DNA from: a virus
Reading direction: 5' to 3' (one strand)
IMG/VR virus record: IMGVR_UViG_3300030685_000003
Span: 6,156-70,155 of that record
DNA length: 64,000 nucleotides
In this document: one piece after another, positions 1 through 64,000 of the stretch
Layout of the letters: every line of letters begins with the position of its first letter
How positions within the stretch are numbered: position 1 is the first letter of the stretch
Translations under genes and position numbers: made by a program
The notes under the pieces: generated by a model
What the model saw: only the letters and a program-made list of their open reading frames with translations
Told to the model about the DNA's origin: nothing
Database searches by the model: none

Positions 1-180
1 ATTCATCATTATGATAAGCTATGTTATAAATTGGGGAGTACAAATATATTATTGTTGCCATGTGCAGTGACTTAGATGGGTATACTTTTACCCGGAATGG
101 ATACCGGAACCTATGCCCTGCCCAAATCCATTGAGATAGGTATTCAGTAATACTCATAGCAACAATAATATATTTACAAT

Positions 181-263
181 CGGAAGATCAAGGATTTGAA
201 CCTTGGAGACCTTTCAGTCTTACCGATTAGCAATCGGCTGCATTACCGCTCTGCCAATCTTCC
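181..263 (-). tRNA. tRNA-Ser(GCT)
   Basis: Cloverleaf GGAAGAT/ATCTTCC-G, anticodon arm ccga-ttGCTaa-tcgg, long variable arm, GGTTCAAATCC T-loop. Confidence 0.92.
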
Positions 264-392
264 TTATAGGTAATCTTTAGTAAATTTTTTGAGCCATTGT
301 CTGAATGCTTTCTTAAACGAGATGTGCTTGATCTCTTTCTTAGATAACCATCAGACTCACATACTTTTGATCTTTCTCGTAATCTTCATCAT
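264..392 (-). CDS. small basic hypothetical protein (42 aa)
   Basis: ATG..TAA open with TGA=Gly: MMKITRKIKSMGVGWLSKKE... Confidence 0.45.
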
Positions 393-455
393 ACAATGGT
401 TAAGAATAAACATTGAAAACAGTCCCTCTGTGGCAGATGAAACCAGACAAATGAC

Positions 456-536
456 TGGGTTAGATAGGATTCGAACCTACAAGCCGGTAAAGGACTCCGT
501 CTACAGCGGAGCGGACCACCATTGCCCAACTAACCC
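456..536 (-). tRNA. tRNA-Tyr(GTA)
   Basis: GGGTTAG/CTAACCC-A acceptor, ctccg-ctGTAga-cggag, long variable arm, GTTCGAATCC. Confidence 0.9.
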
Positions 537-537
537 A

Positions 538-611
538 TGGAGCGATATATGGGACTTCAACCCATGATGCCTGGTTGGAAGCCAGACGTGTTAGCGCTAC
601 ACTAATACCGC
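538..611 (-). tRNA. tRNA-Gly(TCC), CCA encoded
   Basis: GCGGTAT/ATATCGC-T-CCA, tctgg-ctTCCaa-ccagg; T-loop variant TTGAAGT. Confidence 0.88.
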
Positions 612-620
612 ATATTATCT

Positions 621-693
621 TGGAGAATGAGGGAATCGAACCCTCTCCTTCTCGGTGCAAGCGAGATGTGCTAGCCATTGCCACTAACCCCCC
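621..693 (-). tRNA. tRNA-Ala(TGC)
   Basis: G-rich acceptor with G3-U70, tctcg-ctTGCac-cgaga, GGTTCGATTCC. Confidence 0.9.
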
Positions 694-697
694 ATAT

Positions 698-771
698 CGC
701 ATCCCCTAGGATTCGAACCTAGAACCCACGACTTAACAGGCCGTTGCTCTAACCATTAAAGCTAGGGATGC
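698..771 (-). tRNA. tRNA-Asn(GTT)
   Basis: GCATCCC/GGGATGC-G, acggc-ctGTTaa-gtcgt, GGTTCGAATCC. Confidence 0.92.
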
Positions 772-773
772 AT

Positions 774-846
774 AGTCACAGGCGAGGATCGAACTCGCGT
801 ACGCGGATTTGAAGTCCACACCACTGACCAACTGTGATACTGCGAC
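774..846 (-). tRNA. UGA-decoding tRNA, anticodon TCA, probably tRNA-Gly(UCA)
   Basis: GTCGCAG/CTGTGAC-T acceptor (G1-C72, U73), gtgga-ctTCAaa-tccgc, short variable loop, GTTCGATCC; TGA=Gly in the coding regions. Confidence 0.88.
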
Positions 847-851
847 ATACT

Positions 852-922
852 CATACTATCTAGGAATCGGACCTAGTCCTAGGACTTTGGAGATCCCTGT
901 GCTACCAGTACACCAATAGTAT
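852..922 (-). tRNA. tRNA-Trp(CCA)
   Basis: ATACTAT/ATAGTAT-G, gggat-ctCCAaa-gtcct; T-loop variant TCCGATT. Confidence 0.85.
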
Positions 923-927
923 ATAAT

Positions 928-998
928 CTCAGAGCCGAAGAATCGAACTTCTGTCCCCTGCTTCAAAGGCAGGTGTCATGCCACTAGACCATCTCTGA
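928..998 (-). tRNA. tRNA-Gln(TTG)
   Basis: TCAGAG/CTCTGA-G, cctgc-ctTTGaa-gcagg, GTTCGATTC. Confidence 0.88.
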
Positions 999-1099
999 AT
1001 ATTGAGGTTTCGTGTACCTAACAGAAACCCCTAAAGAATAGCATACAGCTTAGCCCACCGTATGAGAGACGTCGATAATCAACTAGACAGGGATAGCAT

Positions 1100-2491
1100 C
1101 TAATCTATTTGTTCGTATCTTTCAGAGTTGAGCGTCTTCAACATTACTCCAATAGGAGTCATATCTTCACCACCCAATAATCCCTTCATGATAGCTGGAG
1201 ATGCTCCAGAGACTAGTGCAACACCATTTGCATTATATGCTACAGGTGAGTTACCTTGCCTTCCATTTACATTCCAGTAAACAAGATTCGGCATTTGGTA
1301 ACCAAATTGTTCGTATTGCAATCTGATAGCCTCATGATTTGTTAGTCATCCTACATTAGAGTCGTTGAACTCCATGTCAGAGATAACCAATATATTGTCT
1401 GGCATATCAGCAGCTGTTAGATTAGAAGCTAGCGCTGTATTCAATACTAATTGAAACGCTGCTTGTAGATTTGTGTCAAATCACACAGGCCCAGCAATCT
1501 CTCTAAATCTTTGGCAAGGAGATCCTTGCAAGTATTGCATTCTAGGTTCTGATGTGAACGTGATGAATGCATCCTTAAATATAGACTTGTTTCTTTCCGC
1601 TAGATATACTCACAATGATATGGAAATGTCCATCGGAGTCAAGTTATTGTTACCATATGAGCTATTCATTGATCCAGATACATCTACCATAGGTAAGAAG
1701 GATTTTCCTTCAGGCACATAGTTAGGTAGGTTAGCCCACTGAGCATTGATAATAGTTGGATTTTCTCATTTATTATATGATTGATACAACTGATAAGGAA
1801 ACAATGTCCCAGCCTTGATTGCTAGCGGATCCTTTTCGATGAATTGATTGAATCTTTCCTCGTCGTGTCTAACAAATGCTTTCTTATATTTATGGAATGC
1901 TTGAGATGGAATCTTTTCGTATTCAATAAACGCCCATTGATTAGCAGACATTTGTTGCTCAACTACCTTAGTGTTTGCTACTAGGAATTTTCTGAATGCT
2001 TTTGGAGATAATTTGAGATGCTTTCTAAAGTACTCAAATATTTCGCCTTTTCTAGGCATCCATTTACATAACAATCCTATCTTACTTTCTTTTGTATGGT
2101 CAGTATCTGGTGAATGCATCCATTCAAGGATATATTCTAATGATGTATCAAAAAGATCATCCCATCTACCATATTCTGGCACAAATTTGTTGTATTTTTG
2201 AAGCTGTGCTTTTGATAAAGAATTCCAGATAGTTCTAAAGAATCTTCTTTCTCCAGCTCATCATCTGACATCTCTAGCCCAGAATAAACATCTGAACGCT
2301 AGCTTCTCATCTTCAACAAGTGCAGAGGTCCACATAGAAAGGATATCCTTTTCAGACATATTTCTAGAAGCTCCCGCTATGAAGAAAAGATCTACAACAG
2401 AGTGTAGAGAAGTTGAATTTGTTACTGCTCCATTGGCAGTTAATGAATCATGCTGTCTAGCAGCGTTAACGAATGGTGATTGTGAGATCAT
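1100..2491 (-). CDS. DUF2828-family helical + vWA domain protein (TROVE/Ro60-like architecture), 463 aa
   Basis: Three supplied fragments join with TGA=Gly; motifs LTANGA, WARDVRGGAGER, EYGRWDDL, KWMPR, YEKIPS, vWA MIDAS DVSGSM, SDMEF, VYWNV, VSGAS. Confidence 0.85.
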
Positions 2492-2506
2492 GGTGTATAT
2501 AGTTTT

Positions 2507-2583
2507 ACAGAACACAGTTTGCTGGATTTGGACCAGCTCGCTCCGAGGAGCTTCAACCAGTTTAGTTATGCTGTATGTGTTCT
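2507..2583 (-). ncRNA. Y-RNA-like array unit A
   Basis: AGAACAC/GTGTTCT-GT terminal stem, then atACAGCAtaac; internal hairpins including T-arm-like gctgg-tccaaat-ccagc. Confidence 0.7.
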
Positions 2584-2601
2584 TTAAATAAAGATCAAAT
2601 A

Positions 2602-2723
2602 ACGGGACGCATTTCTTAAGTGCTCTAACCAGACTGAGCTACCAACGCCTTGCGACGCTAGGTTGGATTTGAACCAACGACCACTGCTTTAATAGAGCGT
2701 AGAAGTTATGCTGTGAGCGTCCC
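2602..2723 (-). ncRNA. Y-RNA-like array unit B (YrlA-like permuted tRNA module)
   Basis: GGGACGC/GCGTCCC-GT stem, tcACAGCAtaac, then T-arm gttggTTCAAATccaac, acceptor-like stem closed by GCAA, D-arm tagctcagtctggttagagc. Confidence 0.82.
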
Positions 2724-2735
2724 TTATATTTATTA

Positions 2736-2851
2736 ACAGGACAGGATTTTAAGGCGTCCTAACCACTAGACTACGTGTGCCTTGCGACACATAACGGGAA
2801 TCGAACCCATGTCTCCTGCTTGAAGTGCAGAGTTTATGCTGTTACTGTCCT
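2736..2851 (-). ncRNA. Y-RNA-like array unit C (YrlA-like permuted tRNA module)
   Basis: AGGACAG/CTGTCCT-GT stem, taACAGCAtaaac, T-arm atgggTTCGATTcccgt, acceptor-like stem closed by GCAA, D-arm tagtctagtggttaggac. Confidence 0.82.
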
Positions 2852-2870
2852 TTGATTTGTTTTACCCTAA

Positions 2871-2976
2871 ACAGGTCACGATAAGATGGCTTGCGCCAAG
2901 ATTATTGTGTAGCGAATCACCACTACGGGATCCTTGCGGACTGGAGATTTTTGGGTTGGGTTGCTGTGTGTGACCT
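2871..2976 (-). ncRNA. Y-RNA-like array unit D
   Basis: AGGTCAC/GTGACCT-GT stem, acACAGCAa; three internal hairpins, two with GCAA tetraloops. Confidence 0.72.
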
Positions 2977-2985
2977 TTGAGATAT

Positions 2986-3040
2986 ACAGGAGGCATTGGT
3001 TTTAGCGTTACAGAGCTTATAAGTTTGCTGTGAGCCTCCT
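2986..3040 (-). ncRNA. Y-RNA-like array unit E (minimal)
   Basis: AGGAGGC/GCCTCCT-GT stem, tcACAGCAaac; short insert. Confidence 0.68.
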
Positions 3041-3051
3041 TTGTTGATGAT

Positions 3052-4023
3052 CTAATCTAAATAGTAGAATGTATTTACTGCTGGGTACCAAGATTCTTTT
3101 ACTCATGGGGTACCAGTAACATATTTACCACTGATTTGTTTAGGTGTCATCATTCACTGACTGAAGTATACACATTTAAATAGATATCATTGTGATTTGA
3201 ATGCCTCTTCAACAGAACTAAATGCATAGAGATGAGTTCAAGGATAATAATTTGCTGGTTCTCTACTACAATCGCTATTTATTTTCCATTTCATTCATCC
3301 CCAATTATTGGCGAGATACCCACTAGCAGAAACAAAGTTTGCTCATAGATGGCTCTCTTTATATGACGATCATAACTGTAATTTGAATAGATCATATCAA
3401 GACCAAGTCTCTTGTGATTGTTTTTTTATCTTAAGAAACAATTGATCATTATGACATAGTGGAGATGTTCTTCAATTTATCCAAACTTCACAAACTTTAT
3501 TCATAAGTCTCAAGTCTAATCAGGTTAATATGGTCGTATAAACTGGCTTAGCACCTTTGATGTTTTGTAATCTAGACATATCAAAGTTAACTCATGGGCA
3601 ATTCTTCGGTTGGAAGTCTCAATGCCTCTTAATTTCCATTCAAGGATGTTCCTCATTGATTCGAGATATGATTGTTCTAATCATATTATATTGAGCCTCT
3701 GTTGGTAATACTCATGGTAGATTGAAATTTCAAACAACCTCAATCTGTATTGAGTCAAGATTAGCTTGTGCATTTCTAGTTCCTCATACAGCTATGTCCA
3801 AATCATTTACTTTCACAAAGTCTCAAGAACATCATACTATAAAGTGTGCTGGTATGTGCTTCATTTTTCAACTAGCAACCCGAGTTCAACTCATTGACTT
3901 CTCCATCTGCTTGGCAGATAAACAGTTTGGGGTACCAGTATTATGAATAATAATATACTTATATCACCTTACTATTGTACTGCTCCTGTTTGTAGGGCTG
4001 ACAGAGTTCCCTGTTCTAAACCC
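3052..4023 (-). CDS. N-acetylmuramoyl-L-alanine amidase (Amidase_2) + glucosaminidase/lysozyme-like domain, probably reached by -1 frameshift
   Basis: YIIIHNTG, AHFIVG, SIQIEVVGNF, PTEAQY, RHGDF..KNCPG; C-terminal KESHLG..NNWGGMK..FSSVEE; no in-frame ATG upstream of the first catalytic His. Confidence 0.8.
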
Positions 4024-4265
4024 GTACCTGTCGAAGTACCGTTTATAGCATCGAATAATTTACTGTCAATCCTCTGTATGTTTTCATCGTACGCATCAAT
4101 TTTTGCTTGTGCTGCATCTCTTATAGTAGTCTGTTCTAGTTTTAGGTTTACATTTTCAGCCTTATCAAGATACAATTGTTCAATAGGAGAGTTATGTCTG
4201 AAGAAAGAAACCAGTAACATGACGAATAAGAATCCAGCAATTCAATACGGAATATACTTTTTCAT
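3972..4265 (-). CDS. N-terminal transmembrane + coiled-coil protein (97 aa; zero-frame partner of the amidase)
   Basis: MKKYIPYGIAGFLFVMLLVSFF signal/TM; contains G_GGT_TTA near the 3' end. Confidence 0.75.
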
Positions 4266-4301
4266 GAAGTAGAATAAATTCTAAAGCCCATAAATAAGAC
4301 A

Positions 4302-5213
4302 CTATTTTTTTACCATCGAGTATGCTATACCCCAAGATAAACAAAAGCCTATAACTATAAGACTCATGTACGTCGGTATATGGAATCCAAAGATTCCTGA
4401 TATCATTTTTGCTCATATGAAGAACAAAATAATAATAACTGCATGACTAAGGTATTTAACTTGGTTACCTACTGCCTCCAATATAAAGTATAGAGATCTT
4501 AGACCAAGTATTGCAAATATATTGGAAGAGAATAGGATGAACTTATCTGACGTGATTGCTAATACAGCTGGTATAGAATCAAAAGCGAACATAACGTCTG
4601 CTATCTCAATAACTACCAAAGTCAAAAACAACGCAGTCATAAATAGTTTTCAGTTTTCTCTTACAAAGAATTTGTGTCAATCTAATTTTGGGTAAACAGG
4701 TAGTATTTTTTTTAGAAATGTAGCTATCTTCCCTTTAGAATAATCAACTTCGTCTTGTTCTCAACCATCTGACATTAGCTCTTTGAGCATTTTAATAGCA
4801 GACCAAATAACAATAAGACCGAAGATAACTAACACAACTGGTCAAAGTGACATTAGCCACGCCCCAGCAAAGATAAAACACATTCTTAATACGATTGCAC
4901 CTAGTATTCCTCGGTATAAAATTCTATGTCTATACCTTTGAGGTATAACGAATGATGAGAATATTGCCATCATAACGAATAGATTATCAACCGACAGTGA
5001 TTTCTCTAATAAGTAACCACTAAAGAAATTCATTGAAGCGTCCAGACCCATTGAAAAATATATATACACATTGAATCCTACAGCCAAAGCTATCCACATA
5101 CAGCTTTCTATAGCTGCTTGTTTCAAAGATATTGCTTTATCTTCCTTATGCCTTAGATGATCAAATGTCAACGACGCTGCAAGAACCACAAACATAACAA
5201 TGTAATGTCACAT
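4302..5213 (-). CDS. terC: TerC/Alx family membrane protein (303 aa)
   Basis: GYLLEKSLSVDNLFV, HRILY(W)GILGAIVLR, IEIADVMFAFDSIPAV, SNIFAILGLRSLYF. Confidence 0.93.
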
Positions 5214-5503
5214 TATCTTTTTGCCGACAATAAAAAGCTAATGTAAGACACTAAGATAACGGCACATATGATGAATGATAACATCCCGCTAAACATAAAG
5301 AATACCAATAATGGAGCCAATACTAAGAATGATCTAATAGCAGTATTATTGTTTTGATCCCATCTTACGATAAATCCATTGATTAAGTTAACCAAGAATC
5401 TAGTGAAAGGATTTCTCTTTGTGGCACCAAGCCATAGTTGGAATTTGTTTGCGTAAATTTGTCATAAATGTTTTTCAATAAATTTGAGTATAGTATTAAA
5501 CAT
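5213..5503 (-). CDS. small membrane protein (96 aa)
   Basis: Open with TGA=Gly; hydrophobic C-terminal helices; stop overlaps the terC start. Confidence 0.7.
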
Positions 5504-5531
5504 TCCTAAATAGGGGGTAAGAATAAAAGAA

Positions 5532-5554
5532 AAGGGTGGTGGTTAGCCACCCTA
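5532..5554 (-). terminator. intrinsic terminator after terD
   Basis: agggtgg..ccaccct hairpin followed by a T-rich tract on the minus strand. Confidence 0.65.
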
Positions 5555-5559
5555 ACCTA

Positions 5560-6087
5560 CTAAAGACTTTCAGCTACTTGTGAAATGTCTCCGTCAATGT
5601 AGTCTCCCATTGCTGTGAAAGCATAGTTGTCACCTGAGTCAACAACCTTACCTACTACTACAGCAGTATGAGCACCACCTTGAGCCAATACATAAGTTGC
5701 AAGAACTTCGTTTGTTTCTTGATTGTATACAGTTGCCTTAGCATTTGCAACATCAGAGAACTTAACGTTTCCTGTGTAAATATTTACACAGATGAAGTAC
5801 TCACCATCACCAGATTTAGTGGCGTCCATTTTAACGAATTCATCGTCTCCATCTCCTGCACCAGTTCTATTGTCTTCTGACAATTCGACCCCAGTAATAG
5901 CAGTTCTAGCATTGTAGTATGCTACTTTCTTTGCTCCATTTGCTTTTTCAACAATGAACAAATCAAGATCTGCAGTAATTCCTTCTTTAACGTCCCAAGA
6001 GAGACCTACTCTAATTTTTGAGATAGATGAACCATCTGCTTTTTTGAGGTCTAGAGTTTGACCTTTAACCAAGTTGAGTGCTTTCAT
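5560..6087 (-). CDS. terD: TerD family protein (175 aa)
   Basis: LNLVKGQ, VGLSWD, DLDLF, DNRTGAGDGDDE, F.AMG. Confidence 0.92.
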   Translation of the reverse strand: MKALNLVKGQTLDLKKADGSSISKIRVGLSWDVKEGITADLDLFIVEKANGAKKVAYYNARTAITGVELSEDNRTGAGDGDDEFVKMDATKSGDGEYFICVNIYTGNVKFSDVANAKATVYNQETNEVLATYVLAQGGAHTAVVVGKVVDSGDNYAFTAMGDYIDGDISQVAESL

Positions 6088-6118
6088 GTGTGTGTAGAAA
6101 AATAGGATAAAAAAGATT

Positions 6119-6191
6119 AGGTTGTGTATCGGATTCGAACCGACATCTTCCGCTTACTACGCGGATGTTTTTCCATTAAACTAATACATCC
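6119..6191 (-). tRNA. atypical tRNA-like gene, anticodon AGT (Thr-type), poorly paired acceptor stem
   Basis: D-arm tagtttaatggaaaaac, tccgc-gtAGTaa-gcgga, gtcggTTCGAATccgat; acceptor has mismatches. Confidence 0.6.
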
Positions 6192-6424
6192 ATATAGATA
6201 TACCCCTCACGTGGACTACTCACTAGTTTTCATCCACGCTACTCATATATTGTGACTTGATACATAATACCTATCGTCGCCCAAACTCCGCCACTTGTCC
6301 GCCTACATTGTTCGTACACTCCATCATATACCTCTACCCCTACCCTCCGGTGATCAAACCATACTCTCAGTTACCCATATATGACTTGCGGACACCCTGA
6401 AACCCGTTCTTTATAACGGGGATA

Positions 6425-6452
6425 GTTATAACCCATACGTACTTTTTTGCAA
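6425..6452 (-). promoter_or_regulatory. sigma70-like promoter for the tRNA/ter/ncRNA region
   Basis: TTGCAA-N16-TATAAC on the minus strand. Confidence 0.65.
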
Positions 6453-6459
6453 CACTTTT

Positions 6460-7254
6460 TTATTTAAAATCCAACTCTGTGAATGGCCGTGGTTTGTTTT
6501 TATATTGTCTAACCTCGTTTTTGAGCCATGTACGGTCTCTATCGTTTTGTAAATATCAAACGTAGATCTCTTTGATTGCCCATAATGTACCTAATTCTAA
6601 TGACTTATTATAGTACGGATTACAAATAGATTCGTTTTCATCTTGTTCGCGTTCTATACCTCTACATATCATACTGAAAATCCCGAAGAATCCAACAAGC
6701 TCTTGTGGCAGTTTCTTCTCCGTCTGTCATTTGCGATCAGCTTTTTTGTAAGAGAATCTATACTTCATTCCAGGGATAGCGATGATCTCTTTTAAAATAT
6801 AAGAGAAATCCTCCCAAGTCATTCTATACAAATTTCATTTAGATTTAAATGTATTGCTGATAAAGAACCCACTGATCCAAGAATCTAACGGAAATTTAAC
6901 AAACCATAGATATGGAGCATATATACGAACCTTGTTTATATATACGAATTTATTGAATGCTCATCTTAGTAGGACGTTATTGTTATTGTAGGACTTGATA
7001 ATATCTTTGAGTCAAAGTGTTAACAATAATTCTATAATAGATAGCCCTTCCTCATTAGTCAATTCTTCTATAAAGATTGGACGTAATGATAATTTCTTCC
7101 CCGTCATAGAACAGACAGGGATGTGTGTTTTACAGAAAGAGTTAGCCTCCATACCGTCCACAGAGTCTTCTTTGTAAAATATCAAAGACCCCTCGGCTAC
7201 GGCATGGTTTGGATAAACTATTTTTCACTCACTATTTAGGTAGATCATTGTCAT
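6460..7254 (-). CDS. hypothetical protein (264 aa)
   Basis: Open ATG..TAA with TGA=Gly; start overlaps the end of the primase-helicase. Confidence 0.7.
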
Positions 7255-9896
7255 GATTTTTTAGATTTAAATTTCATATAGTTGATAGTCTGGTCAATCT
7301 CATCAATCAATCAAGATGTTCATGTCATTTTAGTCTCTAGTATTCTTCTTAAGTTTAGTAGAGATTGACGTGTCCCTTCTTCGCACTCATCAATATCTGA
7401 TGGGATCCCAGAAGTATTTAAGAATGCCTTGAATATATACCATAGTTGTGGCTTCTCCTCTATATACTTGAAGTCTACGTAACACGCCTGTCAAGGTCTA
7501 GCCTTATCAAAATGTTCGTTGATTGTCTTGAATGTAGATATTATATCCATTTTGAAAGCGTCTGAGAACCTAGACATATCAAGATTTATATCGACATAAC
7601 AACCACCATTACAGAATTCTACCAAGCCCCTATGGACATTGAAGTGATTGAACAATACGATATATTTATTTGCGATATCGTCTGAATCATCTCTAGATAA
7701 TTGATCGAACATAGCATCAACAAGATACCCTTCATAATCTCATAATCACATTTTTCTAGCTATAGCTATAATGAATCAATAGCATTGTGATGTTCTATAG
7801 GTATCTCAATAATCTTTCCCAGAGGAATCAATCTTTATAACTAATGCGTCCTGTACAGAAAGCCATTCATCAACTAATCAATTGATCCCTGTCTCGTCCT
7901 TAAATATTTCTAGGACATTTCCAAGAATATTCCCCGGTAGTTCCTTCATGGCTTCTAGTCATCATGCTAACATTTTTCTTTTAGCACAAACGAGACAGAT
8001 ATTTCTTGAGACGGCTGCGGCATCATGGAATTTTGTTTGTCCATCAAATATAAACTGTCAAGAGATTGGGATACTAACAGTACTTAGTGTCTGCGTTCCC
8101 TTCATAATATTCTGTCAGTCGAATGCTGTTCTTACTAGCGATGTTACCGCAGCAGAATTTTTCAGGGCATCATTTCTAAATTCTTCTATACTGATAGGAA
8201 CGCTATGTCTTAATGAGGATTCCAAAACAAATGGAGATGATGCGGCGGGGACACTGTAATGCATACCGAACATCTTATCTAGCAATAATCTTTTGATAGT
8301 TGTTTTACCTGAGGCTTTCATTCCTTCGATAAACATACCTGGGATCTGTAGACGTCTGTCTCTAAAGAATTTTGAGTACACCAATCATATTCACATTAAG
8401 AATAGGGGATAGATAACCTTAGGCTCATATATTCTAAATAAGATATTTACTATCTCATCTCGTGACATATTAGTTTTCCCTGGTTCGTCTATCTGATCTT
8501 TGTTGGAATCAACTGTCCCTACATCACAATACAATCCGTCCATTATATACTTACCTCATGTCCTTACTAGGAATCTCTTCCCAAATATTTCTTGAAGTCA
8601 TAGACTTTCAGTATGCTCATACTCAGTACTTGTATTAAGGATATATTGTCTCAGCAATTTGATTCACTGAACATTGGTGATACAATCTACTCACTGTTCC
8701 ATGATCATCTTACTAAATTCTCATGCAGCACTGAACGGCTTAAGTGTGACAATGTTAATACCTTTGTTACTATCAATCTTTACAATTATTTTGCTACCGT
8801 CTGAACCTCAATCCGGACGTTTATTTATCTTAAAGAATCCTATTGGCTCTACGATTCCTGCTACTAATTTCTCTACATTTTCTCAGTTCTTCCCGTTAGA
8901 GATGAGGACCATTTCTTTTCTTACCTTATCTACTCTGATCTGAGTAGATGCTCAGTATCCTATGATATATGTATCCTTGTCGATAATCTTGATATTGTTT
9001 GAGTCTGCATTGATTGTAGCTAGTCTGTCTTGATATTGCTTGATAGCCTCATCACATTTCAAATCATAGTTAGATTTGAACCAGTGGATCAAATCCGGAA
9101 GCGAAGATATATTGAGAGCTTGTTTGGCTATTGTGTAGGCATTACCTCTAGGCTTATCCAAGGTAGTATCTGCTGTAAAACAGTTTACCGTGTTTCTAAA
9201 CTTATGATAAGCATATCCATTTACTTCTCAAGTCTTCGTATGAATTGATCAGTCTGGCAGAGTAGTGAACTTCCCTCATGATACTTTCTCTAATACATCA
9301 CTGGCGTCGATAGACTCGATCTCTTCGAAGATCTGTTTGATGTCTGGCCATTGAATGTATTTTTCCTTATCTTTACCATACTTCCATAGGATCTCATCGT
9401 ACCCTATAAACATAGAAGTAAGATCCGTAAGCGAGTATTGAGCATCGAAAGTTTTGATAGATATTTCTTGATCTCCTGTATTGTCTGCCCAGTATTGAGT
9501 ACTTGGCATAGGGAATCCAGTAGGTATGATCGCTCAGATCCTCTTGGCAATATTTGATGAAATCTTTTTGATCGCATCTTGATTTCCTACCTTGCTGTAC
9601 TCCTTATCTAATTTAATAAAGATATATTTTCCCTTAGGTGAGGTTATTATCATAGATGGAGCAAACAATCCCTCTCGAGTCTTATTGGCCCCGTCGATGA
9701 AAAAAGATAGTGTGTAAATACTATCTGAAACTATGCTAAAGAATATATCTTTCTTTTTCGCTGGAGAGTTCTGTATTTCTATATCATCTATGAGGCATGG
9801 ATCTTGCTTTCATTTAGCAACTCAAGCCTGCATAGAATAAATATTTGATCACGGAAACCCGTCCAAAAAAGATTTGATTTTATCTGCCTCAATCAT
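7236..9896 (-). CDS. primase-helicase (N-terminal primase-like, C-terminal P-loop NTPase), about 886 aa
   Basis: Four supplied fragments share one frame; Walker A FIEGMKASGKTT, Walker B-like ISIEEF; sits in the replication module. Confidence 0.72.
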
Positions 9897-9922
9897 CTAT
9901 TTTATTCAGGATATAAATAGGA

Positions 9923-10243
9923 TTAGTCTTCTAGATGATCTGGCTTGTTATAGTAGCTATATAAAGAGAACATAGATATGATCTGCTCTTTAGTTACTCA
10001 ATCTGTCCCAGTGAAATCTATAGTAGATAAAGACATTTTTTTACATCAGTTTACAAATTTCTTATAATCTTCTGGTCCTATACATTCCTTGAATAAATTT
10101 GGCTGTCCCGTCAATCTTATTTGATGACTAGTAGGCGCAATGAAAGAGACTAACTCTGATATAAGTTGATTAGCGATATACTTATTACTAACTAATTTAT
10201 TAACAACACTTGCAATGTCCTTTCTAGTTGCCGTGTTAGCCAT
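9923..10243 (-). CDS. hypothetical protein (106 aa)
   Basis: Supplied ORF extended through TGA to TAA. Confidence 0.65.
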
Positions 10244-10352
10244 AATAGTTTTCCCTATAAAGTAGGGATCTCAATCTTTTGATATCTTAGCTTTGAAATA
10301 TATCTTAGAGTCATAGTGCTTTGTATTCTTTTGTTGCATGGGGAGGGGAAGA

Positions 10353-10880
10353 TTAGATTCTAAAATAATTCAATCCGAGTACATACTCATTTAAAAATTT
10401 AATAACTTGGATAGCAGGATATGTTTCATCATACAGGATTATTGTTTCCTTACCGTGTTTATTGATAACCGCTCTATGGTCTGAATGACTGAACTCAATG
10501 AAGTGATCAACGTCTATAGTTCGTCCTACTGTTCTCATACTACCATAAGAATGTGATTGCCCAGCACCTTGTGCAGCATAACATACCGTTCTTATAACAT
10601 CACAGAATTGTTGCCCAGTAAATTCCTTCATAAGTTTAGTTGCTTCTTGATGAGCTAGAAGTCCAGGATTGACTTTCTTTTCTGGTACCTCTTCTAGGGT
10701 TGGTGGTGTTTCCTCTTGTGGAGGTATAACCGCTTGAGCAGATTGTTTTGCTAGTTCTTCTTCCTGTTCCTTTGTAACTTGTTGGGCTGATTCTTGTGTC
10801 GCTAGTCCTGGAGCTAACTGTTCTGCAGCAGCTTTATCTACTCAATTGTCAATTGCAATTTCTCGTGGGTTGATTGGCAT
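10353..10880 (-). CDS. hypothetical protein with acidic Pro/Gln-rich N-terminus (175 aa)
   Basis: ATG at 10880 is in frame with the supplied 10353..10631 ORF via TGA=Gly. Confidence 0.65.
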
Positions 10881-10903
10881 GTGTATTAAGTTAATTATAA
10901 AAA

Positions 10904-12208
10904 TTATTCGTAATCTTTCATATCAAGATATGTGAAGTTATTTGTGTATGTTTGATACGCTCTCTTTCTGGCGTACCATTGATTCTCCGTCATTGAAGAA
11001 TTATCTACTATGTCGTATATATTTATCTCTTGTTTCCCTTCAAAAGATCTCATTGCTCTTCCCGATGCTTGTATAACATTAGCTGGCTCTCTACCTGAGA
11101 AACAGACTATAATTGTATCTACTGCTGGATTATCGAATCCTACTCAGAGGATTTGTCTTGTTGCTACCAATACTCTTTTTTCTTCAAATTGCAACATAAT
11201 TTCATTTCTTTTTTTTGTGGTAGTTGTGGCAACTATGAATGGGATATCAAGTTCTTTTCAAAATCTCTCGGAAGTCTCAGCTCTGTCAGTCATGATAAGT
11301 ATTTTTTTGTTTGCTGATAAAGACTTCTTTACTAGTCTTTTCACCACATCTATTTTTTCTGGGTTTGCTTCTAACATTGTCTTAAGATTATTCCAATCAG
11401 CATACTCATCGAATAGTGTCTTGAGTTTTATCTTAGTAACCCTTATGTCAAATTGAGAGATAAGAAACTCTCTATATTCATAAGCATCTACTATTCTTCC
11501 CCAAAATTTTAGGAAGTCACCATACTTAAATCAAGACATATCAGGAGTTCAAGTCATAGCATACTTATATTGACATTGGGTCTCTATGATCATATTTCTG
11601 TATGTGTTTTTGATGAGTAGATGTGCTTCATCGAATATAGTTATATCCCATTCCCCATTATATTTTTCTAAGAATTTTTTGTAGGAAGCATAAACAACAA
11701 CCGTTATGTCATTGAATTGTTTCTTCATTCCATAGTAGATACCTACTTGTCATGGGAATTTTTCTTCTAATGATGCTGATAGTTGTTGTGCATTCATAAT
11801 TGTATTTGTCAATATAACTGTCTTTCATTTAAGCTGCCCTATTATCCAAGCAGTTGTCACCGTCTTACCGTATCCAACATCGGCGTATAAAAGACCGTAT
11901 GGTTTCTGGATAAGTTCTTTCTGTGGTCTATCCTGATATCGTCTAAGTACTGTAGTATCGTGTATTGTAATAGGCTTATTTATTACTGACTCTACCTTTA
12001 TTCCGAAGTGTTCACAAGCAGAGATATTACACTTCCCATTCCTAACATTCCATAGTGGATAGAAATCTGGTTGCATATATCAGGCCTTCTCATTGATCCT
12101 AGTTAGCTTTTCTTTCTTGTAATTTTCTGTACGCAAAAAAGATTTAGGATTAGCGAAGGTATTTAGTTGTGTTATCTCTGCAAGAGTTATTGATCAGTTA
12201 TGGAGCAT
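10904..12208 (-). CDS. superfamily 2 (DEAH) helicase (434 aa)
   Basis: ADVGYGKT, IFDEAH, AMTGTP, GVGFD, QASGRAMR. Confidence 0.92.
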
Positions 12209-12270
12209 CGTAGACAACAGGAGGTAAAGGTTGATTAGAATAGATAGACGTGTGCTATCTAGCTATTCTA

Positions 12271-12290
12271 ATGAACCCTTACGGGCTCAT
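12271..12290 (-). terminator. hairpin/terminator after ssb
   Basis: tgaaccc-ttac-gggctca stem-loop directly after the stop. Confidence 0.45.
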
Positions 12291-12293
12291 TGA

Positions 12294-12611
12294 CTAGAAC
12301 GGTAAATCATCATCATTCTTTGGTGCTGATGTAGTACCTCAAATCTTTTCTAATTTCCAACAAGTGATAGCATTGAAGTATCTACCTGCTTGAGTTTTAG
12401 ATTCATTAGCCCTGCTGTTGAGATTAACTAAGATAAGATCTCCTTCCTTTACTCCTTCGAGCAAACCAATCTTGTCTCTAAAGAAATCTACTGCGAGACT
12501 TCCTTTGAATTCTCTATCTGTATTCTCTTCGAGAACAACAGTTTGTTTTTCTAGATCAGCTCCGATAATTTCTTTCGGGCAAATTGTTTTAACGATTCCT
12601 TCGAATTGCAT
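12294..12611 (-). CDS. ssb: single-stranded DNA-binding protein (DUF3127-like OB fold, 105 aa)
   Basis: EKQTVVLEE..LAVDFF..GRYFNAITCWKLE; acidic tail NDDDLPF reached only via TGA=Gly. Confidence 0.85.
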
Positions 12612-12759
12612 GGTGAAATAAGTGTAAGAATAAAATACTAATTTATTGGAGTAGCTCCTACAGGTTACCGACAACAGAGCTAACGTTTCGCGACATTGAT
12701 ACTTGCGGGATCAAGACGGTTTTACGATGGTGCATTACTACATCCACCTCCAATGGTGA

Positions 12760-13140
12760 TTACTTCTTAGCGATGATGATTGCTTTGTATACATTGTCTC
12801 TGTCGCTTTCATCAGAGTATGTGATTATCTCTTCGAATCAGCCCATAGTAACTATCTTTAGTACAGGCTTGAATCAGTCTTGTTCTACCTCAGCGGCTAT
12901 AAGAGAGATGAGAGATGGATTGACCCAGTTATTACTCTGGACATGGATCCGAGGCACCGCACTCTTTACTAACTTAAATGCATCATCTCTTTCTATTTGG
13001 GTATCATATCAGAAGTCTAGCCATTCTCAATTAGAAAGCCTAGCTGATATAAAATATCTACCATCGTGTCAGGTATATGTTTGTACCCATGACATTAGAT
13101 TGGGTACAACCCATATCCTTCATTTGAGATTTAATAGCAT
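12760..13140 (-). CDS. hypothetical protein (126 aa)
   Basis: Open ATG..TAA with TGA=Gly. Confidence 0.65.
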
Positions 13141-13152
13141 CGGATTAGATAA

Positions 13153-13689
13153 TTATTTAAACAACTTACAATCAGTGTAGGTTAGCTCGACCATAGTTTC
13201 GTAATCTATAGCATCGTTCTGAAACAACTCTATCATCTTACAAGAGATGTCTCTAGTCCAAGATGGCGCTGGCGTATAGCGATCCTTAACATCATCATAA
13301 ACAATCTTAGCTATGCGGTTTTTCACTTCTCATTGCATTGTATTTTTTAGATCGTCTATATCTACTAGTTCATACCAATAGACTTTAATATTATAGTAAC
13401 CACTATCTCCATCTCATCCATGATCCCGATGCTTATTTTGATACATCCCAATATCTCATTTATGTAGCTCCATACATTCTTTTATTCCTTTGATTTTACT
13501 CTCTAATGTTCCTAAGGAATCTCATAATAAGTCCCACTCTTCTGATTTAGCTCTTAATGTTCTATATTCATAACTTCAATATCTAAGTTCTCCTGATTTA
13601 TAAAGTTTGTTAGCCTCTTTGACGCTATTCTTCCAAGACGATTCAACATCTTTGGCGATATCGTCGATCATTCATTTGGTTAGTTGCAT
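13153..13689 (-). CDS. hypothetical protein (178 aa)
   Basis: Open ATG..TAA with TGA=Gly. Confidence 0.65.
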
Positions 13690-13709
13690 GATAGTTGGTT
13701 GAATATAAA

Positions 13710-14426
13710 TTATCTCTTTGCAAATCTTCCCTCGCATCAGATCTTGAATTGGCACCCTTCACAGAATTTATTGTTATGTCTAGGATATTCTCCCAACATA
13801 TTACATTCAAGATATTTAGTCATAGTTCTGTCTACATATTCTTGACATTCTGATCTACATCTAATAATTGTAGCTTTCTTCATAGAACCTTTAGCTTTAT
13901 CCCAACAGACAAAAGAGAATTCAATCTTATCTACTTTATAGTAATCCATAAGCATCAATGGATATACGAAACTTTGAGCATCATAGTCAAATAAATTCCC
14001 ATCAATGTAATACGCATGAGTAGAAAATTTAAGATCTTCAACGCTGATAAAGACGTCTTCTTTTGGATTATTTCTATCAAAGTCACGAGGAATTATTACA
14101 AGATCAGTACTACCAACAATCATCTCATCCATCCATTTAAGATAGTGCTTGGCTTCCTGGTAAACATAGTTGTCTTTCTTGAGATTTTCTACATATTTCC
14201 TAGCCTCAGCATGTGCTTTTTTCATCATATGAATTTGTTTGAAATCCACAGAGAAGTTAGCCATATACCAAGTGAAATATGCATCAGTAGGTCCATTACT
14301 ATTCACCGCAATGTTTAGCATATCACCCGGATAAGTCTCAGCGATATCAGGTGAGTATTCATCGTTCTTAAATTTGAACGGACACTGTATGAATGATGTC
14401 AGTGATGTTACATGAATTGGGTTCAT
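13710..14426 (-). CDS. PD-(D/E)XK exonuclease (RecB/AddB/Cas4-like, Fe-S staple), 238 aa
   Basis: S.TSF.QCP, GSTDLV, EDLK, Q..VY, C-terminal CEGCQFKIGC; lies near Bet. Confidence 0.85.
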
Positions 14427-14441
14427 TGTGATAGGGTGCAA

Positions 14442-14678
14442 TTAAAACGGGAGATCATCTAGATCAGCCGGCTGCGTTATGCTAGGAGGTGAGACAATCT
14501 CACCATCCTTAGTGTTACTAAACATATCCTTGCGGAATTGTCAACAGTCTATGGTTATCATATCCACAGATTCCTTACCCATTTTGATTGTAAACTCTTC
14601 TTTAACTTCGTATAGTTTACCGATCTCTAGTTTCTTGAACTGTGTTCATTCACTGTCATTTGTATTACACCTTAGCAT
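14442..14678 (-). CDS. small protein with SSB-like acidic tail (78 aa)
   Basis: Open with TGA=Gly; ends ADLDDLPF*. Confidence 0.65.
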
Positions 14679-15072
14679 TCTTTTCCTTGGTTACCTTTAA
14701 ATATGAACTTGGTTGGATATCCAAAAATTCAAACGCTTCAGGAGATTCTTTTAAGAAATCCATATTGACTGTTTGTTTCACAACACCACCACCTAATTTC
14801 TCTACAAGTTGTGATAGTTCCACCCCCTCTTTTAGGACTGTCTTATTGACAGAGATTTTAGAAAGAGTATACCCATTCATAGATATAGGTGCTTCGATAT
14901 CATCTAAGATAGGTGCAATTATTTTTAGTTCATCTTCCATCTCTTTGATAGAATTTTTGAGTTCGATATATCTTGCAACTACTGCTGTCATATCTGGCTT
15001 TCAACTATTCCCTGAGTTGTTTCAGATGATTGATCCGTTGATGTTTGATCATTCGATGGTGATTGCGTTCAT
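14665..15072 (-). CDS. hypothetical protein (135 aa; start could instead be 14991)
   Basis: Supplied ORF extends to an upstream ATG preceded by a TTTTA leader. Confidence 0.6.
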
Positions 15073-15926
15073 TCTGGTAGCTGATTAGTTTGTAAAAGAT
15101 TAAGTGAAGCCAGTGCTTCATTATACATAACCCCCATAGCAACATGCTCTGGACTTTTGTCCGCTATTCTGAAACTTTCTTTAAGTTCTTTTAATACTCA
15201 AATGAGTTTCATCTTGTCGCCCACAACAGATGCTTTTGTTGCGTCTAATAAGATTGGATGAACCAACTCATTAAATTTTTCTTTTATTTGTTCAAGAACT
15301 GACTCAGAGGATTCTCCTGGAATAATCTCAACTCCTTCTTGTACAAAGTTACCTTCTCCTTCTTCTGGAATATAAGGCATTCAACCCAATTCACTTGGGA
15401 ATGCAGCACGGAATCCTTGTCCGATAGCAACCTTTTTAATCATGAACTCTGGCATGGTTGCCCAAGTCCCTTGATATGATCAGTCTGATTTCTTCTTAGC
15501 AAATTCTGTCATAGATACATCCCATTCAAAAGGGAGTTTCCAATCCTTTCTATGAATAGTTACTCTAGCTCACAGCAATTTGTTATCTTTGTCTATGATT
15601 GTATTTACAGTCCAACCATCTAGTTGCCCGCTTCTCATAGCTCTTTCGATATACGTTTGATATCCGGTAACTATTGTAAGTTCTGGCACCTTCTCCCGCT
15701 TACCATTAACATTGACACTCTTTTCATATGGGATAGCATAGATCTCCCTCTTGAATGGATTTAGATTGAATCCCTTGGCTATGTTTAAAAACATGATAAG
15801 TTGGTTGTCTGAGAGTTTTGTATTACTACCCAACAAGAAGTCTTTAATCATTTTGTCTGTTACTTGACCTACAACCAATTCTGATTGTGTGGTCTCTGCT
15901 AGAACTTCACTTGGCTTAGGCGTCAT
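14979..15926 (-). CDS. bet: phage recombination protein Bet/RecT (315 aa)
   Basis: LNPFKREIYAI, IVTGYQTY, SGQLDGW, HRKDW, TWATMPEFMIKKVAIGQGFRAAFP. Confidence 0.92.
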
Positions 15927-16335
15927 CTGTTTCGGGGTTAATATTAAATTTGCTTAGTAAGAATAATATTTGTTGCATTTCTTGATCTTGTGCTGAGTCT
16001 AATTTGATTTGTAAAGATCTAACAATAAGGTCTTCTTCTTCTTGAGTGAAACAAGGATTGAATATATCTTTGTGTCAATCTTCGTTCATAGATAGCTGCC
16101 CGTCTTTGCTGATCTCCATCTTAAATCTTGTGATCTCAATTTGATTAGGGACCAATTTGTTTGATAAAGAAATGATTGTTGGAGCGTCAGATTCTAGCAT
16201 TTCCTCGTCTTGTGGTTGAGGTAATGTTCCTAGGATAATAAGTCTATCGAACATAGATACCCAAAAATTCTCATCTCTCATTTTTTCTTTTTGAACCTTT
16301 ACTAACTTTACTTTAATTTCATCATTCTTTTCCAT
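15916..16335 (-). CDS. hypothetical protein (139 aa)
   Basis: Supplied ORF extended through TGA. Confidence 0.65.
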
Positions 16336-16343
16336 AACTAGAT

Positions 16344-16577
16344 CTATTTATAAAAGTAAAGCATTGCGTATAATCCTGCGACTGCGATGAAAACAAGAGC
16401 CAATCAAATGACTACTGGCTTGGTGTTAAGGCTGAAAGAAAATTCTGCCTCTATTGATTCTTCAACCCTATGGGGTGCGGCAACTTTGGATGATTTCTTT
16501 GTGTTTGTCTCTACCGGAGTAGGTTCCTTTGTATTAGATCTTGGTGTTTGGATTCTTCTAGATGGTTTCTTGTCCAT
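16344..16577 (-). CDS. small protein with C-terminal TM helix (77 aa)
   Basis: Open with TGA=Gly; hydrophobic C-terminus. Confidence 0.6.
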
Positions 16578-16601
16578 TAGTGCAAAATATAAATTAAAAA
16601 T

Positions 16602-16823
16602 TTAACAATCCGGAGTTCGTTCAATAGATCTGTACTGAGATATCCTATATAATCAATTAGGTATCTTATGAGCACGAGCATAAGCCCTTAGCTCTAACAA
16701 TTCTTTTTTCTTAGCTACTTCTGACGTCTCATTGCTTCGAGAACACAGCATCTCTAGAAAAGTATCCAGTATATACTGACGTTTTTCTCAAGCATCGTCA
16801 AAAATTGGTTGGTTTTTATTCAT
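16602..16823 (-). CDS. hypothetical protein (73 aa), first gene after the promoter at 16838-16865
   Basis: Open ATG..TAA with TGA=Gly. Confidence 0.55.
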
Positions 16824-16837
16824 CAGATTGTGGGCAT

Positions 16838-16865
16838 AATATAAACGATACGTACTTTTTTGCAA
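16838..16865 (-). promoter_or_regulatory. sigma70-like promoter for the recombination/replication operon
   Basis: TTGCAA-N16-TATATT; shares TTGCAAAAAAGTACGTAT with the promoter at 6425-6452. Confidence 0.7.
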
Positions 16866-16869
16866 GAGA

Positions 16870-17118
16870 TTATTTGTTTTTTTGTCTTGGCTTCTTAAAC
16901 TTACCATACTTTATTCTGAATACATATGTAGTTTTCATACTTAGGTTTGTTGTTTCTTTCCAGAAACAATATCTCATAACGTGATCGTCCATAAGAATAT
17001 CTTTTTCCACTTTGTTTGCGTCTTTCTCGTCAACCTCGAATGTACAATCATTATCGAATTTTCATCCTTCTGATCGCTTCTCATTCTTTTTAATCTTGAC
17101 TTTTAATAACGTAGCCAT
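16870..17118 (-). CDS. hypothetical protein (82 aa)
   Basis: Open ATG..TAA with TGA=Gly. Confidence 0.55.
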
Positions 17119-17145
17119 AATAAGTTTTTTGATAAAGAGATAAAA

Positions 17146-17358
17146 TTAGTTTACTGGTTCAAGGCTTTCTTCTAGAACTCGGAATTTACCGTTACTAGAA
17201 TCAAGAAGATATTCTACTGTAGTTCATCAAATTCTTATCCCTAATATGGGGCGAACGACTATGTATGTATCGTCAGCTCTTTTACATAGATCTCCTACAT
17301 TAAATTTAGTGATTACTTTTACTGTCTTTGTTGATGGTACTTTCTGTTTGAATTCCAT
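17146..17358 (-). CDS. hypothetical protein (70 aa)
   Basis: Open ATG..TAA; KFNVGDLCK motif typical of small SH3/KOW-like phage proteins. Confidence 0.55.
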
Positions 17359-17384
17359 TGGGATAGGGGGTATAAAATAAAGAA

Positions 17385-17624
17385 CTAATAATTTTCTTCG
17401 AGCCAGTCGAAATAAGCGTCAGCCATATCTCTTTTAACCTGAGGCCAGTCTATGCTATCATAGTAACTGTCTAGTTGTCAGCTATTTACTAGGTAAGCCC
17501 TAGCTGAGTTATCCTCTACATACTTCTCTAGATACATCGCTTGGTTCTCGTTCTCGAAATCCTCGGGAGACATATCCGGGCGAAATACAACTTTTTGTTT
17601 TCTCTTTGGTAGTGGTTCAGCCAT
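17385..17624 (-). CDS. hypothetical acidic protein (79 aa)
   Basis: Open ATG..TAG with TGA=Gly. Confidence 0.55.
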
Positions 17625-18445
17625 TAGTTCGGTTGGTTACTTGAACTAAAATATGGATTTCTACACAATCATAGGCAATACCCAGCTGAGTATTGTACTC
17701 TGTGAGGTATGAATAAGTCAGCCCTATCAGGATTAGCTAGGCATACCATATTGCTTACGATATATATTTTCCCTGGCTGTTCCTTAGGTAGTGTCGATGG
17801 TACCAATTGATTTTCATAGACAGGGATATCGTTTACATATCCTATCAACATCTCATTCTCCGAGATCCTGATACGCCCGTGTGCTGGGATGCTATAACCA
17901 CTAGCAAAGGAGACTACGTGTCAAGTTAGGTTAAATATCTGAGTTCACTCGTATGCTGGCACATCTTGGTTGATGTTGAAGAAATCTTCTTGTTGTTGCA
18001 CTGGTTCGAGCTCTTGAATTGGTTCAGGCTCTGTCATCTTTGCTAGTGTATTTGTTCTAGATTCTTGCATCTCTAGCTTAGTTCTTCTCTTGCGTTTTGG
18101 CTTTACTTCTCAAGATTGTTCTAGCTTAATCTTCTTTGGTCTTCATCTACCTCTCTTAATTGGCTGCTCTTCTTCCATATCTAATCAGACAATTACCTCT
18201 TTCTTTGGTCTCCCTCTTCATTTCTTGACGATTGGTTCAGTCACTTGTTCTGCGAACGGTTTACTGATTAGTTTGTTGTATTGAACTGGTACGAATGATG
18301 TTTCTCTAACTAGAATTGAGCCACCATTTTGTTCTATAACATAATAATCAACTCATTTCATAGTATGAGTATAGGATATTATTTTACTTACTGTCCCGTT
18401 ATTCATTTGGATGAGTAGCCCTGGGGCAAAATGCTTTTTTGTCAT
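17624..18445 (-). CDS. AT-hook-containing protein (273 aa)
   Basis: KKGRGRPKK and KRGRGRPKK (each needs TGA=Gly); C-terminal NLTGH..YIVS..DLFIP phage domain. Confidence 0.7.
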
Positions 18446-18481
18446 TACAAATTATAGTGGATAAAAATGCTGATAAAGAAT

Positions 18482-18700
18482 TTACTTTACTTCTTTTAGA
18501 ATATCTTGAAATGTTTTATTTGTTTCAAGTAGATATTCCGAAAGCAAGTGATTCAATCTATTGTGTATCCATACTAATTCCTTGTGATGGAAAGAAGAGT
18601 TCCCCCTATTTATATCAATCCATTTGAGTTTGTTTTTCGCCTCTGCTTTTAGTTTCATAAGTCCGATGACTATCTTGTCTGTTGCTTTCTTATTAGCCAT
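18482..18700 (-). CDS. hypothetical protein (72 aa)
   Basis: Supplied ORF on the coding strand of this region, ends in TAA. Confidence 0.6.
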   Translation of the reverse strand: MANKKATDKIVIGLMKLKAEAKNKLKWIDINRGNSSFHHKELVWIHNRLNHLLSEYLLETNKTFQDILKEVK

Positions 18701-19099
18701 ATGTAATATAATAGAAATAAAATTATCTTTTTTTTATGATACAAAATTCTCTATTGATCCCGAGTTCGTCTAGCTTTACCTGGATATAACTCGCGTCATA
18801 TGTAGTGAATAACAGATCGTCCTGAATCATTACAACCTTAGGACAATTCGGTTTGAGGTGTGCCTTATAGACGTATCGCATTATCGGCTACGGTATTGAG
18901 ATAAAAATTCTAATAATTTCGCTTTCATCCCCTCTTCATTTTTCTCGCTCTCTATAAAGATATAGTCTTCTTCCATTTCTAGTATAAGAGACTCAACTTC
19001 TGCGATATTATTTATTATTGCTCATTCCTTTTCTAATATACTTCTAACTTTGATATAGAAATCTGCTCTTCCTGGGTAATATACTCTTCCGAACATCTA

Positions 19100-19525
19100 T
19101 TAGTCTGTTATAGATAAAGACTTCGCCTCTTCTGCTAGTTCTTCTAATCTTTCAATCATTTCGTCATATCAATTTTCGTAAGTCACAAATTGATCTTCTA
19201 GAGTTATTGCATATTTTCTTCACTTCTCTGTGCCATATCTAGGGGTTCGTCTGTCTGTCCTGATTTCTATATCCGTTCTATCTTCACTACAAGCGACTAC
19301 TTCTGCGTATATTCATTTACCTTTGTAGAGATTTGTTATTAAAAATCCTATCTCTAAATCATTGGCGTTTTCTAGTCGCTCATCTTTTTGTTCGGTTGTG
19401 AGCTTTGCAAGTGTCCCGTCTTCGTCTATAGCTTCTTGGCGTCAATAACCTTGACAAGAACATTTATATTCATTCTCCTCTAATACTTTTTTACTATCTG
19501 TGCTTTCGTGGTAGTATTTTGCCAT
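19100..19525 (-). CDS. hypothetical protein (141 aa)
   Basis: Open ATG..TAA with TGA=Gly. Confidence 0.6.
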
Positions 19526-19526
19526 T

Positions 19527-19886
19527 CTATTCTTGTCAATCAAATAAAACATCGTCCGGCGTTCTGTCATCGTCCAGTGTTGCTGGCTTTTGTTCTGATG
19601 CATCCATTAGTTCTATGCTTTCTTCTACCACTCGGTATCTATTCTCTTCGTGATTATCCGGGTCATCCCCCGTATGGAAAGAAGTATTTTCTATATCAAA
19701 AATAATCTCTCGAGAATATACAATATCTTTATAATTATGAAAACTCGCGATAACCCCTGGTATTTTTTCTGGAAGATTATTCCAATATTCTTTTGTTATT
19801 ACTCGTACTTTTTGTCATTTCTTATATTTTTCCTCCTTCGTTTCCTGTTCTCTCGCGTCGGCTTCTGTTAGTTCTTGTATAGCCAT
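19527..19886 (-). CDS. hypothetical protein (119 aa)
   Basis: Open ATG..TAG; KYKKGQKV(W)VI. Confidence 0.6.
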
Positions 19887-19938
19887 CTTGGATTGTAATA
19901 AGAAAAGTAAAGACCGGCGCACCGGGTTGATAAAGGAC

Positions 19939-20328
19939 CTACTTGTACTCTTTTGCGTATCAATCGGCAATCATTGCTTCGTTGACGCTTTCGTTTTCTA
20001 ATAAGATCTCTCCCAATAGTCTGCCATAGTAGTCCTTATGGTTTTCAAGTTTTATATTTATCCTACCCGGACGGCTTAGGATTTGTCTTAGGTGGTCCTT
20101 TGCTTCTTGTCCACCGCTTTCGGCGTATCAATATCTTAATGTGTTGCTCTCGGGCGCGTCAATCCCTGTTAGTCTTAGGGATTGCTTTTTTCCTTGGTAT
20201 TCTACTTTGACTGTGTCCCCGTCGATAACGTACAAGAGTTTGGGGGCGTCTGTATGTAGAATAACAAAAGACGCTCCCCCAAAAAATAACAAAAGCACAA
20301 TAACTAATAGACTTTTTTCAGCGTTCAT
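19939..20328 (-). CDS. thermonuclease (SNase family) with N-terminal membrane anchor (129 aa)
   Basis: VIDGDT, LRLTGIDAPE, DYYGRLLG, NEAMIADGYA. Confidence 0.9.
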
Positions 20329-20335
20329 ACGTCGG

Positions 20336-20677
20336 CTATTTTACAAAATAAACTGTATAGTTTCCGTTTGTTTCAAAACATTTTACACCGTTTTTGTCTG
20401 CCGTTTTGATTTCGTCGTATAGAAATCTTAGCCCATTATCTGTCAAGAATTGGTTGAAATATATTCTTGTTGTGTTGCTGTAATCCCAGTCCTTGTAAAT
20501 ATAAATGATTTGTTTTACTTGGTCGATGTCGCAAATTTGCGAGCGGTAAGACTGAAACGTGATGACGTGTTTTTTTAGGTTTCACTTTTTGTCTGTTTCT
20601 TTTTGTTCGATTTCAATTTGATTGGCTACTGGCGCACCTGTTCTAGTGCTTCAAAGGTTTGTTGCTGTTATAGACAT
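20336..20677 (-). CDS. conserved phage early protein (113 aa)
   Basis: PVANQ..FQSYRSQI..DWDYSNTTR motif pattern. Confidence 0.65.
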
Positions 20678-20720
20678 TGTAGGGTTTTGGAAAAGGTTAA
20701 AAAGATTTTGATAAAGAAAA

Positions 20721-21044
20721 CTATTTGTACAGAATTCAAATTGCTGACGCTTCGTCGCGTTGTTCTCGCTTTAGGTCTAGGTTTTCTATAATTGATTTGA
20801 TATTCTCTGGATATTCACCATAAATATATTGACATCAATTTTTATAATCGTCTTTGCCTTGTATTGTAGTAAAGACAAAACGCCCGTTTTTATTTGGGTC
20901 TTCAAATTCTCATCGGGCACATCATCTACAGCAAGAGAAGGCTTATTTTGCAAAGGTGCGTTGCCTGTTTAGTATCTTGAAAACTCTGTTGATTTTCTTT
21001 TTGAAATCGTTTCTTTCTTCTGGTGTTAGTTTATATTTTGTCAT
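20721..21044 (-). CDS. hypothetical protein (107 aa)
   Basis: Open ATG..TAG with TGA=Gly. Confidence 0.55.
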
Positions 21045-21092
21045 CGTAGATTATAGATAGGGGATAAAAAAATTAGAAATATATTTGATTGA

Positions 21093-21458
21093 TTACTTGA
21101 ATTTCTGACGGGTGTCAATTAGCATTGCCTTAAATTCTGCTTCTATTCTTTTAAATTCCTGGAATTTCTTTACTATATCCTCTGGTGTTGTCTTGTTATT
21201 TCTCATAACCTGATAGAATGCGACTAATTTTACTTTCTTGTGTCCTGCTGCACTAGATAAAAAACTCGAGATCATACTATCAAACAGCCTTTTTATTCTA
21301 TCATCTATAGAATAGAGCACTTTTAAATCCTTGTCCGCCTGTTCTTCTGTTATCTTTGCATATTTGCTTAGCAAATCATTATCGACTAGGCAGTAGAATT
21401 CTACACTTCGTGTCCCATAGTGGGCTAGGTCGCTCAAGTTAATTATTTTGATTTTCAT
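21093..21458 (-). CDS. hypothetical protein (121 aa)
   Basis: Supplied ORF, ends in TAA. Confidence 0.65.
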   Translation of the reverse strand: MKIKIINLSDLAHYGTRSVEFYCLVDNDLLSKYAKITEEQADKDLKVLYSIDDRIKRLFDSMISSFLSSAAGHKKVKLVAFYQVMRNNKTTPEDIVKKFQEFKRIEAEFKAMLIDTRQKFK

Positions 21459-21744
21459 CGGATTGGCGAAAAGAAATAAAGCTTTCTATCAATATCGGAT
21501 AAGTAGAAAAGGTGTTGATTGGTCCAAAGTTTGACTGTCATTTGTTGGCGTCTGTGTTCTCCTTTGGGTAGAAAAAATCCATACAATACATATTTTTTAT
21601 TACGTCAATAGTATCTTTGCAAGGTTCTCAATTATATCCGCAGACAATCTCTATTTTTGTAGTGGGTTTTAGTCCGTGTTTGTCTAGAGTTTTGCTGTCG
21701 TGAAATAATGAAAAATTCTGTGCTTGGATTTTTCCTATAATCAT
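21439..21744 (-). CDS. hypothetical protein (101 aa)
   Basis: Open ATG..TAA with TGA=Gly. Confidence 0.5.
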
Positions 21745-21968
21745 TGGGAATTGGTAGTTGATAAATGTTTTTATTCTGTTGTCCCTGTGTTTGTATTCTC
21801 TTCTTGGATTTCCTCCAATATATTTTCTAGTTCTCTATTAGTTTTTTGGTAAAGTTCCGCCTTTAATACGTCAATATCGTATTGCGTCAAGGTGATTTGT
21901 TTTTGTGTTTCTCTGATTATTTCTTGGATGATGTAGATTTTAGGCATTGGTTCGGGTTGCTAGATAGT

Positions 21969-21992
21969 AAAAACGCCCGGAGTTCGGGCGTG
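21969..21992 (-). terminator. intrinsic terminator
   Basis: acgccc-g..c-gggcgt hairpin followed by TTTT on the minus strand. Confidence 0.65.
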
Positions 21993-22133
21993 TTGGTTTG
22001 ATAAAGAACTTCTTTTTAGATTGCGTTGAATTGTGCAAGCGTCCCAATAATTAGCACGGCAACCACTAGCGCCCGCAGTCGGGTATGTTTTATTGTGTCT
22101 GTGATTTCTTTTTTAGTTTCTTTTGTCATCCGT

Positions 22134-22607
22134 CTAGTAGTTCTCGAATAAAACGTTGATCGCTTCAAGTTCGGCGTGTGTGTATACTCTGCGCAATTTC
22201 TCGGCGTTGATTTTTAATTGGTTAAAAATATTCTGGCTTTCTCTCGCGTTTTCATATCAAAACTCCTCGATAAAATCGAAATAGTCGCCAGTATCTTGCG
22301 CCGTTCTGTAGTCCATAACTAAACAAGCGAGCGCGGCAGATTTTACCTTGTCGACTCTCTGTTCTGCTGTTTGGTTGCGTCGTTCTCTCAATTCTTTTTG
22401 ACTGAGCTTTGTTTGTCTGTTTCTATCAAATATGAATGTCCTTGCTCCCTGTTCTACTTCGTAGTCGTGTTGACTTCCGAAAAAATCAAAAGTTTCTTTT
22501 CAAATCTTAATTTGATATTGGAAACGCTTTGCGCCTCGCTTCTCTGTTTCGTGCTTGGCTGTGATTTCAATTTTGTCTGTGTGGCTTTTTACGGTGTCGT
22601 TTTGCAT
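22134..22607 (-). CDS. conserved phage early protein (157 aa)
   Basis: Open ATG..TAG; LACLVMD..FDFIEEFGYE motif. Confidence 0.65.
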
Positions 22608-22625
22608 CGTGATTTTGGCTATAAA

Positions 22626-22742
22626 GTAAAAATAAAAAGCGTCAGCCTCTCCCCGTTTTTGATAAAGAAAAACAAGCTAGCCCGCTTCACTGGGATTTGT
22701 TTAACCTCATCAAAAAAACAAGCTGACGCTTTTTATTTTTAC
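22626..22742. repeat. 21-bp perfect inverted repeat enclosing an extended hairpin
   Basis: gtaaaaataaaaagcgtcagc (22626-22646) / gctgacgctttttatttttac (22722-22742). Confidence 0.85.
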
Positions 22743-23029
22743 TGTATATGTGATGATATTATTGTAGATATTATTATATAGAATATAATAAATCTCGGAC
22801 ATCGTAGGGGCTGGCGCTTGACTTTAGGGTCTACCGTCGAGGCGGGGGCGTCTATCTTTTCTCTTGCTCTGTCCTGTGTGTAAAAGAACGCTTGACGGGT
22901 TCGGGTTGCCCGTGCTTTGTTTGTTGTTGCTTTGCTTGGTTGTGTAGTGATTGTTTCTGGTGTTGGGTTTTCTTATGCGGTTTATACTCCGCAAACTAAA
23001 TCATTGTTTAGTCCCAATCTGTTGAAACA

Positions 23030-23057
23030 ATTATATATAGAATGTGTTTTTTTGCAA
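23030..23057 (-). promoter_or_regulatory. sigma70-like early promoter
   Basis: TTGCAA-N16-TATAAT. Confidence 0.75.
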
Positions 23058-23591
23058 GTCTTTGCGTGTATTTTGTGCAATACTTTGGTTATCAATGGGA
23101 CTTGTACCTCTTTCTAGATTATGCTTTATTTTGTGGATAGCTGTAGAACTGACGCCGTAGGCTTTCCCTATCTCTCTTATAGTCATTCATATTGATAGGT
23201 CTTCTCTTATTTTTTCTAGTGTTTGGCTGTCAATCTTTTTTGCTTTCCTGTTTTTATTCGTTGCGTCTGTTTGGTTGTCTTGTGGTGTTCCTATAAATAG
23301 ATTATCTTTGTTGTTGTTGTTTGGGTTGTCGTCTTTGTGGCAGATGATAAAGAGTTTATTTTTAATATCATATCCAAGAAACGCTTGAGCCACTAACCTA
23401 TGGGCTAGATATTTTCTTTCCCTGCTGTCATCCTTGAGAGAATAAACAATATAATGTTTCCCGTCTTTGTTGGTCTTGCCTTTCCCTCCCTTAAGATTTT
23501 TATATTGTCAATTCTTAAATAATCTTTTACAGTTTCCCAAGTTGCTGATTTGATATAGTGGGTATGCTTCAATTGTTTTTCGTTCTTCCAT
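23031..23591 (-). CDS. NUMOD4-HNH homing endonuclease (186 aa)
   Basis: MEE(W)KTIEAYPLYQISNLGN, AHRLVAQAF, CHKDDNPNNNNKDNLFIGTPQDN, C-terminal HTH-like segment. Confidence 0.92.
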
Positions 23592-23664
23592 AGTGTGGAT
23601 ATTTCAAATATAAATAGATGTTTAGTGTTTTATTGATTGCCTTGTTGTTTACTTGTATATTTAA

Positions 23665-23692
23665 AGTATAATCAATTTTTATTAAAAAGCAA
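23665..23692 (-). promoter_or_regulatory. sigma70-like promoter upstream of the HNH gene
   Basis: TTGCTT-N16-TATACT. Confidence 0.6.
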
Positions 23693-23776
23693 ATCTTTTT
23701 TCGCGAAATTAAGACTATTATCATATAGCAAGTAAGCAGGTAAGAAGCGGGCTTGCTCTTGATATATTAAAGACAG

Positions 23777-24503
23777 CTTGACATTGTGCGTTTTGATAAA
23801 GAAACCGTACTACATAGTAGTATAGTATATGAATTATATATAGTATATATTTTATTTTTTATTTTATTATATACGATGTATATTTTGTGATGTAAATAAA
23901 TATAGATCAAATATATATACTATATGTATCTCATATACTATACTACTATGTAGTATACTTTGTTTATAATACGCAGTAAATGTCAAGTGTTGTGTGTAGT
24001 GTGGTGATGATGTCAAGTGTTGTGTGTAGTATAGTATAGATGTCAAGGATACACTGGCTGTATATTCTCTCAGATCGTAGAGACTACCTGCTTTCTAAGG
24101 CAACCCTCCTGCCTGCCTGCTCTCTCTTCTCTACGTACACTATCCTCTGATACGCCAGATCCGACCTAAGCAAATGGGAGGGGGTAAGCCCCCAGAGGGC
24201 AGGGATATATATACTATCTCCTCCCGAACATTTTTCCAAAAAAAAGAGATTTTAGGTATACAAAAAATGTATATAGTATACAAAAAATGTATATAAATCT
24301 CTTGCAAAAAGATATGAACTGTATACACTGGTTGTATACAAGAGGTCCAAGCCCCCCCCTAACTCCAGGCACTAACTACAATTCCAAAGACATATACACT
24401 GAGTGTATACATCAACTCCATAAGTATACAAAAAATGTATACATATACACTGGTTGTATATCCACTCATCAATAAACATCTTTTTATATACAAAAAATGT
24501 ATA
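23777..24503. repeat. repeat-rich divergent intergenic region (candidate origin or packaging/terminal region)
   Basis: 24-bp inverted repeat 23808-23831/23932-23955 around an AT-rich core; atgtcaagtgttgtgtgtagt x2 at 30-bp period; tatacaaaaaatgtata x4; tatacactggttgtata x2. Confidence 0.8.
24302..24329 (+). promoter_or_regulatory. sigma70-like promoter starting the rightward arm
   Basis: TTGCAA-N16-TACACT. Confidence 0.6.
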
Positions 24504-24505
24504 CC

Positions 24506-24865
24506 ATGCCAAACAATAAAGATCTTAGAAATATTCTTATAGACGAAGCTGTGCCTGTGTGATCTAAGATTATGTTTAAGTGAGAGAAGAGATACTATAC
24601 AGTTATGGCGAGTAACGCGTTTGTCTCTGTATGTACTAAACCATATCCACAGAATGATACTGTTCGATATACGATTATAGACTGGACTGCTAAAATAAGA
24701 GGTCCTGAAGATCTTATATTTGGACTTGGTGCAGAAAATAGAGTGGAATGTGAAGATATGTTGCAAAGAGTTACTAGTGGTGAGTCTTATATATCTGAGA
24801 GACATTGTGTTCCATTAGATATAGAGAAATCTAAATTAGTGCGAAAACTTAAAAATTTTTTATAA
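24506..24865 (+). CDS. conserved phage hypothetical protein (119 aa)
   Basis: Extended via TGA; CTKPY..YTIIDW..RGPEDLIFG. Confidence 0.7.
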
Positions 24866-24880
24866 ATAATTGTGTACATT

Positions 24881-25360
24881 ATGAACGCGAAGGAATTTAG
24901 AGACAAGTTGGAAGCGGATGGATTTATGAATTTCCAGGAATATGCGCCGCAACCGAAAGTGAATATAAGAAGTTTGCCTCAGAATATTTATAAGATCGTG
25001 AAGAAGCTGGAGTCTACAGGGCTGTATGAATTTGATGGCTACTTTTTTATAAAAAAGTGAACAGATAACCACCTGAAACAAACAGAGACGAAAACAATAA
25101 TAATTCCCAGCCAGGACCATGATGATTGTCATCAACAACCAAATAGTGTATTACAAGAAAACAATAGGATCCTGATGCAAATAAATGGCGAATTAGAATT
25201 GGACATAGCAGCTCTCAAAAAATATAAAGAGGATACAAAAAACATTAAGTCCGAGTTAGATGACGCATTGTTTTGGAAGGCGGATACGGAGAAGAAGTAT
25301 CAAGCTTCCTTAAACATAATCCAGATCCAGGAGGAACGCATCAAGGAACTGGAATGATAG
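24881..25360 (+). CDS. hypothetical coiled-coil protein (159 aa)
   Basis: Two supplied ORFs join in frame through TGA. Confidence 0.65.
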
Positions 25361-25528
25361 ATCCCCTAAACAATTTTTACTTTATACCCCCATATACCCA
25401 TGCCTAAAAGTTGAAGAAAATTAAGAGGTCAAAGAATCAGATGAAAAATTATTAAAGAATGAGGCACAAAGAAACTCATGGAGTATCTTAAAGCAAATAA
25501 TAAATAATTTTACCTATAACCCCTACCC

Positions 25529-25936
25529 ATGGCCGAAAAAGATACCAAGCCACAAATTCTTAGCCAGGAAGCGATAAACACACTTATTGCTACCGATGCT
25601 TTCAAAGAAAAAGCTATACAAAGTATTATCTTAACTAATAGCCTGTATGATAATATTCTCCAACTTGATGCCAAGTGATTGGTGTTCAAATATAATGCGC
25701 ACTCTATGGACTATAATTTTTATATAGCCTTCAAACTTAATGGGAATCTAATGGAATCCAATGGTAAAATTGACGTAGCTTTCATAAATTGAATGAGGGA
25801 TAAATATAATATTTGATCTGCACTAAAAGATATCATGTGTGATTCAATTGCCCTGGCAATATCTAACGAGCTATTCAAAACGAATAATGATTCCATAAAC
25901 ATATTTGCTAAACAGGCGATGAAAAATATTTTTTAA
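25529..25936 (+). CDS. hypothetical protein (135 aa)
   Basis: Open ATG..TAA with TGA=Gly; TTTTA/C-rich leader. Confidence 0.6.
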
Positions 25937-25954
25937 TTTATACTCCATGTATCC

Positions 25955-26152
25955 ATGAACTTCACTCATAAAAGATTGACTGATGCCCCAGAAGAACAAC
26001 AAGTAATACCACAAACAATCCCCGATATGATCGCTTACCGAGAAGAAGCACTAACTCATTATGATAAATCATCTACCACAGCATTTCGTATCAAGGAGAG
26101 GATAGTACAATTAAAACATCTACAAGATAGTGTCCAGAAATTCAACAGCTAA
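25955..26152 (+). CDS. hypothetical protein (65 aa)
   Basis: Supplied ORF, ends in TAA. Confidence 0.55.
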   Translation: MNFTHKRLTDAPEEQQVIPQTIPDMIAYREEALTHYDKSSTTAFRIKERIVQLKHLQDSVQKFNS

Positions 26153-26226
26153 ATCATAATCCCCTTGTATTTATAATCAAAAAAGATACAATACTGTCGT
26201 CTTTTAGATTATAAAAACACTTACAG

Positions 26227-26568
26227 ATGGTAAAAACTACAGCAAAAAAGTTCAAACCAACACACAAACCAAGAGTGCCAACTAATAAATATTTGGAAGA
26301 AGGGTGGAGAAAATTAGATCTCGATCTTAAAGATTCCACAGAAAATATCTTCAAAGTTCCAGCTAAGCAGTGGAAGAAACGATGAGTGCTTGGTAGAAAA
26401 ATGTTCAATGATATGTTCCAAATAGTGGAGAAGAATGCCAGTCTATTCCAGCATCCAGATTTCCCAGAAAAACTGGTGTCTAAAAAAATATGGAACACCA
26501 CAGCATTTAATGTAGCCTGGATGTCAGCAGATATTGTTGAATCAAATATCAAAGAGCTTATATGATAA
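26227..26568 (+). CDS. conserved phage hypothetical protein (113 aa)
   Basis: VPAKQWKK(W)G..RKMFN..FQHP..WNTTAFNVAWM. Confidence 0.65.
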
Positions 26569-26583
26569 TCCGGAATAATTCTC

Positions 26584-26611
26584 TTGCAAATAAATACATA
26601 TTGATTACAAT
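26584..26611 (+). promoter_or_regulatory. sigma70-like promoter
   Basis: TTGCAA-N16-TACAAT. Confidence 0.7.
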
Positions 26612-26651
26612 ACCAAAATTAAGTATATATATTTATATTATAGAGTGTTTC

Positions 26652-26873
26652 ATGAAAGCAAAAGAACTTAGATGATTACTTGAATATATATCAGATAATG
26701 TTGAAATATTGGTAGCTTGAGAGGATGGAATGAATAAAATATATTTTTCAAACGCGTTTCATAATCCTAGAAAAGATTGATCAGAAGGTAGAATGGTAAG
26801 TATCATGTTATATACTGTTCCAGAATCTAGAGCTGATGAGCTCTTCGCTATACCGGACAATCTAGAGTGTTAG
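26652..26873 (+). CDS. hypothetical protein (73 aa)
   Basis: Open ATG..TAG; MKAKELRGLLE. Confidence 0.55.
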
Positions 26874-26900
26874 TTTTTTTTATCTATACCCCACATACCC

Positions 26901-27167
26901 ATGGCACAATTATCACAAGAGGCAGAAGATCGTCTTATCCAGATTGATCAAAGAATTCAATACCTTTTCGATTTATCAATTAGACACGGTAGTTCTGATG
27001 AGATTACGCAGGAAAGAGAGGATCTTATTTTGGAAAAATCATCTATACTATTAGGTAGTGAAATATCTACAGTTAAGGCAAAGAAACTTACTGGTGCGAA
27101 ATCTGTTATCAATAAAAAAACTAAGGTTAAGATAGTTAAAAAAGTTTCAGTCCCTAAAAAGAAATAG
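26901..27167 (+). CDS. hypothetical protein with Lys-rich tail (88 aa)
   Basis: Supplied ORF, ends in TAG. Confidence 0.65.
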   Translation: MAQLSQEAEDRLIQIDQRIQYLFDLSIRHGSSDEITQEREDLILEKSSILLGSEISTVKAKKLTGAKSVINKKTKVKIVKKVSVPKKK

Positions 27168-27170
27168 CCT

Positions 27171-27536
27171 ATGTCATTCAGCACTCCCGAGACAACACGT
27201 TCCTCTAGTCCGATAAATATGCCTGTAGATATCCTTAGGATTAACCCGAGGCTATATTCTGGTTTTAGAGGAACGGATGTCGACGGGAATGTTATTATAT
27301 ATCCTACTTACCAAGCAGCTGTTCAGGCTTGAGCAGCTCAGGTGTCGCCTAATTATAAACAATGAATAGAGAGTCCAAATATAAATCAGGATGGTACATG
27401 AGTATCACAACCTAAACAGCCAACCCAGCCATCGGAGGTGGATAAATATATCCAGGGGCAGATAGATCAGTCTAGAACAGCATTGAATCCACAACAGCCA
27501 ACTCCTATAAAAACTTTACCTGCAACCACTAACTAA
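27171..27536 (+). CDS. hypothetical Pro/Gln-rich protein (121 aa)
   Basis: Open ATG..TAA with TGA=Gly. Confidence 0.55.
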
Positions 27537-27538
27537 CT

Positions 27539-27796
27539 ATGCCGTCAAATTCTAAGGCTTATCAGAAAGCAAATTATAAAAAATACCGAGGTACTAAGGC
27601 GGAACTTAAGTACCGTTCCTGACTCGTAAAGGTGAATAGAGACGCCGGAACTTATGGTAATCATGATGGTAAAGATTGGGATCATAAGAATGCTAAACCT
27701 ACCGATTTCCGTAAAAGTAATCTACGCTCTATAAGCGCTTCAACAAATCGTAGACTATGAGCACAGAAAGCCAATAGAAGACGCTACGGTAAATAG
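27539..27796 (+). CDS. short HNH endonuclease (85 aa)
   Basis: HDGKDWDHK..SNLRSISASTNR. Confidence 0.75.
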
Positions 27797-27816
27797 TTTA
27801 TCTATAATATTATACC

Positions 27817-28008
27817 ATGGTAAATTTGTTAAATCGTTTAGAATGAAAACTTATGAAGAAGGGGTTCTCTAGATCTAGAGCTATAGGTACAGCAACCAAT
27901 GTGCTTACTAGAGCAGGAGATCTTAATGGTAAATGAAAACCAACTCCTAAGTGAATAAAGAGAGGAAAGATGACTCCTACTCAAAGGGCTTCTACAAGAA
28001 AGAGATAG
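27817..28008 (+). CDS. small basic protein (63 aa)
   Basis: Open ATG..TAG; Lys/Arg-rich. Confidence 0.55.
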
Positions 28009-28043
28009 TTCTATAGATCTTTTATATTCAATATAACCACATT

Positions 28044-28238
28044 ATGCCAAAAGAAGAATTGGATAAATTTCTCCGTATATTCTATAAAGATGTTATAGTG
28101 AGAGAATTGCAAGCTGCTAATGTACCACAAGAAGTTATTGATGCATACGAACTTCATTTAACAGATGAAGATTATAAAAAACTCCAACAAAGTATGGAGA
28201 ATTTTTTGATGAATTGGTGAACTAGATTGCTTAATTAG
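28044..28238 (+). CDS. hypothetical protein (64 aa)
   Basis: Open ATG..TAG. Confidence 0.5.
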
Positions 28239-28264
28239 TTTTTTATATTATACCCCCTATACTA

Positions 28265-28537
28265 ATGCCAGACGAAATGAAATGTAATTCTAGTGATGTA
28301 AAAAAAGTTACTTACACTCAGAGATTAGAAAAGATTGTAGAAGAACAAACTATCACCCTAAAAAATCTAGACTCTATTCTCAGTAAATTATGACTATGGT
28401 TAACAGATCCAGAAGTAGATAATGTTGCGTGTGACTCATGTGGTAATTCCTCAAGTATAGAAACACTTATTTCAAGAATAAGTAGAAATAATTATGATAT
28501 CGTTAGAGCAACAGAACTTATTGAAAGAGCTATTTAG
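28265..28537 (+). CDS. hypothetical protein (90 aa)
   Basis: Open ATG..TAG. Confidence 0.5.
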
Positions 28538-28554
28538 CCTAAATATCTACCCCT

Positions 28555-29352
28555 ATGCCAATAAAAATTTTGATCGGGATGCCCATCTTCGAGGGACTCC
28601 CAGTAGAACAAGTTCAGTCTATACTTATGATTCAACGCCGAGCATTGGAATCAACGCCTGTAGTACAGGTGGACTTTTGTATGCCCACTAGAACTACTTT
28701 GGTCCAGGCTAGAAACGAAATTATCAGAGAAGCTGTCGATGGTGAATATACTCACCTCTGCTGGCTTGATGATGATAATCCAGTTCAGGACCCGTATGAA
28801 GCGATAGCAAGTATGCTAGAATTTATGGAATCCAAAAAAGATTGTCATGTGGTTTCTGGGTTGATTAAATCTAGAGATGATTCACATTTCACTATCTATT
28901 CAAGTGTTGGAGAAATAGGTCAGTCTACTCCACAATATGAACCATTTGTTCCAGCTCTAACGGAAAACCCATGAGTTGACCAAAATACTTATGAACCGTT
29001 CCAGGCCGATGCTATTGGGTTTGGATTTGTACTTATGGATAGAGAATCATTCACAGCAGTATACAAAAAATATCATGGATACCCAGTATCTCAGTGACTT
29101 ACTGCGTATACTTGAATAGTGGTCGATCAGGATAAGGACTGAGAACAATTGTGTATAGTAGAACTCGCTGATGCCTTCTTGTATTATCAAGGGAAGCCCA
29201 TGGATGGGAACCTCAGATTTGCTAATCTATCAGAGAACTTTTTGTTCCGACATCGTCTCACGATGATCGACGATAAATACAGACCGTGGATACTTCCAAA
29301 TATCCAGTGTTTTCATATCGCTAAAAAATATGTATCATGTGACTTAAAATAG
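28555..29352 (+). CDS. GT-A fold glycosyltransferase (265 aa)
   Basis: KILIGMP, ARNEII, HLCWLDDD (DxD), DAIGFGFVLMDR, SENFLF, CFH. Confidence 0.8.
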
Positions 29353-29573
29353 ATAGGGCATATGTTATAGAGCAAGGATATCTTAGACCGTTTACATTCC
29401 CAGGCGAGTCTATAAACAATGTACCTCTTGTCCGTTATGCTGTAACGGATAAATGGGAATCGGCCAAAAACGAGATACAAAAACTAAAACGTATACTTTT
29501 TGTTGATCGTACACAAGAACAAAACGATAGGATAGATTATCTCCATAAATGTTTATTTGATTTCGATGACTAA
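29337..29573 (+). CDS. hypothetical protein (78 aa)
   Basis: Open ATG..TAA with TGA=Gly. Confidence 0.5.
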
Positions 29574-29575
29574 TC

Positions 29576-30319
29576 ATGTGATCTAAAGTAAAACCATCAT
29601 TTGTATATGTGCTATCTATAGTATGCCCCGTGTATAATAACCATAAATTCACTAGGCATATTTTCAAACAGATCGAAGCCTTGAACCCCGAACTTCATAA
29701 TTATGAGGTGATTTTTTACGATGACGGATCTACCGACGGAACACAAGATATGAGACCGAATTTTAAACATACTTGGATCCAATGAGAAAAAAACATGTGA
29801 GTCACTCATGCATGGAATAAACTTATTGATTCAGCAAAAGGTAGATTTGTGCTTGTAATTAACAATGATATTGTTATCAATCCAGAAGTAATAGAAGAAA
29901 TGATGGATATCATGAAGAACGATAAGGACTGTATGGTTACAAATGCAAAGCAGATAATGCCTGGTAATATAATCATCAACGGTAAGATTACTGATACTGA
30001 TAATATATCCGGACCAGCATGGATGATCAGGAAGAAAGACCGAAATTTTATAGGTCCAATCCCATCACAACTTATTATGTTCGGTAACGATGATTATGTT
30101 TATTTGAAAGTAACTCAATGACTCAAGAAAAAAAGTATCTGGACTGAATATCCTATCTTTCATTTTACTAGTCAGACCGTGAAAGATTACTCAAAACTAT
30201 CAGAGGTAACTATAAATGATATTAGAGAACTTCTTAAGATAGTAGAATCAAATAAACGAAATCATCTAAAATTATATGATATGATCAAAGCACAAGAAGA
30301 TTTTATTTCTAAAAATTAA
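29576..30319 (+). CDS. glycosyltransferase family 2 (247 aa)
   Basis: SIVCPVYN, YDDGSTDGT, GVTHAWN, VINND, GNDD. Confidence 0.9.
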
Positions 30320-30324
30320 GTGAT

Positions 30325-31026
30325 ATGATAGAATCAACACAAGAGGCGTTTATCAGAAACAAGAGAGACCCATCTGATATTAACGAACACATGGAAACTT
30401 TACTTTACTACTCTAGAAAATGTAATGTTGTTGCAGAATTCTGAGTAAGAACTGGAGTATCTACATCAGCCTTCCTATATGGATTGCAGCCAGGTCGTAC
30501 ATTTCTTGGATATGATATCCAACATTATCCTGAGGCTCAGCAACTATTTGATGTAGCTAAACAGGAAGGTAAGAGTTGTGAGTATATTATCCAAGATGTT
30601 CTAGATCCTAATTTCGAACTCCCATATGTAGACTTCTTGTTTATAGATACATGGCATACATATACACAACTTAGAAAAGAGTTGGAGAAACACGCAGATA
30701 AGGTTGGGAAATATTTGGTCTTCCACGATACAGTAAGTTTTGGTGATCATGATGAGGAACTTCCTGGTTATGTAGCCCATGAAGATTATAAATGATTACT
30801 CCCTGCATTAGATCAATTCCTTCTTATTTATCCACAATGGAAACTATTGGAGAAACACGAGAATAATAATGGTCTGGTTATTTTAGAAAACACAGAAGCT
30901 CCATCTGAAACTAGTACATATGTTCCTAAAGATATATCAAACATTGAAAATCCAACTGAAACGGACGCCCTTAACTCAAAAATATACTCTGAAACTTTAG
31001 ATGATGCTTTTTGAGACGATGCCTAA
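30325..31026 (+). CDS. class I SAM methyltransferase (Methyltransf_24-like, 233 aa)
   Basis: SDINEH, EFGVRTGVST, LFIDTWHTY.QL..EL, VFHDT, NNNGL. Confidence 0.88.
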
Positions 31027-31735
31027 AAATACAATACAACTTATCACATCTATATACTGAAATTACGATGTGTTGAAAAATCAGCCAGAGCAAACAATCT
31101 CTGTGAATTTCACTTGCTTCACAGAAAGTGATGAGTTGCTTGTAGAAGATGGAAATACATGGACTGTATATTCTGTCCAGGATGACGAACTTAATACACT
31201 ACATCCTCGTTTGTGAGCAAAATACTATAGAACCCACCCATTTCAATCATTGAAAGATTTAGATATTCCACTTAATTATGGTGATATAGTTATTCGAATG
31301 GATTGATCTGCTAGATTGCTGAGAGAAGACTCTATCGAAAGACTTATAGAACAATGTCCAGAAGCCTTCGATATTGTATGTTTCGAGCATCCTGAAAGAT
31401 CTGATATTTATGAAGAAGCAGAATACTGTATAGAGAATAATATTCCAAAATATAAGGGACTACCCCTTAGAGAACAAGTTAATTGTTATAAGCATCAGTG
31501 ACATCCAGAGTGATTCGGATTGTCTGCAACTGGGCTACTCATAATGAAATATTCTAAAGAGGTCGAGTCAATGTTAGAGCAACGATGGGATGAATGTATC
31601 AACTGGAGCCGACAAGATCAGCTATCTTTCGATTACTTAGTTTGGTTATTAGATATTGAACGTGAATGGTTGGATGACAATCTTCGACATAATGAATACA
31701 TAAATTTTTTAAATCCACATAAAAACGACTCATAA
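31019..31735 (+). CDS. DUF616/TOD1-MUCI70-like glycosyltransferase (238 aa)
   Basis: TSIYTGNYDVL, CFTE, I(W)MDGS, HPERSDIYEEA, QDQLSFDY. Confidence 0.85.
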
Positions 31736-32238
31736 TGCCCTTCTCGTTACAACAATTTGACGATTTACTAGTAACAGATTTCCTTAGCCTCTCTCAACAC
31801 GATACAGTGTTTGATGTTGGCTGTGGCGCATGAAAGATATGGAACCTACTACATTCCTATGTCAAGAAAATTGATGGTATAGAAATACATAGAATCTATA
31901 TACCTCAGTTCGACTTAGATAGAAAATACGATAATCTATACATATGAGATATTCTACAACATGAGTTCTTACAAAACTACGATGTAATTGTACTTGGAGA
32001 TGTTCTAGAGCATATTGATAGACAGTCTGCAAAAAAATTACTTGAAAATTTGAAGAGAAGATGTAATACTATCTATGTACAAATCCCATATATGCATACA
32101 CAAGGTGTGGAATTTGATAATATATACGAAACGCATTTACAATCAGATCTTACTCCGGAACTGTTTTTGAAAGAATATCCTGGATTTGAGCTCTTGTGAG
32201 CAGATTCTTTAATTTGATTATACAAACGATCATGCTAA
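31735..32238 (+). CDS. class I SAM methyltransferase (167 aa)
   Basis: VFDVGCGAG, IDGIEI, LGDVLEH, NIYETHLQ. Confidence 0.85.
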
Positions 32239-32477
32239 AACCAACAGGTACTAAATTATTCGTTAGAAAAGTCAACGAAACCAAGGAAGAGGGGGTCTTT
32301 GTCCCTACTCCTAGTGAAACGTCTTACATTAGATGTGAGATTGTAGAAGACAGTCCAGATAAGCCATTGTCTTGCCAATATATATTGGTACAAAAGAGGT
32401 TTCTAGATGTTGAAATATCTCCAGATATCTTCATTATTGAATCATTCTGCGTGGATGCAAAGGAAGTTGAAGCCTAA
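32232..32477 (+). CDS. groES: GroES-like co-chaperonin (divergent, 81 aa)
   Basis: MLKPTGTKLFVRKV..EGVFVP; directly upstream of groEL. Confidence 0.65.
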   Translation: MLKPTGTKLFVRKVNETKEEGVFVPTPSETSYIRCEIVEDSPDKPLSCQYILVQKRFLDVEISPDIFIIESFCVDAKEVEA

Positions 32478-32499
32478 TTTTAGATTATAAGCTATATTT

Positions 32500-34137
32500 A
32501 TGGGTAAAGAAATCACGTTTTGAGAAAATTGAAGGAAAAAAATCCTTAATGGAATAAAAAAAGTATATGATGTGGTAAGAATTACTATGTGACCTAAGGG
32601 GAAAAACGTATTATTGCAGAGAAATAACGTACCATTGATCACAAATGATGGTATAAGTGTGGCAAAACTTATAGAATTGAATGATAATGCTGAGAAAATG
32701 GGTCTAAGATTCATCCAAGAAGCCGCTTGAAAGACCAATTTAGATGCCTGAGATGGTACTACATTGACTACTGTACTGTCTTATGCCATGGCAAATGAAG
32801 GTATGAAGTATGTAAATAACGGAATCAATCCATTTACGCTATCGGAGCAGCTTTTAAACACCCAAAAATTTGTATTAGAGGGACTAAAATGAATGACTTT
32901 GCCAGTTACTTCGAAGAAGTTGATCCAAGAAGTTGCTACAATCTCTGCTCAGAGCGAGGAAATCGGTAAAGTTATCGCCGATACTATAGATAAAGTAGGT
33001 GAAAACGGGGTTATTACCGTAGAAGAAGGTAAAAATCTGGGTATAACTACTGAAATTACTATAGGATATAAGTTCAATCAGGGGTATACATCACCATATT
33101 TCGTTACAGATCCTAATAAAATGGAGTGTATTATAGAGAATGCATACATCTTAATTACCGATAAGACCATATCTAACCCGAAAGATATAGAAAAAGCACT
33201 CAATGATATTACCATGACAGGTTCTAAAGATATAGTCATTATTGCTGAGGATGTTATAGGTGATGCATTGACTATGATTGTAAGGGCAAAGAACCATAGA
33301 GGCACACCAATAAATATCGTAGTTGTTAAGGCTCCAAGTTACGGAGACGTTAAGAAAGAAATGCTATGTGACATTGCTGCCATCACTGGTGGTAAAGTCT
33401 TCTCAGATGATTTTTGAATAAGTTTCGACCAATCATCTTTGGACTATATGTGACGTTGTGATAAATTTATTTGTACCAAACAATCAAGTATCATAGTTTG
33501 AGGTAAATGATCAAAAAAAGATATAGATTCTAGAATAGCTTCTGTAAAAGCGTTGCTCAAAAACAAGGATGATGATTTTGATAGATTCGATCTTGATAGA
33601 AGAGTTGCTGCTCTTGCCGGATGAGTTGCTGTTATCAGAGTTGGAGCTGGTACTGAAATGGAAATGCAGAATAAAAGACTTAAGGTCGAGGATGCGTTGA
33701 ATGCCACTAAGGCAGCTATCCAAGAAGGTATTGTTGCATGAGGATGAACGACTCTTGTAAATCTAAGCGAGTATATACTTAGTCAGTGATTCACATACGT
33801 TTCTGAAGAAGAAAAAATTGCCGACAAAATTATCGCAGATGCATTACTCTATCCGATCAAACAAATCTGTTTGAATGCTGGATATAGTGGTGATGTGGCA
33901 GTAGATAAAATAATAAAGCATAAATCCAATAGCTATGGATTCAACGCAAAGACTGGTGAGTACTGAGATATGCTTAGGATGTGAATCATAGACCCGGCTA
34001 AAGTTTTGAGATGTGCTATCGAAAATGCTGTGTCTGCCGCTATGATGCTCCTTACACTTGATGCTATCGTTGTTGATGAAAAAATTAAGGACCAATACTC
34101 AGTCCAAACAGGATTTGATTTATCTGACGCTATGTAA
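32500..34137 (+). CDS. groEL: chaperonin GroEL (545 aa)
   Basis: [79 protein letters not shown]. Confidence 0.97.
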
Positions 34138-36266
34138 TGGAATTAAAACAATATACCCTCTCCTCTCCATTGATGATTTACGATGGCACTAAAAAGATAG
34201 CCACAATTTATGACGCTATTAGTGCTATCGTCTTCTCCAAATATTTCACTTCATGGAAGCTCACAGTAAAATACTGATCTAAAAAACTTGATAACTATAA
34301 TCAGTTAAAGTTGATCTATGGTGATATCCACTCTCTTGTAGATATTGCTAGATGATTTGCAGATACTGATTTTTTTATAAAATCCAAATGAGACAAGAAT
34401 TTCGTCGCTATACCAGATGAATCTTATCTTGAGAGCTTCTGAGAAATTATGAGAAACATTGCGGATTTTACTTGAGAGCTTCTTGCTAAGTATGTCGGAT
34501 CTCAGGACCAACTTAACCAAGAACTTGAGGATATTCTTCAATACGGATTGTTTGATGATGAGTGATTTAGTAGGCTTGCAAACTACTATAGTGGAATGAT
34601 TTTTAATGAAACTATAGATGAGGGCCAGAAAGCCTCAGTACAATATGGGGATTATCTACTGCAAACATCTCTGGATGAGGCGGCGGATATTCCAGATCAT
34701 CTTATCAATTATGTTGAAAGAGAGGTCTTGTGATTTGAGATTGATACCGCAAATTTGCGTAAGCTGATATGATTTGAGCCTCAGTGATGGCAAAGATATT
34801 TTTTGATAAATCAAAAGAGGTTTTCAACTATTGTATGATCTAGAAAGCTAGGTAAGTCCTATCTTATGGCGTACTTATTGATCAGACAAATATTTAAGAA
34901 GAATCAAGATATCGTATATGTGGTTCCTAACTTTGATATGGCCGATCAGGTGTGGAGTTATATAGAGAGATTTATCCGTGATATTAACGATCCTGGATTG
35001 AGATTTGATAAGGCAAGAAGAACGTTCTCATATACTACAAATAGAAGTATCTGTACGTTCGTATCTGCCGATTCTAAGTCAATGGGAAGATCGAAGAAAG
35101 CTGATCTTGTTCTTTACGATGAATGAAGTTTCGTATCTGATTTGGCAAGAAAAACGCTTATCCCGCTAGTTGCAAATACTATGGGATATGAGGTTTATGT
35201 GTCTACCGTATCTATAGAGACTCCAATCAACTGGTTCTACAAAAACTTTAAGAAATGAGAATTGGGATTAGATGCTGCATATTTCTCAGTAAGAGTTGAT
35301 ATCTATCATAACCCATTCATCGCAGATGATGAAAAGAAGAGACTTATCCAAGAATATAAGGACGATCCTATGATGTCTGCTACTGAGCTTTTCGCTATGT
35401 TTCCATCAGTAGGTTGAGGATTCAATCTCTGAGAATTCTTTTTGCATCACACAAATACTACAGATATTATAGTGAATGGAGTAAAGATAGTCCTTAAGAC
35501 AGAAATTGACGATCTTAAAAAAGAATATTATAGATTCGCTCTATGATATGATCCAGCGTTGATGCGTGATAAGTGATGACTTGTGATAATTTGAGTTAAG
35601 AGAATTATAGATATTATAGATGGTATCCCTATTGATAAGAACAAATTTGAGATCATATGAGGCGCATATATCAATGTTACCGATTATACCCAGCAAATAA
35701 ATATTATGTTGGAACTCCAAGAATTACTCAAGCAAGTGAATGCTGCAGGTCAGATTATACCTTGTTTTGTGGCAATGGATGCAACTGGTTCTGGTATGTG
35801 AGTATACGAGCTTATGAGAGGAATGGGTGTTCAAGAAATTCACAGAATATTTTGGGGAGGTAGTAATTTTATAGAGCCTACCTATGATAATGGTATATGG
35901 AAGGCAAACAAAAAAGATTTGGAATCACTTTTCCGTGCATGAGCTGGTAGAGATTTGTTTGCATACAACTATAATACCGAACTAAGATCTGAGATAGAAG
36001 AGTACGGAGTCTCTACAAGATCCGCCGGTGATGGTCACTTTGACCAGTTGTCTGCTTGATTTTGTGTATACTTCATTTGTAAGAGATATATTGGTGATTG
36101 GGTAGGTGATGCTAGAAATTTACCATGAAATCCAGAAGACATGTTCCAGCATATAGAAGACCTTGCTGGTAAAAAAATGCATATTCCAGGTTCTGTCTCT
36201 ATAGAGGAATGACAGATAACTAGAACAAAAACACAGAATCAGAGATATAGAAGGTTTACCTATTAG
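34137..36266 (+). CDS. terL: terminase large subunit (709 aa)
   Basis: Walker A VGSRKLGKS, Walker B VLYDE, YVST, NPFI, nuclease LGYDPA, DATGSG, HFDQLSA; directly before the portal. Confidence 0.88.
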
Positions 36267-36274
36267 TAAATGGA

Positions 36275-36302
36275 TTGCATTTGTAGAGAAAATATCTATA
36301 CT
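36275..36302 (+). promoter_or_regulatory. sigma70-like promoter before the portal
   Basis: TTGCAT-N16-TATACT. Confidence 0.65.
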
Positions 36303-36337
36303 TCTTCTGATAATTATTTACTCCTATTCATTTCACT

Positions 36338-38179
36338 ATGGTAAATCAAGAACAAGTTCACGCTCCAGCTCCAGTTGGTAAAGAAACATTTGAAGTACCA
36401 GAGTCGGATGATACTATGAAACTTAATGATGTAAGAATAATCTGGAATAACTATAAGAGTATCTATCTTAGTTACTATATTTCTATTTGGAAAAATTATT
36501 GTATGTATGGTGGCGATAGGTTACAATTTATCAGTGACTGGCAGACTAATATAAAGTCTGGTATGACTCTCTATTATACAGAAAGTACGTATGGTACTAT
36601 TTCCGATGCTGAACAGGCATACAGAATTACTGGTAGAAATTTACAAGATCAAGATACGGCTGACGCCATTCTTGACTGGACAGAATGGTTACATACTAGA
36701 GTTGACTCTGATACTGCCTTCCAAGATGCCATTAAAGAAACAATTCTTTTCTGAACAGGATTTTTTAGGGTGGGGTATAGATATTTCGAGAACAAATTCA
36801 ATATCTTACAAAAAGATGGTAAATCTAAACCAGGTATAGAGGTCATAGATAATGCTACTCTCGAATTTATTTCGGCTATGGAAATGTGTGTAGATAATTC
36901 TGCTCGTTCTGAGGAGGAATGTAGATATAAAATTAGGAGAAGGGTTATGTCTACTAAAGATATTGAGAGCACTTATTCATTCTACGGATTGAAACTAAGC
37001 AAGGAAGATATAGATACTCCATACTATGTTGATCAAATAGATTACGAAAGATTCAAGAAAGATATTATAATGATGTCTGCGATTGCAGAGCTTAAGCCAA
37101 TCAGAGATGAGGTATTTTACTTTGTCCCTGAAAAAAACTCAGAAGTTTTCGAAGTCTACGAAAGAGGACAAGTATCAATATTTGTAAATGGTAAGAAATA
37201 TGGACCATTCGCTCAAATTGGTCCTTGGAAAAAAGATCCAGTTAAGGCTATGCAGTTTATTAGAATCCCTAATTCTTTATATGGTTTGGGTATAGGTACT
37301 ATTGTTAAACCGGTTCAAGAAGTATCTGATGCGATTTTGAACTCTAGAATGGATAATGTTAAGTTGGTCAACAATAAAGTGTTTATCCATGTTACTAGTA
37401 AAGATCCATTGCTTCAAGCACAAGATTTCTTAGAATTGGAACCAGGATTGATTATTCATACTGCAAATTCTGACGCTTTGACTGAGATGAAAATTGATGA
37501 TATTAAGCAAGGACCTATTGTAGAATACCAAAATCTATCAGATATTACAGACAAGACTGTAGGTACTAACTGATATAATATGGGTACTCAAAATAAAGTT
37601 GAAAGAGTAAGTGGTGCAATTGATGCATTACAAAGATCTGCTCTAGGTAGAATTAGAGGATGTATAACATCTATAGGTAGAGCAATGTGATTTTCTGCAA
37701 AATACATGTTCATCTTATCTATGTACTATACAGATCAAAAAATATTTGAAAGAGTTCTTGGCCCAGAAGGATATTGAAAGATTAAGGACCTAGATATAGA
37801 AGAAATTATAAATGACATGGATTTCGAGTTCAACATGGATGCAGATAAGATCAAGTCTGTTTCTCAAAAAATGAATGGAGCTCTGCAGCTGTTACAATAT
37901 TTACCTAATCTTAAAGACGCTGCTGGTAATCCAATCGTTGATCCAGTTCCAGTTGTTGATATGATTCTTGAATGACTTGGTATGTCTGGTTCTGTTAAAT
38001 TTACTGTAGAAGATGCCCAAGCATCAGCTCAACTTGCCGGTGAAATAAAAAAAGCATTTGATGCAGTTGTTCCGCAACAACCAGCTCCCCAACCATGATC
38101 TTGAGCTACACCATCCCAGCCAGCTGCAGATCCTGTTGCTTGAGTTAATCCTATTCAATCCCAATTGCAAGTAGGATAA
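36338..38179 (+). CDS. portal protein (P22/T7-like, 613 aa)
   Basis: LFGTGFFRVG, PNSLYGLGIG, DNVKLVNN; position after TerL. Confidence 0.85.
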
Positions 38180-38199
38180 TTTATTTATAAACAACAACT

Positions 38200-38559
38200 A
38201 TGTGAAACCAACTTAAAAATTTTTTTACTAGATTTTTGATAAAGAGCCCTACTCCATCCCCTAAGTTGGAAATATCTTTTGTAATATATAACATAGATGC
38301 CGCTGCTATCCCTAGAGAGTATAGAGATGTATTTATAAAAATACTTCATAATACATATCTTACTAGGTTGGAATCGGTGGTTGCAATAACTGACGAAAAG
38401 GAGAAACTTAGAATGGCTTATTATGCAGAGGAGGATCTATTCTTATACAATGCATTTAAGACTCTAAATATAACTCAAGACCAAAAAGCCAAGATTGAAC
38501 AAACAAAAGAGCATATTAAAGAAGAAAAAAATAAGAGCTTCTTATTTGGTACTGACTAG
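38200..38559 (+). CDS. hypothetical virion-module protein (119 aa)
   Basis: ATG 38200 in frame with the supplied ORF via TGA. Confidence 0.65.
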
Positions 38560-38572
38560 TATATCTCAAGAA

Positions 38573-38599
38573 TATCCCGTTGGAATGCGGGATGTTTTT
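38573..38599 (+). terminator. intrinsic terminator
   Basis: atcccg..cgggat hairpin followed by a T tract. Confidence 0.6.
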
Positions 38600-38617
38600 A
38601 AAATATATAAAAATCTA

Positions 38618-38645
38618 TTGATTTCTCCTCGTATATCATTAAAAT
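38618..38645 (+). promoter_or_regulatory. sigma70-like promoter for scaffold/capsid
   Basis: TTGATT-N16-TAAAAT. Confidence 0.6.
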
Positions 38646-38698
38646 ATCCATGTAGATAAAACACACTACTAACCAAATTTATTTTCTCAACCTACTCT

Positions 38699-39583
38699 AT
38701 GGCAAAAACAAAGTTTGCAAATCAAGATGCATTGGATGAAGCATTTGGTACCCAAGATGACACAGAGACTAACGATGTGCAAACTGGAACATGAACCCCT
38801 TCTGAGGTGAGTGCAGATGACTTTCTATCATGAGATGACCAATCATCAGAACCCGACACAACAGATACAACAGACACAACTACTCCGGACGCTATCCCGG
38901 CAGATGGTACAGACACTACATCAGTTTCGGATGAAACAGCAGCATCAGGGGATGCGGCTACTACTGAAGATACTCCATGAGAGGAAGTAGGTGAAACTCC
39001 GGCTGAAGCAAGTGAAGAAGCAGAAGACCCAGAAAAGATTCTTCAAGATCTACTTAGTGAGGTTGAAAATAAAGATACGGCCATACTAGAAAAAGATAAG
39101 GAGATCCAAGCTACGGTTGAGGGCTCATCTATGCCAGATGCAGAAAAGCAAGATCTATTGACTAAACTTCAAGAAAAGGATCAAATTGTTGCAGAAAAAG
39201 ATGATATAATTTCTGAGCTTCAAACTAGGAATAAAGTACTAGAAGACAAGCACTCTTGAGCAATCACAGAAAACGAGAATTATAGAATTGAAAGTCTTGC
39301 TAATAAGAAAGTCCTTGACAAGATACAGTCAGATCCCGAAATACAACAATTCGTTTCACTTAAGATTAGAGCAGATAATTGAGATACTGCTGCTTGAGAT
39401 CAGCTTGATTGATTGCTATCAGACATAATGAAATCTAGATGAATAGATGTAAGTGCTCTAGTAGATAGTCAAAAGAAAGCTGAGAAAACAGCACTATCAC
39501 AACAATCTGTACCTTCGTACTCTCAATGAGATATCCAATTTGATCCCTCAGTAGAATGAGATGCTCTAGATAACCTTGGGTAG
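38699..39583 (+). CDS. capsid scaffolding protein (294 aa)
   Basis: Acidic low-complexity N-terminus plus coiled coil, directly before the major capsid gene. Confidence 0.75.
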
Positions 39584-39610
39584 AAAATTTATTTTTAACA
39601 ACCCTCCCAC

Positions 39611-40981
39611 ATGGCAAATTTAAATCTTAGATCGGCCGCTACCGAGCTTAATAACAAAACTATCAATATCTTCAAATATGGATGGGGATATGCTGGTAAA
39701 ACAATGGCAATGTTTATGTACAATCTTATTGACCTAAACGCTGAAACCATTGATTGGAAAAACATTAAACCAAAGCCATTCAAAGTAGAAATGAAAGAAA
39801 ATCTTTTAACAGATCAAAATCTTGGAAACAAGGCAACTTGGCAAGAAATCAATGTTAAAGATCAAGTATTGGTAATTAACTCAGTATGTACTACAGCTAA
39901 AACAATCGTTGTTGCTGCAACTGGTCCAGTTAACTACAAAAGAGGTCAATGGTTCTTCAATCCACAAAAACAAGAATCATACCAAATCAATACAGATGTT
40001 TCTGATACAACAATTGGAGCAACTACAGTTACTCTTACTTGTGTAGATATCGGATCAGCTGCTGCAAACGCTAACCTTAGAATTGCTGGTTACTCTAAAC
40101 CTTACAAAAACAATGAGGGTAATGCATTCGTTGCAGATCAAGTACAAGAAATGTACAACATCTTCACTGGATTCAATATGGCGATCAATCTTGATCAAAA
40201 TGAAATGAATCAAAACTCAATCTTCAAAGAAGATACTAAGGCATATATTTCACAAAAGACTGCTGAAGCATCAAGAACAATGCTTATCAACTCTTGGAGA
40301 CAATACTATACTGGTGAAAGAGGTGCTAACTCTATAGGAGGTACAACTACTCCAACTCTTGGAGGTTTGAACTACTTCTTGAAGAATGTATCAAACATTG
40401 CTGCTATAAATGTTGGAACTGGAGCAAGTGGTGCAGTAGGTGGTGAAATCGTAGTAAATGGTTCAACTTATGATGAAAAGAGACAATCTTTCCTTTCTGC
40501 TTTGAACTCTATCTTGATCTCTCCATTGCCAAATATCAAAGGAGCTAACAAACTTATCTTCCTTTGTACAACTTCTTTCATGAGAGAAATTGAAGAAATG
40601 TTCTTCCCTAAATTAACTAACTTCGACAAGATCAGAGTTATGGATTTGGAAGTAGAAACTATCAAATTTGCTAATGCAACTGTTTCATTCATCGTTGATG
40701 AAAGTCTTGATGATTTGAACTTCACTAAGACATCTGCTGGAGTATACGGAATGCAAAAGATTGGTTACATAATCCCTATTGATTACTGTAAAACAGTCAT
40801 GAAAGCAAACGATGTTTATACTAAGGATGGACAATCAGTTCAAGCTCTTGGTATGGGTAAATTCTTCATCTTGCCACAAACAGCTGAAGAAAGTCTTGAC
40901 TTTAGATTGTACTCAAACGCATCTGCGATGTGGGGAGCAATCAGTTCAGGGGCATACAGAAAGATTACATTCGGATGGTAA
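39611..40981 (+). CDS. major capsid protein (456 aa)
   Basis: Position after the scaffold, strongly biased codons, YNIFTGF..YTGERG..TLGGLNYF pattern, strong terminator downstream. Confidence 0.82.
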   Translation: MANLNLRSAATELNNKTINIFKYGWGYAGKTMAMFMYNLIDLNAETIDWKNIKPKPFKVEMKENLLTDQNLGNKATWQEINVKDQVLVINSVCTTAKTIVVAATGPVNYKRGQWFFNPQKQESYQINTDVSDTTIGATTVTLTCVDIGSAAANANLRIAGYSKPYKNNEGNAFVADQVQEMYNIFTGFNMAINLDQNEMNQNSIFKEDTKAYISQKTAEASRTMLINSWRQYYTGERGANSIGGTTTPTLGGLNYFLKNVSNIAAINVGTGASGAVGGEIVVNGSTYDEKRQSFLSALNSILISPLPNIKGANKLIFLCTTSFMREIEEMFFPKLTNFDKIRVMDLEVETIKFANATVSFIVDESLDDLNFTKTSAGVYGMQKIGYIIPIDYCKTVMKANDVYTKDGQSVQALGMGKFFILPQTAEESLDFRLYSNASAMWGAISSGAYRKITFGW

Positions 40982-41001
40982 TCATCTCCCAAATACAGAT
41001 C

Positions 41002-41024
41002 AATACCTCTTCGGAGGTATTTTT
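41002..41024 (+). terminator. intrinsic terminator after the major capsid gene
   Basis: aatacctc-ttcg-gaggtatt followed by a T tract. Confidence 0.85.
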
Positions 41025-41041
41025 CTTTTACAAAAAATTTC

Positions 41042-41069
41042 TTGTATATCTTTGACAAATCATTATAAT
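41042..41069 (+). promoter_or_regulatory. sigma70-like promoter for the tail operon
   Basis: TTGTAT-N16-TATAAT. Confidence 0.65.
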
Positions 41070-41107
41070 CCCTAGTATGAAATACTTTTAATGCTAATTT
41101 TCCAAAT

Positions 41108-41812
41108 ATGTATGTCAAATCCTTGGTTGATTCTATACAATTTAAGCTAGGTCAATATGTGTTTACGGAAATGTTTACTCTAGATAATATTGTCGAAGAG
41201 GTTAATGATTGTATTACAGATCTTTCTCTTTATGATGCTGTTTGGGATTGGGCATTCTCTAAGTTTGACAATAAAAATGGTACTATATTTATACCAGGAA
41301 TAGTTTCTAAGGCAGTGTCTTATGGTCTCCCTCGTCAGATTTGGAGCCATATTGCCTGCTATGCTATAAAAAATAATGAAAAGATTCCCATGAAGTATGT
41401 ACAATACTGAGAATTTTCTAATTGGGCTACTGGTACAGAAGTACTAGAATTTTACTATTCTGGTTCCACATTATATCTTTCTGAGGCACAAGATGTCGTT
41501 TTTGAGTTCACTGGATCTCCAATACAATATACAAGTTCAGACTATGTCAGTAATACTAAGATGACAATTCCTGACGATTTTAAAGGGTATCTAAAGGATA
41601 GGGCATTAGCAAATCTTATGCCTATCTATCTATCGGATTGACAAGTCTTGGCTGACAAATATTACGAAAAATCAGAGAACAGGGCGGTTAGATTGGCTGC
41701 TAAATATGGTAAAAAATATGGTAATACTAATGTTACTTCCTCTATGCCATGAAAAACAGGACAGAAACAAGGTCTAAGGAGATCTATCTTTACTGAAGAA
41801 CAGGGTTTCTAG
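41108..41812 (+). CDS. head-tail adaptor / tail tubular protein A-like (234 aa)
   Basis: WDWAF..YGLP..IPDDF pattern; position after the capsid gene. Confidence 0.65.
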
Positions 41813-41839
41813 ATATTTATCAATAACTACGGTTAATAT

Positions 41840-43912
41840 ATGACAATGTTAGAGACGAAAGTCGCATCATATGCAGTTATACAAGACGGTTGAGTGAATG
41901 ATATTTTCTCAGAAATATTAAATTGTGAATTTAGACAGCCCCCATATGATGTATGATTCACAAATAAGTGGCAATTTGTAGGAAAGAGACAATGATGGGC
42001 CAATCTTTTTTCTATGCCATCAGATATTTTGGATTATTATAAATACAATGATGTGTTCTATGTCCTAACTAAGATAGATTCTACCAGTTGTAAACTATGG
42101 AAAGTATCAAAAGACTCGGTATGAGTTTATTCCGTAAAGATAGATCTTACTCCATGAGCATGAATAAAATATACAACACAATACAATAAATGAGTTGCTC
42201 TTATTTCTTTTCCGGATCCATCGTCTATAAAAATAACTAATGGAACTCCAACTAATGATACAACAACCTCAAATGCTAATGGTGATTATTCTGATATTTT
42301 AAAAGACAACACAAGAACATTTGACTCTAGTTACATAGGTACTTTTTGAGTTATAACATCACATACTGAAAAAAATGTTAAAGATACAATTATAGCAACA
42401 CCTCCTGCTTCTCCTACTGTATGAGATAGGTATATTGTTGCTACGGCTGCGACAGGTGCTTGGTCTGGTAAAGTATGACAAATCACAGAATGGAATTGAA
42501 CAGCTTGGATATTTACTGTACCTGCTACAGGGTATTTTGTATGGTCTATAACCCAGGCAAAATATTATAGATGTGCAGCAACTGCATGACCTACCTATAC
42601 ATGGACAAATGTTACTGTGAGTAATTGATATAAAGAAGGGATAAGATTCGACGTAATAGATCTACAAGATGGTATTACGCTAAGAATAAATTCTTCTGTA
42701 ACTATCAACAATTACGATTCATATTCTATATATACCACACTTGGTAATTATATAACTTTCAAATATTCAGGTACAGCTAGCGATGCTAAGATAGGAATAA
42801 ATCCATTAAATGATACAACAAATTATTTTGCGTCATTGAAGAATGTTAGAGATATGGTGTACTTTGATGGTTATCTTTTCGGTTGTACAAATAATAGGGT
42901 TTTTAAGAAAGGTATAGGGCAGGAAACATCATCAGCATCTATAAATTTTTGGTTCAATGACGACGAAGTCTATAGTATAGATTCTACAGGTGATTTCTTA
43001 TTAGTTGGCGCAAAGAATAAGACGTACGCTTTGCTTAGAACTGTTCAATCCACATCTGGAGACTTCACCTATGCTAAGAGAGAATTGACTCAAACTTGAT
43101 TCTTTTCAAAAAAATCATCATTGACTTATGGTTGAAGTGTCTATGTATGCCTTGCTGATGGTAGATGGTATGGACTTACTGTTACATTTACCGCACAATC
43201 CGCACAAGCTCAGCTAAAAGATGTATGAGTAAAGGTACAATGATACCTTAATAATATAAATGATTGAGACGAAATACAATGATTCTGGTACAATTCAAAT
43301 TTTTGATTTGTTGCCACTGGTTCGTTTAACTGACTTATTAGATACAACGAACCTCGAAGTTGTTTTTTGGTTGATAACTATTGATATGCTTTCTCGAATC
43401 TACAATTAGATTGAGATATCGTAAATAGTATGTACTGACCAAATGTATATCAAAGGGGTGGTGAGTTCGATGATGATCTTCCTATAGCTACAAAGATAGT
43501 GATAGTTTGACCTGAATGAGTTATCGGTCTTCCGCACAGAGAATTGCTTTGAAGACTTGTATTTTGATACGATAACGATATAATTAGATGTAATATTCAG
43601 GTAGAGATGGATGGTGGTTTATACTCAAATAAAGTTATATTTGATCCTGAAAGAGCTAAAATTATCCAAGGACTTAACTCCTTTGGTGATGGTACACTTG
43701 GTACTAGGCTATTAGGTACTGGTATATTGTGAGTAGGATGAAGTCCAGATGCAGTAAAGATATGAATCGTTTGATTGAGACTAGGTAAAACTTGTCATAT
43801 GGCGAAATGGACCATAACAAACGTAGATAACGCAAACTTTTTGTTTGGTAGATTAGATGTCTTACATCAAGACGCAAACCCAATGCTTATACCTATATGA
43901 AACGTTATTTAA
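41840..43912 (+). CDS. tail nozzle / tubular protein B-like with DUF2793-like insertion (690 aa)
   Basis: Beta-rich protein following the adaptor; PPASPTVGDRYIVATAATGAWSGK..WNGTAW. Confidence 0.65.
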
Positions 43913-43930
43913 TTTATAAAACATATTACT

Positions 43931-45475
43931 ATGGCATGAAAATCAGCAACAGCAACAGCAGCTGCAGCAAGAGCTAATTGAACGGCTGTCTATAATTCAG
44001 GTACTGGTCATGTTGATACCGTATGATCAGGGTCTTCATGAGGTACATGATCTAGCTCTCCTGCTGTATCAGCACCAACATATATCATAACTAATAAAAA
44101 TACTGGTAAGACTAGTTCTTTGACAGCTGACCAGCTGAAGTCCATGCAATGATCTCAATGACTTGCTGATTTCGCTAATTGAATAAAAAATGGTACTATA
44201 ACTGTGAGTAGCTGAGGTAAACAACTAAATCCCTTCTCTTGAAGCACAGTAGATACTAAGGGGACTTCTTCTAAGAATTGATCTCTATGATTAGATAATA
44301 GTGCTTCACCATGAGTTGTCTCCCCTAAACCACAATTATGAGCAAAGTATGATGCAGCAAGTCCAGCCAATAACACAGTAGCAGACGCTGCTGCTAAGAT
44401 GGACGCTATGCAAAAGGCAGCTCCTGTTTCTCATGTGTCACCAAATGGTAACGCCTATTCCATACAAAATACTCCAGATGGTAAGGTATCTTTCGTCTCG
44501 AAAGTAACTGGTAAGCCAGTAGTTATGAACAGCCTAGCTGAGGCTCAAGCATATATAGATAAAAACAATCCTAGTACAACAGACCAAACCGGTCTTGCTA
44601 ACCAAATGAACCAAGCATCAGAGAATGCCGCAAACATAAACCAAGATTTCACTAATAATCAAGAGGCATCTCAAGCTGAACAAGAAGGGAATATACAAAA
44701 TTTCCAAGATACAGCAACCCAAGACCAAGCAACATTAGCTGCCTTGGCTGTACAGAGAAAAGATAATATCGACCAAGCGCAAGCAACAATGGCAGATAAT
44801 AATAGGAAGGCTCTTGAAAGCAACGAAAGACTTATAAGACTTCAATCTAATGAACATTTAGATACAATTATGCAACAGTATAGAACGAAAGGGATGACAG
44901 AAGAAGAAGCAAGGGCACAAGCTCAGAGTGATATCGAATCTCAATTACAAAAAGAAAGAGAAACTGTTTTGACTGCCGAAAAAGATAATGCGACACTACA
45001 AAATCAAGTAGCTCAATGGAGTGCTGGTGCTCAGGATGTTATAAGTCAAGCACAAGAAGCTAATACAAAACTTAATACAACCAATGCTCAAACTGTAATG
45101 AACGCACAAAATTCAGCAGAACAAGCGGCACAATCAGCAGAGAACCAATCATATGCCAACACAATCCAAAGTGTCAACTTAAATAACTATAATAATCTAA
45201 CTGATATTGAAAAGCAAAAGGTTTTGAATACATTAGGTATCAATCAGGCTTCTGGTAACTCTCAGTATGCCGCACAACAGTTTATAAGCACTATGTGATC
45301 ATTCGCTGCTAAAAAGTGAACTAGATTTGCTCAGATGTTAAGAGATATTTTGAGCGGGAAGAAAACTCTCGAGGAGGCTCAAGCTGGTCTATTCGGAACC
45401 GAAACAACAACAGCAGCAAAGAAACCAGCAGCAACCAAAGCATTCAGTACAGCTACTGCTAACTTTAATTTCTAA
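43931..45475 (+). CDS. internal virion / ejection protein (514 aa)
   Basis: Gly/Ser/Ala-rich N-terminus, long Gln/Asn/Ala coiled coil; podovirus-type gene order. Confidence 0.6.
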
Positions 45476-45484
45476 TTTATGATT

Positions 45485-46108
45485 ATGGCAAACATTGATT
45501 GGACAAGTGATGTTACTAAAAAGTCTCTAGAGGCTTTTATCAAAAAGAATCCACAAACTGGTATTGATCTTGAATGATATAAGAAAGTGTTTACTGAGGG
45601 AGCGGATCTTGGTAAAATACCTAAAGACAAATATGCTGAGTTAACAACTGGTTCTGTTGCTCCACAACCATGAGCTGCACCAATAGTAACAGATCCAGCC
45701 GCTAAACCAGTTCCAGTTGATGTATCCGCAGATCAGATAGAAGACGCGCCTAATGCTCTTACTATGGATAAGGTCGCAGAATGAGTACATTTTGCAATAG
45801 ACCCATTAAGACACGCTAAGGATGCGGTAATCAATGGTATTGCCTGAGCATGATATGATTTGGTAAATTGAGCAAAGGAATGAATAACTAATATTGTCAA
45901 TCATGGGACAACTAGTCCGTCCGCTGAAGATCGTGCTTTCGATAATAGAAAACAAGTCGCTAGATTATATGTACAAAATAAACAAGAAAAAGATCCTTCA
46001 TATAATATGACAACTTTCGCAAAACAATTCCAAATATGACCGGATGGACATTGGAAAAAAAGAGTAGATGCCTCTGCTGGGAAATCCAATAATCAGGACT
46101 CTCCCTAG
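45485..46108 (+). CDS. putative internal virion protein (207 aa; possible +1 frameshift extension to 46382)
   Basis: Open with TGA=Gly; ends ...TCT CCC TAG. Confidence 0.65.
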
Positions 46109-46382
46109 CTCACGAGAGCAGATAGCAACAACAGACCCGTCTATACAAAAATGGTATAAACAACTACAAGCGGTGGATAAAGATGCGACTTCTATGAATA
46201 TAGTAGACTTCATGAACAAACAGAAGTGACAATGAATTTATGACTACAGTAGTGCTATCTCTGCTTGAAATAGGCCTATTCAGGTTAAATATGATAACAT
46301 AATGCATTGGTCAGATACATCTAAACTTCCGAATAATCCAAATTTGCATAATCAACTTGATTCAATCACAGCTAAGCAATAA
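46068..46382 (+). CDS. +1-frame ORF (104 aa); separate gene or frameshift extension of the previous CDS
   Basis: Open to TAA 46382, filling the gap before the giant gene. Confidence 0.55.
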
Positions 46383-46407
46383 TTTTATACTATAATTTCT
46401 ACTATAT

Positions 46408-49400
46408 ATGGGATTCTTCGATGTTATTAAAGGTGTTTGAAAATTTGTTTGAACTGCTTGAGGTATCCTATGAGGGGCAACTATTGCAAATGATCTAACT
46501 TCTGGTGAATTGTTCTCAGATAACTATGATAAACAATTGGCTGACTATGAAGCACAACAAAAGAAAAATGATATGAAAGGTACAGACGATTTTCTTGCTT
46601 CTGTTTGAAAGCCTAAAGATCAGCTTAGCACAGATGAATTTTTGGCGCAATATGATACACCAAAATCTCTCATTGATAACTCTGGTCCTAACGCAAACCA
46701 ACCAGCAGAGAACGATATAGGAAAACAACTTACTGACAAAGCTAACTCTACTATATGAAAGATAGACTTTTTTTCTCAAAAAGCTAAAGATACTATGGAT
46801 CCTATTGCACAGGCTTCTATGGATGCCGAAACAGCAAGATCAAAATCTTTATATAACCAGATAACAGACAAAGCATATAATCTGAACGTCGATCCAACAC
46901 TTAGAAATCAGTATGCAGCTTTGGCTAGATTCGCAGAAGAGCGTCTTCTAGATAGAGATGGTGGGCTTTATACGGCACAGACAACAAAATCACCAGAACA
47001 GCTCAAATACCAAAATGATATCCTAGAGAAATCTCTTAATGCATATAATACAAATTTATCACAACTTACTCCTGAACAATTAAAAGATAGAACACAATTA
47101 AATGATGCCTTAGATAAAACTGATTCTCAAATTTGAGTTGATACGGTAGACTATTCTTGAGATTTGGGAAAGCAAAATGAAGCAGATATAGCAGAAGCAA
47201 AGGCTAACAATCAAACAAATCCATTCCTCAGGGCATATTATCATATAACTTCTGGTTACGAAAATACAGTGAATGAAATAGAACAAAATGATCTTGATTC
47301 AGAATATGGAGCTAATCCTGCTACAATGATTTGAGATGTATTATGAGGGGCTTGAAAATCAGTATATAAAACAGCTACTGGATGAGATAATCTTGTTGAT
47401 ACGGCAGCTTCTTTTGTAGGTAATCTAACCGGAATCCTTGGTGGTACGATGTGATACGTAGTTTGAGAAGGAAAGAATCTTCTCGCTAAGTCTGGTGTGG
47501 GTTCAGTAAGCGACGTAGTATCTCAGATAAGAAACAAGAGAGATGAGGTAGATACCTCTATGAATGGTGGTAGTACAGTAGGTCTTATTGCTAGAAAACT
47601 TGGTAGAACTATTCTATCTCATCCTGACGATATCGCTGAATTTGCAGGAGATCTGTTATTATGATGAGCTACCTGAGATGCCTTTGGTGCACTAACAAAA
47701 GTGCCAGTATTATCTGATGCACTTGCATCGTCCGGTAGAATTTGAGATGTTGCTATGAAATGATTGTCTGAACTAGCAAATGGTATGGTAATAAATTCAT
47801 ACTTCAATACTATGGCGGGTCAGGAATTTGGTGGTAAATGGGCATTGATGGACACGGCTCCTGATGTATTGATGGGTGGTTTACAGGGGCTAAAATGAGA
47901 GGCTGCGAACATAAAATCTATTAAAAATTCTATTGGGTCATTTAAGGATCAATATACTGAAGCCGTTAAATCTAATAATGGTGACGCTCTTAAGGCACTC
48001 AAAGATCTCGAACCAGTATATAAAAATTCTTTTGGTTTCAATGCTGATAACTTTGATAAAATTGTATCTAATGCTGAGGCTTCAGACGCGAAATTGCCAG
48101 ATATGAATTCTCTTTATGAATCGACATCTAATAGATTTATAAAGGATAAGGCATCAAACATAAGTGTTGAGGAGCAAAAGACTCAAGCATGGAAGGCAGC
48201 ACAGGCAGATACTTTAAGAAAAATGCCAATTGAAGATGCTAAGAAAGCTATGCAAGAGATATATGGGATAAATATTGATTTTGCAGATAAAGCAGCCAAG
48301 GCCGAAGCTGCTGAAAATATTGTAAAAGGCACATCAAATACCGCTCTTCAGGATAGGTATGTTTCTCTCGTTCAATGACAACCTGATGTAATATCAAAAA
48401 TACAGTCCGCATCTCATCCAGATGAGCTATCTCAAATAATTTGGGACAATATGGGTGGTAAGTCAGTTGCTGAATTCTATGGAGCTAAGGCTAAAATAAA
48501 TGTCATTCAGGACTCGTTTAATACGTTGTATAAAGACATAATAAGTTGAGATTCTGTTGCTTCTAACAAAGCTACATCGGCTTTGCAAAAAGATTTTGCA
48601 CAACATGGATTGATTGACACAACAAAAGCAACATTGACTGATAGGGGATGAATATGAGCTGACATCGTGAAGCTAAATTTTTATAAACAAGCGAAAGATT
48701 TTGTACTTTCTAATCTACAATCTAATAAATTGGATGGTGTCTCCTCTGAAAATATAGGTAAGGTTAAAACAATGCTAGATGATGGTATCTCAAAATTACA
48801 AAAAACCATAGATGATTCTTGAAAACAATCTAAAGCTGAGTCAATTATAGAAAAGCAGACTCCAAATAAAAAGCCTAGATCATTTGAAGAGGATATTCTT
48901 CCTAACGATTCTATAGAATTACCTTCTCTGGAGCTCTCTAATGTGGATGACAGTCTGTCTAATAAATTTGCCACTACTCAATGAGTGGATTGGTATCCTG
49001 AAGCACAGAAAGCTATAGTAAATAACGATACCGCTACCCTTAGATCTCTTATCGAATCTAATATTATTGTATGAGATCCTTCAAAAATAGCAACTATGAT
49101 TATAAATAACGACAATGTAGGTGTCCAAAATCATATTTCCGAGAAGATTTTTGAGGATACAGAGTTAGCTGCAGCGTTCCTTGGTAAGGTTGATTCCAGT
49201 GGACCAGAAGTTGCAGAAAAATTATCAAATTTAACAGATAGTATAAAGAGTATAAGTGATATATTGTCCATGAGAGAAAGTAATTTCTATGAATCTACCG
49301 ATGCACTTAAGTCTATATCTAAACAAAAGGCCCAAAACATTATAAACAATGTCTCATTACTTGATATGGGAATGCATCCACAAGATATGATGAACAATGA

Positions 49401-52400
49401 TGAACTCTCCTCACTTATTGTAAAATATGGTAAACTTACTGATGATATGGTAACAGATATGTCCGCTGTTTCTACAAAAACTAACATATATTTACAATGA
49501 TGGTTTGGAATTTGAGGTAAGGTAAATCCTGTAATTAAGCCGCTTAGCGAAGTAGTGGGAGGATACAAGACATTCTTTTCTGAACTATCAAAGGTAAATA
49601 TGTATCAGGGGAAAAGAGAGGTTATTGATCTTTCGGAAAAACTAAAGATTCTTACTGAGTCATCTTTTTCTGAAAAAAATATAGTAGATAGATGATATTC
49701 TATTGGTAAATCCCAAGGATTGAGTAATATAAACTCAACTTTCGTGAACATAATTACAAATTACGATGGTAATCAAAAGAATTTTCTAAAAGAGTTTGTC
49801 TCTATCTATGGAGATAAGGCATTTACTCCAGCAGAGCTTAACTCATTCAAGGGTATGCTAAACATAACAGACTGATACAGAAGCCAATACAATCAACACC
49901 TTATTGACACTATTTTCAAGGATGGTGGTATTGATGTGGATAAATTAGAAGCATTTGTTAAATTAGGTGGTTGGATGGGAAGTACAGACAACAAACTTTG
50001 AGTTGTGTTTGGGGGATTCTCTCTATCTAAGAGATATCTCTATGAATGAAACAAAGAAGCATACTGGAATTCCTTCGAACAATCTCTAAAAGATTTTGAA
50101 AAATCTGGTGATTCTTCTCTCCAAAAGTTAGCTAAAGATTTCTATTCTCAATATAAAGGTACTGGGGATTTTTTCTCAGATATGGCCGGAATGTATGATG
50201 AAATTAACGATGGGATAGAAGAAACATACTTCAAATCTTATAGGGATTCTCTAAATGATATGGATATACAACACCTTTCTGCGGAAATAAATACAAATTT
50301 CCCTGGGTACAAGGAAGAATTGGCTGATTTGGTTGGTAAGGGAGACGCACAAGGGGTTATCTCTGCATTGAATTGAATTATTGATGATACTAAGGAAAAT
50401 ATATCTAGTAGATTCCTATTAAACCCATACGAATATATGATAAGTTCTTGAAATAAAGAGAATGTTCTAGCAAATATTATGAATTCATTCTTTACTACTG
50501 ATGAAAAATTCGGTAAATTTCAAGATACTTTGTGAGTAGAAAGAGGCCAAAAATCTATGAATGTATTTGGAGATATGTCCTGGAGATCTAAGATTTTGGC
50601 TGATGAATATGTTAATAAAAAGTTATTTGATACTTTTAAGAGACAATCTGTTGATCTCTGAGGGGATTGAGTTATATTAGTGTCTAATATTGATGAATTG
50701 AAAGATAGATTAAAGGATATGTTTACTTATGGGACATCTAATGAATCTAAAATGGAGAGAAATTCCATATGAGGTGTTTCTAATACCACAGATATGTCAG
50801 CTGGTAAGCTAACAGATGACTATACTCAGAAGCTATTTGATGAACATTCGCAAGTTCTATGAGATGTCGGGGATTCTATACTTCATGATGATCAGAGTGA
50901 TGTAGATGTATTAAGGACCGTTACAAATAACATAGTAGCCAATACTCTTTCTAGAGAAGGTAACGATATTATAGATAAAATGTTCAAAGAAACGTTGTCT
51001 AACCTGCCTGATGATGAATATAAGGCATCTAGAAAACTTATCGCAGATAGTTATGGTCAAATGGTACAAACGTTTGATGACAATTTGTCATTATATGCTC
51101 GTGATAGTAAGATGGGTAAGATAGAAAAACAATCTCTATCTGATTATCTAATAGGCACTGACGGTAAATGAGGTATTTTCTGAGGAGCTGTTGATAAATT
51201 GAAAGATAAGCAATATCAATCCCAATTTTATGGTCAGCTTATAGAAACATATGATAAAAACACAGAGCAATTCTCTATTGTTATGGGTGAATGAGGTAAA
51301 TTTGATAGCGCTTTGGTAAAATGGTTCTATCCTATTTATAGAGCACTCCAAAATACAGAAGATGGGCAAGAATTATTCAGAAAAATCAACAATCTAAATA
51401 CTAGGGCTATGGGTACAGATATGTACCTAGATATGAATAAGATAAGAGCATTCCAAGCACTAGGTGTTTGATCCGTAGAATGAAATATGTTTACAATTGG
51501 TAAAAATACCTTCGAAATTGGTTCAAATATCAAGGCAAGTGCTATGAATAGTTTATATTCAGAAGTATTAGATAGATTGAACAATGGCGAGGTTATCGGT
51601 CAGTTTTCTCTTCTGAAAAAAAACTTCAGTGCCTCAGAAATGCATACTATAAATACCATGGTAAAGTCTATGTATGATAAATACGCTTGAGACGCAGCTA
51701 TGTTTGTACCAGTATTTAATAAAGAAAACAAATTAGAGTTCGCATCTGAGTTTATATACTCATTTTGGAAAGATTTTTATGATGGATTAAAGAAGAACAA
51801 TGCCTATAGATCAGAAATAGGATACAATAAACTAACTGCAGATTATCCTAAGTATATAAAGGAAAATGTAGAACAACAATTCTTCAACTCCCTATCTTCT
51901 GAGGGGAAAACAAATATGACAAGATACGGTTTGAATGTGAAAGGACCAACAACTCCTATGTGAATGGAGACTCAAATGAATGACATCTTAAATAGAGTAG
52001 GATTTGGTACTGAATCCTCTAGAGCTGTAGAAGGTTTCCTATATAAGGGATATAAAAACTATGGAGGTATGATGAAAACACTTCAATGATTGAGAGCTGG
52101 TATGTATACTATGCTGTTCAATGCAATGCAAGTTCCAAAATTAGCTCAACAAGCGGTAACTCAGGAACTTAAGTTTGGTGGACTTAAGACCGTTGTATGA
52201 GGTCTTAAGGATTTCGATAGATGATATCTAAACTACATAACTAAGAGTATTGATTACGAAACGTCTTTCTTCGACAAAATCTCCGATAGTGTAGACAGTG
52301 CTATAGACGCATTTGAAACTACCCCTGTAACAGATCTTATGAAGAAGGGGCTTAAATACTCCTTGAATGCTATGGAATTGTCTGATAAGTTGACTCTAAA

Positions 52401-55026
52401 TAGAGTCAAACAGGCTGCTATTATAGGCTCTGCTCAAAATCTTGGACTATCTCCAGAGGTATTCAAGGAATATGGTGTAACTAGAAATGTTCTTGCTGGG
52501 CTTCTTGATGGGTTATCTAAGAATACTGATGAAAATTTCAGATCTGTATTGGATCCTATTATAGAAAAAGCAAATAATTGATGGAGAATAAATGACAAGG
52601 ATATCAGATCTCTTAATGAATTCATAGAAATCAATTCATCATCTCTTCATCCAGATGATTTGAATGGATTATTGCAAACAAAAGGGATCTTAGAATCAGA
52701 CTATAACAATATTATTGATTTCCAAAATAACGTCAAATTCCTTGCTGACTGATATATGTCTTCTTTCTACCATGCTGGTAATAGGGACATGACTATAAAT
52801 GCAGCTGGTATGCATATGTGGTCTGAGTTTGCACTCCCGTTATTTAACTGGGCAACTAAAGAATTATCGACCAATCTCGGTGATTTTGCTATGGAATTCT
52901 CAAATCTTACTGCAAAATACGGTACTACATCGGAAATGCTTAAATCAAAAGACTTCTATTCTGAATTGATGTCTATGCCTGCATTCCTAAATTTGGCTGC
53001 ACAAATAGCTCAATTTGGGATATATTACAGAAATGTTAATAAGTTAGTGTATGCTAACTCTGAGAATGATGAGATTAACTTTGGTGCGGCAATGGCTGGG
53101 TTTGTTGGTCCATTCGCGGCAGCATCTCAAATATTATCTCCAGTATCTAAAGCAGAAAAAACATATGAGATTCAGAAAGACTTATGAGTATCTACATACG
53201 ATGCTATTATAAGTTCTGCACAACAAATGGGTAAAGATTTCGGAAACTTATTCTTGAAGGATGCTGGTATGATATATGACATGGCTTGAGAAATATGAGT
53301 TACCGCATCCGATCTTAGCTCAAAATGATTTGACGGTCAATATAGTATGCTTTCTGACGTTCTATTGCCTATAATATTAAACAAGGCTAAATGATCAATC
53401 GTTAAAGGTACTATGAATGTTTACAGAGGGTATGAAACCGATACAAAGTGATATGATATTGGTCAAGCATTAAATCTTGCTCTCTATGGTAACTTCACTC
53501 AGAATTGATTGGAGAACCAAAAGTCTATAGATCAGTTATTTGTGCTTAAGCAATTAGACAAAACTGCTTCAGCTGGTATATTCGAGACATCTTCTTCTGC
53601 TTCATTTATGCCTAATCTAGGTATTGAGAATAAAGTGTTTCAAAAGACTATGTGAGATACGGGAATTGATGACTTGTTGACAGCTACTGGTGACTATGGT
53701 AAAATACTTGATGGCGTTACTGGTGGTGAAGGGGTTGATAAAGATGGTAATCCTAATTATAAAGCTGGTACTCTCTTCAAAAATATGGTTGACACATTGA
53801 AATGAGAGTGAGTAAAGGGTAATGCCGGTTTGAAACAAATGTCTGATGAGGAAATAAAATCACAAGAAACAGACGTTTTGAATAAAATCACTGATGGTGG
53901 TAAACTTGATCTGTTATCTAATGCAGATGACATCAAGAGTAGAGTACTTACTTACAGAGGTAGATTCTCAGCATCATTTGCTTATGGAGTATTGTTGGAT
54001 GCCACAGCTAAAAAATATGCAAAAGATCTAACAGCTGGAGATAAAAAGTCGGCTACTGCAACGCTTAAAGGTATGTTTGGGAAAAGCGTCTATTCTAAAT
54101 CGTTAGAGAAGAAAGATATAGATACTCAAATGGCAGCTATAACTGATGAATTTGCTAAAAAATATTACTGAAGTGCCGTTGCTTATAATAAGCAAGTAGG
54201 TATAAATGCAACTATGCTAGCTGCAAAAGTCAACTGATACGATGTGGCTAGTCAATGAGGATTGAATGCCGTGGTTTCTACAGAACTATTTAGTAGAGCT
54301 ATGAAGCAAAACGGTAATAATTATGTAGATGGTATGAATAAGGTTGGTAATTACTTCTGAGTACTTATGAAAACCTATTCTAAAGAAATTGATTCTATGG
54401 TAAAAAAAGATCCTACAAAATTTGTATCTTGGATGAATACAACTACTAAGATGATAGATCTATCTAGCAAGAGTGATATGGAGAAAACCTATATCAAGTG
54501 AGGTATGTTGAATGCTATATGAGATAATGTGGCTAAAGTTATGGAGTCTTCTCCAGATCTTGCTGCAAAATATAAGGATGTGTGAGCATTGGTTGCTTGG
54601 AATATGCTAGATAACTCAAACAGACTTACAAAAGATGCTGCAATAAAAGCTACGTATGATGACTTCTGATTGACAGTAAAAGCTGGTAAATGAGCATCAC
54701 CTAAAGTAAAGTGAGTATCTGCACAATCATTACGTGATACAGCTCTTAAAATATTAAACATAACCAATACACCTTACAAATTTATATCTTCACAAATATC
54801 TAATGGTTGATCAGTCAGTAAAATCCAGTGAGTTGCCTTTGGTACAACCTGAAATTATAACATTAAATGACCTTCCTTGAAATGATTGACAACACAGGGA
54901 TTGACAACAAAATGATTATCCTCAGATAATATCAAATTGAAATCAGGAAGAGTCACATCCACTAAAATCGTATGAGTGACAAAACCCAAAGCAACTAAGT
55001 CGTACAAGAAAACTCTTAGAGGATAA
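46408..55026 (+). CDS. giant virion/ejection protein (about 2872 aa)
   Basis: Ten supplied plus-strand fragments (46795 to 53830) share one frame and end in TGA; first TAA found at 55024-55026. Confidence 0.8.
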
Positions 55027-55255
55027 GGGTTTTGACGATGACAGGTTGGTAGAAATAATTATAGATATAGTAGAACATGCTGAGAAAGAGACAAAGATGG
55101 GTGAAATGGTTCCTGACTATAAAACCCGTCTCTCTGCTTGGGATAGGATGGCTGAGATGAGAGGTCTTGTTTCTAAAAGAACAGATCCCTTAGCGGCTGG
55201 ACAATGAGGTGTCAATCTTGCTTTTTTACTTCAATCTCCTAAACAATGATCTTAG
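54803..55255 (+). CDS. putative terminase small subunit-like protein (150 aa), overlapping the giant gene
   Basis: LLEDKGFDDDRL..VPDYKTRLSAWD..MRG; only ATG in frame before this segment is 54803, with a TTTA leader. Confidence 0.55.
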
Positions 55256-55620
55256 ACTTTGACTTATGAGGAAAACATTTCAAGAATGAGGCTGAATTTA
55301 CATCCCGATTCTGAAAACAAATAAAAGATGCTGGTGGGTTTTGGTATAAAATACCAGATGATAGTATGGGATCTAAACCATATGATGCGATCGCCTGTTT
55401 GAATTGAGTGTCATATCATATAGAATTGAAGGCTGGTCATGAGAAAGGTAAAACTGATGTATTTACAAAACTCCGTCCAGTCCAAAAATATTCTCTACGT
55501 AGAGTTGCTGAGAACTGAGGTACGGCTATAGTAGTATTCTATAGTATAGAAAACAATTCCTACTTTGCTGTCCCTTTCTTGGCTGATACACAAAAAATAG
55601 AAATATCATTGAAAAACTAG
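55246..55620 (+). CDS. Holliday junction resolvase (RecU/VRR-NUC-like, 124 aa)
   Basis: NEAEF, YKIPD, KPYD, IELK, LRPVQ, GG.AIVV. Confidence 0.8.
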
Positions 55621-55636
55621 TGACAAACATTATAAT
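55609..55636 (+). promoter_or_regulatory. sigma70-like promoter before dps
   Basis: TTGAAA-N16-TATAAT. Confidence 0.7.
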
Positions 55637-55671
55637 ACCACTATGAATTTTACATAATAAGTACTTCTCCC

Positions 55672-56115
55672 ATGGTTGAATATCTTAACAAACTTCTTGC
55701 TAACTTCGTAGTTATGCAATATAAAGTGCATTCTATCCATACAGATATAGTAGGAACTCTATTTTGGGATGTTCATCTTTTGCTAAATGAGGTATATAAA
55801 TTTTTTGGGGATGATAATATTGATGTAATTAAAGAGAGAGTTAGAGTTCTTAAAAATTTCACAACCTCTAATCTATGCGATTTGATAGATCTATCTGAGA
55901 TAGAAGAAATATCAAAAGTACCTAGTATGGTGAGATCTCTAGAGGTTGTATTCGCTGATCTGGAAACTATTGAGAAATGTCTTAATGAAGGTAAAGATCT
56001 ATGTACAGAGAATAAAGATTTGGATACACAACAAATCCTAATTGATTTTAGTCTTGCTGTGGGTACTTTAAGACGAAAGGTAGAATCTATTCTTGCAAAA
56101 TCGACATTAGTTTAG
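55672..56115 (+). CDS. dps: Dps/ferritin-like protein (147 aa)
   Basis: LNKLLAN..YKVHSIH..GTLFWDVHLLLNEVY..IDVIKERVR..LR(W)KV. Confidence 0.82.
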   Translation: MVEYLNKLLANFVVMQYKVHSIHTDIVGTLFWDVHLLLNEVYKFFGDDNIDVIKERVRVLKNFTTSNLCDLIDLSEIEEISKVPSMVRSLEVVFADLETIEKCLNEGKDLCTENKDLDTQQILIDFSLAVGTLRRKVESILAKSTLV

Positions 56116-56137
56116 TTTATCCCTGTAATTTTCATCT

Positions 56138-56797
56138 ATGAAACAAAGATATACACAAGCTAACTTCTATTCTACTACTATGCAAAGTGGAATAACACTC
56201 ACTCCGGCTACTAGTGGAAGAACTCAAGTGCCCCTTACGTCATTGCCTGCAATCCCAGATAATAAATATTATCATGTCATATATAATCCTTCTGATACCT
56301 CAGCAAGATTTGTTATGAGAGTATACAACGAGTCGTGACTTTGTTATGTTGATAATGTGGATATATGAGTTACAAGAACTCTTGTTATAAAGAAGGAGGT
56401 TGCTATTTTTGATGTGGCTGAAATGTTTAATGAGTTATGGAGAAACACTGATGATTTCTGAGTAGTTGATATGATATTGGGTAATAGCGCTAAAATAAGA
56501 TGAGGATATTGTAATTTTTCTGGAACGCCAGTCGTTATAAATGACTCTTCTGTTACGTCTCTTGCTAATGGGACTCGATATGCAGTACTAAACTTCTTAT
56601 CAAGCACGCTTACTTTTTCTACAACTATAGATTATACTTCTCAGTATCTTCTAGGTACTATTGTAGTTACTTCTTGAGTATGAGTTTACACCGATAATAG
56701 GTCTTTGGACCTATACAAGAATAGATCTACTCTAGATAAGTTTTCTGAGGTATGATGAGTACTATATTGGAATTGAAGAGTTGTAAATCTAACATAA
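56138..56797 (+). CDS. tail/fibre-associated protein (219 aa)
   Basis: Paralogous to the N-terminus of the next gene (NFYSTT; VAIFDVAEMFNELWRNTDDFG). Confidence 0.65.
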
Positions 56798-56820
56798 CTT
56801 TTATTATAAACATTGTAGGA

Positions 56821-59754
56821 ATGTACAATCGCTATCAAGTATCTAACTTCTTCTCTACGTCACTGAGTAATCAATTGGTTCTTACTCAGTCTCTGTCTGG
56901 AACAACGACTATACCACTAAATACAGTACCGTCTATAGAAGATGGTAAAACTTTTCATATTATAATTGCGCCTACTGATAGTATACATCGTATGATACTC
57001 AAATGTTTTATGAATTCTGGTAGTGTTGTATGTAATAATTACGATATCCCTACAAATCAGACATACTCTGATCAGGTACAGGTAGCAATATTCGACCTTG
57101 CAGAATTATTCAATGAGCTCTATAGAAATACTAATGATTTCGGTATGGTGGAAACTCTGCCAATAGGTTGATTGAATCTTAAGATAAGATGAGGAAGAGC
57201 GTCTAATCCAGTAGCTGCTGATGATAATATCCCAGATTCTATAATTTCTCTTACAGCTGGTACATACTATATATATTATGATTATCTTACAAAAACCTTT
57301 TGAACTTCTGCTTCTGAGATTATTGATAAATATATTTGTGCAAAGGTTATTGTAGACATCTCTTCTATATCTTCAATAGAAGACTATAGACCACTTAATC
57401 TGAATCCTGGTGTGGTTCCGCCACAACTTACTCAAACACAGATAAATGCTCTTACTTGAATTGTAAATGGGACTATAGTATTTAATACCACAACGCTATT
57501 TGCTCAACAATATCTTAATTGAACTTGGTACAATATTCCATTATCTTCAACTGGTGGTGGTGATGTTTTTTGACCAGCTAGTTCTTCAGATTGAGAAATT
57601 ATGTTATTTAACGGTGTTAGTGGGAAACAAGCAAAAAACAGCGGAAAAAAAATAGCATCAACATTCTCTAGTAATAGCGCAGAGATTCCTACAAGTGAGA
57701 TGGTATATAATGCAATAATATCTCCTCTAAATAACCACTTTTCAGATCAAACATATATGCTATGAGAGGCTGTTAGTACATCAGATGTATCATCTTGATA
57801 TTTATCTTTATTCCCTGAGATATCCCCTACTTTTGCCGCAGCAAATGATTTTGTATATGTAGGGCGTGCAGACACCGAAAGGCGTGCATTTTTGCCATTT
57901 GTTTCTACTTGAGTCCTAACTGGGAAGTTTAATTTTTCTATAGGTAAATTAGGGACTCCTGCGACAAATCTTTCCATTAGAATAGAATCGGTTACCTCTA
58001 ACTGATTACCTACTGGTACATTGATAAATTCAGATGCCAATGCTGTATGACAAATACCTAGATCACAGATAGGGACAAGCCAGGCTGATATGTCCACATA
58101 TATAGCAGCTCTTAATAATAATCCTACAAATATTACATATGATACTACTGTTGCGACAACGACAAAAACTTGATATAAATTTACCTTACCTTCTACAAAA
58201 CAAATATCTAAGATAACAAAAGATGCTTCTTGTACTGCTACAACCTGTTATATTCTTGATAGTAATTATAATGTCTTATATACTGAATTATTTGATGCTA
58301 ATGTAGCTTTATTCAATAGAGAACTTACGGCTTGAGTTTATTATGCTGCAGTAGATAGCGCTGGTTCATCTTATAATCAAACAAGTAAGTCTGGAGTAAC
58401 GTTCCCAATAGCAGGCATAGATTTTTCATACAGTGGCTGATTTATTGTTGTGACAGATCTAGCTCAAAATGTATATACATCTACGGCCTCTATAACTACT
58501 GCTCAGGGTAATAGATTCCAAGCAACTTCAGATATAGCTGTCGTAACTGTCTCTAAGGATCCTCTATGTACAGCGACACAAGCTATAATTAAAAATGATG
58601 CGGGAACTCAACTAACTGTTGCTACTTTCGTATGAAATTTAGCTACATTTTCATCTCCACAATTGTTTACAACAGGGACATATTTTAGAATTGAGTTAGA
58701 TAATGCTGGTGCTTCTTATAGTAGAAGATATTTAGCAACAGGTGTCTATCCAAAGACTGGAACAAGATTAATATATGTTACATGATCTATATCCTGAGCT
58801 AATAATGCTGTCGCAGCAAATATAGCCAGTGTATCTACTGTATCTCCATCTAATAATTGATACAGCATTTCAAAAATAGAAACAGTGGGTAGTCCTATAA
58901 ATATTCTTAAATGAGTTAAGGCTGCTTTTGTATTCTACAATTGAACATATGGTAGTGAAACAGTCGATTCTTCTAATTATTATAAGATAGGATGTACATC
59001 CAATATAGATACTACAACAAGAGCTGCTTGAGGTTGGAATGGTACGGTATATGAAAGCACTAAAGCTCCTGCTACCGATACAATATCATCTCTAGATTCT
59101 CCTTCAAATATTTCCACCGCTCAGTGATATAATATAACAACTAAGATATCAACATATTGATATCTTCTAATATCGGTTACTTGATATATATGATCTAGAA
59201 TATTGATAAATGGAGTATCTGTTGCGCATAATGCGGGGGTGCTTACTACACCTATGGTTCTTGCATCAAATACTACATATCAGATAACCTCTGACAGTAA
59301 CTGAAGCAATTATACGATATCAAACGATACGCAAAGTTGACAATTCCCATCCTCATTAGCTAATATTATCTTTGTTAGTAAAATAGGTGGCGCTTCGTAT
59401 GTATCTTGTAAAACTATAGTTACAGAAGAGATTATATCTGGACCATGAACTAGGAAGTTCCCATATATATTATCCTCCCTTGTATCAGGTACGTTATTGT
59501 CTAAAACAGATTCTGACTTCTCTTATAAACTTCCTACGGATCTTGTAAGAATATCTACAGAACAAGGGGCTATTTGATACACTCCATTATGTACGATATT
59601 TGGTGTCAATGACAAGATACCATGACTAGCAGATAATGCTACGCAATACATCAATGCTACTCCATGATCTATATGACCTGTAGCTGGTGCCAATAGTTTC
59701 GTAGTAGGTAAGACAGTTGCCTGAGGAAAATTGTTTGTCAAAAGTCTAATTTAA
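56821..59754 (+). CDS. tail fibre / receptor-binding protein (977 aa)
   Basis: PPQLTQTQINAL, GGGDVFGPASSSDG, Thr/Ser/Gly-rich internal repeats. Confidence 0.75.
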
Positions 59755-59781
59755 TTTTTTATCTTATCACATATATTACCC

Positions 59782-59952
59782 ATGAAAGCAAAACTTTGAT
59801 CAGGAACAAAATTCGCATTTTGAGTTAAGAATATTGTTAAGAAAGAGGGTCTCTCAAAAAAATCAGCAGGAGCTATAATGGCTGTGGCTGGACGTAAAAA
59901 ATACTGAGCACCAAAAATGGCAAAAATGGTAGCTAGAGGAAGGGGTAGATAA
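59782..59952 (+). CDS. small basic phage protein (56 aa)
   Basis: LGSGTKF..AIMAVAGRKKYGA.KM. Confidence 0.65.
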
Positions 59953-59997
59953 GCCCCTCCTATTTTTGGAAATGATTTTATCAATAAAATTTGATAG

Positions 59998-60333
59998 ATG
60001 TCTCAAAGAATAGCTAGGTATATGCTTAACAATACAGACCAACCATCCAGCAAATATAATTGCCATCATATTATCTGACAATGCAATAGAGATCTCTATA
60101 ATATCTTTCGTGAAGAAAATATGATGTCTGTGAGTAGGAGTCAGCATAAATGATATAATTATTTTGTAGGAAACGAAAGACAAAATCCTAGGTGATTATT
60201 TGAAACAGCTTATGAACGAACCCACCCCGTTCTAACTGACTATGCGCAAACATTACTAAGAACTTTGGTAGAAATGCCCGATGATCAATTATATATCCCA
60301 GAGATGATCAAAAATAAAAAGAAACCTTGATAA
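59998..60333 (+). CDS. HNH-like protein (111 aa)
   Basis: NCHHII..N....QH pattern. Confidence 0.5.
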
Positions 60334-60354
60334 AACCAAGCGTTTGATTATACT
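60327..60354 (+). promoter_or_regulatory. sigma70-like promoter for the lysis module
   Basis: TTGATA-N16-TATACT. Confidence 0.65.
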
Positions 60355-60384
60355 TCCAGCAGTTTTATATCCGCTTCACTCGCC

Positions 60385-60855
60385 ATGACATTAGAAAGCT
60401 GACGACATTACTTTGTAAAGCTAGTTGCTAACTCCTTTGTGTATAAATTACTAGCAGGGTCGCTAATAGCATTCATTAGCATTATAACTCCTACAGAATA
60501 TATCACCTTCCATGTCTTGTTTTGGTTATGGACGGCATCTATGTTTTTTGGGACTATAAATGGTACCCTAAATTATGGGTTCAATCTCAAAAAATTCTGT
60601 ATGTGATGAGCAAAAATAATGGTTTATGGTGTATTGATCTATTTTGCAAAAGCATTAGAGATTGTAACTCACCTAGAGATTTGGATGGACGTATTCTCTG
60701 GATTCATGATATTTGAGCTTATGTTATCTATATTTAAACACTGTGCAGAATTGGGTATTCCTATGCCAGTAAAACTTATTGACTTTGTGAAAAATCAAGA
60801 AAAAGAGTTTGAAGAAAAATATTTAGATACAGGAAAAGAAAAGATAGAGAACTAG
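60385..60855 (+). CDS. phage holin (holin_4_1-like, 156 aa)
   Basis: Several TM helices; GVSKIMVYGVLI, ELMLSIFKHCAELGIPMP. Confidence 0.75.
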
Positions 60856-60976
60856 TTTTACATATCTTATGCATATGCCCTCGATAATCTTAGTATTGTT
60901 TATGTGCTATTGAATATGATTATTTATACTACATCTACACGATCACGGAGACCCATTTTATATTAAGAAGAAAATT

Positions 60977-61162
60977 ATGTCAAAAATAACACCAGTGGTT
61001 GCAAAATCAACCCCAAGAAAGGAATTTTTACAAAACGAGATCAAAAAAATTACAACAGAAATTGAGTCCCTAACATCTACCGGTACTCTAGAAGAGGATC
61101 CAGGTATTCTTACTCTAAAAAAAGAGTTAAAATTTAGACAAGATGATCTTAAAAGCCTTTAA
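60977..61162 (+). CDS. hypothetical protein (61 aa)
   Basis: Supplied ORF, ends in TAA. Confidence 0.55.
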   Translation: MSKITPVVAKSTPRKEFLQNEIKKITTEIESLTSTGTLEEDPGILTLKKELKFRQDDLKSL

Positions 61163-61181
61163 ATTCTAACAAAACATAGTT

Positions 61182-61448
61182 ATGATCGCCATATTAAAGA
61201 AGATTAGAGACGCATTTGTTACCCTATCGTGGATTGACCAGCTCGTTGATGAAAAACTCATTTCTAGTGTCACTGCTAGAGCTATTGAAGGAGGAATTTA
61301 CTCATTTTACTTCGGAATTTTGACATATCTATATAATGTTATAGAAAGCGGGAGTTTTGGAGATTACAAACTTGCAATAGGAGCGTTATTGATATGATTT
61401 TGAAAAACACTAATTGAGTGTACTATGAAATATTTTAGAAATAACTAA
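61182..61448 (+). CDS. small membrane protein (holin-like, 88 aa)
   Basis: Two hydrophobic segments; extended via TGA. Confidence 0.55.
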
Positions 61449-61456
61449 TCTCTAAA

Positions 61457-62095
61457 ATGACAGCTGAAGAAAAAATCAAGGCTATAATGAAAAATAGATT
61501 TTTTGAGGCAAAAGATTTCCCGAAGAAATTTAAGATGATAAAGACACCATGTCCTCAGGCTAAGCTACATACTCAGACAGAGCCAAACTGCTGGTTATTC
61601 TCTTGATTCAATAATATGTCGCTGAATCATGGGGTGTATATAGATGAACAAAAGGCTATTGATTTTATGGGCCAATATGGTATGGTTATGAATAATGGAG
61701 GATCAATTGCTGCAGGAGCTATGATGCTTGCTGAGTATGCGTCAGACATAAATAACGATTATGTCGTATATAGTCTGAATGTTCTTACCCAAACAAAGAT
61801 TTTTGCAGAACTATTGAATGCCGGATGGTGGTTTATGTATGCTAGAGATTGTGCATCTGATGTACTTGCTGATATAGCAGACAACTGAAAATTAGACAAA
61901 CTACACTCAGGCATCACTAGTCCTCATGCTGTGAATATATGAGTAGTACCTAAGGTTGGACTTAGAGAACTTGGTAGTTGGGGTAGTGCTAGTATCTATA
62001 ATGATTTTATGTATGGTACTCCACAACTATTCATCCAACTGGTTAGATCTGGAATGATCGAGCAAATAGTAACATTTATAGCTAAAAGACAATAA
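61457..62095 (+). CDS. papain-like cysteine peptidase (212 aa)
   Basis: YTQTEPNCWLFS (Gln..Cys), PHAVNIG (His), LGSWG. Confidence 0.65.
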
Positions 62096-62096
62096 G

Positions 62097-62609
62097 ATGG
62101 ATAGAAGCCAATACTACTATTTTGAAAAAGAATGGGTATGAAAAAGAATTGACTACGATAAGGCGTTTTGATACCAATGCGTGGATCTTATAAAACAATA
62201 TATGTACGAGGTATTATGAATTAGCCCAGGGAAGACAGGTAACGCTAATGAAATGTGGACTAATAAATATGGATGCTTTGACAAAATGTGGACTCAAATA
62301 ACATGAACTAAGGATTTAATGCAAGGAGATATTATATTCTCTTTGAATGGACCCACTGGGCACGTAGCCATAGTTGATCGCATAGTTAATGGACAAATAC
62401 AGGTTTTGGAACAGAACGGAAGCGGGCAAAATTCTGGAAACTGACTAGGGGCAAATGCTATAAGACTTCATACATATAGTCCATCTTTCTTTGTTTGAGT
62501 TTGGAGGTGTGAGAAAATATTTGAGAATCTCCAAAAAGAGAGATCATATTGTGATGTACAAATCAAAACTACGCAGGACTATAAAGCATCTATAAGATAT
62601 CAAGAATAA
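62097..62609 (+). CDS. CHAP-domain endolysin (170 aa)
   Basis: IDYDKAFGYQCVDL, GNA, GDIIF, GHVAIV, VLEQN. Confidence 0.9.
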
Positions 62610-62610
62610 C

Positions 62611-62641
62611 AAAAAAGGGGCTATTACAGCTCCTTTTGTTT
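62611..62641. terminator. bidirectional terminator between convergent arms
   Basis: aaaaaaggggct..agctccttttgttt hairpin with A and T tracts on both sides. Confidence 0.65.
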
Positions 62642-62893
62642 TTGTCTTTTTTCTCGGACTTTGGTAGTTTTGGTTTTTATAATTACAGGGGTCACCCCGT
62701 GGAAAGCCAGCAGTTCTGAGAGTTTTTGTTTTGCTTCTTCCTTTCTCTCCTTATTCACTAGACTCCCTATTTTACCTCTTAATGTATTTATCTCTGCTCC
62801 GCATTTGATACAATATTTTGCCATAACTTTTTTCTCTCTTCCGCAGGCGCATACATCTTTGGGCTGAAATCTATGTTCTCTCGGTTTGTCCAT
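62624..62893 (-). CDS. small Cys4 zinc-finger-like protein (89 aa)
   Basis: CACG..CIKC. Confidence 0.6.
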   Translation of the reverse strand: MDKPREHRFQPKDVCACGREKKVMAKYCIKCGAEINTLRGKIGSLVNKERKEEAKQKLSELLAFHGVTPVIIKTKTTKVREKRQKQKEL

Positions 62894-63031
62894 AGGAATC
62901 CGTTGGAAGTAAAATCTTTCATTTTGGCATATTGTCTGCGACGTTCTTTACAGCAGCATCAAAGTCAGAACCCGTTAGTTAGTCATTCATAGCTCTCTGG
63001 AAAACATCTTCGTCTATGGGTATATATACCA

Positions 63032-63364
63032 TTATTTGTCTATAGCAGTTAAAGTAATCTCCAAATTCTCTTTCGCTTTCTGGATATCTTGATCTAATCT
63101 TTCTCTTAGTTTTCAGAACCCAAAATCCATAGCAACTTGCATAGCAGCCAAGATATTGTTCCATCCATCTTGGTATCCAAGACTCCTTTCACAGAACATC
63201 CATACTTTTTTGTTTCCGTCTACATCACATAAAGAGATTTCCATCTTCTTGTAGTTTATGAGTAGATCAACTCTGATCGAGTTGTGAACTATAGATACGT
63301 GTTCTAGTCGTACCTTGGTCTCGGTTTGTTTAGTGGATTTTGTAGGTATAGGAATCTTCTTCAT
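63032..63364 (-). CDS. hypothetical protein (up to 110 aa)
   Basis: Supplied ORF extended through TGA to TAA. Confidence 0.55.
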
Positions 63365-63366
63365 AA

Positions 63367-63726
63367 TTATGTAATAGAAATTAAAACATTATCAAGTATA
63401 AACTTTTCTATGTCTGTCTGGATGGATGATAACATTAGTCGATATTCTTTATTGGTATAGGAATGTTTCTTTGGTATTATTTCGTCTTGTGTTGATGCCC
63501 ATATAAAATCTATATCATTTATTTTTAGGTCTATTTTTGAATATAAATCATTCTCACAAACAAACTGTCGAAATCCACTCTCTATAGATACTAACTCTCT
63601 GAGAGAATGTGCTTGTAAATTTATAACTATCATATTACCATTTAGGCGTGTAATATTTGGGTAATCTATGTTTCGTGGATTCCATCCCATCTGGATTAAC
63701 TTATTAAGTAGTTCTTCTAACGTCAT
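63367..63726 (-). CDS. hypothetical protein (119 aa)
   Basis: Supplied ORF, ends in TAA. Confidence 0.65.
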   Translation of the reverse strand: MTLEELLNKLIQMGWNPRNIDYPNITRLNGNMIVINLQAHSLRELVSIESGFRQFVCENDLYSKIDLKINDIDFIWASTQDEIIPKKHSYTNKEYRLMLSSIQTDIEKFILDNVLISIT

Positions 63727-64000
63727 TCTGATAGAAGTGAGATAATAAAATCAACAATTCCCTCTTTGTTCTCCTGTTTTGATAGTGGTAGGTCTTTACG
63801 ATACCAATGTTGTCTAAATAAATCCATCAAATCACACCTAATAGAAAAGTCACTACTATCTCAATCTATCTCAATCTCATCTAGTCAGTTTCATAATTCT
63901 ACATCGTATTGAGTTTCAATCCATCGACATACTCTTCCATAGAGTAAATCGTGTCAGGTACTTTTTCATCATATATTCCAAGGAGTACAGATATATATTT

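What the first reader, a model, noticed from the sequence alone, without database searches (positions are those of the whole stretch)
774..846. Phage-encoded UGA-reading tRNA with non-standard Gly identity elements
Seen: a 73-nt cloverleaf with UCA anticodon, G1-C72 and U73 (Gly-like), but U2-A71 and C3-G70 instead of the C2-G71/G3-C70 of the neighbouring tRNA-Gly(UCC). It has an atypical D-stem (UCAC/GUGG) and lies next to tRNA-Trp(CCA). Inference: the phage supplements the codon that defines its host's code. The altered acceptor stem may show how the host GlyRS recognises this tRNA or where it originated.
Basis: partly seen in the sequence, partly recalled or inferred. Interest (0 to 1): 0.7.

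Follow-up and report, generated by a model that had tools for sequence, protein, structure and literature searches.

The report
Phage UGA-reading tRNA, odd acceptor stem

Summary
Window 774-846 (minus strand) holds an intact 73-nt cloverleaf tRNA with anticodon UCA, G1-C72, U2-A71, C3-G70, G4·U69, U73 and D stem UCAC/GUGG. It lies 4 nt from tRNA-Trp(CCA) in a tight cluster of eight tRNAs.

The 70-kb contig is a tailed phage that reads TGA as glycine. TGA falls on invariant GroEL glycines (99 of 160 homologue cells are G, none is W) and makes up 35% of glycine codons.

The tRNA most likely supplies Gly at UGA (about 0.7), charged by the host GlyRS. This is inferred from the coding, not shown. 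The tRNA fails the published sequence rule for glycine-accepting tRNA(UCA), and its determinants fit Cys about as well. Two other TGA-recoded phage contigs carry tRNA(UCA) with the canonical C2-G71/G3-C70, so this acceptor stem is the outlier. All its changes are compensated, which argues for a working helix.

A phage-borne tRNA-Gly(UCA) has already been reported (patesciphage RSA-ATP1). Only the altered identity pairs and the setting are new. The cluster sits between an RNA-binding protein gene and RNA ligase plus T4-type PNKP genes.

I could not reach host (Absconditabacteria/Gracilibacteria) tRNAs for comparison.

The parts
774..846 (-). tRNA with anticodon UCA. 73 nt, 7/5 cloverleaf, 4-nt variable loop. 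G1-C72, U2-A71, C3-G70, G4·U69, U73; D stem UCAC/GUGG; loop CUUCAAA; no encoded CCA.
   Evidence: ARAGORN; Rfam tRNA 53.4 bits, E 1.4e-9; cloverleaf is the MFE fold; identical in L183 and in contigs of runs X7 and X9.
851..923 (-). tRNA-Trp(CCA), 4 nt upstream of the UCA tRNA. A1-U72, G73, 5-bp anticodon stem.
   Evidence: ARAGORN; Rfam 51.1 bits.
538..611 (-). tRNA-Gly(UCC) with canonical G1-C72, C2-G71, G3-C70, G4·U69, U73 and an encoded CCA.
   Evidence: ARAGORN; Rfam 57.4 bits.
181..999 (-). Cluster of eight tRNA genes on one strand. 5'->3' order: Gln-UUG, Trp-CCA, UCA, Asn-GUU, Ala-UGC, Gly-UCC, Tyr-GUA, then Ser-GCU after a 191-nt gap. Spacers among the first seven are 0-8 nt.
   Evidence: ARAGORN coordinates; all reach the Rfam cut-off.
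1100..2515 (-). DUF2828 + DUF7788 protein (PHROG 850, 'RNA-binding protein'), directly upstream of the tRNA cluster on the same strand. It has 6 in-frame TGA.
   Evidence: Pfam PF25043 2.3e-40 and PF11443 2e-22; phrog_850 5.7e-130; 40% identical homologue beside the tRNA(UCA) of G779.
2616..2686 (-). Weak Y-RNA-like (YrlA) match with a tRNA-like module, upstream of the DUF2828 gene. It is below the family cut-off.
   Evidence: Rfam RF02553 30.9 bits against a cut-off of 69, E 0.0013; overlapping weak tRNA match at 2654-2780, 24.5 bits.
32500..34137 (+). GroEL-type chaperonin gene with 16 in-frame TGA. This is the main evidence that TGA means glycine.
   Evidence: PDB 4v4o_A E 2.6e-135, with 10 of 16 TGA opposite G. 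Against ten Patescibacteria GroELs: 99 of 160 cells G, 0 W, 1 C; 7 columns are 10/10 G.
4302..5213 (-). TerC-family membrane protein gene with 6 in-frame TGA and one CGA. Used for the code test and as a host clue.
   Evidence: Pfam TerC 3.4e-46; the best named homologue is from a Candidatus Absconditabacterales MAG, 56% identity; alignment A1.
39611..40981 (+). Major-capsid-like gene, the only long ORF without a TGA (0 of 456 codons; all 33 Gly are GGN).
   Evidence: Codon counts. The nearest Atlas clusters are SU10_MCP-type, score 0.98; this is a lead, not an alignment. No Pfam or PHROG match.

Best explanation
This is a working phage tRNA that reads UGA and most likely inserts glycine.

Proposed mechanism:
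- It is transcribed with seven neighbouring tRNAs from the minus strand and cut out by host RNase P and 3' processing.
- The host enzyme adds CCA, because none is encoded.
- The host glycyl-tRNA synthetase charges it. The phage has no synthetase among the ORFs scanned.
- It then decodes the 2.7% of phage codons that are UGA, about a third of all glycine codons. This tops up, or replaces if the host copy is damaged, the host's own tRNA-Gly(UCA).
- The adjacent tRNA-Trp(CCA) covers UGG, the other codon of the same box.

Shown here: the gene, its fold, its reproducibility, TGA = Gly in this genome, and the phage nature of the contig.

Inferred: expression, charging with glycine, use of host GlyRS, and the benefit to the phage.

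The acceptor stem has lost C2-G71 and G3-C70 but keeps G1-C72, U73, a purine-4/pyrimidine-69 pair and C35. If the tRNA is glycylated, the host enzyme must lean on those remaining elements.
For: Evidence that the tRNA is intact:
- Rfam 53.4 bits, with U8, A14, G18, G19, A21, U33, U54-U55-C56, G53-C61 and G15/C48 all in place.
- The loop has A36-A37-A38, as in tRNAs that read U-starting codons (my recall).
- All seven acceptor pairs are formed.
- Against the two other phage tRNA(UCA) and the phage's own tRNA-Gly(UCC), 2:71 and 3:70 changed on both sides. The cloverleaf holds in 97.6% of 83 cells.
- The gene is identical in L183 and in contigs of runs X7 and X9.

Evidence that TGA means Gly:
- The longest ORF is 460 aa under code 11 and 2,876 aa with TGA as sense.
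- In 33 ORFs (14,231 codons): TGA 2.68%, TGG 0.91%, GGN 4.86%.
- GroEL: 10 of 16 TGA lie opposite G in 4v4o_A. Against ten homologues 99 of 160 cells are G, 0 W, 1 C.
- TerC: 4 of 6 TGA fall on conserved G.
- PNKP: the glycine of the DxDGT motif is a TGA.

A UGA reader that inserted anything else would damage these proteins.

Other support:
- U73 and G1-C72 fit bacterial Gly, and G73 (Trp) is absent (PMC9976931 passages).
- Purine-4/pyrimidine-69, which matters for L. plantarum GlyRS, is kept (PMC10464925 passages).
- Two other TGA-recoded IMG/VR contigs carry tRNA(UCA) with a canonical Gly acceptor stem. G778 shares the UCAC D stem and GUAC variable loop. G779 shares the DUF2828, PNKP and RNA ligase genes beside its tRNA(UCA) and tRNA-Trp.
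- None of the 30 ORFs scanned against Pfam or PHROGs is a synthetase.
- A phage tRNA-Gly-sup(TCA) is published for a code-25 patesciphage.
Against: - It lacks C2-G71 and G3-C70. C2-G71 belongs to the identity set in E. coli, T. thermophilus and yeast (PMC9976931 passage).
- A G2-C71 swap cut kcat to one fifth in L. plantarum GlyRS, and C36A also lowered charging (PMC10464925 passages).
- It has U10 rather than the G10 of the Gly consensus.
- Shulgina and Eddy call a tRNA(UCA) a glycine acceptor only with G1:C72, C2:G71, G3:C70 and U73 (PMC8629427 Methods passage). This tRNA fails that rule.
- By the published lists it meets 4 of 6 bacterial Cys determinants (U73, C3-G70, C35, A36) against 3 of 6 for Gly.
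- Overall identity to G778's tRNA (51 of 73) is no higher than to unrelated tRNAs (50-54 of 73). Kinship with canonical tRNA-Gly(UCA) therefore rests on a few shared features.
- No host tRNA or GlyRS could be compared.
- There are no charging or expression data.
Confidence: 0.7

Rival explanations
1. The gene makes a tRNA that is charged poorly or not at all: a decaying or idle copy that the phage no longer needs because the host supplies tRNA-Gly(UCA).
For: Two Gly identity pairs are gone, and U10 replaces G10. A close relative (L184) differs at acceptor positions 2, 3 and 4 while 47 of 49 other positions are the same. That could be drift in an unconstrained stem. Host SR1 tRNA(UCA) genes are reported as nearly identical between genomes (PMC3812714 passage).
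Against: All acceptor changes are compensated, so the helix is kept. Every universal tertiary nucleotide is intact, and the Rfam score ranks 4th of 9 tRNAs. The gene sits inside a cluster with 0-8 nt spacers. It is identical in the other contigs that cover it.
Confidence: 0.1
2. It is charged with cysteine by CysRS, so UGA becomes partly Cys in infected cells.
For: U73, C3-G70, C35 and A36 are four of the six bacterial Cys determinants listed in PMC9976931. The best partial BLAST matches in 401 Patescibacteria genomes include tRNA-Cys(GCA), 84% over positions 30-66. One Patescibacteria genome (G109) has a clearly Cys-like tRNA(UCA).
Against: G34 and G2-C71 are missing. The D arm of the Patescibacteria tRNA-Cys (GCCA/AGGC with A13·A22) is not shared. 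Only 1 of 160 cells at GroEL TGA columns is C. Cys at the GDGTT, AGGG and DxDGT glycines should be harmful. The T-arm likeness is shared with tRNA-Phe, Met and Thr.
Confidence: 0.06
3. It is a tryptophan-inserting opal suppressor of the kind found in code-4 phages and mycoplasmas.
For: The anticodon is UCA and it lies beside tRNA-Trp(CCA). Public gene calls translated this contig with TGA = W (P0001).
Against: It has U73 and G1-C72 instead of G73 and A/G1-U72; the rule is in a PMC8629427 passage, and the phage's own tRNA-Trp has A1-U72 and G73. No cell of 160 at GroEL TGA columns is W. TGA plus TGG would make Trp 3.6% of residues.
Confidence: 0.02

Closest known systems
tRNA-Gly(UCA) of SR1/Absconditabacteria and Gracilibacteria (genetic code 25; Campbell et al. 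2013, not held here, known to me through PMC4695839, PMC8629427 and PMC3812714)
   Same: UCA anticodon, ordinary 7/5 cloverleaf, G1-C72, U73, and use in a genome where TGA falls on conserved glycines. The D and anticodon arms are unlike ordinary tRNA-Gly, as the review passage says of the SR1 tRNA.
   Different: The SR1 tRNA is said to keep the major Gly identity elements, and host genes are nearly identical between genomes. This one has U2-A71 and C3-G70 and is phage-borne. No direct alignment was possible: I reached no genome of that clade.
tRNA-Gly-sup(TCA) of patesciphage RSA-ATP1 (10.1101/2024.03.08.584096; passages read)
   Same: A tRNA with anticodon TCA carried by a code-25 phage of an Absconditicoccaceae-type host, together with a few other tRNAs. 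It is read there as helping translation of phage and host proteins.
   Different: RSA-ATP1 is a different phage (39 kb, four tRNAs: Met, Arg, Leu and the suppressor). The passages give no acceptor-stem detail, and I could not see its sequence. No match to my tRNA or capsid protein appeared in the GenBank phage set. This phage has nine tRNAs and an RNA-repair gene set.
tRNA(UCA) genes of two other TGA-recoded IMG/VR contigs (G778 = L174/L262, G779 = L171/L263)
   Same: UCA anticodon, G1-C72, U73, purine-4/pyrimidine-69 and loop CUUCAAA. G778 shares the UCAC D stem and GUAC variable loop. G779 shares the neighbouring DUF2828, PNKP, RNA ligase and tRNA-Trp genes.
   Different: Both have canonical C2-G71 and G3-C70.
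Suppressor tRNAs of stop-codon-recoded phages that infect standard-code hosts (code 4 and 15; 10.1101/2021.08.26.457843, passages)
   Same: A phage-encoded tRNA that reads a canonical stop codon.
   Different: In those phages the tRNA changes the code during infection, and only 26-71% of genes are recoded. Here 32 of 33 long ORFs use TGA, and the host is inferred to read UGA the same way, so the tRNA supplements rather than switches.
Phage T4 tRNA genes with Pnkp and RNA ligase repair of nuclease-cut tRNA (my recall of the T4/PrrC system)
   Same: A T4-type PNKP (1ltq, E 6.1e-38, full length) and an RNA ligase (PF09414) lie next to a tRNA gene cluster.
   Different: The ligase is of the PF09414 family, not shown to be T4 Rnl1-like. 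No host anticodon nuclease is known for this system. A DUF2828/PHROG 850 protein and a weak Y-RNA-like element are added.

Membership tests
Bacterial glycine-accepting tRNA (GlyRS substrate) | Discriminator U73 | tested here: met
   U73; determinant per PMC9976931 passage.
Bacterial glycine-accepting tRNA (GlyRS substrate) | G1-C72 | tested here: met
   G1-C72; the only acceptor pair in the tRNA-Gly consensus.
Bacterial glycine-accepting tRNA (GlyRS substrate) | C2-G71 | tested here: not met
   U2-A71. The other three Gly-type tRNAs aligned have C-G.
Bacterial glycine-accepting tRNA (GlyRS substrate) | G3-C70 | tested here: not met
   C3-G70. The other three aligned have G-C.
Bacterial glycine-accepting tRNA (GlyRS substrate) | Anticodon C35 and C36 | tested here: inconclusive
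   C35 is present. Position 36 is A, as it must be in any UGA reader, so code-25 GlyRS must tolerate A36.
Bacterial glycine-accepting tRNA (GlyRS substrate) | Purine 4 / pyrimidine 69 (L. plantarum GlyRS) | tested here: met
   G4·U69; PMC10464925 passage.
Bacterial glycine-accepting tRNA (GlyRS substrate) | Actual charging with glycine | not testable with these tools
   Needs an aminoacylation assay or mass spectrometry.
Code-25 tRNA-Gly(UCA) as called by the rule of Shulgina and Eddy 2021 | UCA anticodon with G1:C72, C2:G71, G3:C70 and U73 | tested here: not met
   Two of the four acceptor features fail. It is therefore not filed as a member by sequence. It is read as working like one because TGA = Gly in this genome.
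Bacterial tRNA-Cys | U73, G2-C71, C3-G70, G34, C35, A36 | tested here: not met
   U73, C3-G70, C35 and A36 are present. G2-C71 and G34 are absent.
tRNA-Trp(UCA) of code-4 organisms and phages | G73, A/G1-U72 | tested here: not met
   U73 and G1-C72; rule from a PMC8629427 passage.
tRNA-Sec | Long variable arm, extended acceptor/T helix, G73 | tested here: not met
   7/5 helices, 4-nt variable loop, U73. ARAGORN's 'SeC' label follows from the anticodon alone.
Phage using genetic code 25 | In-frame TGA in most genes, aligned to glycine in homologues | tested here: met
   32 of 33 long ORFs contain TGA. GroEL 99 of 160 cells G, 0 W. TerC and PNKP motifs.

The most novel reading that the evidence does not exclude
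The missing pairs are an adaptation, not drift. The tRNA would still be glycylated through G1-C72, U73, R4-Y69 and C35. Having lost G71 and the G3-C70 pair, it would be invisible to host enzymes that pick out tRNA-Gly by its acceptor stem.

The published precedent for such an enzyme is the TacT acetyltransferase toxin, which keys on U73 plus G71 (PMC9976931 passage).

Together with the neighbouring RNA ligase, T4-type PNKP and PHROG 850 RNA-binding protein, the cluster would form an island that keeps UGA and other codons readable while the host attacks its own tRNAs during infection.
Probability: 0.1. Interest if true: 0.7.

Novelty: new variant of a known kind. Interest (0 to 1): 0.45.

Why it matters
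Code 25 depends on GlyRS accepting a tRNA whose anticodon breaks one of its own identity rules (A36).

A natural, apparently selected tRNA(UCA) that also lacks C2-G71 and G3-C70 is a ready-made test. It can show which elements the GlyRS of these uncultured bacteria really reads, and how far a stop-codon reassignment can loosen synthetase recognition.

It also shows that rule-based calling of 'glycine' tRNA(UCA) can miss real cases.

In addition, public gene calls for this phage used TGA = Trp, which puts a wrong residue at about 2.7% of positions.

The tRNA cluster with RNA-repair genes in a phage of candidate-phyla bacteria suggests that fights over tRNA also occur in these hosts.

Tried and rejected
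- The search for related loci with the GroEL protein in genome contigs found nothing. The same tool with the terminase in viral contigs found nothing.
Only 7 of the 120 loci hold a tRNA(tca), all in contigs without a TGA-sense signal.
- One of these (L112) gave handle G001. Its class sample had 30 pattern matches in 401 genomes, and ARAGORN over all 269 fetched loci confirms tRNA(tca) at only 4 of those match sites (L121, L128, L129, L137).
- Its phylum sample (401 genomes) was searched three times:
  - GroEL: 351 of 401 matched at 42-49% identity, and none of the 150 listed rows had TGA inside.
  - Pattern: 53 of 401 matched, with no tRNA(tca) besides G001 by ARAGORN on the fetched loci.
  - BLAST of the tRNA: 186 of 401 matched at E<=1; the best hits were tRNA-Phe, Cys, Met, Thr and Ala, and none had UCA.
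- Ten genomes with split GroEL matches were checked. The tRNA pattern gave nothing in G476, G505, G509, G548 and G565. GroEL stop counts in G565, G676, G476, G700 and G744 showed no code-25 signal.
- My pattern required A38 and a common T loop, so it may have missed real genes. The code-25 clade may not have been in the samples at all. I therefore claim nothing about host tRNAs.
- G549 is flagged unpublished.

**Other searches that led nowhere.**
- The GenBank phage set gave no match to 14 kb of the window, to the tRNA or to the capsid-like protein.
- A viral contigs pattern with this tRNA's own ...GAC-U end gave 5 stretches, none a tRNA(UCA).
- A wider ...C-U pattern gave 13 stretches, with tRNA(tca) only in L174 and L180.
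- An anticodon-arm pattern gave 5 stretches, of which one is an unrelated tRNA(UCA) with A73 (L269).
- The window's own record may be left out of these scans.

**Weak or uninformative results.**
- Overall identity does not single out a tRNA family.
- The promoter and terminator scan found no more sites than in shuffled sequence.
- The PDB sequence search gave nothing for the DUF2828 protein or the terminase.
- The ORFs of L184 were uninformative.
- No RNA holder is listed among the sequencing runs, so nothing can be said about expression.

**Considered and set aside.**
- Sec identity: the shape is wrong.
- Ala mischarging through G4·U69: from recall, this is reported only for human AlaRS, and the phage's canonical tRNA-Gly(UCC) has the same pair.
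- Glu-like acceptor (G1-C72, U2-A71, missing residue 47): from recall, and the anticodon is wrong for GluRS.

**Literature.**
- Campbell et al. 2013 is not held.
The tRNA tables of PMC8629427, 10.1101/2021.08.26.457843 and 10.1101/2024.03.08.584096 may already list tRNA(UCA) variants like this one.
- In the searches, and in the passages read, I found no report of a phage tRNA(UCA) with altered 2:71 and 3:70.
I did not use the look-up of encoding contigs, which is stated to be closed.
Full report
**What is there.** ARAGORN finds nine tRNA genes in the window, eight of them in one minus-strand cluster at 181-999. All nine reach the Rfam tRNA cut-off.

The gene at 774-846 has anticodon UCA and scores 53.4 bits (E 1.4e-9). 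Its features, read:
- Acceptor stem G1-C72, U2-A71, C3-G70, G4·U69, C5-G68, A6-U67, G7-C66; discriminator U73.
- D stem UCAC/GUGG with a 9-nt D loop.
- Anticodon stem GUGGA/UCCGC and loop CUUCAAA.
- 4-nt variable loop GUAC.
- T arm GCGAG-UUCGAUC-CUCGC.

All universal tertiary nucleotides are present. The minimum-energy fold is the cloverleaf. ARAGORN's label 'SeC' reflects only the anticodon, because the shape is an ordinary 7/5 tRNA.

tRNA-Trp(CCA), with A1-U72 and G73, lies 4 nt upstream. tRNA-Gly(UCC), with C2-G71, G3-C70, U73 and an encoded CCA, lies 163 nt downstream.

The gene is reproducible:
- A metagenome contig (L183) is 99.97% identical over 3,010 nt.
- Contigs of two runs not flagged as the source cover the gene without a difference.
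- All holders are labelled peat metagenome and may be one campaign.

**What the genome is.** The window is most of a single 70,155-base record. It encodes:
- a terminase large subunit, a portal, a DNA helicase and a RecT-like protein (PHROGs);
- an amidase, TerC and TerD (Pfam);
- glycosyltransferases;
- a GroEL;
- a protein whose nearest Atlas clusters are SU10-type major capsid proteins (a lead only).

It is a tailed phage. It has no near relative in the GenBank phage set.

**How the genome is read.** With TGA as a stop, the longest ORF is 460 aa. With TGA as sense it is 2,876 aa. Freeing TAG or TAA does not do this.

In 33 long ORFs (14,231 codons), TGA is 2.68% of codons, TGG 0.91% and GGN 4.86%. 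Glycine would be 7.5% if TGA = Gly, whereas tryptophan would be an implausible 3.6% if TGA = Trp.

The direct tests are these:
- **GroEL.** The gene has 16 in-frame TGA. Ten of them lie opposite glycine in Thermus cpn60 (4v4o_A), including the GP.G, GDGTT, AGGVAV and AGGG motifs. Against ten Patescibacteria GroELs, 99 of 160 cells at these columns are G, none is W and one is C. Seven columns are G in all ten.
- **TerC.** Four of six TGA fall on conserved glycines.
- **PNKP.** The glycine of the HAD motif DxDGT is a TGA.
- **G779 homologues.** In three proteins shared with another recoded phage contig (G779), 7 of 22 aligned TGA face G, 2 face TGA, and none faces W or C.

This is genetic code 25.

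TGA occurs in 32 of 33 long ORFs. That matches what Borges et al. report for code-25 phages of code-25 hosts (passages). The best named TerC homologue is from a Candidatus Absconditabacterales MAG at 56% identity. CGA and CGG are rare, at 16 and 3.5 per 10,000 codons, as published for that clade. The host is thus inferred, not shown, to be a code-25 patescibacterium.

**What the tRNA most likely does.** No other UGA reader is encoded, and none of the 30 ORFs scanned is a synthetase. A UGA decoder that inserted anything but glycine would corrupt invariant glycines in the phage's own proteins.

The tRNA has U73 and G1-C72, as bacterial tRNA-Gly does, and lacks the G73 of tRNA-Trp. The most likely reading (about 0.7) has these steps:
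- It is made with its seven neighbours.
- It receives CCA from the host.
- Host GlyRS glycylates it.
- It supplies the roughly one third of glycine codons that are UGA (381 of 1,073).

The capsid-like gene is the one long ORF that avoids TGA altogether: 0 of 456 codons, with all 33 Gly as GGN. This hints that UGA decoding is the weaker route, so extra tRNA would help. That step is inference.

**Why the identity is not settled.**
- The identity set of GlyRS in E. coli, T. thermophilus and yeast includes C2-G71, and G3-C70 matters in yeast and archaea (PMC9976931 passage).
- In L. plantarum GlyRS a G2-C71 swap lowers kcat five-fold, and C36A lowers charging (PMC10464925 passages).
- Shulgina and Eddy accept a tRNA(UCA) as a glycine acceptor only with G1:C72, C2:G71, G3:C70 and U73. 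This tRNA fails that rule.
- By the published determinant lists it fits bacterial Cys (U73, C3-G70, C35, A36) about as well as Gly.

I therefore do not file it as a tRNA-Gly by sequence. I say only that it most likely works as one.

**Relatives.** Pattern scans found three informative relatives.
- **G778** is a 15.8-kb IMG/VR contig that is TGA-recoded. Its longest ORF rises from 272 to 686 aa, and TGA is 2.2% of codons. Its tRNA(UCA) has the same UCAC D stem, GUAC variable loop and U8-A9, but a canonical GCG...CGC-U acceptor stem.
- **G779** is a 49-kb IMG/VR contig with in-frame TGA facing our G or TGA. Its tRNA(UCA) has a canonical acceptor stem, with tRNA-Trp(CCA) nearby. It also encodes homologues of our DUF2828 protein (40% identity), PNKP (48%) and RNA ligase (34%).
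- **L184** is a metagenome contig end holding the 5' 53 nt of a tRNA. It is identical to ours at 47 of 49 positions from 5 to 53, but its acceptor stem starts GCAC where ours starts GUCG.

In the four-way alignment, 2:71 is C-G in three sequences and U-A only here. 3:70 is G-C in three and C-G only here. Both are changed on both sides.

The acceptor stem is thus the fast-changing part, and this gene is the outlier. The helix is nevertheless kept, which argues against a dead gene. A caveat applies: overall identity to G778's tRNA (51 of 73) is no better than to unrelated tRNAs.

**Surroundings.** On the same strand the cluster is preceded by a DUF2828/DUF7788 protein (PHROG 850 'RNA-binding protein'). 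A weak Y-RNA-like, tRNA-like element lies upstream of that gene, below the family cut-off.

Just outside the window, an RNA ligase follows at G000 4883-6130 (PF09414). After it comes a full-length T4-type polynucleotide kinase-phosphatase at G000 4006-4878 (1ltq, E 6.1e-38).

From recall, this gene pair repairs nuclease-cut tRNA in T4. The same set sits beside the tRNA(UCA) of G779. A tRNA supply-and-repair island is a fair description. That it answers a host tRNA-directed defence is a hypothesis.

**Comparison with what is known.**
- Code-25 phages are published.
- A code-25 patesciphage carrying tRNA-Gly-sup(TCA) is published and claimed there as the first.
- The SR1 host tRNA is described as keeping the Gly identity elements and as nearly identical between genomes.

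What I did not find in the searches, or in the passages read, is a UGA-reading tRNA of this system with both identity pairs replaced. Supplements were closed and may hold such cases.

**Limits.**
- Charging, expression and host identity are inferred.

**Verdict.** This is a real, intact, phage-borne UGA decoder in a code-25 phage. It is a new variant of a known kind and of moderate interest.

Noticed in passing
window 39611-40981 (+): The capsid-like gene is the only one of 33 long ORFs with no TGA: 0 of 456 codons, and all 33 glycines are GGN. Elsewhere TGA is 35% of glycine codons. This suggests UGA is avoided where expression is highest.
   Followed up: partly
window 4302-5213 (-); proteins P0001, P0004, P0006, P0007, P0009: The public protein that matches the window's TerC (P0001) carries W at every TGA. 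Four homologues show the same W-for-G pattern (P0007 against the NCBI version P0003). Code-25 DNA has therefore been translated with code 4 in public protein sets.
   Followed up: partly
window 4302-5213 (-), codon 101 (CGA): The single CGA of TerC sits in the conserved LY(Y/F)GILGA motif, where 12 of 14 homologues have Y and 2 have F. Arginine would be odd there. This fits the predicted CGA/CGG = Trp reassignment of Absconditabacteria (PMC8629427), but it is one data point.
   Followed up: partly
G000 4006-6130 (just upstream of the window; locus L264) and window 1100-2515: A T4-type PNKP, a PF09414 RNA ligase and a DUF2828/DUF7788 (PHROG 850) protein flank the tRNA cluster. Homologues of all three lie beside tRNA(UCA) and tRNA-Trp in IMG/VR record G779.
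   Followed up: partly
window 2616-2780 (-): A weak YrlA (Y-RNA-like) match (30.9 bits, below the cut-off) overlaps a weak tRNA match with a long insert. It lies upstream of the DUF2828 gene and may be a tRNA-mimic RNA partner of that protein.
   Followed up: no
window 6119-6191 (-): A lone tRNA-Thr with anticodon AGU (A34), which is unusual for bacteria. Its acceptor stem shows two non-standard pairs in the Rfam alignment.
   Followed up: no
L129 (G109), L121 (G001), L128 (G147), L137 (G021): Four of 401 genomes of one Patescibacteria class carry tRNA(UCA) genes, although the surrounding loci show no TGA-sense signal. Three are Gly-like: one canonical, two with U3-A70. One (G109) is Cys-like, with a GGC... 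acceptor stem, A13·A22 and U73. These may be unrecognised UGA decoding or suppressors.
   Followed up: partly
L073 (Streptococcus sp. contig), 596-666: A tRNA with a canonical Gly acceptor stem but anticodon UCA sits inside an ordinary tRNA cluster of a standard-code bacterium. It is either a natural glycine opal suppressor or a sequencing error.
   Followed up: no
L269 (229-kb GC-rich IMG/VR contig), 9090-9164 (-): Another phage tRNA(UCA) has the same first four acceptor pairs on the 5' side (G1-C72, U2-A71, C3-G70, G4-C69) but A73. Its identity and code are unknown.
   Followed up: no
window 32500-34137 (+): The phage encodes its own full-length GroEL. It is 42-49% identical to Patescibacteria GroELs, with no closer relative in the 401 genomes searched.
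   Followed up: partly

Follow-up and report, generated by a model that had tools for sequence, protein, structure and literature searches.

A complete tailed phage that reads TGA as glycine and CGA as tryptophan, very probably in the code of an Absconditabacterales host

The window analysed here is a 64,000-nt stretch, from base 6156 to base 70155 of a virus record of 70,155 bp, and all coordinates are positions in this window. The record carries direct terminal repeats, measured at 124 bp, has a GC content of 35%, and is a complete tailed-phage genome with an SU10-type portal and capsid (Table 1). The portal matches Pfam SU10_portal at 47.8 bits, and the protein-atlas look-alikes of the capsid gene are SU10_MCP (score 0.98, 27 of 30 matches), which we treat as a lead only. 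The capsid assignment also follows from gene order, with the portal and a scaffold-like gene preceding it; the protein matches no Pfam or PHROG family, and tblastn with it and with an 886-aa protein found no match in 50,697 GenBank phage records. The relationship to SU10-type podophages is remote.

Table 1. Genes and tRNA genes of the phage, with positions in the 64,000-nt window
Feature	Position	Strand	Basis	Remarks
Eight-tRNA array	181..999	-	ARAGORN	Gln UUG, Trp CCA, UCA, Asn GUU, Ala UGC, Gly UCC, Tyr GUA, Ser GCU
tRNA-Gly(UCC)	538..611	-		Canonical G1:C72, C2:G71, G3:C70, U73
tRNA(UCA)	774..846	-	ARAGORN; Rfam tRNA 53.4 bits	Cognate to TGA
tRNA-Trp(CCA)	852..922	-	Rfam boundaries	A1:U72, G73, canonical bacterial Trp features; reads TGG
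DUF2828/DUF7788 protein	1100..2515	-	Pfam, translation	6 TGA
N-acetylmuramoyl-L-alanine amidase (lysis)	3052..3906	-	Pfam Amidase_2	20 TGA vs 6 GGN; one CGA, one CGG
TerC-family membrane protein	4302..5213	-	Pfam	6 TGA, one CGA
TerD-domain protein	5560..6087	-	Pfam	0 TGA among 18 Gly codons
tRNA-Thr(AGU)	6119-6191		ARAGORN	Ninth tRNA
XPB/Rad25-like SF2 helicase	10904..12217	-	Pfam, PDB matches	8 TGA, 1 CGA
SSB-like protein	12294..12611	-		Begins MQFEG, C-terminus DDDLPF; one TGA ahead of acidic tail
PD-(D/E)XK exonuclease	13710..14441	-	Pfam (weak), translation	TGA precedes last cluster Cys
RecT recombinase	14979..15926	-	Pfam	6 TGA, 1 CGG
TOD1/MUCI70-like glycosyltransferase	31001..31735	+	Pfam	5 TGA, 4 CGA
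GroEL	32500..34137	+	Pfam Cpn60, alignment	16 TGA
Large terminase (TerL)	34137..36266	+	Pfam, homologs, codon alignment with L059 and L060	24 TGA, 0 CGA/CGG
SU10/P22-type portal protein	36338..38179	+	Pfam	76% aa identity to L060; 8 TGA
Probable SU10-type major capsid protein	39611..40981	+	Gene order, atlas look-alikes	0 TGA, 0 CGA/CGG
2872-aa ORF	46408..55026	+		79 TGA; open only with TGA as sense

TAA and TAG are the stops of this phage, and TGA is read through across the genome. Greedy selection of ORFs of 60 aa or longer, without overlap, gives the window a coding density of 50% when table 11 is used and of 91% when TGA counts as sense, compared with 67% and 68% when TAG or TAA is made sense instead. 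The recoding described in an earlier sequence-only reading, which had proposed a comparison of coding densities, is confirmed. TGA is present in 81 of the 94 whole-genome ORFs and makes up about 35% of the glycine codons. Its share stands at 0.34 both in the replication/lysis arm and in the GroEL-to-tail block, and at 0.38 in the middle block. TGA is enriched in the amidase (p=1.9e-5) and significantly absent from only two genes: that of the capsid, which reads identically under the standard code and has none among its 33 Gly codons (p=5.5e-7), and TerD (p=3.9e-4). The claim that all gene classes are recoded thus stands for the genome at large and fails for these two genes. Because the TGA share is even across the three blocks and the phage has yielded no release-factor gene of the RF-1 family, a late-gene switch is disfavoured, and the evidence supports instead, as that reading had argued, a host from a CPR lineage in which UGA is glycine.

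The amino acid inserted at TGA is glycine. In GroEL, 10 of the 16 TGA codons fall on Gly of T. thermophilus GroEL (4v4o) and the remaining six on two Ala and one each of Ser, Asp, Leu and Val, with none on Trp or Cys. The sites on which the sequence-only reading relied are present in the translations, namely GroEL codons 31 (TM[TGA]PKG, at 32590) and 84 (DA[TGA]DGTT, at 32749), RDVR[TGA][TGA]AGER in DUF2828, V[TGA]SRKLGKS in the terminase and CP[TGA] in the amidase; a Cys of the exonuclease lies beyond a TGA (C-terminus CEGCQFKI[TGA]CEG), as does the DDDLPF tail of the SSB-like protein. Over 12 Pfam families the bit scores sum to 1025.2 with Gly, 932.0 with Cys and 929.2 with Trp, Gly being best in 11; among them are Cpn60 (Gly 208.4, Trp 174.9, Cys 172.0), RecT (106.3, 103.7 and 100.2), Amidase_2 (34.9, 26.5 and 22.3) and DUF2828 (Gly 80.1, Cys 74.5, Trp 70.1). 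Three of the six TGA columns of TerC are 70-88% Gly among 150 representatives (column 179, G in 103/147; column 188, 120/149; column 267, 130/148) and two are not Gly, column 124 being mostly Phe and column 2, which may precede the true start, having a Trp plurality. We also aligned codons with two related metagenome phage contigs, L059 and L060 (58-88% aa identity; TerL is counted twice, once against each). In these alignments 98 phage TGA cells face 39 TGA and 34 GGN, and the relatives' own TGA stands opposite phage GGN in 43/191 cells vs 19/3492 other cells (Fisher p=8e-43).

A second reassignment concerns CGA, which encodes tryptophan in this phage. The phage uses CGA 44 times and CGG 10 times (2.3 and 0.5 per 1000 codons), and all five testable CGA codons fall in columns where W, Y and F together account for 57-93%. 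The TerC codon (codon 101, bases 4911-4913, in the motif LY[CGA]GILGA) falls in a column with W 89, Y 38, F 11, L 5, R 2 and I 1 of 149 among the 150 representatives. The four codons of the TOD1-like glycosyltransferase start at 31295, 31583, 31610 and 31685, and their columns, in 14 homologs with the phage's own record left out, read W 9, Y 3, R 2 for CGA99; W 8, R 6 for CGA195; Y 12, K 1, C 1 for CGA204; and R 6, W 5, F 3 for CGA229. Reading CGA as Trp raises the Pfam scores of TerC from 157.7 to 162.1 bits (+4.4) and of TOD1 from 20.7 to 28.2 (+7.5), and reading CGR as Trp raises Amidase_2 from 34.9 to 37.1 (+2.2), phrog_4273 by 2.3 and RecT from 106.3 to 107.4 (+1.1), the last being the sole test among the phage's CGG codons. 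In the relatives, nine of 10 CGA/CGG codons stand opposite phage TGG and one opposite TAT, or 8/39 phage TGG cells vs 0/131 AGR/CGY cells (p=4e-6); CGG as Trp is shown only in these close relatives. Plain NCBI table 25, in which TGA is glycine, CGA and CGG are still arginine and the aromatic columns reflect chance or R/W substitutions, draws on the small number of testable sites (5 of 44), on several CGA codons in basic-looking contexts and on slight losses with CGR as Trp in ResIII (-0.9 bits), phrog_1574 (-0.2) and GT2 (-0.1). We nevertheless consider it unlikely, given that every testable site is aromatic, that Arg occupies at most 2 of the 149 independent TerC representatives, that Trp makes up no more than 1% of the column at each of the 17 control AGR/CGY codons of the TerC and TOD1 proteins, and that the relatives' CGR never meets a phage Arg codon.

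The combination of UGA as Gly with CGA and CGG as Trp is the code described for Absconditabacteria (Shulgina and Eddy 2021, eLife, PMC8629427) and given again for Absconditabacterales in PMC13092985. The sequence-only reading had proposed code 25 and a host in Absconditabacteria or Gracilibacteria; the UGA=Gly lineage holds, and the evidence supports the Absconditabacteria variant over plain table 25, which, since CGA (in the relatives also CGG) reads as Trp, would narrow the host to Absconditabacterales. This host link, drawn from genomic comparison, combines the code with a shared SSB-like gene and the similarity of GroEL. The SSB-like gene is matched in 53 of 141 genomes of an order identified as Absconditabacterales by the record title of one member (E<=1e-5), at best with 76% nt identity over 318 nt and 81% aa identity to a chromosomal gene flanked by lspA-like and sua5-like genes, and in one Absconditabacterales genome its conserved Trp is itself written CGA. 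Only 17 genomes of a 201-genome class sample have it, at least 15 of them members of the order. For GroEL, the best 12 of 181 matches in the same sample are all order members; the identity of only 46-50% marks an old relationship. Gracilibacteria (BD1-5) as the host is quite unlikely in our view: UGA is Gly in both groups and CGG is predicted as Trp for some Gracilibacteria (PMC8629427), but CGA as Trp is, in the accounts given in PMC8629427 and PMC13092985, reported for Absconditabacteria only, and the top 10 SSB-like and the top 12 GroEL matches all belong to Absconditabacterales. The CRISPR comparison that the sequence-only reading had suggested yields no link, which leaves some room for that host: no spacer match was found between window 1-64000 and the 141 Absconditabacterales genomes. 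Thirteen short matches and one of near-spacer length, with two 48-nt matches left out, were checked and lie outside repeat arrays, and a few more (47-81 nt, 74-85% identity) were assessed from these two values only. The TerL profile matched 1 of 401 class genomes, weakly, and no close prophage relative was found.

All nine phage tRNAs pass the Rfam tRNA gathering score, and none has the anticodon UCG, CCG or ACG (ARAGORN). With no tRNA for CGA/CGG, the phage would be unable to impose the meaning of these codons itself; all five Absconditabacterales genomes tested have tRNA(UCG) and/or tRNA(CCG) of Trp type, with A1:U72 or G1-U72 and G73. The phage tRNA(UCA) has the acceptor G1:C72, U2:A71, C3:G70, U73, which is not canonical for Gly because it lacks C2:G71 and G3:C70, the pairs that, with G1:C72 and U73, occur in tRNA(UCA) of 9/9 Gracilibacteria/Absconditabacterales genomes. 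Its best DNA matches are tRNA-Cys(GCA), 84% over 37 nt (401 genomes). Possession of this tRNA could suggest a standard-code host on which the phage imposes TGA read-through, as proposed for the code-4/code-15 gut phages summarised in Liu et al. 2023 (PMC10746230). We regard this as very improbable, since TGA is as common in early and middle as in late blocks and is spread over most ORFs, is Gly and not Trp, comes without a phage RF gene, and is accompanied by CGA=Trp, which the nine tRNAs could not supply; the SSB-like gene and GroEL also point to Absconditabacterales. That TGA is Trp (table 4) or Cys, as might be read from the public-database translations of this phage family, which put Trp at TGA (15-57 W in each TerL homolog), the slightly higher Trp scores of DUF7788 (by 2.3 bits over Gly) and Terminase_6N (by 1.0 bit), or the Cys-like look of tRNA(UCA) with its U73 and tRNA-Cys-like anticodon arm, is already contradicted by the codon alignments (TGG or TGY opposite TGA in 0/98 cells), by GroEL and by Pfam sums that fall short of Gly by 96 bits for Trp and 93 for Cys, and has next to no probability.

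Code-25 phages are already published: 44 of 50 predicted Absconditabacteria phages longer than 20 kb clearly use code 25 (Liu, Jaffe, Chen, Bor, Banfield 2023, mBio, PMC10746230), and this phage or its relatives may stand in the supplementary tables of that study. Like those phages, ours is rich in in-frame TGA, gains much coding density under code 25 and shares the code of its host. The host links there are CRISPR spacers, whereas here they are the code and shared genes, and the main text of that paper mentions neither CGA, CGG, arginine nor Codetta, in contrast to the CGA=Trp described here, for which we found no publication in any phage. With the Absconditabacteria code of PMC8629427 the phage shares the same three reassignments, low GC, and CGA/CGG use within the ranges reported there; that account describes bacteria, whereas the carrier here is a phage without a tRNA for the reassigned sense codons. 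As far as its text goes, the only phages mentioned in PMC8629427 are two assemblies that read AGG as Met. Our phage resembles these in that it follows a sense-codon change of its host while carrying no tRNA to decode it, and differs in codon, amino acid and host phylum and in its additional stop-codon reassignment. With stop-recoded phages (Borges et al., 10.1101/2021.08.26.457843; PMC10746230) it shares in-frame stops and a phage tRNA cognate to the recoded stop. Those of standard-code hosts have TGA=Trp or TAG=Gln concentrated in late/lysis genes and often RF/aaRS genes (PMC10746230), unlike the even TGA=Gly and missing RF gene here.

We consider it highly probable that this complete phage shares its code with the lineage of its host, namely the CPR order Absconditabacterales (SR1). 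Its genes would then be translated by the host apparatus, with TGA read by host tRNA-Gly(UCA) in a cell that, according to the literature, has lost RF2, and with CGA and CGG read by host Trp-type tRNA(UCG) and tRNA(CCG). The phage tRNA(UCA) presumably adds TGA-decoding capacity. As CGA reads as Trp in this phage, translation under table 25 renders 54 of its 230 Trp codons, about 23%, wrongly.

TGA is used as a sense codon throughout this genome, and four lines of evidence agree in confirming glycine as its predicted meaning. Coverage of the window by greedy non-overlapping ORFs rises from 50% under table 11 to 91% once TGA is taken as sense, vs 67% with TAG and 68% with TAA as sense, a result that bears out the coding-density comparison proposed in the sequence-only reading; every in-frame TGA which that reading had cited was also recovered at its position. 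Over the whole genome, the 94 ORFs contain 517 in-frame TGA and 944 GGN codons, with TGA present in 81 of them. When GroEL was aligned to its T. thermophilus counterpart, TGA faced Gly at 10/16 sites, including the invariant GP(K/R)G, AGDGTT, GGVAV, GGG and GI(I/V)DP motifs, and the remaining six faced Ala (twice), Ser, Asp, Leu and Val, with Trp at none. Re-scoring identical proteins from 12 Pfam families under a Gly, Trp or Cys reading of TGA gave summed scores of 1025.2, 929.2 and 932.0 bits, respectively, with Gly the top reading in 11/12 families; DUF7788 preferred Trp over Gly by 2.3 bits, and Terminase_6N, for which the Gly and Trp readings only were compared, preferred Trp by 1.0 bit. 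Among 150 TerC representatives, one alone with inflated Trp content, the TGA columns at 179, 188 and 267 hold Gly in 103/147, 120/149 and 130/148 sequences, and Gly is the plurality residue at column 151 (28/148); column 124, beside an alignment gap, is mostly Phe (104; Gly 8), and column 2, which may precede the true start codon, has a Trp plurality.

The fourth line comes from two related metagenome contigs, L059 (4.3 kb) and L060 (8.6 kb), which were found with a degenerate DNA pattern in a metagenome scan and which have the gene order GroEL/TerL-portal-scaffold-capsid in common with the phage at 58–88% protein identity. In codon alignments, where TerL is counted twice (once per relative) and cells are not independent events, 98 phage TGA cells lie opposite TGA in 39 cases and GGN in 34; conversely, the relatives' TGA is faced by 43/191 phage GGN codons vs 19/3492 of all other codons (p = 8e-43). 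We reject Trp and Cys as meanings of TGA since it faces TGG, TGT or TGC in none of the 98 cells and the Pfam sums for both readings are lower than for Gly. Nine database homologs of TerL (P0008-P0016) carry 15–57 Trp and down to 10 Gly per ~700 aa (57 Trp and 12 Gly in 703 aa in the extreme case), with W and G interchanging at shared columns; their TGA was evidently translated as Trp by the source pipelines. In public protein collections (P0008-P0016, P0019-P0029), proteins of this phage family show Trp where TGA stands and Arg where CGA or CGG stands. A search with the TerL alignment found two loci among viral contigs, at 24% identity only, and no match among metagenome contigs, the probable cause being W and G in the peptide patterns.

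A second REASSIGNMENT, absent from the sequence-only reading, assigns CGA (and, in the relatives, CGG) to tryptophan. At 4/7 phage TGG columns of the TerL alignment the homologs alternate exclusively between W and R, and at the phage's 34 Arg columns they hold R in 180, K in 26 and W in 4 of 306 cells. The ten CGA/CGG codons of L059 and L060 lie opposite phage TGG in nine cases and opposite TAT in one, and in the relatives these codons occupy 8/39 phage TGG cells vs 0/131 AGA/AGG/CGT cells (p = 4e-6). The phage itself contains 44 CGA, 10 CGG and 176 TGG codons (2.27 CGA and 0.52 CGG per 1000 codons). Five of its CGA codons fall in proteins with usable homologs, TerC and a TOD1/MUCI70-like glycosyltransferase, and all five occupy Trp or aromatic columns. 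The column of TerC codon 101 contains W 89, Y 38, F 11, L 5, R 2 and I 1 in 149 sequences. In the glycosyltransferase, with the phage protein's own database record excluded, codon 99 aligns with W 9, Y 3 and R 2; codon 195 with W 8 and R 6, W being present in all four of the most distant homologs, which have normal composition; codon 204 with Y 12, K 1 and C 1; and codon 229 with R 6, W 5 and F 3. The relatives with R in these glycosyltransferase columns have an inflated Trp content and are thus recoded themselves. As a control, none of the columns that contain the 17 AGA/AGG/CGT codons of the two proteins exceeds 1% Trp, and several are 100% Arg. Reading CGA/CGG as Trp rather than Arg raised the scores of TerC (+4.4 bits), TOD1_MUCI70 (+7.5), Amidase_2 (+2.2), RecT (+1.1) and phrog_4273 (+2.3), slightly lowered those of ResIII (−0.9), GT2 (−0.1) and phrog_1574 (−0.2), and left DUF2793, whose site lies outside the match, at 0 change. 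For CGG, the RecT gain comes from the sole scorable site among the 10 in the phage, and L060 has one CGG opposite phage TGG in the conserved TerL motif PIN-W-FY. A 167-aa protein with three CGA/CGG codons has no homolog except its own record.

These assignments distinguish between two known codes. Like users of table 25, in which only UGA changes, the phage has TGA as sense at glycine positions, but it departs from the standard meaning that those users keep for all other codons, as seen at the five testable CGA sites. Absconditabacteria are predicted to combine UGA=Gly with CGA and CGG=Trp, and in Gracilibacteria CGG at most is reassigned, according to the parts of Shulgina and Eddy 2021 (PMC8629427) that treat these groups; a passage of PMC13092985 restates the Absconditabacterales code likewise. 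With that variant the phage shares CGA=Trp (the TerC column, four TOD1-like sites, and the Pfam and PHROG gains), low GC (35.5%) and rare CGA/CGG, whereas the predicted supply of Trp-type tRNA(UCG)/tRNA(CCG) is found in genomes of the order Absconditabacterales and not in the phage. We conclude that the phage uses the Absconditabacteria variant and not table 25, CGG as Trp being shown in its close relatives. The TGA observation of the sequence-only reading is confirmed, its interpretation is supported, and the code that it named is refined.

None of the phage tRNAs has anticodon UCG, CCG or ACG, and therefore Trp at CGA must be supplied by the cell. This settles the case against TGA recoding as a late-gene switch in a host with the standard code. 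The phage does encode a suppressor-type tRNA(UCA), but in phages with such a switch the recoded stops are concentrated in late and lysis genes and early genes are free of them, whereas here TGA makes up 0.34 of Gly codons in the replication/lysis arm, 0.38 in the middle block and 0.34 in the GroEL-to-tail block. No RF-1 family release-factor gene was found in the phage, and a Pfam scan not aimed at aminoacyl-tRNA synthetases showed none among its proteins. The even TGA share, the negative release-factor search and the CGA reassignment lead us to reject a late-gene switch, as the earlier reading had anticipated; its further claim that all gene classes are recoded holds for the spread of TGA over ORFs and blocks and fails for two genes, those for the probable capsid protein (0/33 Gly codons TGA, 0 CGA/CGG) and TerD (0/18 Gly codons TGA), which alone are significantly free of reassigned codons and read the same under the standard code. 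The opposite extreme is the amidase, with TGA at 20/26 Gly codons (p = 1.9e-5). The capsid gene of L060 has four TGA and one CGA. CGA/CGG account for 7% (6/80) of Trp codons in the GroEL-to-tail block (32500-62609) and for 28% (22/80) and 39% (12/31) in the two earlier blocks (1100-32477). Together with avoidance in the capsid gene, this low late-gene share suggests that reassigned codons are decoded less well under high demand.

The phage tRNA(UCA) is a good tRNA (53.4 bits, Rfam) with U73, G1:C72, U2:A71 and C3:G70. The U73 discriminator excludes the bacterial Trp type; the adjoining phage tRNA-Trp(CCA) has A1:U72 and G73. The Gly rule given for tRNA(UCA) of SR1/Gracilibacteria in the relevant section of PMC8629427 is G1:C72, C2:G71, G3:C70 and U73. 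The phage tRNA shares G1:C72 and U73 but departs from the rule because of U2:A71 and C3:G70, whereas C2:G71 and G3:C70 are kept in the phage tRNA-Gly(UCC) and in 9/9 bacterial tRNA(UCA) examined. Its top DNA matches in 401 genomes of the class are to tRNA-Cys(GCA), 84% over positions 30-66, a stretch that is largely the T arm common to several tRNAs in those genomes, and its anticodon arm resembles that of tRNA-Cys. Because TGA in phage genes never behaves as Cys, we infer that this tRNA probably carries Gly via relaxed or different recognition. It had no match in GenBank phages, nor did a tRNA(UCA) pattern among viral contigs. Elsewhere, a phage tRNA-Thr has the unusual anticodon AGU and two acceptor-stem mismatches as drawn by ARAGORN (Rfam 49.3 bits). 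The tRNA(UCA) cluster of G338, a member of the order (L093, L107), reads Cys-UCA-Ala(UGC)-Tyr(GUA)-Arg-Glu, and four other order genomes have UCA-Ala-Tyr-Arg-Glu, in which Ala and Tyr may be swapped. UCA, Ala(UGC) and Tyr(GUA) occur in this succession in the phage array as well, but their sequences are not close.

The host is most likely a member of the Absconditabacterales, so that the proposed UGA=Gly host lineage is supported and sharpened by the code, an SSB-like gene and GroEL. The degenerate GroEL pattern A-G-D-G-T-T-T-A-T-V with TGA at the first Gly matched only four DNA stretches in the genome collection; by title these belong to Gracilibacteria (two MAGs), the 'Patescibacteria group' (one) and Absconditabacterales (one, G004). 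The order of G004, named here after that single title, comprises 141 genomes. A DNA search with window 1-20000 found the SSB-like gene in 53/141 order genomes (E ≤ 1e-5, identities 66–79%). The top match is 76% over 318 nt (E = 2e-61; protein 81%), and in that genome the gene is chromosomal, since it sits between lspA-like and sua5/yrdC-like genes. Of 201 sampled genomes of the class, just 17 carry it, and at least 15 of these belong to the order; the other two, G079 and G170, are absent among the order matches listed. GroEL matches 181/201 class genomes, and the 12 top matches (471–531 bits, 46–50% identity) all have in-frame TGA and are all order members; a single-protein GroEL query of genome contigs gave no relative. 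All five order genomes tested have tRNA(UCG) and/or tRNA(CCG) with G73 and A1:U72 or G1-U72, which by the rule in PMC8629427 are predicted to be Trp-type; one of them lies 10 nt from tRNA-Trp(CCA). The conserved Trp of the SSB-like gene is CGA in one order genome. Its codon 11 is TGA in three order genomes vs Cys TGC in the phage and a fourth genome (L080). An acidic SSB-type C-terminal tail is found on two small phage proteins, DDDLPF on the SSB-like protein and DLDDLPF on another.

Phages can be tied to hosts by CRISPR spacers, and the spacer search that had been proposed found no array-borne match to window 1-64000 in the 141 order genomes; because these represent one genome per species, this is weak evidence. 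Thirteen short hits and one of near-spacer length were checked and proved to be AT-rich coding sequence with no flanking repeats; a few further hits (47–81 nt, 74–85% identity) were judged by length and identity alone, and two 48-nt hits lie outside the inspected set. A TerL profile search for close prophages found none, with 1/401 class genomes matching weakly.

The virus record, 70,155 bp long and covered by the window from base 6156 to its end, is classed as complete with direct terminal repeats, for which we measured a length of 124 bp, and the genes identified by Pfam are those of a tailed phage.

Features of the phage genome, in window positions
Feature	Coordinates	Location	Basis
Nine tRNA genes			
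tRNA array with UCA, Ala(UGC), Tyr(GUA)	181-999		
tRNA(UCA)	774-846		Rfam
tRNA-Thr	6119-6191		ARAGORN, Rfam
DUF2828/DUF7788 protein		minus-strand arm	Pfam
Amidase	3052-3906	minus-strand arm	Pfam
TerC	4302-5213	minus-strand arm	Pfam
TerD	5560-6087	minus-strand arm	Pfam
XPB-like helicase		minus-strand arm	Pfam
PD-(D/E)XK nuclease		minus-strand arm	Pfam
RecT		minus-strand arm	Pfam
HNH endonuclease		minus-strand arm	Pfam
SSB-like gene	12294-12611		
Second protein with SSB-type tail	14442-14678		
Glycosyltransferases and methyltransferases		plus-strand arm	Pfam
TOD1/MUCI70-like glycosyltransferase	31001-31735	plus strand	
GroEL	from 32500	plus-strand arm	Pfam
Large terminase		plus-strand arm	Pfam
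SU10/P22-type portal		plus-strand arm	Pfam
Acidic scaffold-like protein		plus-strand arm	
Probable SU10-type capsid protein	39611-40981	plus-strand arm	atlas look-alikes, lead only
DUF2793 protein		plus-strand arm	Pfam
ORFs of 2872 aa and 1000 aa		plus-strand arm	
170-aa ORF near right end	62097-62609		

The capsid protein had no tblastn match among 50,697 GenBank phage records and no relative among viral contigs, and an 886-aa protein had no Pfam or PHROG match and no tblastn match in the same phage records. TerC and TerD, of the tellurite-resistance family, adjoin in this phage (4302-6087); TerC has DNA-level matches in two order genomes, and the 170-aa ORF has 74–78% DNA identity over ~80 nt in two order genomes. 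Against the PDB, the amidase found no match, RecT found one weak match that is uninformative at its TGA sites, and the helicase TGA sites faced T, E, A, D, S and D of an archaeal XPB in columns that are variable and uninformative.

That phages share code 25 with Absconditabacteria and Gracilibacteria is already published, with 44/50 predicted Absconditabacteria phages >20 kb clearly using it in the text of Liu et al. 2023 (PMC10746230). Among the papers listed in literature searches, we found no report of CGA/CGG=Trp in a phage: in Liu et al. 2023, CGA, CGG, arginine and Codetta all go unmentioned in the main text (the supplementary tables, outside our search, could include this phage or inform on its tRNAs), and the sole phages in the relevant parts of Shulgina and Eddy 2021 (PMC8629427) read AGG as Met. 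We are evenly divided over the joint proposal that a lineage comprising the phage, L059, L060 and the nine TerL homologs from databases adopted its host's CGA-to-Trp change (the relatives also CGG) along with UGA=Gly, without its own tRNA for the new Trp codons; that CGA=Trp would then be a sequence-only marker of Absconditabacterales vs Gracilibacteria phages; and that the tRNA(UCA), with U73 but U2:A71, C3:G70 and a Cys-like anticodon arm, may be a newly evolved opal decoder charged off the canonical GlyRS rule.

For annotation, even a correct table-25 call leaves 54/230 Trp codons of this phage wrong. Such errors, like the Trp and Arg entered for TGA and CGA/CGG in public collections, impair structure prediction in CPR phages as well as searches for homologs. 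To our knowledge, almost no Absconditabacteria have been cultured, and the pair TGA=Gly and CGA=Trp is a host signal that the phage sequence suffices to reveal. The adoption of a sense-codon change by a phage that brings no tRNA for it also bears on whether code changes shield cells from phages, and evidently they did not shield cells from this one.

Follow-up and report, generated by a model that had tools for sequence, protein, structure and literature searches.

CGA as a probable tryptophan codon, in addition to TGA as a glycine codon, in a phage genome

Results

Proposed genetic code of the phage

We believe with considerable confidence, from sequence comparisons, that CGA is a tryptophan codon in the phage described here, that CGG is probably one too, and that TGA is a glycine codon. 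The genome is complete, a contig of 70,155 bases with a G+C content of 0.33-0.39, and the window referred to below is the 64,000-nucleotide stretch of it that was analysed. Three independent kinds of evidence support the assignment of CGA: the profile columns of the phage's own proteins, the CGA and CGG codons of related phage DNA that lie opposite TGG, and the gains in HMM scores, which were accompanied by a negative control. The preliminary description had proposed CGA as tryptophan on top of TGA as glycine, and all three lines bear out its reading of CGA. In the informative alignments CGA behaves like a codon for tryptophan or another aromatic residue and never like one for arginine, and the residue really inserted would be tryptophan. 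A literature search found no report of a phage that reads CGA or CGG as tryptophan.

The 21,150 codons of the phage contain 61 CGA, 14 CGG and 525 AGA in frame, that is, 28.8 CGA and 6.6 CGG per 10,000 codons, and AGA makes up 525 of the 786 codons of the six-codon arginine set. TGA occurs in frame 506 times in 102 ORFs. With CGA and CGG taken as tryptophan, the phage has 266 tryptophan positions, of which 191 are encoded by TGG. Translation with table 25 or table 4 would place arginine at up to 75 of these 266 positions (28%), so standard annotation mistranslates the proteins of this phage. The features discussed are collected in Table 1.

Table 1 Features of the phage genome, with positions counted in the window
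Feature	Position	Strand	Location	Context or remark
tRNA, anticodon UCA	774..846	-		ARAGORN; Rfam tRNA 53.4 bits; reads TGA
tRNA-Trp(CCA)	851..923	-		ARAGORN; Rfam tRNA 51.1 bits; reads TGG only
CGA	3661..3663	-	aa 82, amidase gene 3052-3906	
CGA	4911..4913	-	aa 101, TerC gene 4302-5213	HRILY[CGA]GILG
CGA	11939..11941	-	aa 93, SF2 helicase gene 10904-12217	
CGG	15696..15698	-	aa 77, RecT/Bet-like gene 14979-15926	NGK[CGG]EK
CGA	23580..23582	-	aa 4, HNH/NUMOD4 endonuclease gene 23031-23591	MEE[CGA]KTI
CGA	26380..26382	+	113-aa ORF 26227-26568	KQWKK[CGA]G
CGA	29564..29566	+	longest GT2 ORF	six codons into the ORF
CGA	30041..30043	+	aa 165, GT2 glycosyltransferase gene 29549-30319	KKD[CGA]NFIGPIP
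CGA	30257..30259	+	aa 237, GT2 gene 29549-30319	
CGA	31295..31297	+	aa 99, DUF616/TOD1-MUCI70-like glycosyltransferase gene 31001-31735	I[CGA]MDGS
CGA	31583..31585	+	aa 195, DUF616/TOD1-MUCI70-like gene 31001-31735	Q[CGA]WDE
CGA	31610..31612	+	aa 204, DUF616/TOD1-MUCI70-like gene 31001-31735	
CGA	31685..31687	+	aa 229, DUF616/TOD1-MUCI70-like gene 31001-31735	
CGA	56074..56076	+	aa 135, Dps/ferritin-like gene 55672-56115	LR[CGA]KV
Structural (late) module	32196..59754	+		nearly free of CGA and CGG

CGA columns in alignments of homologues

CGA, CGG and TGA were masked before the homologues were aligned. Seven CGA columns were testable (TerC aa101; DUF616 aa99, aa195, aa204 and aa229; GT2 aa165 and aa237), and at least 40 of the 61 CGA codons have no testable column because most sit in small genes that are free of homologues. 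The top residue is aromatic in all seven columns (tryptophan in five, including one 2:2 tie with arginine, and tyrosine in two) and in none of the 31 columns of CGT, AGA or AGG (Fisher p=8e-8). Arginine or lysine, which the preliminary description took as the sign of an unchanged CGA, tops none of the seven. Summed over these columns in a Codetta-like score, the log-odds of CGA are +22.0 bits for W, +7.1 for Y, -3.2 for F and -0.4 for R. As controls, the same alignments give +69.0 bits for R at AGA (25 columns) and +97.3 bits for W at TGG (20 columns). Conserved arginines were said to use other codons, and this is what we see, with R in 155 of 161 cells of an AGA column (aa133) and in 110 of 156 cells of a CGT column (aa70).

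The assignment of TGA to glycine in NCBI table 25 (SR1 and Gracilibacteria) holds here, with +23.6 bits for G against +9.8 bits for W in 13 columns, the score of W being inflated because some homologues were called under table 4. Table 4 itself, in which TGA is tryptophan, does not fit: the TGA columns are glycine columns, and W stands there only in database homologues called that way. In table 25 both CGA and CGG remain arginine; we tested this for CGA in our phage, and it fails.

The clearest columns come from the DUF616 gene. At aa99 the homologues have W 98, Y 37, F 10, R 4 and H 3 (161 aligned stretches), and at aa195 W 128, R 9, L 6 and A 6 (n=161). The column at aa229 is more mixed (W 32, R 20, Y 20, F 9, L 5; n=107), and that at aa204 is led by an aromatic residue other than tryptophan (Y 65, K 17, I 12, R 9, H 8; n=161). 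At aa165 of the GT2 protein, three of the five homologues have W and two have R, one of the latter being a relative of 86% identity and the other a distant one of 28% identity. At aa237 the four covering homologues have W, W, R and R, and here the 86%-identical relative has W. Part of the R at aa229 and in the tied GT2 column may be misread CGA or CGG of recoded relatives, whose DNA covered four loci. The CGA near the beginning of the longest GT2 ORF probably lies upstream of the true start, because the five homologues all start where this ORF has Met10.

In the TerC protein, the preliminary description placed the CGA at a conserved tryptophan, whereas the column is Y 86 and F 33 among the 119 nearest non-self homologues, aromatic throughout with neither R nor W. 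A comparison of TerC with solved structures gave no match. For two other genes, solved structures place a W opposite the masked CGA: in the NUMOD4 gene it is the W of WKDIKGYE (homing endonuclease chain 1u3e_M), and in the Dps gene the W of khiWmfkafl, seen in the four Dps chains with an alignment extending that far. The CGA and CGG examples of the preliminary description had the right coordinates and contexts wherever we checked them; one of them, KQWKK[CGA]G, had been put in the GT2 gene and sits instead in a separate small ORF that has no PHROG match.

CGA and CGG in related phage DNA

We compared the phage with the DNA of relatives at four loci (L002-L005), which gave 4184 aligned codon pairs. 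The eight CGA codons of the relatives face TGG six times, TTC once and TAT once in this phage, and the single aligned CGG, in L002, faces TGG. Taken together, seven of the nine CGA and CGG codons face TGG, all nine face an aromatic codon and none faces arginine or lysine. The other arginine codons of the relatives behave as expected of arginine: CGT faces R in 5 of 5 cases, AGA faces R in 81 and K in 17 of 113, and AGG faces R in 14 and K in one of 15. An aromatic partner is found for 9 of 9 CGA/CGG codons against 0 of 136 comparison codons (p=2e-14). TGA of the relatives faces a glycine codon 43 times and TGA 32 times (n=99).

Protein databases already carry errors of this code, with R at tryptophan columns and W at glycine columns. 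At the seven columns where this phage has W, 17 of the 88 cells of the capsid homologues hold 'R', and no W stands in the five invariant R columns.

A reading of CGA as another aromatic residue, tyrosine or phenylalanine, is very unlikely. Two of the seven profile columns (TerC aa101 and DUF616 aa204) are Tyr/Phe columns dominated by tyrosine, two of the nine codons of the relatives face TTC or TAT, and the Y of T4 polynucleotide kinase stands opposite a CGA in the kinase of the phage. Against this, the summed log-odds place W far above Y and F, most codons of the relatives face TGG, and the published tRNA evidence for reassigned CGA and CGG, as given in PMC8629427, is of tryptophan identity.

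Misassembly or RNA editing, by which the translated codon would not be CGA at all, has a barely appreciable chance, and we found nothing in its favour. CGA differs from TGG by two base changes, and the exchange recurs in the independent assemblies of the relatives. Contigs of four other public runs over 16600-32300 show no differing letters, gaps, joints or variants at CGA sites; they are short, low-depth fragments of patchy cover, with 39/41, 37/41, 26/32 and 23/24 of them at >=99% likeness.

HMM scores with CGA as arginine or tryptophan

When CGA was changed from R to W, the Pfam score rose for TOD1_MUCI70 (+7.5 bits), NUMOD4 (+6.7, from 20.6 to 27.3), TerC (+4.4, from 157.7 to 162.1), Ferritin (+2.4, from 31.0 to 33.4, the match then reaching residue 143) and Amidase_2 (+2.4, from 34.9 to 37.3), and fell slightly for ResIII (-0.9) and AAA_33 (-1.0). 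PHROG scores are mixed in the amidase (phrog_822 -2.1, phrog_1493 +4.4, phrog_7698 -1.0) and in the SF2 helicase, whose CGA is uninformative (phrog_16 +4.1, phrog_62 -2.2, in addition to ResIII), and phrog_93 (-2.3) and phrog_8238 (-1.1) also lose slightly. In the negative control, in which CGT was set to W, the top PHROG score fell in six of seven proteins by a total of 23.0 bits; in the seventh protein the codon lies outside the match.

We consider it extremely unlikely that CGA is plain arginine, as in table 25, and that its tryptophan-like positions are a coincidence or an alignment artefact. Such a reading could appeal to the minority R, which makes up between 4 and 20 cells of certain columns, and to the testable columns, which cover few of the 61 CGA codons. 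It is opposed by the aromatic top residues at CGA and at no other arginine codon, by the aromatic partners in the relatives, by the loss for CGT as W where CGA as W gains, and by the masking of CGA in every alignment.

For CGG, the preliminary description regarded tryptophan as compatible but the evidence as indecisive, and we came to the same outcome. Five CGG-bearing ORFs were scanned and family matches were obtained for RecT only. With CGG as W, the four best PHROG scores of the RecT/Bet-like protein change by 0 to -0.1 bits, and phrog_561 gains 3.8 bits.

An ambiguous or context-dependent CGA, tryptophan mostly and arginine or a mixture in some genes (for example, recently acquired ones), could arise from competing tRNAs or incomplete adaptation. 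We regard this as improbable. Several CGA codons do lie in basic, arginine-like surroundings, such as those at 20668-20838 and 62624-62893, a few of the PHROG scores above prefer R by about 2 bits, and PMC8629427 holds that ambiguous translation is not excludable without experiment. On the other side, R or K leads none of the tested columns, no CGA or CGG of the relatives is opposite arginine or lysine, and the Dps gene, which is free of TGA, still has its CGA at a tryptophan position.

tRNAs of the phage

ARAGORN and Rfam found nine tRNAs in the 70,155-base contig, none of them with the anticodon UCG or CCG. The preliminary description had noted that the window has no tRNA with anticodon UCG, which is borne out, nor is there one in the 6155 bases of the contig that lie outside the window. 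As none of the phage tRNAs pairs with CGA or CGG, these codons must be read by a tRNA of the host. In the proposed mechanism, a tryptophan-accepting tRNA(UCG) or tRNA(CCG) of the host would decode CGA and CGG, and the phage would supply its own tRNA-Trp(CCA) and tRNA(UCA) for TGG and TGA. We infer both the existence of the host tRNA and its tryptophan identity.

The acceptor stem of the phage tRNA(UCA) has G1-C72, U2-A71 and C3-G70 with U as the discriminator. The rule for glycine identity of tRNA(UCA) given in PMC8629427 is G1:C72, C2:G71, G3:C70 and U73; G1-C72 and U73 agree with it, whereas U2-A71 and C3-G70 differ.

Relation to known codes and the possible host

Absconditabacteria (SR1) were predicted by Codetta to read CGA and CGG as tryptophan in addition to UGA as glycine (Shulgina and Eddy, eLife 2021, PMC8629427), just as the preliminary description had stated. 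According to that report, these bacteria have low G+C, AGA is dominant, and CGA lies below 37 per 10,000 in all species and CGG below 7 in all but one. The phage resembles them in TGA as glycine and in CGA, and probably CGG, as tryptophan, in its low G+C and dominant AGA, and in CGA and CGG frequencies that fall within the published ranges, and in both cases profile columns and conserved positions serve as evidence. It differs in being a phage genome in which the decoding tRNA(UCG) or tRNA(CCG) is absent, the published case being a computational prediction. The phage thus adds independent support, at the level of sequence, for a bacterial sense-codon reassignment that has so far been only computationally predicted. 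CGA sites in conserved motifs are targets for a metaproteomic test of the code.

Because the code of the phage matches that predicted for Absconditabacteria, it points to an SR1 host. Together with the codon frequencies and the TerC homologues, it makes Absconditabacteria a plausible host. The preliminary description had narrowed the host to this clade; the match of the code stands, and the host itself is an indirect assignment. Among the ten nearest TerC homologues (of 120 listed), two have a source taxon, one being a MAG of Absconditabacterales and the other a MAG of Peribacteria. In a profile search of genome contigs with the TerC alignment, none of the 80 loci listed belonged, by title, to Absconditabacteria or another candidate-phyla lineage.

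The code is a strong hint to the host of a phage that is otherwise unplaceable by relatives in INPHARED or IMG/VR. A tblastn search of INPHARED with the capsid protein gave no match. In IMG/VR, the capsid protein alone as query gave no pattern match, and of the 116 pattern matches obtained with the capsid alignment not one was confirmed; with the GT2 alignment, the best of the 80 loci listed were 33-37% identical and are not relatives.

Two phage assemblies (accessions GCA_902730795.1, GCA_902730815.1) were predicted in PMC8629427 to read AGG as methionine like their Bacilli hosts. Our phage is similar to them in that it has probably adopted a sense-codon change of the host and does not itself carry a tRNA for the codon, so that presumably the host tRNA is used. 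The codon, the amino acid and the host phylum are different, and here the change is added to a stop-codon reassignment. A phage could thus track its host through a sense-codon change, besides a stop-codon change, without bringing the tRNA. Code-25 phages whose predicted hosts are Absconditabacteria and Gracilibacteria have been described (mBio 2023, PMC10746230); they are dense in in-frame TGA, as our phage is, and share the table-25 code of their hosts. Genes in that study, as its main text gives it, were predicted and annotated under tables 11 and 25 only, and the words 'Arginine' and 'CGA' occur nowhere in the main text.

Scarcity of CGA and CGG in the late genes

The structural module has 4 CGA and CGG codons against 61 TGG, compared with 71 against 130 in the remaining ORFs (p=1e-6). 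Among ORFs of at least 100 aa the counts are 4 against 60 and 42 against 101 (p=1e-4), so that CGA and CGG account for about 6% of the tryptophan codons (4/64) in the module and about 29% (42/143) outside it. The capsid gene contains neither CGA nor TGA. The same late genes of the close relative L002 have 9 CGA and CGG codons against 31 TGG.

A split of the reassigned codon by gene class might tie the translation of early genes, and hence the host range, to the clade that reads CGA as tryptophan, or it might act as a device of expression class or timing; we find this doubtful. The late avoidance of CGA more likely reflects the ordinary codon bias of genes with high expression. The tRNA supply of the phage was considered as a cause and rejected, the late genes not being generally richer in codons read by phage tRNAs: their shares of Ser (AGY) and Gly (GGA/GGG) are lower, and the share of TGA is 0.34 versus 0.37.

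Genome and codon content

The virus record comprises 70,155 bases, of which the window covers bases 6156–70155, and a 124-base repeat at the record ends indicates a complete, circularly assembled phage genome with a G+C content of 0.33–0.39. Plus-strand genes occupy the middle of the window, from about 24.8 kb to 62.6 kb, and the genes on either side of this block are on the minus strand. Recognised products are a TROVE-like RNA-binding protein, GroEL, the large terminase, portal, RecT, TerC, an HNH/NUMOD4 endonuclease, a GT2 and a TOD1/MUCI70 (DUF616)-like glycosyltransferase, a Dps/ferritin-like protein, an SF2 helicase, a polynucleotide kinase and an amidase. The GroEL gene lies directly 5' of the terminase gene.

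Codons were counted in 102 ORFs (21,150 codons) chosen as the longest on the locally coding strand, a rule that surely admitted a number of small ORFs and N-terminal extensions that are not genes. In frame, these contain 506 TGA, 191 TGG, 61 CGA, 14 CGG, 65 CGT, 29 CGC, 525 AGA and 92 AGG codons.

Coordinates of the features discussed (window positions)
Feature	Position	Details
Phage tRNA(UCA)	774–846	
TROVE/Ro-like RNA-binding protein with the adjoining non-coding stretch	1100–3040	protein: phrog_850, 435 bits
YrlA (Y RNA-like) match	2616–2686	sub-threshold: 30.9 bits, gathering score 69
tRNA-like match	2654–2780	24.5 bits
113-aa ORF	26227–26568	contains KQWKK[CGA]G
Stretch sought in metagenome runs	28555–32238	
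Longest GT2 ORF, first codon	29549	
CGA near the GT2 start	29564–29566	six codons into the longest ORF
Structural module	32196–59754	
GroEL gene	32500–34137	phrog_5725, 468.8 bits; 16 in-frame TGA
Major capsid gene	39611–40981	no CGA, no CGG

At least 97% of the sampled words of the stretch sought in metagenome runs occur in six public peat-metagenome runs, which give no independent support as the source sample may be among them; parts of the stretch are present in 15 further public runs.

CGA codons align with aromatic columns

The preliminary description proposed that CGA is read as Trp in this phage. The coordinates and sequence contexts of all its codon examples are correct. All alignments were built with CGA, CGG and TGA replaced by X and so could favour neither reading. 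For the DUF616-like glycosyltransferase, an exhaustive HMMER search returned 4763 proteins at E ≤0.001, and the best 150 of these, minus the window's own protein, gave 163 aligned stretches. The CGA codons at aa99 (W 98, Y 37, F 10, R 4 of 161) and aa195 (W 128, R 9 of 161) fall on Trp columns, that at aa204 on a Tyr column (Y 65, K 17, I 12, R 9 of 161) and that at aa229 on a mixed one (W 32, R 20, Y 20 of 107). The control codons CGT at aa70 and AGA at aa133 are opposite R in 110 of 156 and 155 of 161 stretches, and the TGG columns hold 121, 130, 78 and 122 W. In GT2, the CGA at aa165 is aligned with W, W, W, R, R in the five homologues and that at aa237 with W, W, R, R in the four that cover it; at aa237 an 86%-identical relative shows W opposite the CGA of the window's phage. 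The TerC codon had been presented as a conserved Trp site, and its column turned out to be aromatic Tyr/Phe (Y 86, F 33, W 0, R 0 among the 119 nearest non-self homologues).

Seven CGA columns were scored in the manner of Codetta, by adding up the log-odds of residue frequencies per column, a small pseudocount included. The majority of the 61 CGA codons are in small genes that have no homologues. The sums for the seven columns were W +22.0, Y +7.1, R −0.4 and F −3.2 bits, which bears out the proposal of a Trp-type codon. The same four alignments decoded AGA as R (+69.0 bits, 25 columns), TGG as W (+97.3, 20 columns) and TGA as G (+23.6, 13 columns), and AAA, TAT and TTT as K, Y and F. The top residue was aromatic in 7/7 CGA columns (one W being a 2:2 tie with R) versus 0/31 CGT/AGA/AGG columns (p=8e-8).

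Two further CGA codons concern gene assignment. The longest GT2 ORF begins nine codons 5' of the start common to all five homologues. By this comparison Met10 is the likelier start, and the CGA six codons into the ORF is probably not coding. KQWKK[CGA]G, attributed to GT2, in fact lies in the 113-aa ORF, for which no PHROG family was found.

Curated profiles and structures

We scored paired translations that differed solely in CGA=R or CGA=W against curated profiles. On the change from R to W, Pfam scores rose for NUMOD4 (20.6 to 27.3), TOD1_MUCI70 (20.7 to 28.2), TerC (157.7 to 162.1), Ferritin (31.0 to 33.4) and Amidase_2 (34.9 to 37.3), and fell for ResIII (49.0 to 48.1) and AAA_33 (74.5 to 73.5); GT2 went from 68.1 to 68.0, its CGA codons lying outside the matched domain. 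A PHROG scan covered 32 CGA-bearing ORFs as W, and eight of these had a family against which the R version was scored too. Their top families changed by +1.3, +1.9, −2.1, +2.3, +0.2, −2.3, +4.1 and −0.2 (sum +5.2), the largest loss of any profile being 2.3 bits. The CGA columns tested here are weakly conserved, and second families at times moved the opposite way (phrog_1493 +4.4, phrog_62 −2.2). When the true Arg codon CGT was read as W as a negative control (14 codons, 7 proteins), the top PHROG changes were −6.3, −5.1, −5.8, +0.6, −0.8, −4.4 and −1.2 (sum −23.0), the +0.6 case having its codon outside the match.

In structures, four Dps chains have an alignment that extends to the masked Dps CGA, and all four place the Trp of khiWmfkafl opposite it; the masked CGA of the HNH endonuclease falls opposite the Trp of WKDIKGYE in the homing endonuclease chain 1u3e_M. 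The polynucleotide kinase CGA lies in a poorly conserved stretch, where the T4 enzyme has Y and Pnkp1 has M.

Related phages exchange CGA and TGG

A metagenome scan yielded four related loci, among them L002, a locus of 8.6 kb whose proteins (terminase, portal, capsid and neighbouring genes) are 50–89% identical. In the 4184 codon pairs aligned, the eight CGA codons of the relatives are opposite TGG six times and TTC and TAT once each in the window's phage, and their single aligned CGG is opposite TGG. The relatives' CGT is aligned with R (5/5), AGA with R 81 and K 17 times of 113, AGG with R 14 times and K once of 15, TGG with W (35/37), and TGA with G 43 and TGA 32 times of 99. Two base changes separate CGA from TGG, and repeated replacement of one by the other at conserved Trp sites would be expected of synonymous codons.

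The capsid protein has 14 homologues (42–96% identity) in a large protein collection. In their filed sequences, seven columns that have W in the window's phage contain R in 17 of 88 cells, and five invariant R columns contain no W. In several homologues, invariant Gly columns hold W, as expected when TGA has been translated with table 4 (TGA=Trp). Among the TerC matches listed, own protein excluded, ten homologues have W at Gly columns and six have R at Trp columns.

Such table 4 or table 25 (TGA=Gly, CGA/CGG=Arg) miscalls of this lineage occur in public protein collections (our entries P0008–P0014, P0018–P0034 and P0135–P0138), with W at invariant Gly and R at invariant Trp columns. Miscalled homologues will weaken profiles built from them.

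tRNAs, host and published code

ARAGORN found nine tRNAs in the whole contig (Ser GCU, Tyr GUA, Gly UCC, Ala UGC, Asn GUU, UCA, Trp CCA, Gln UUG and Thr AGU), and Rfam the same nine, none in the first 6155 bases. The tRNA(UCG) said to be absent from the window is thus lacking from the contig, and none of the nine reads CGA or CGG, though readers of TGG and TGA are present. A host tRNA must therefore be used. The tRNA(UCA) combines G1-C72 and a discriminator U with U2-A71 and C3-G70, and the latter two pairs place it outside the Gly-identity rule applied by Shulgina and Eddy (PMC8629427).

A relaxed Rfam scan of 1–6400 added only the YrlA-like and tRNA-like matches, in a non-coding stretch adjoining the TROVE gene. 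Gene and YrlA-like stretch look like a candidate phage Ro/Y-RNA module.

The cited precedent stands in the passages of Shulgina and Eddy (2021, PMC8629427) on Absconditabacteria, which are predicted to read CGA and CGG as Trp beside UGA=Gly. They depend on tRNA(UCG) and tRNA(CCG) for these codons, and tRNAs fitting the reassignment were found; experiment alone, these authors note, can establish in vivo translation. Two phages lacking their own tRNA for the codon were predicted there to share the AGG=Met reading of the host. The relevant text of a 2026 paper (PMC13092985) takes the Absconditabacterales reading as given. The main text of a 2023 study of Absconditabacteria/Gracilibacteria phages (PMC10746230) uses tables 11 and 25 only and mentions neither arginine nor CGA.

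From the matching code, codon frequencies in the published range and the TerC homologues, we infer an absconditabacterial host. Source names were examined for P0017 (56% identical) and ten more of the nearest TerC homologues, and two of them name a taxon: P0017 comes from an Absconditabacterales MAG and a P0019 cluster member from a Peribacteria MAG. The code itself had already been described in 2021 for the Absconditabacteria; a search of the main texts of papers found no report of CGA/CGG=Trp in a phage.

Uneven use of CGA and CGG

The structural module has 4 CGA+CGG codons to 61 TGG, against 71 to 130 in the other ORFs (p=1e-6); among ORFs of at least 100 aa the ratios are 4 to 60 and 42 to 101 (p=1e-4). 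The major capsid gene has no TGA among 33 Gly codons, whereas TGA makes up about one third of Gly codons outside it. The phage's own tRNA set was tested as the cause and does not explain the pattern in general. The simplest reading is ordinary codon bias in highly expressed genes. In the same late genes, L002 has 9 CGA+CGG versus 31 TGG, and some relatives' capsid genes do contain TGA and CGA.
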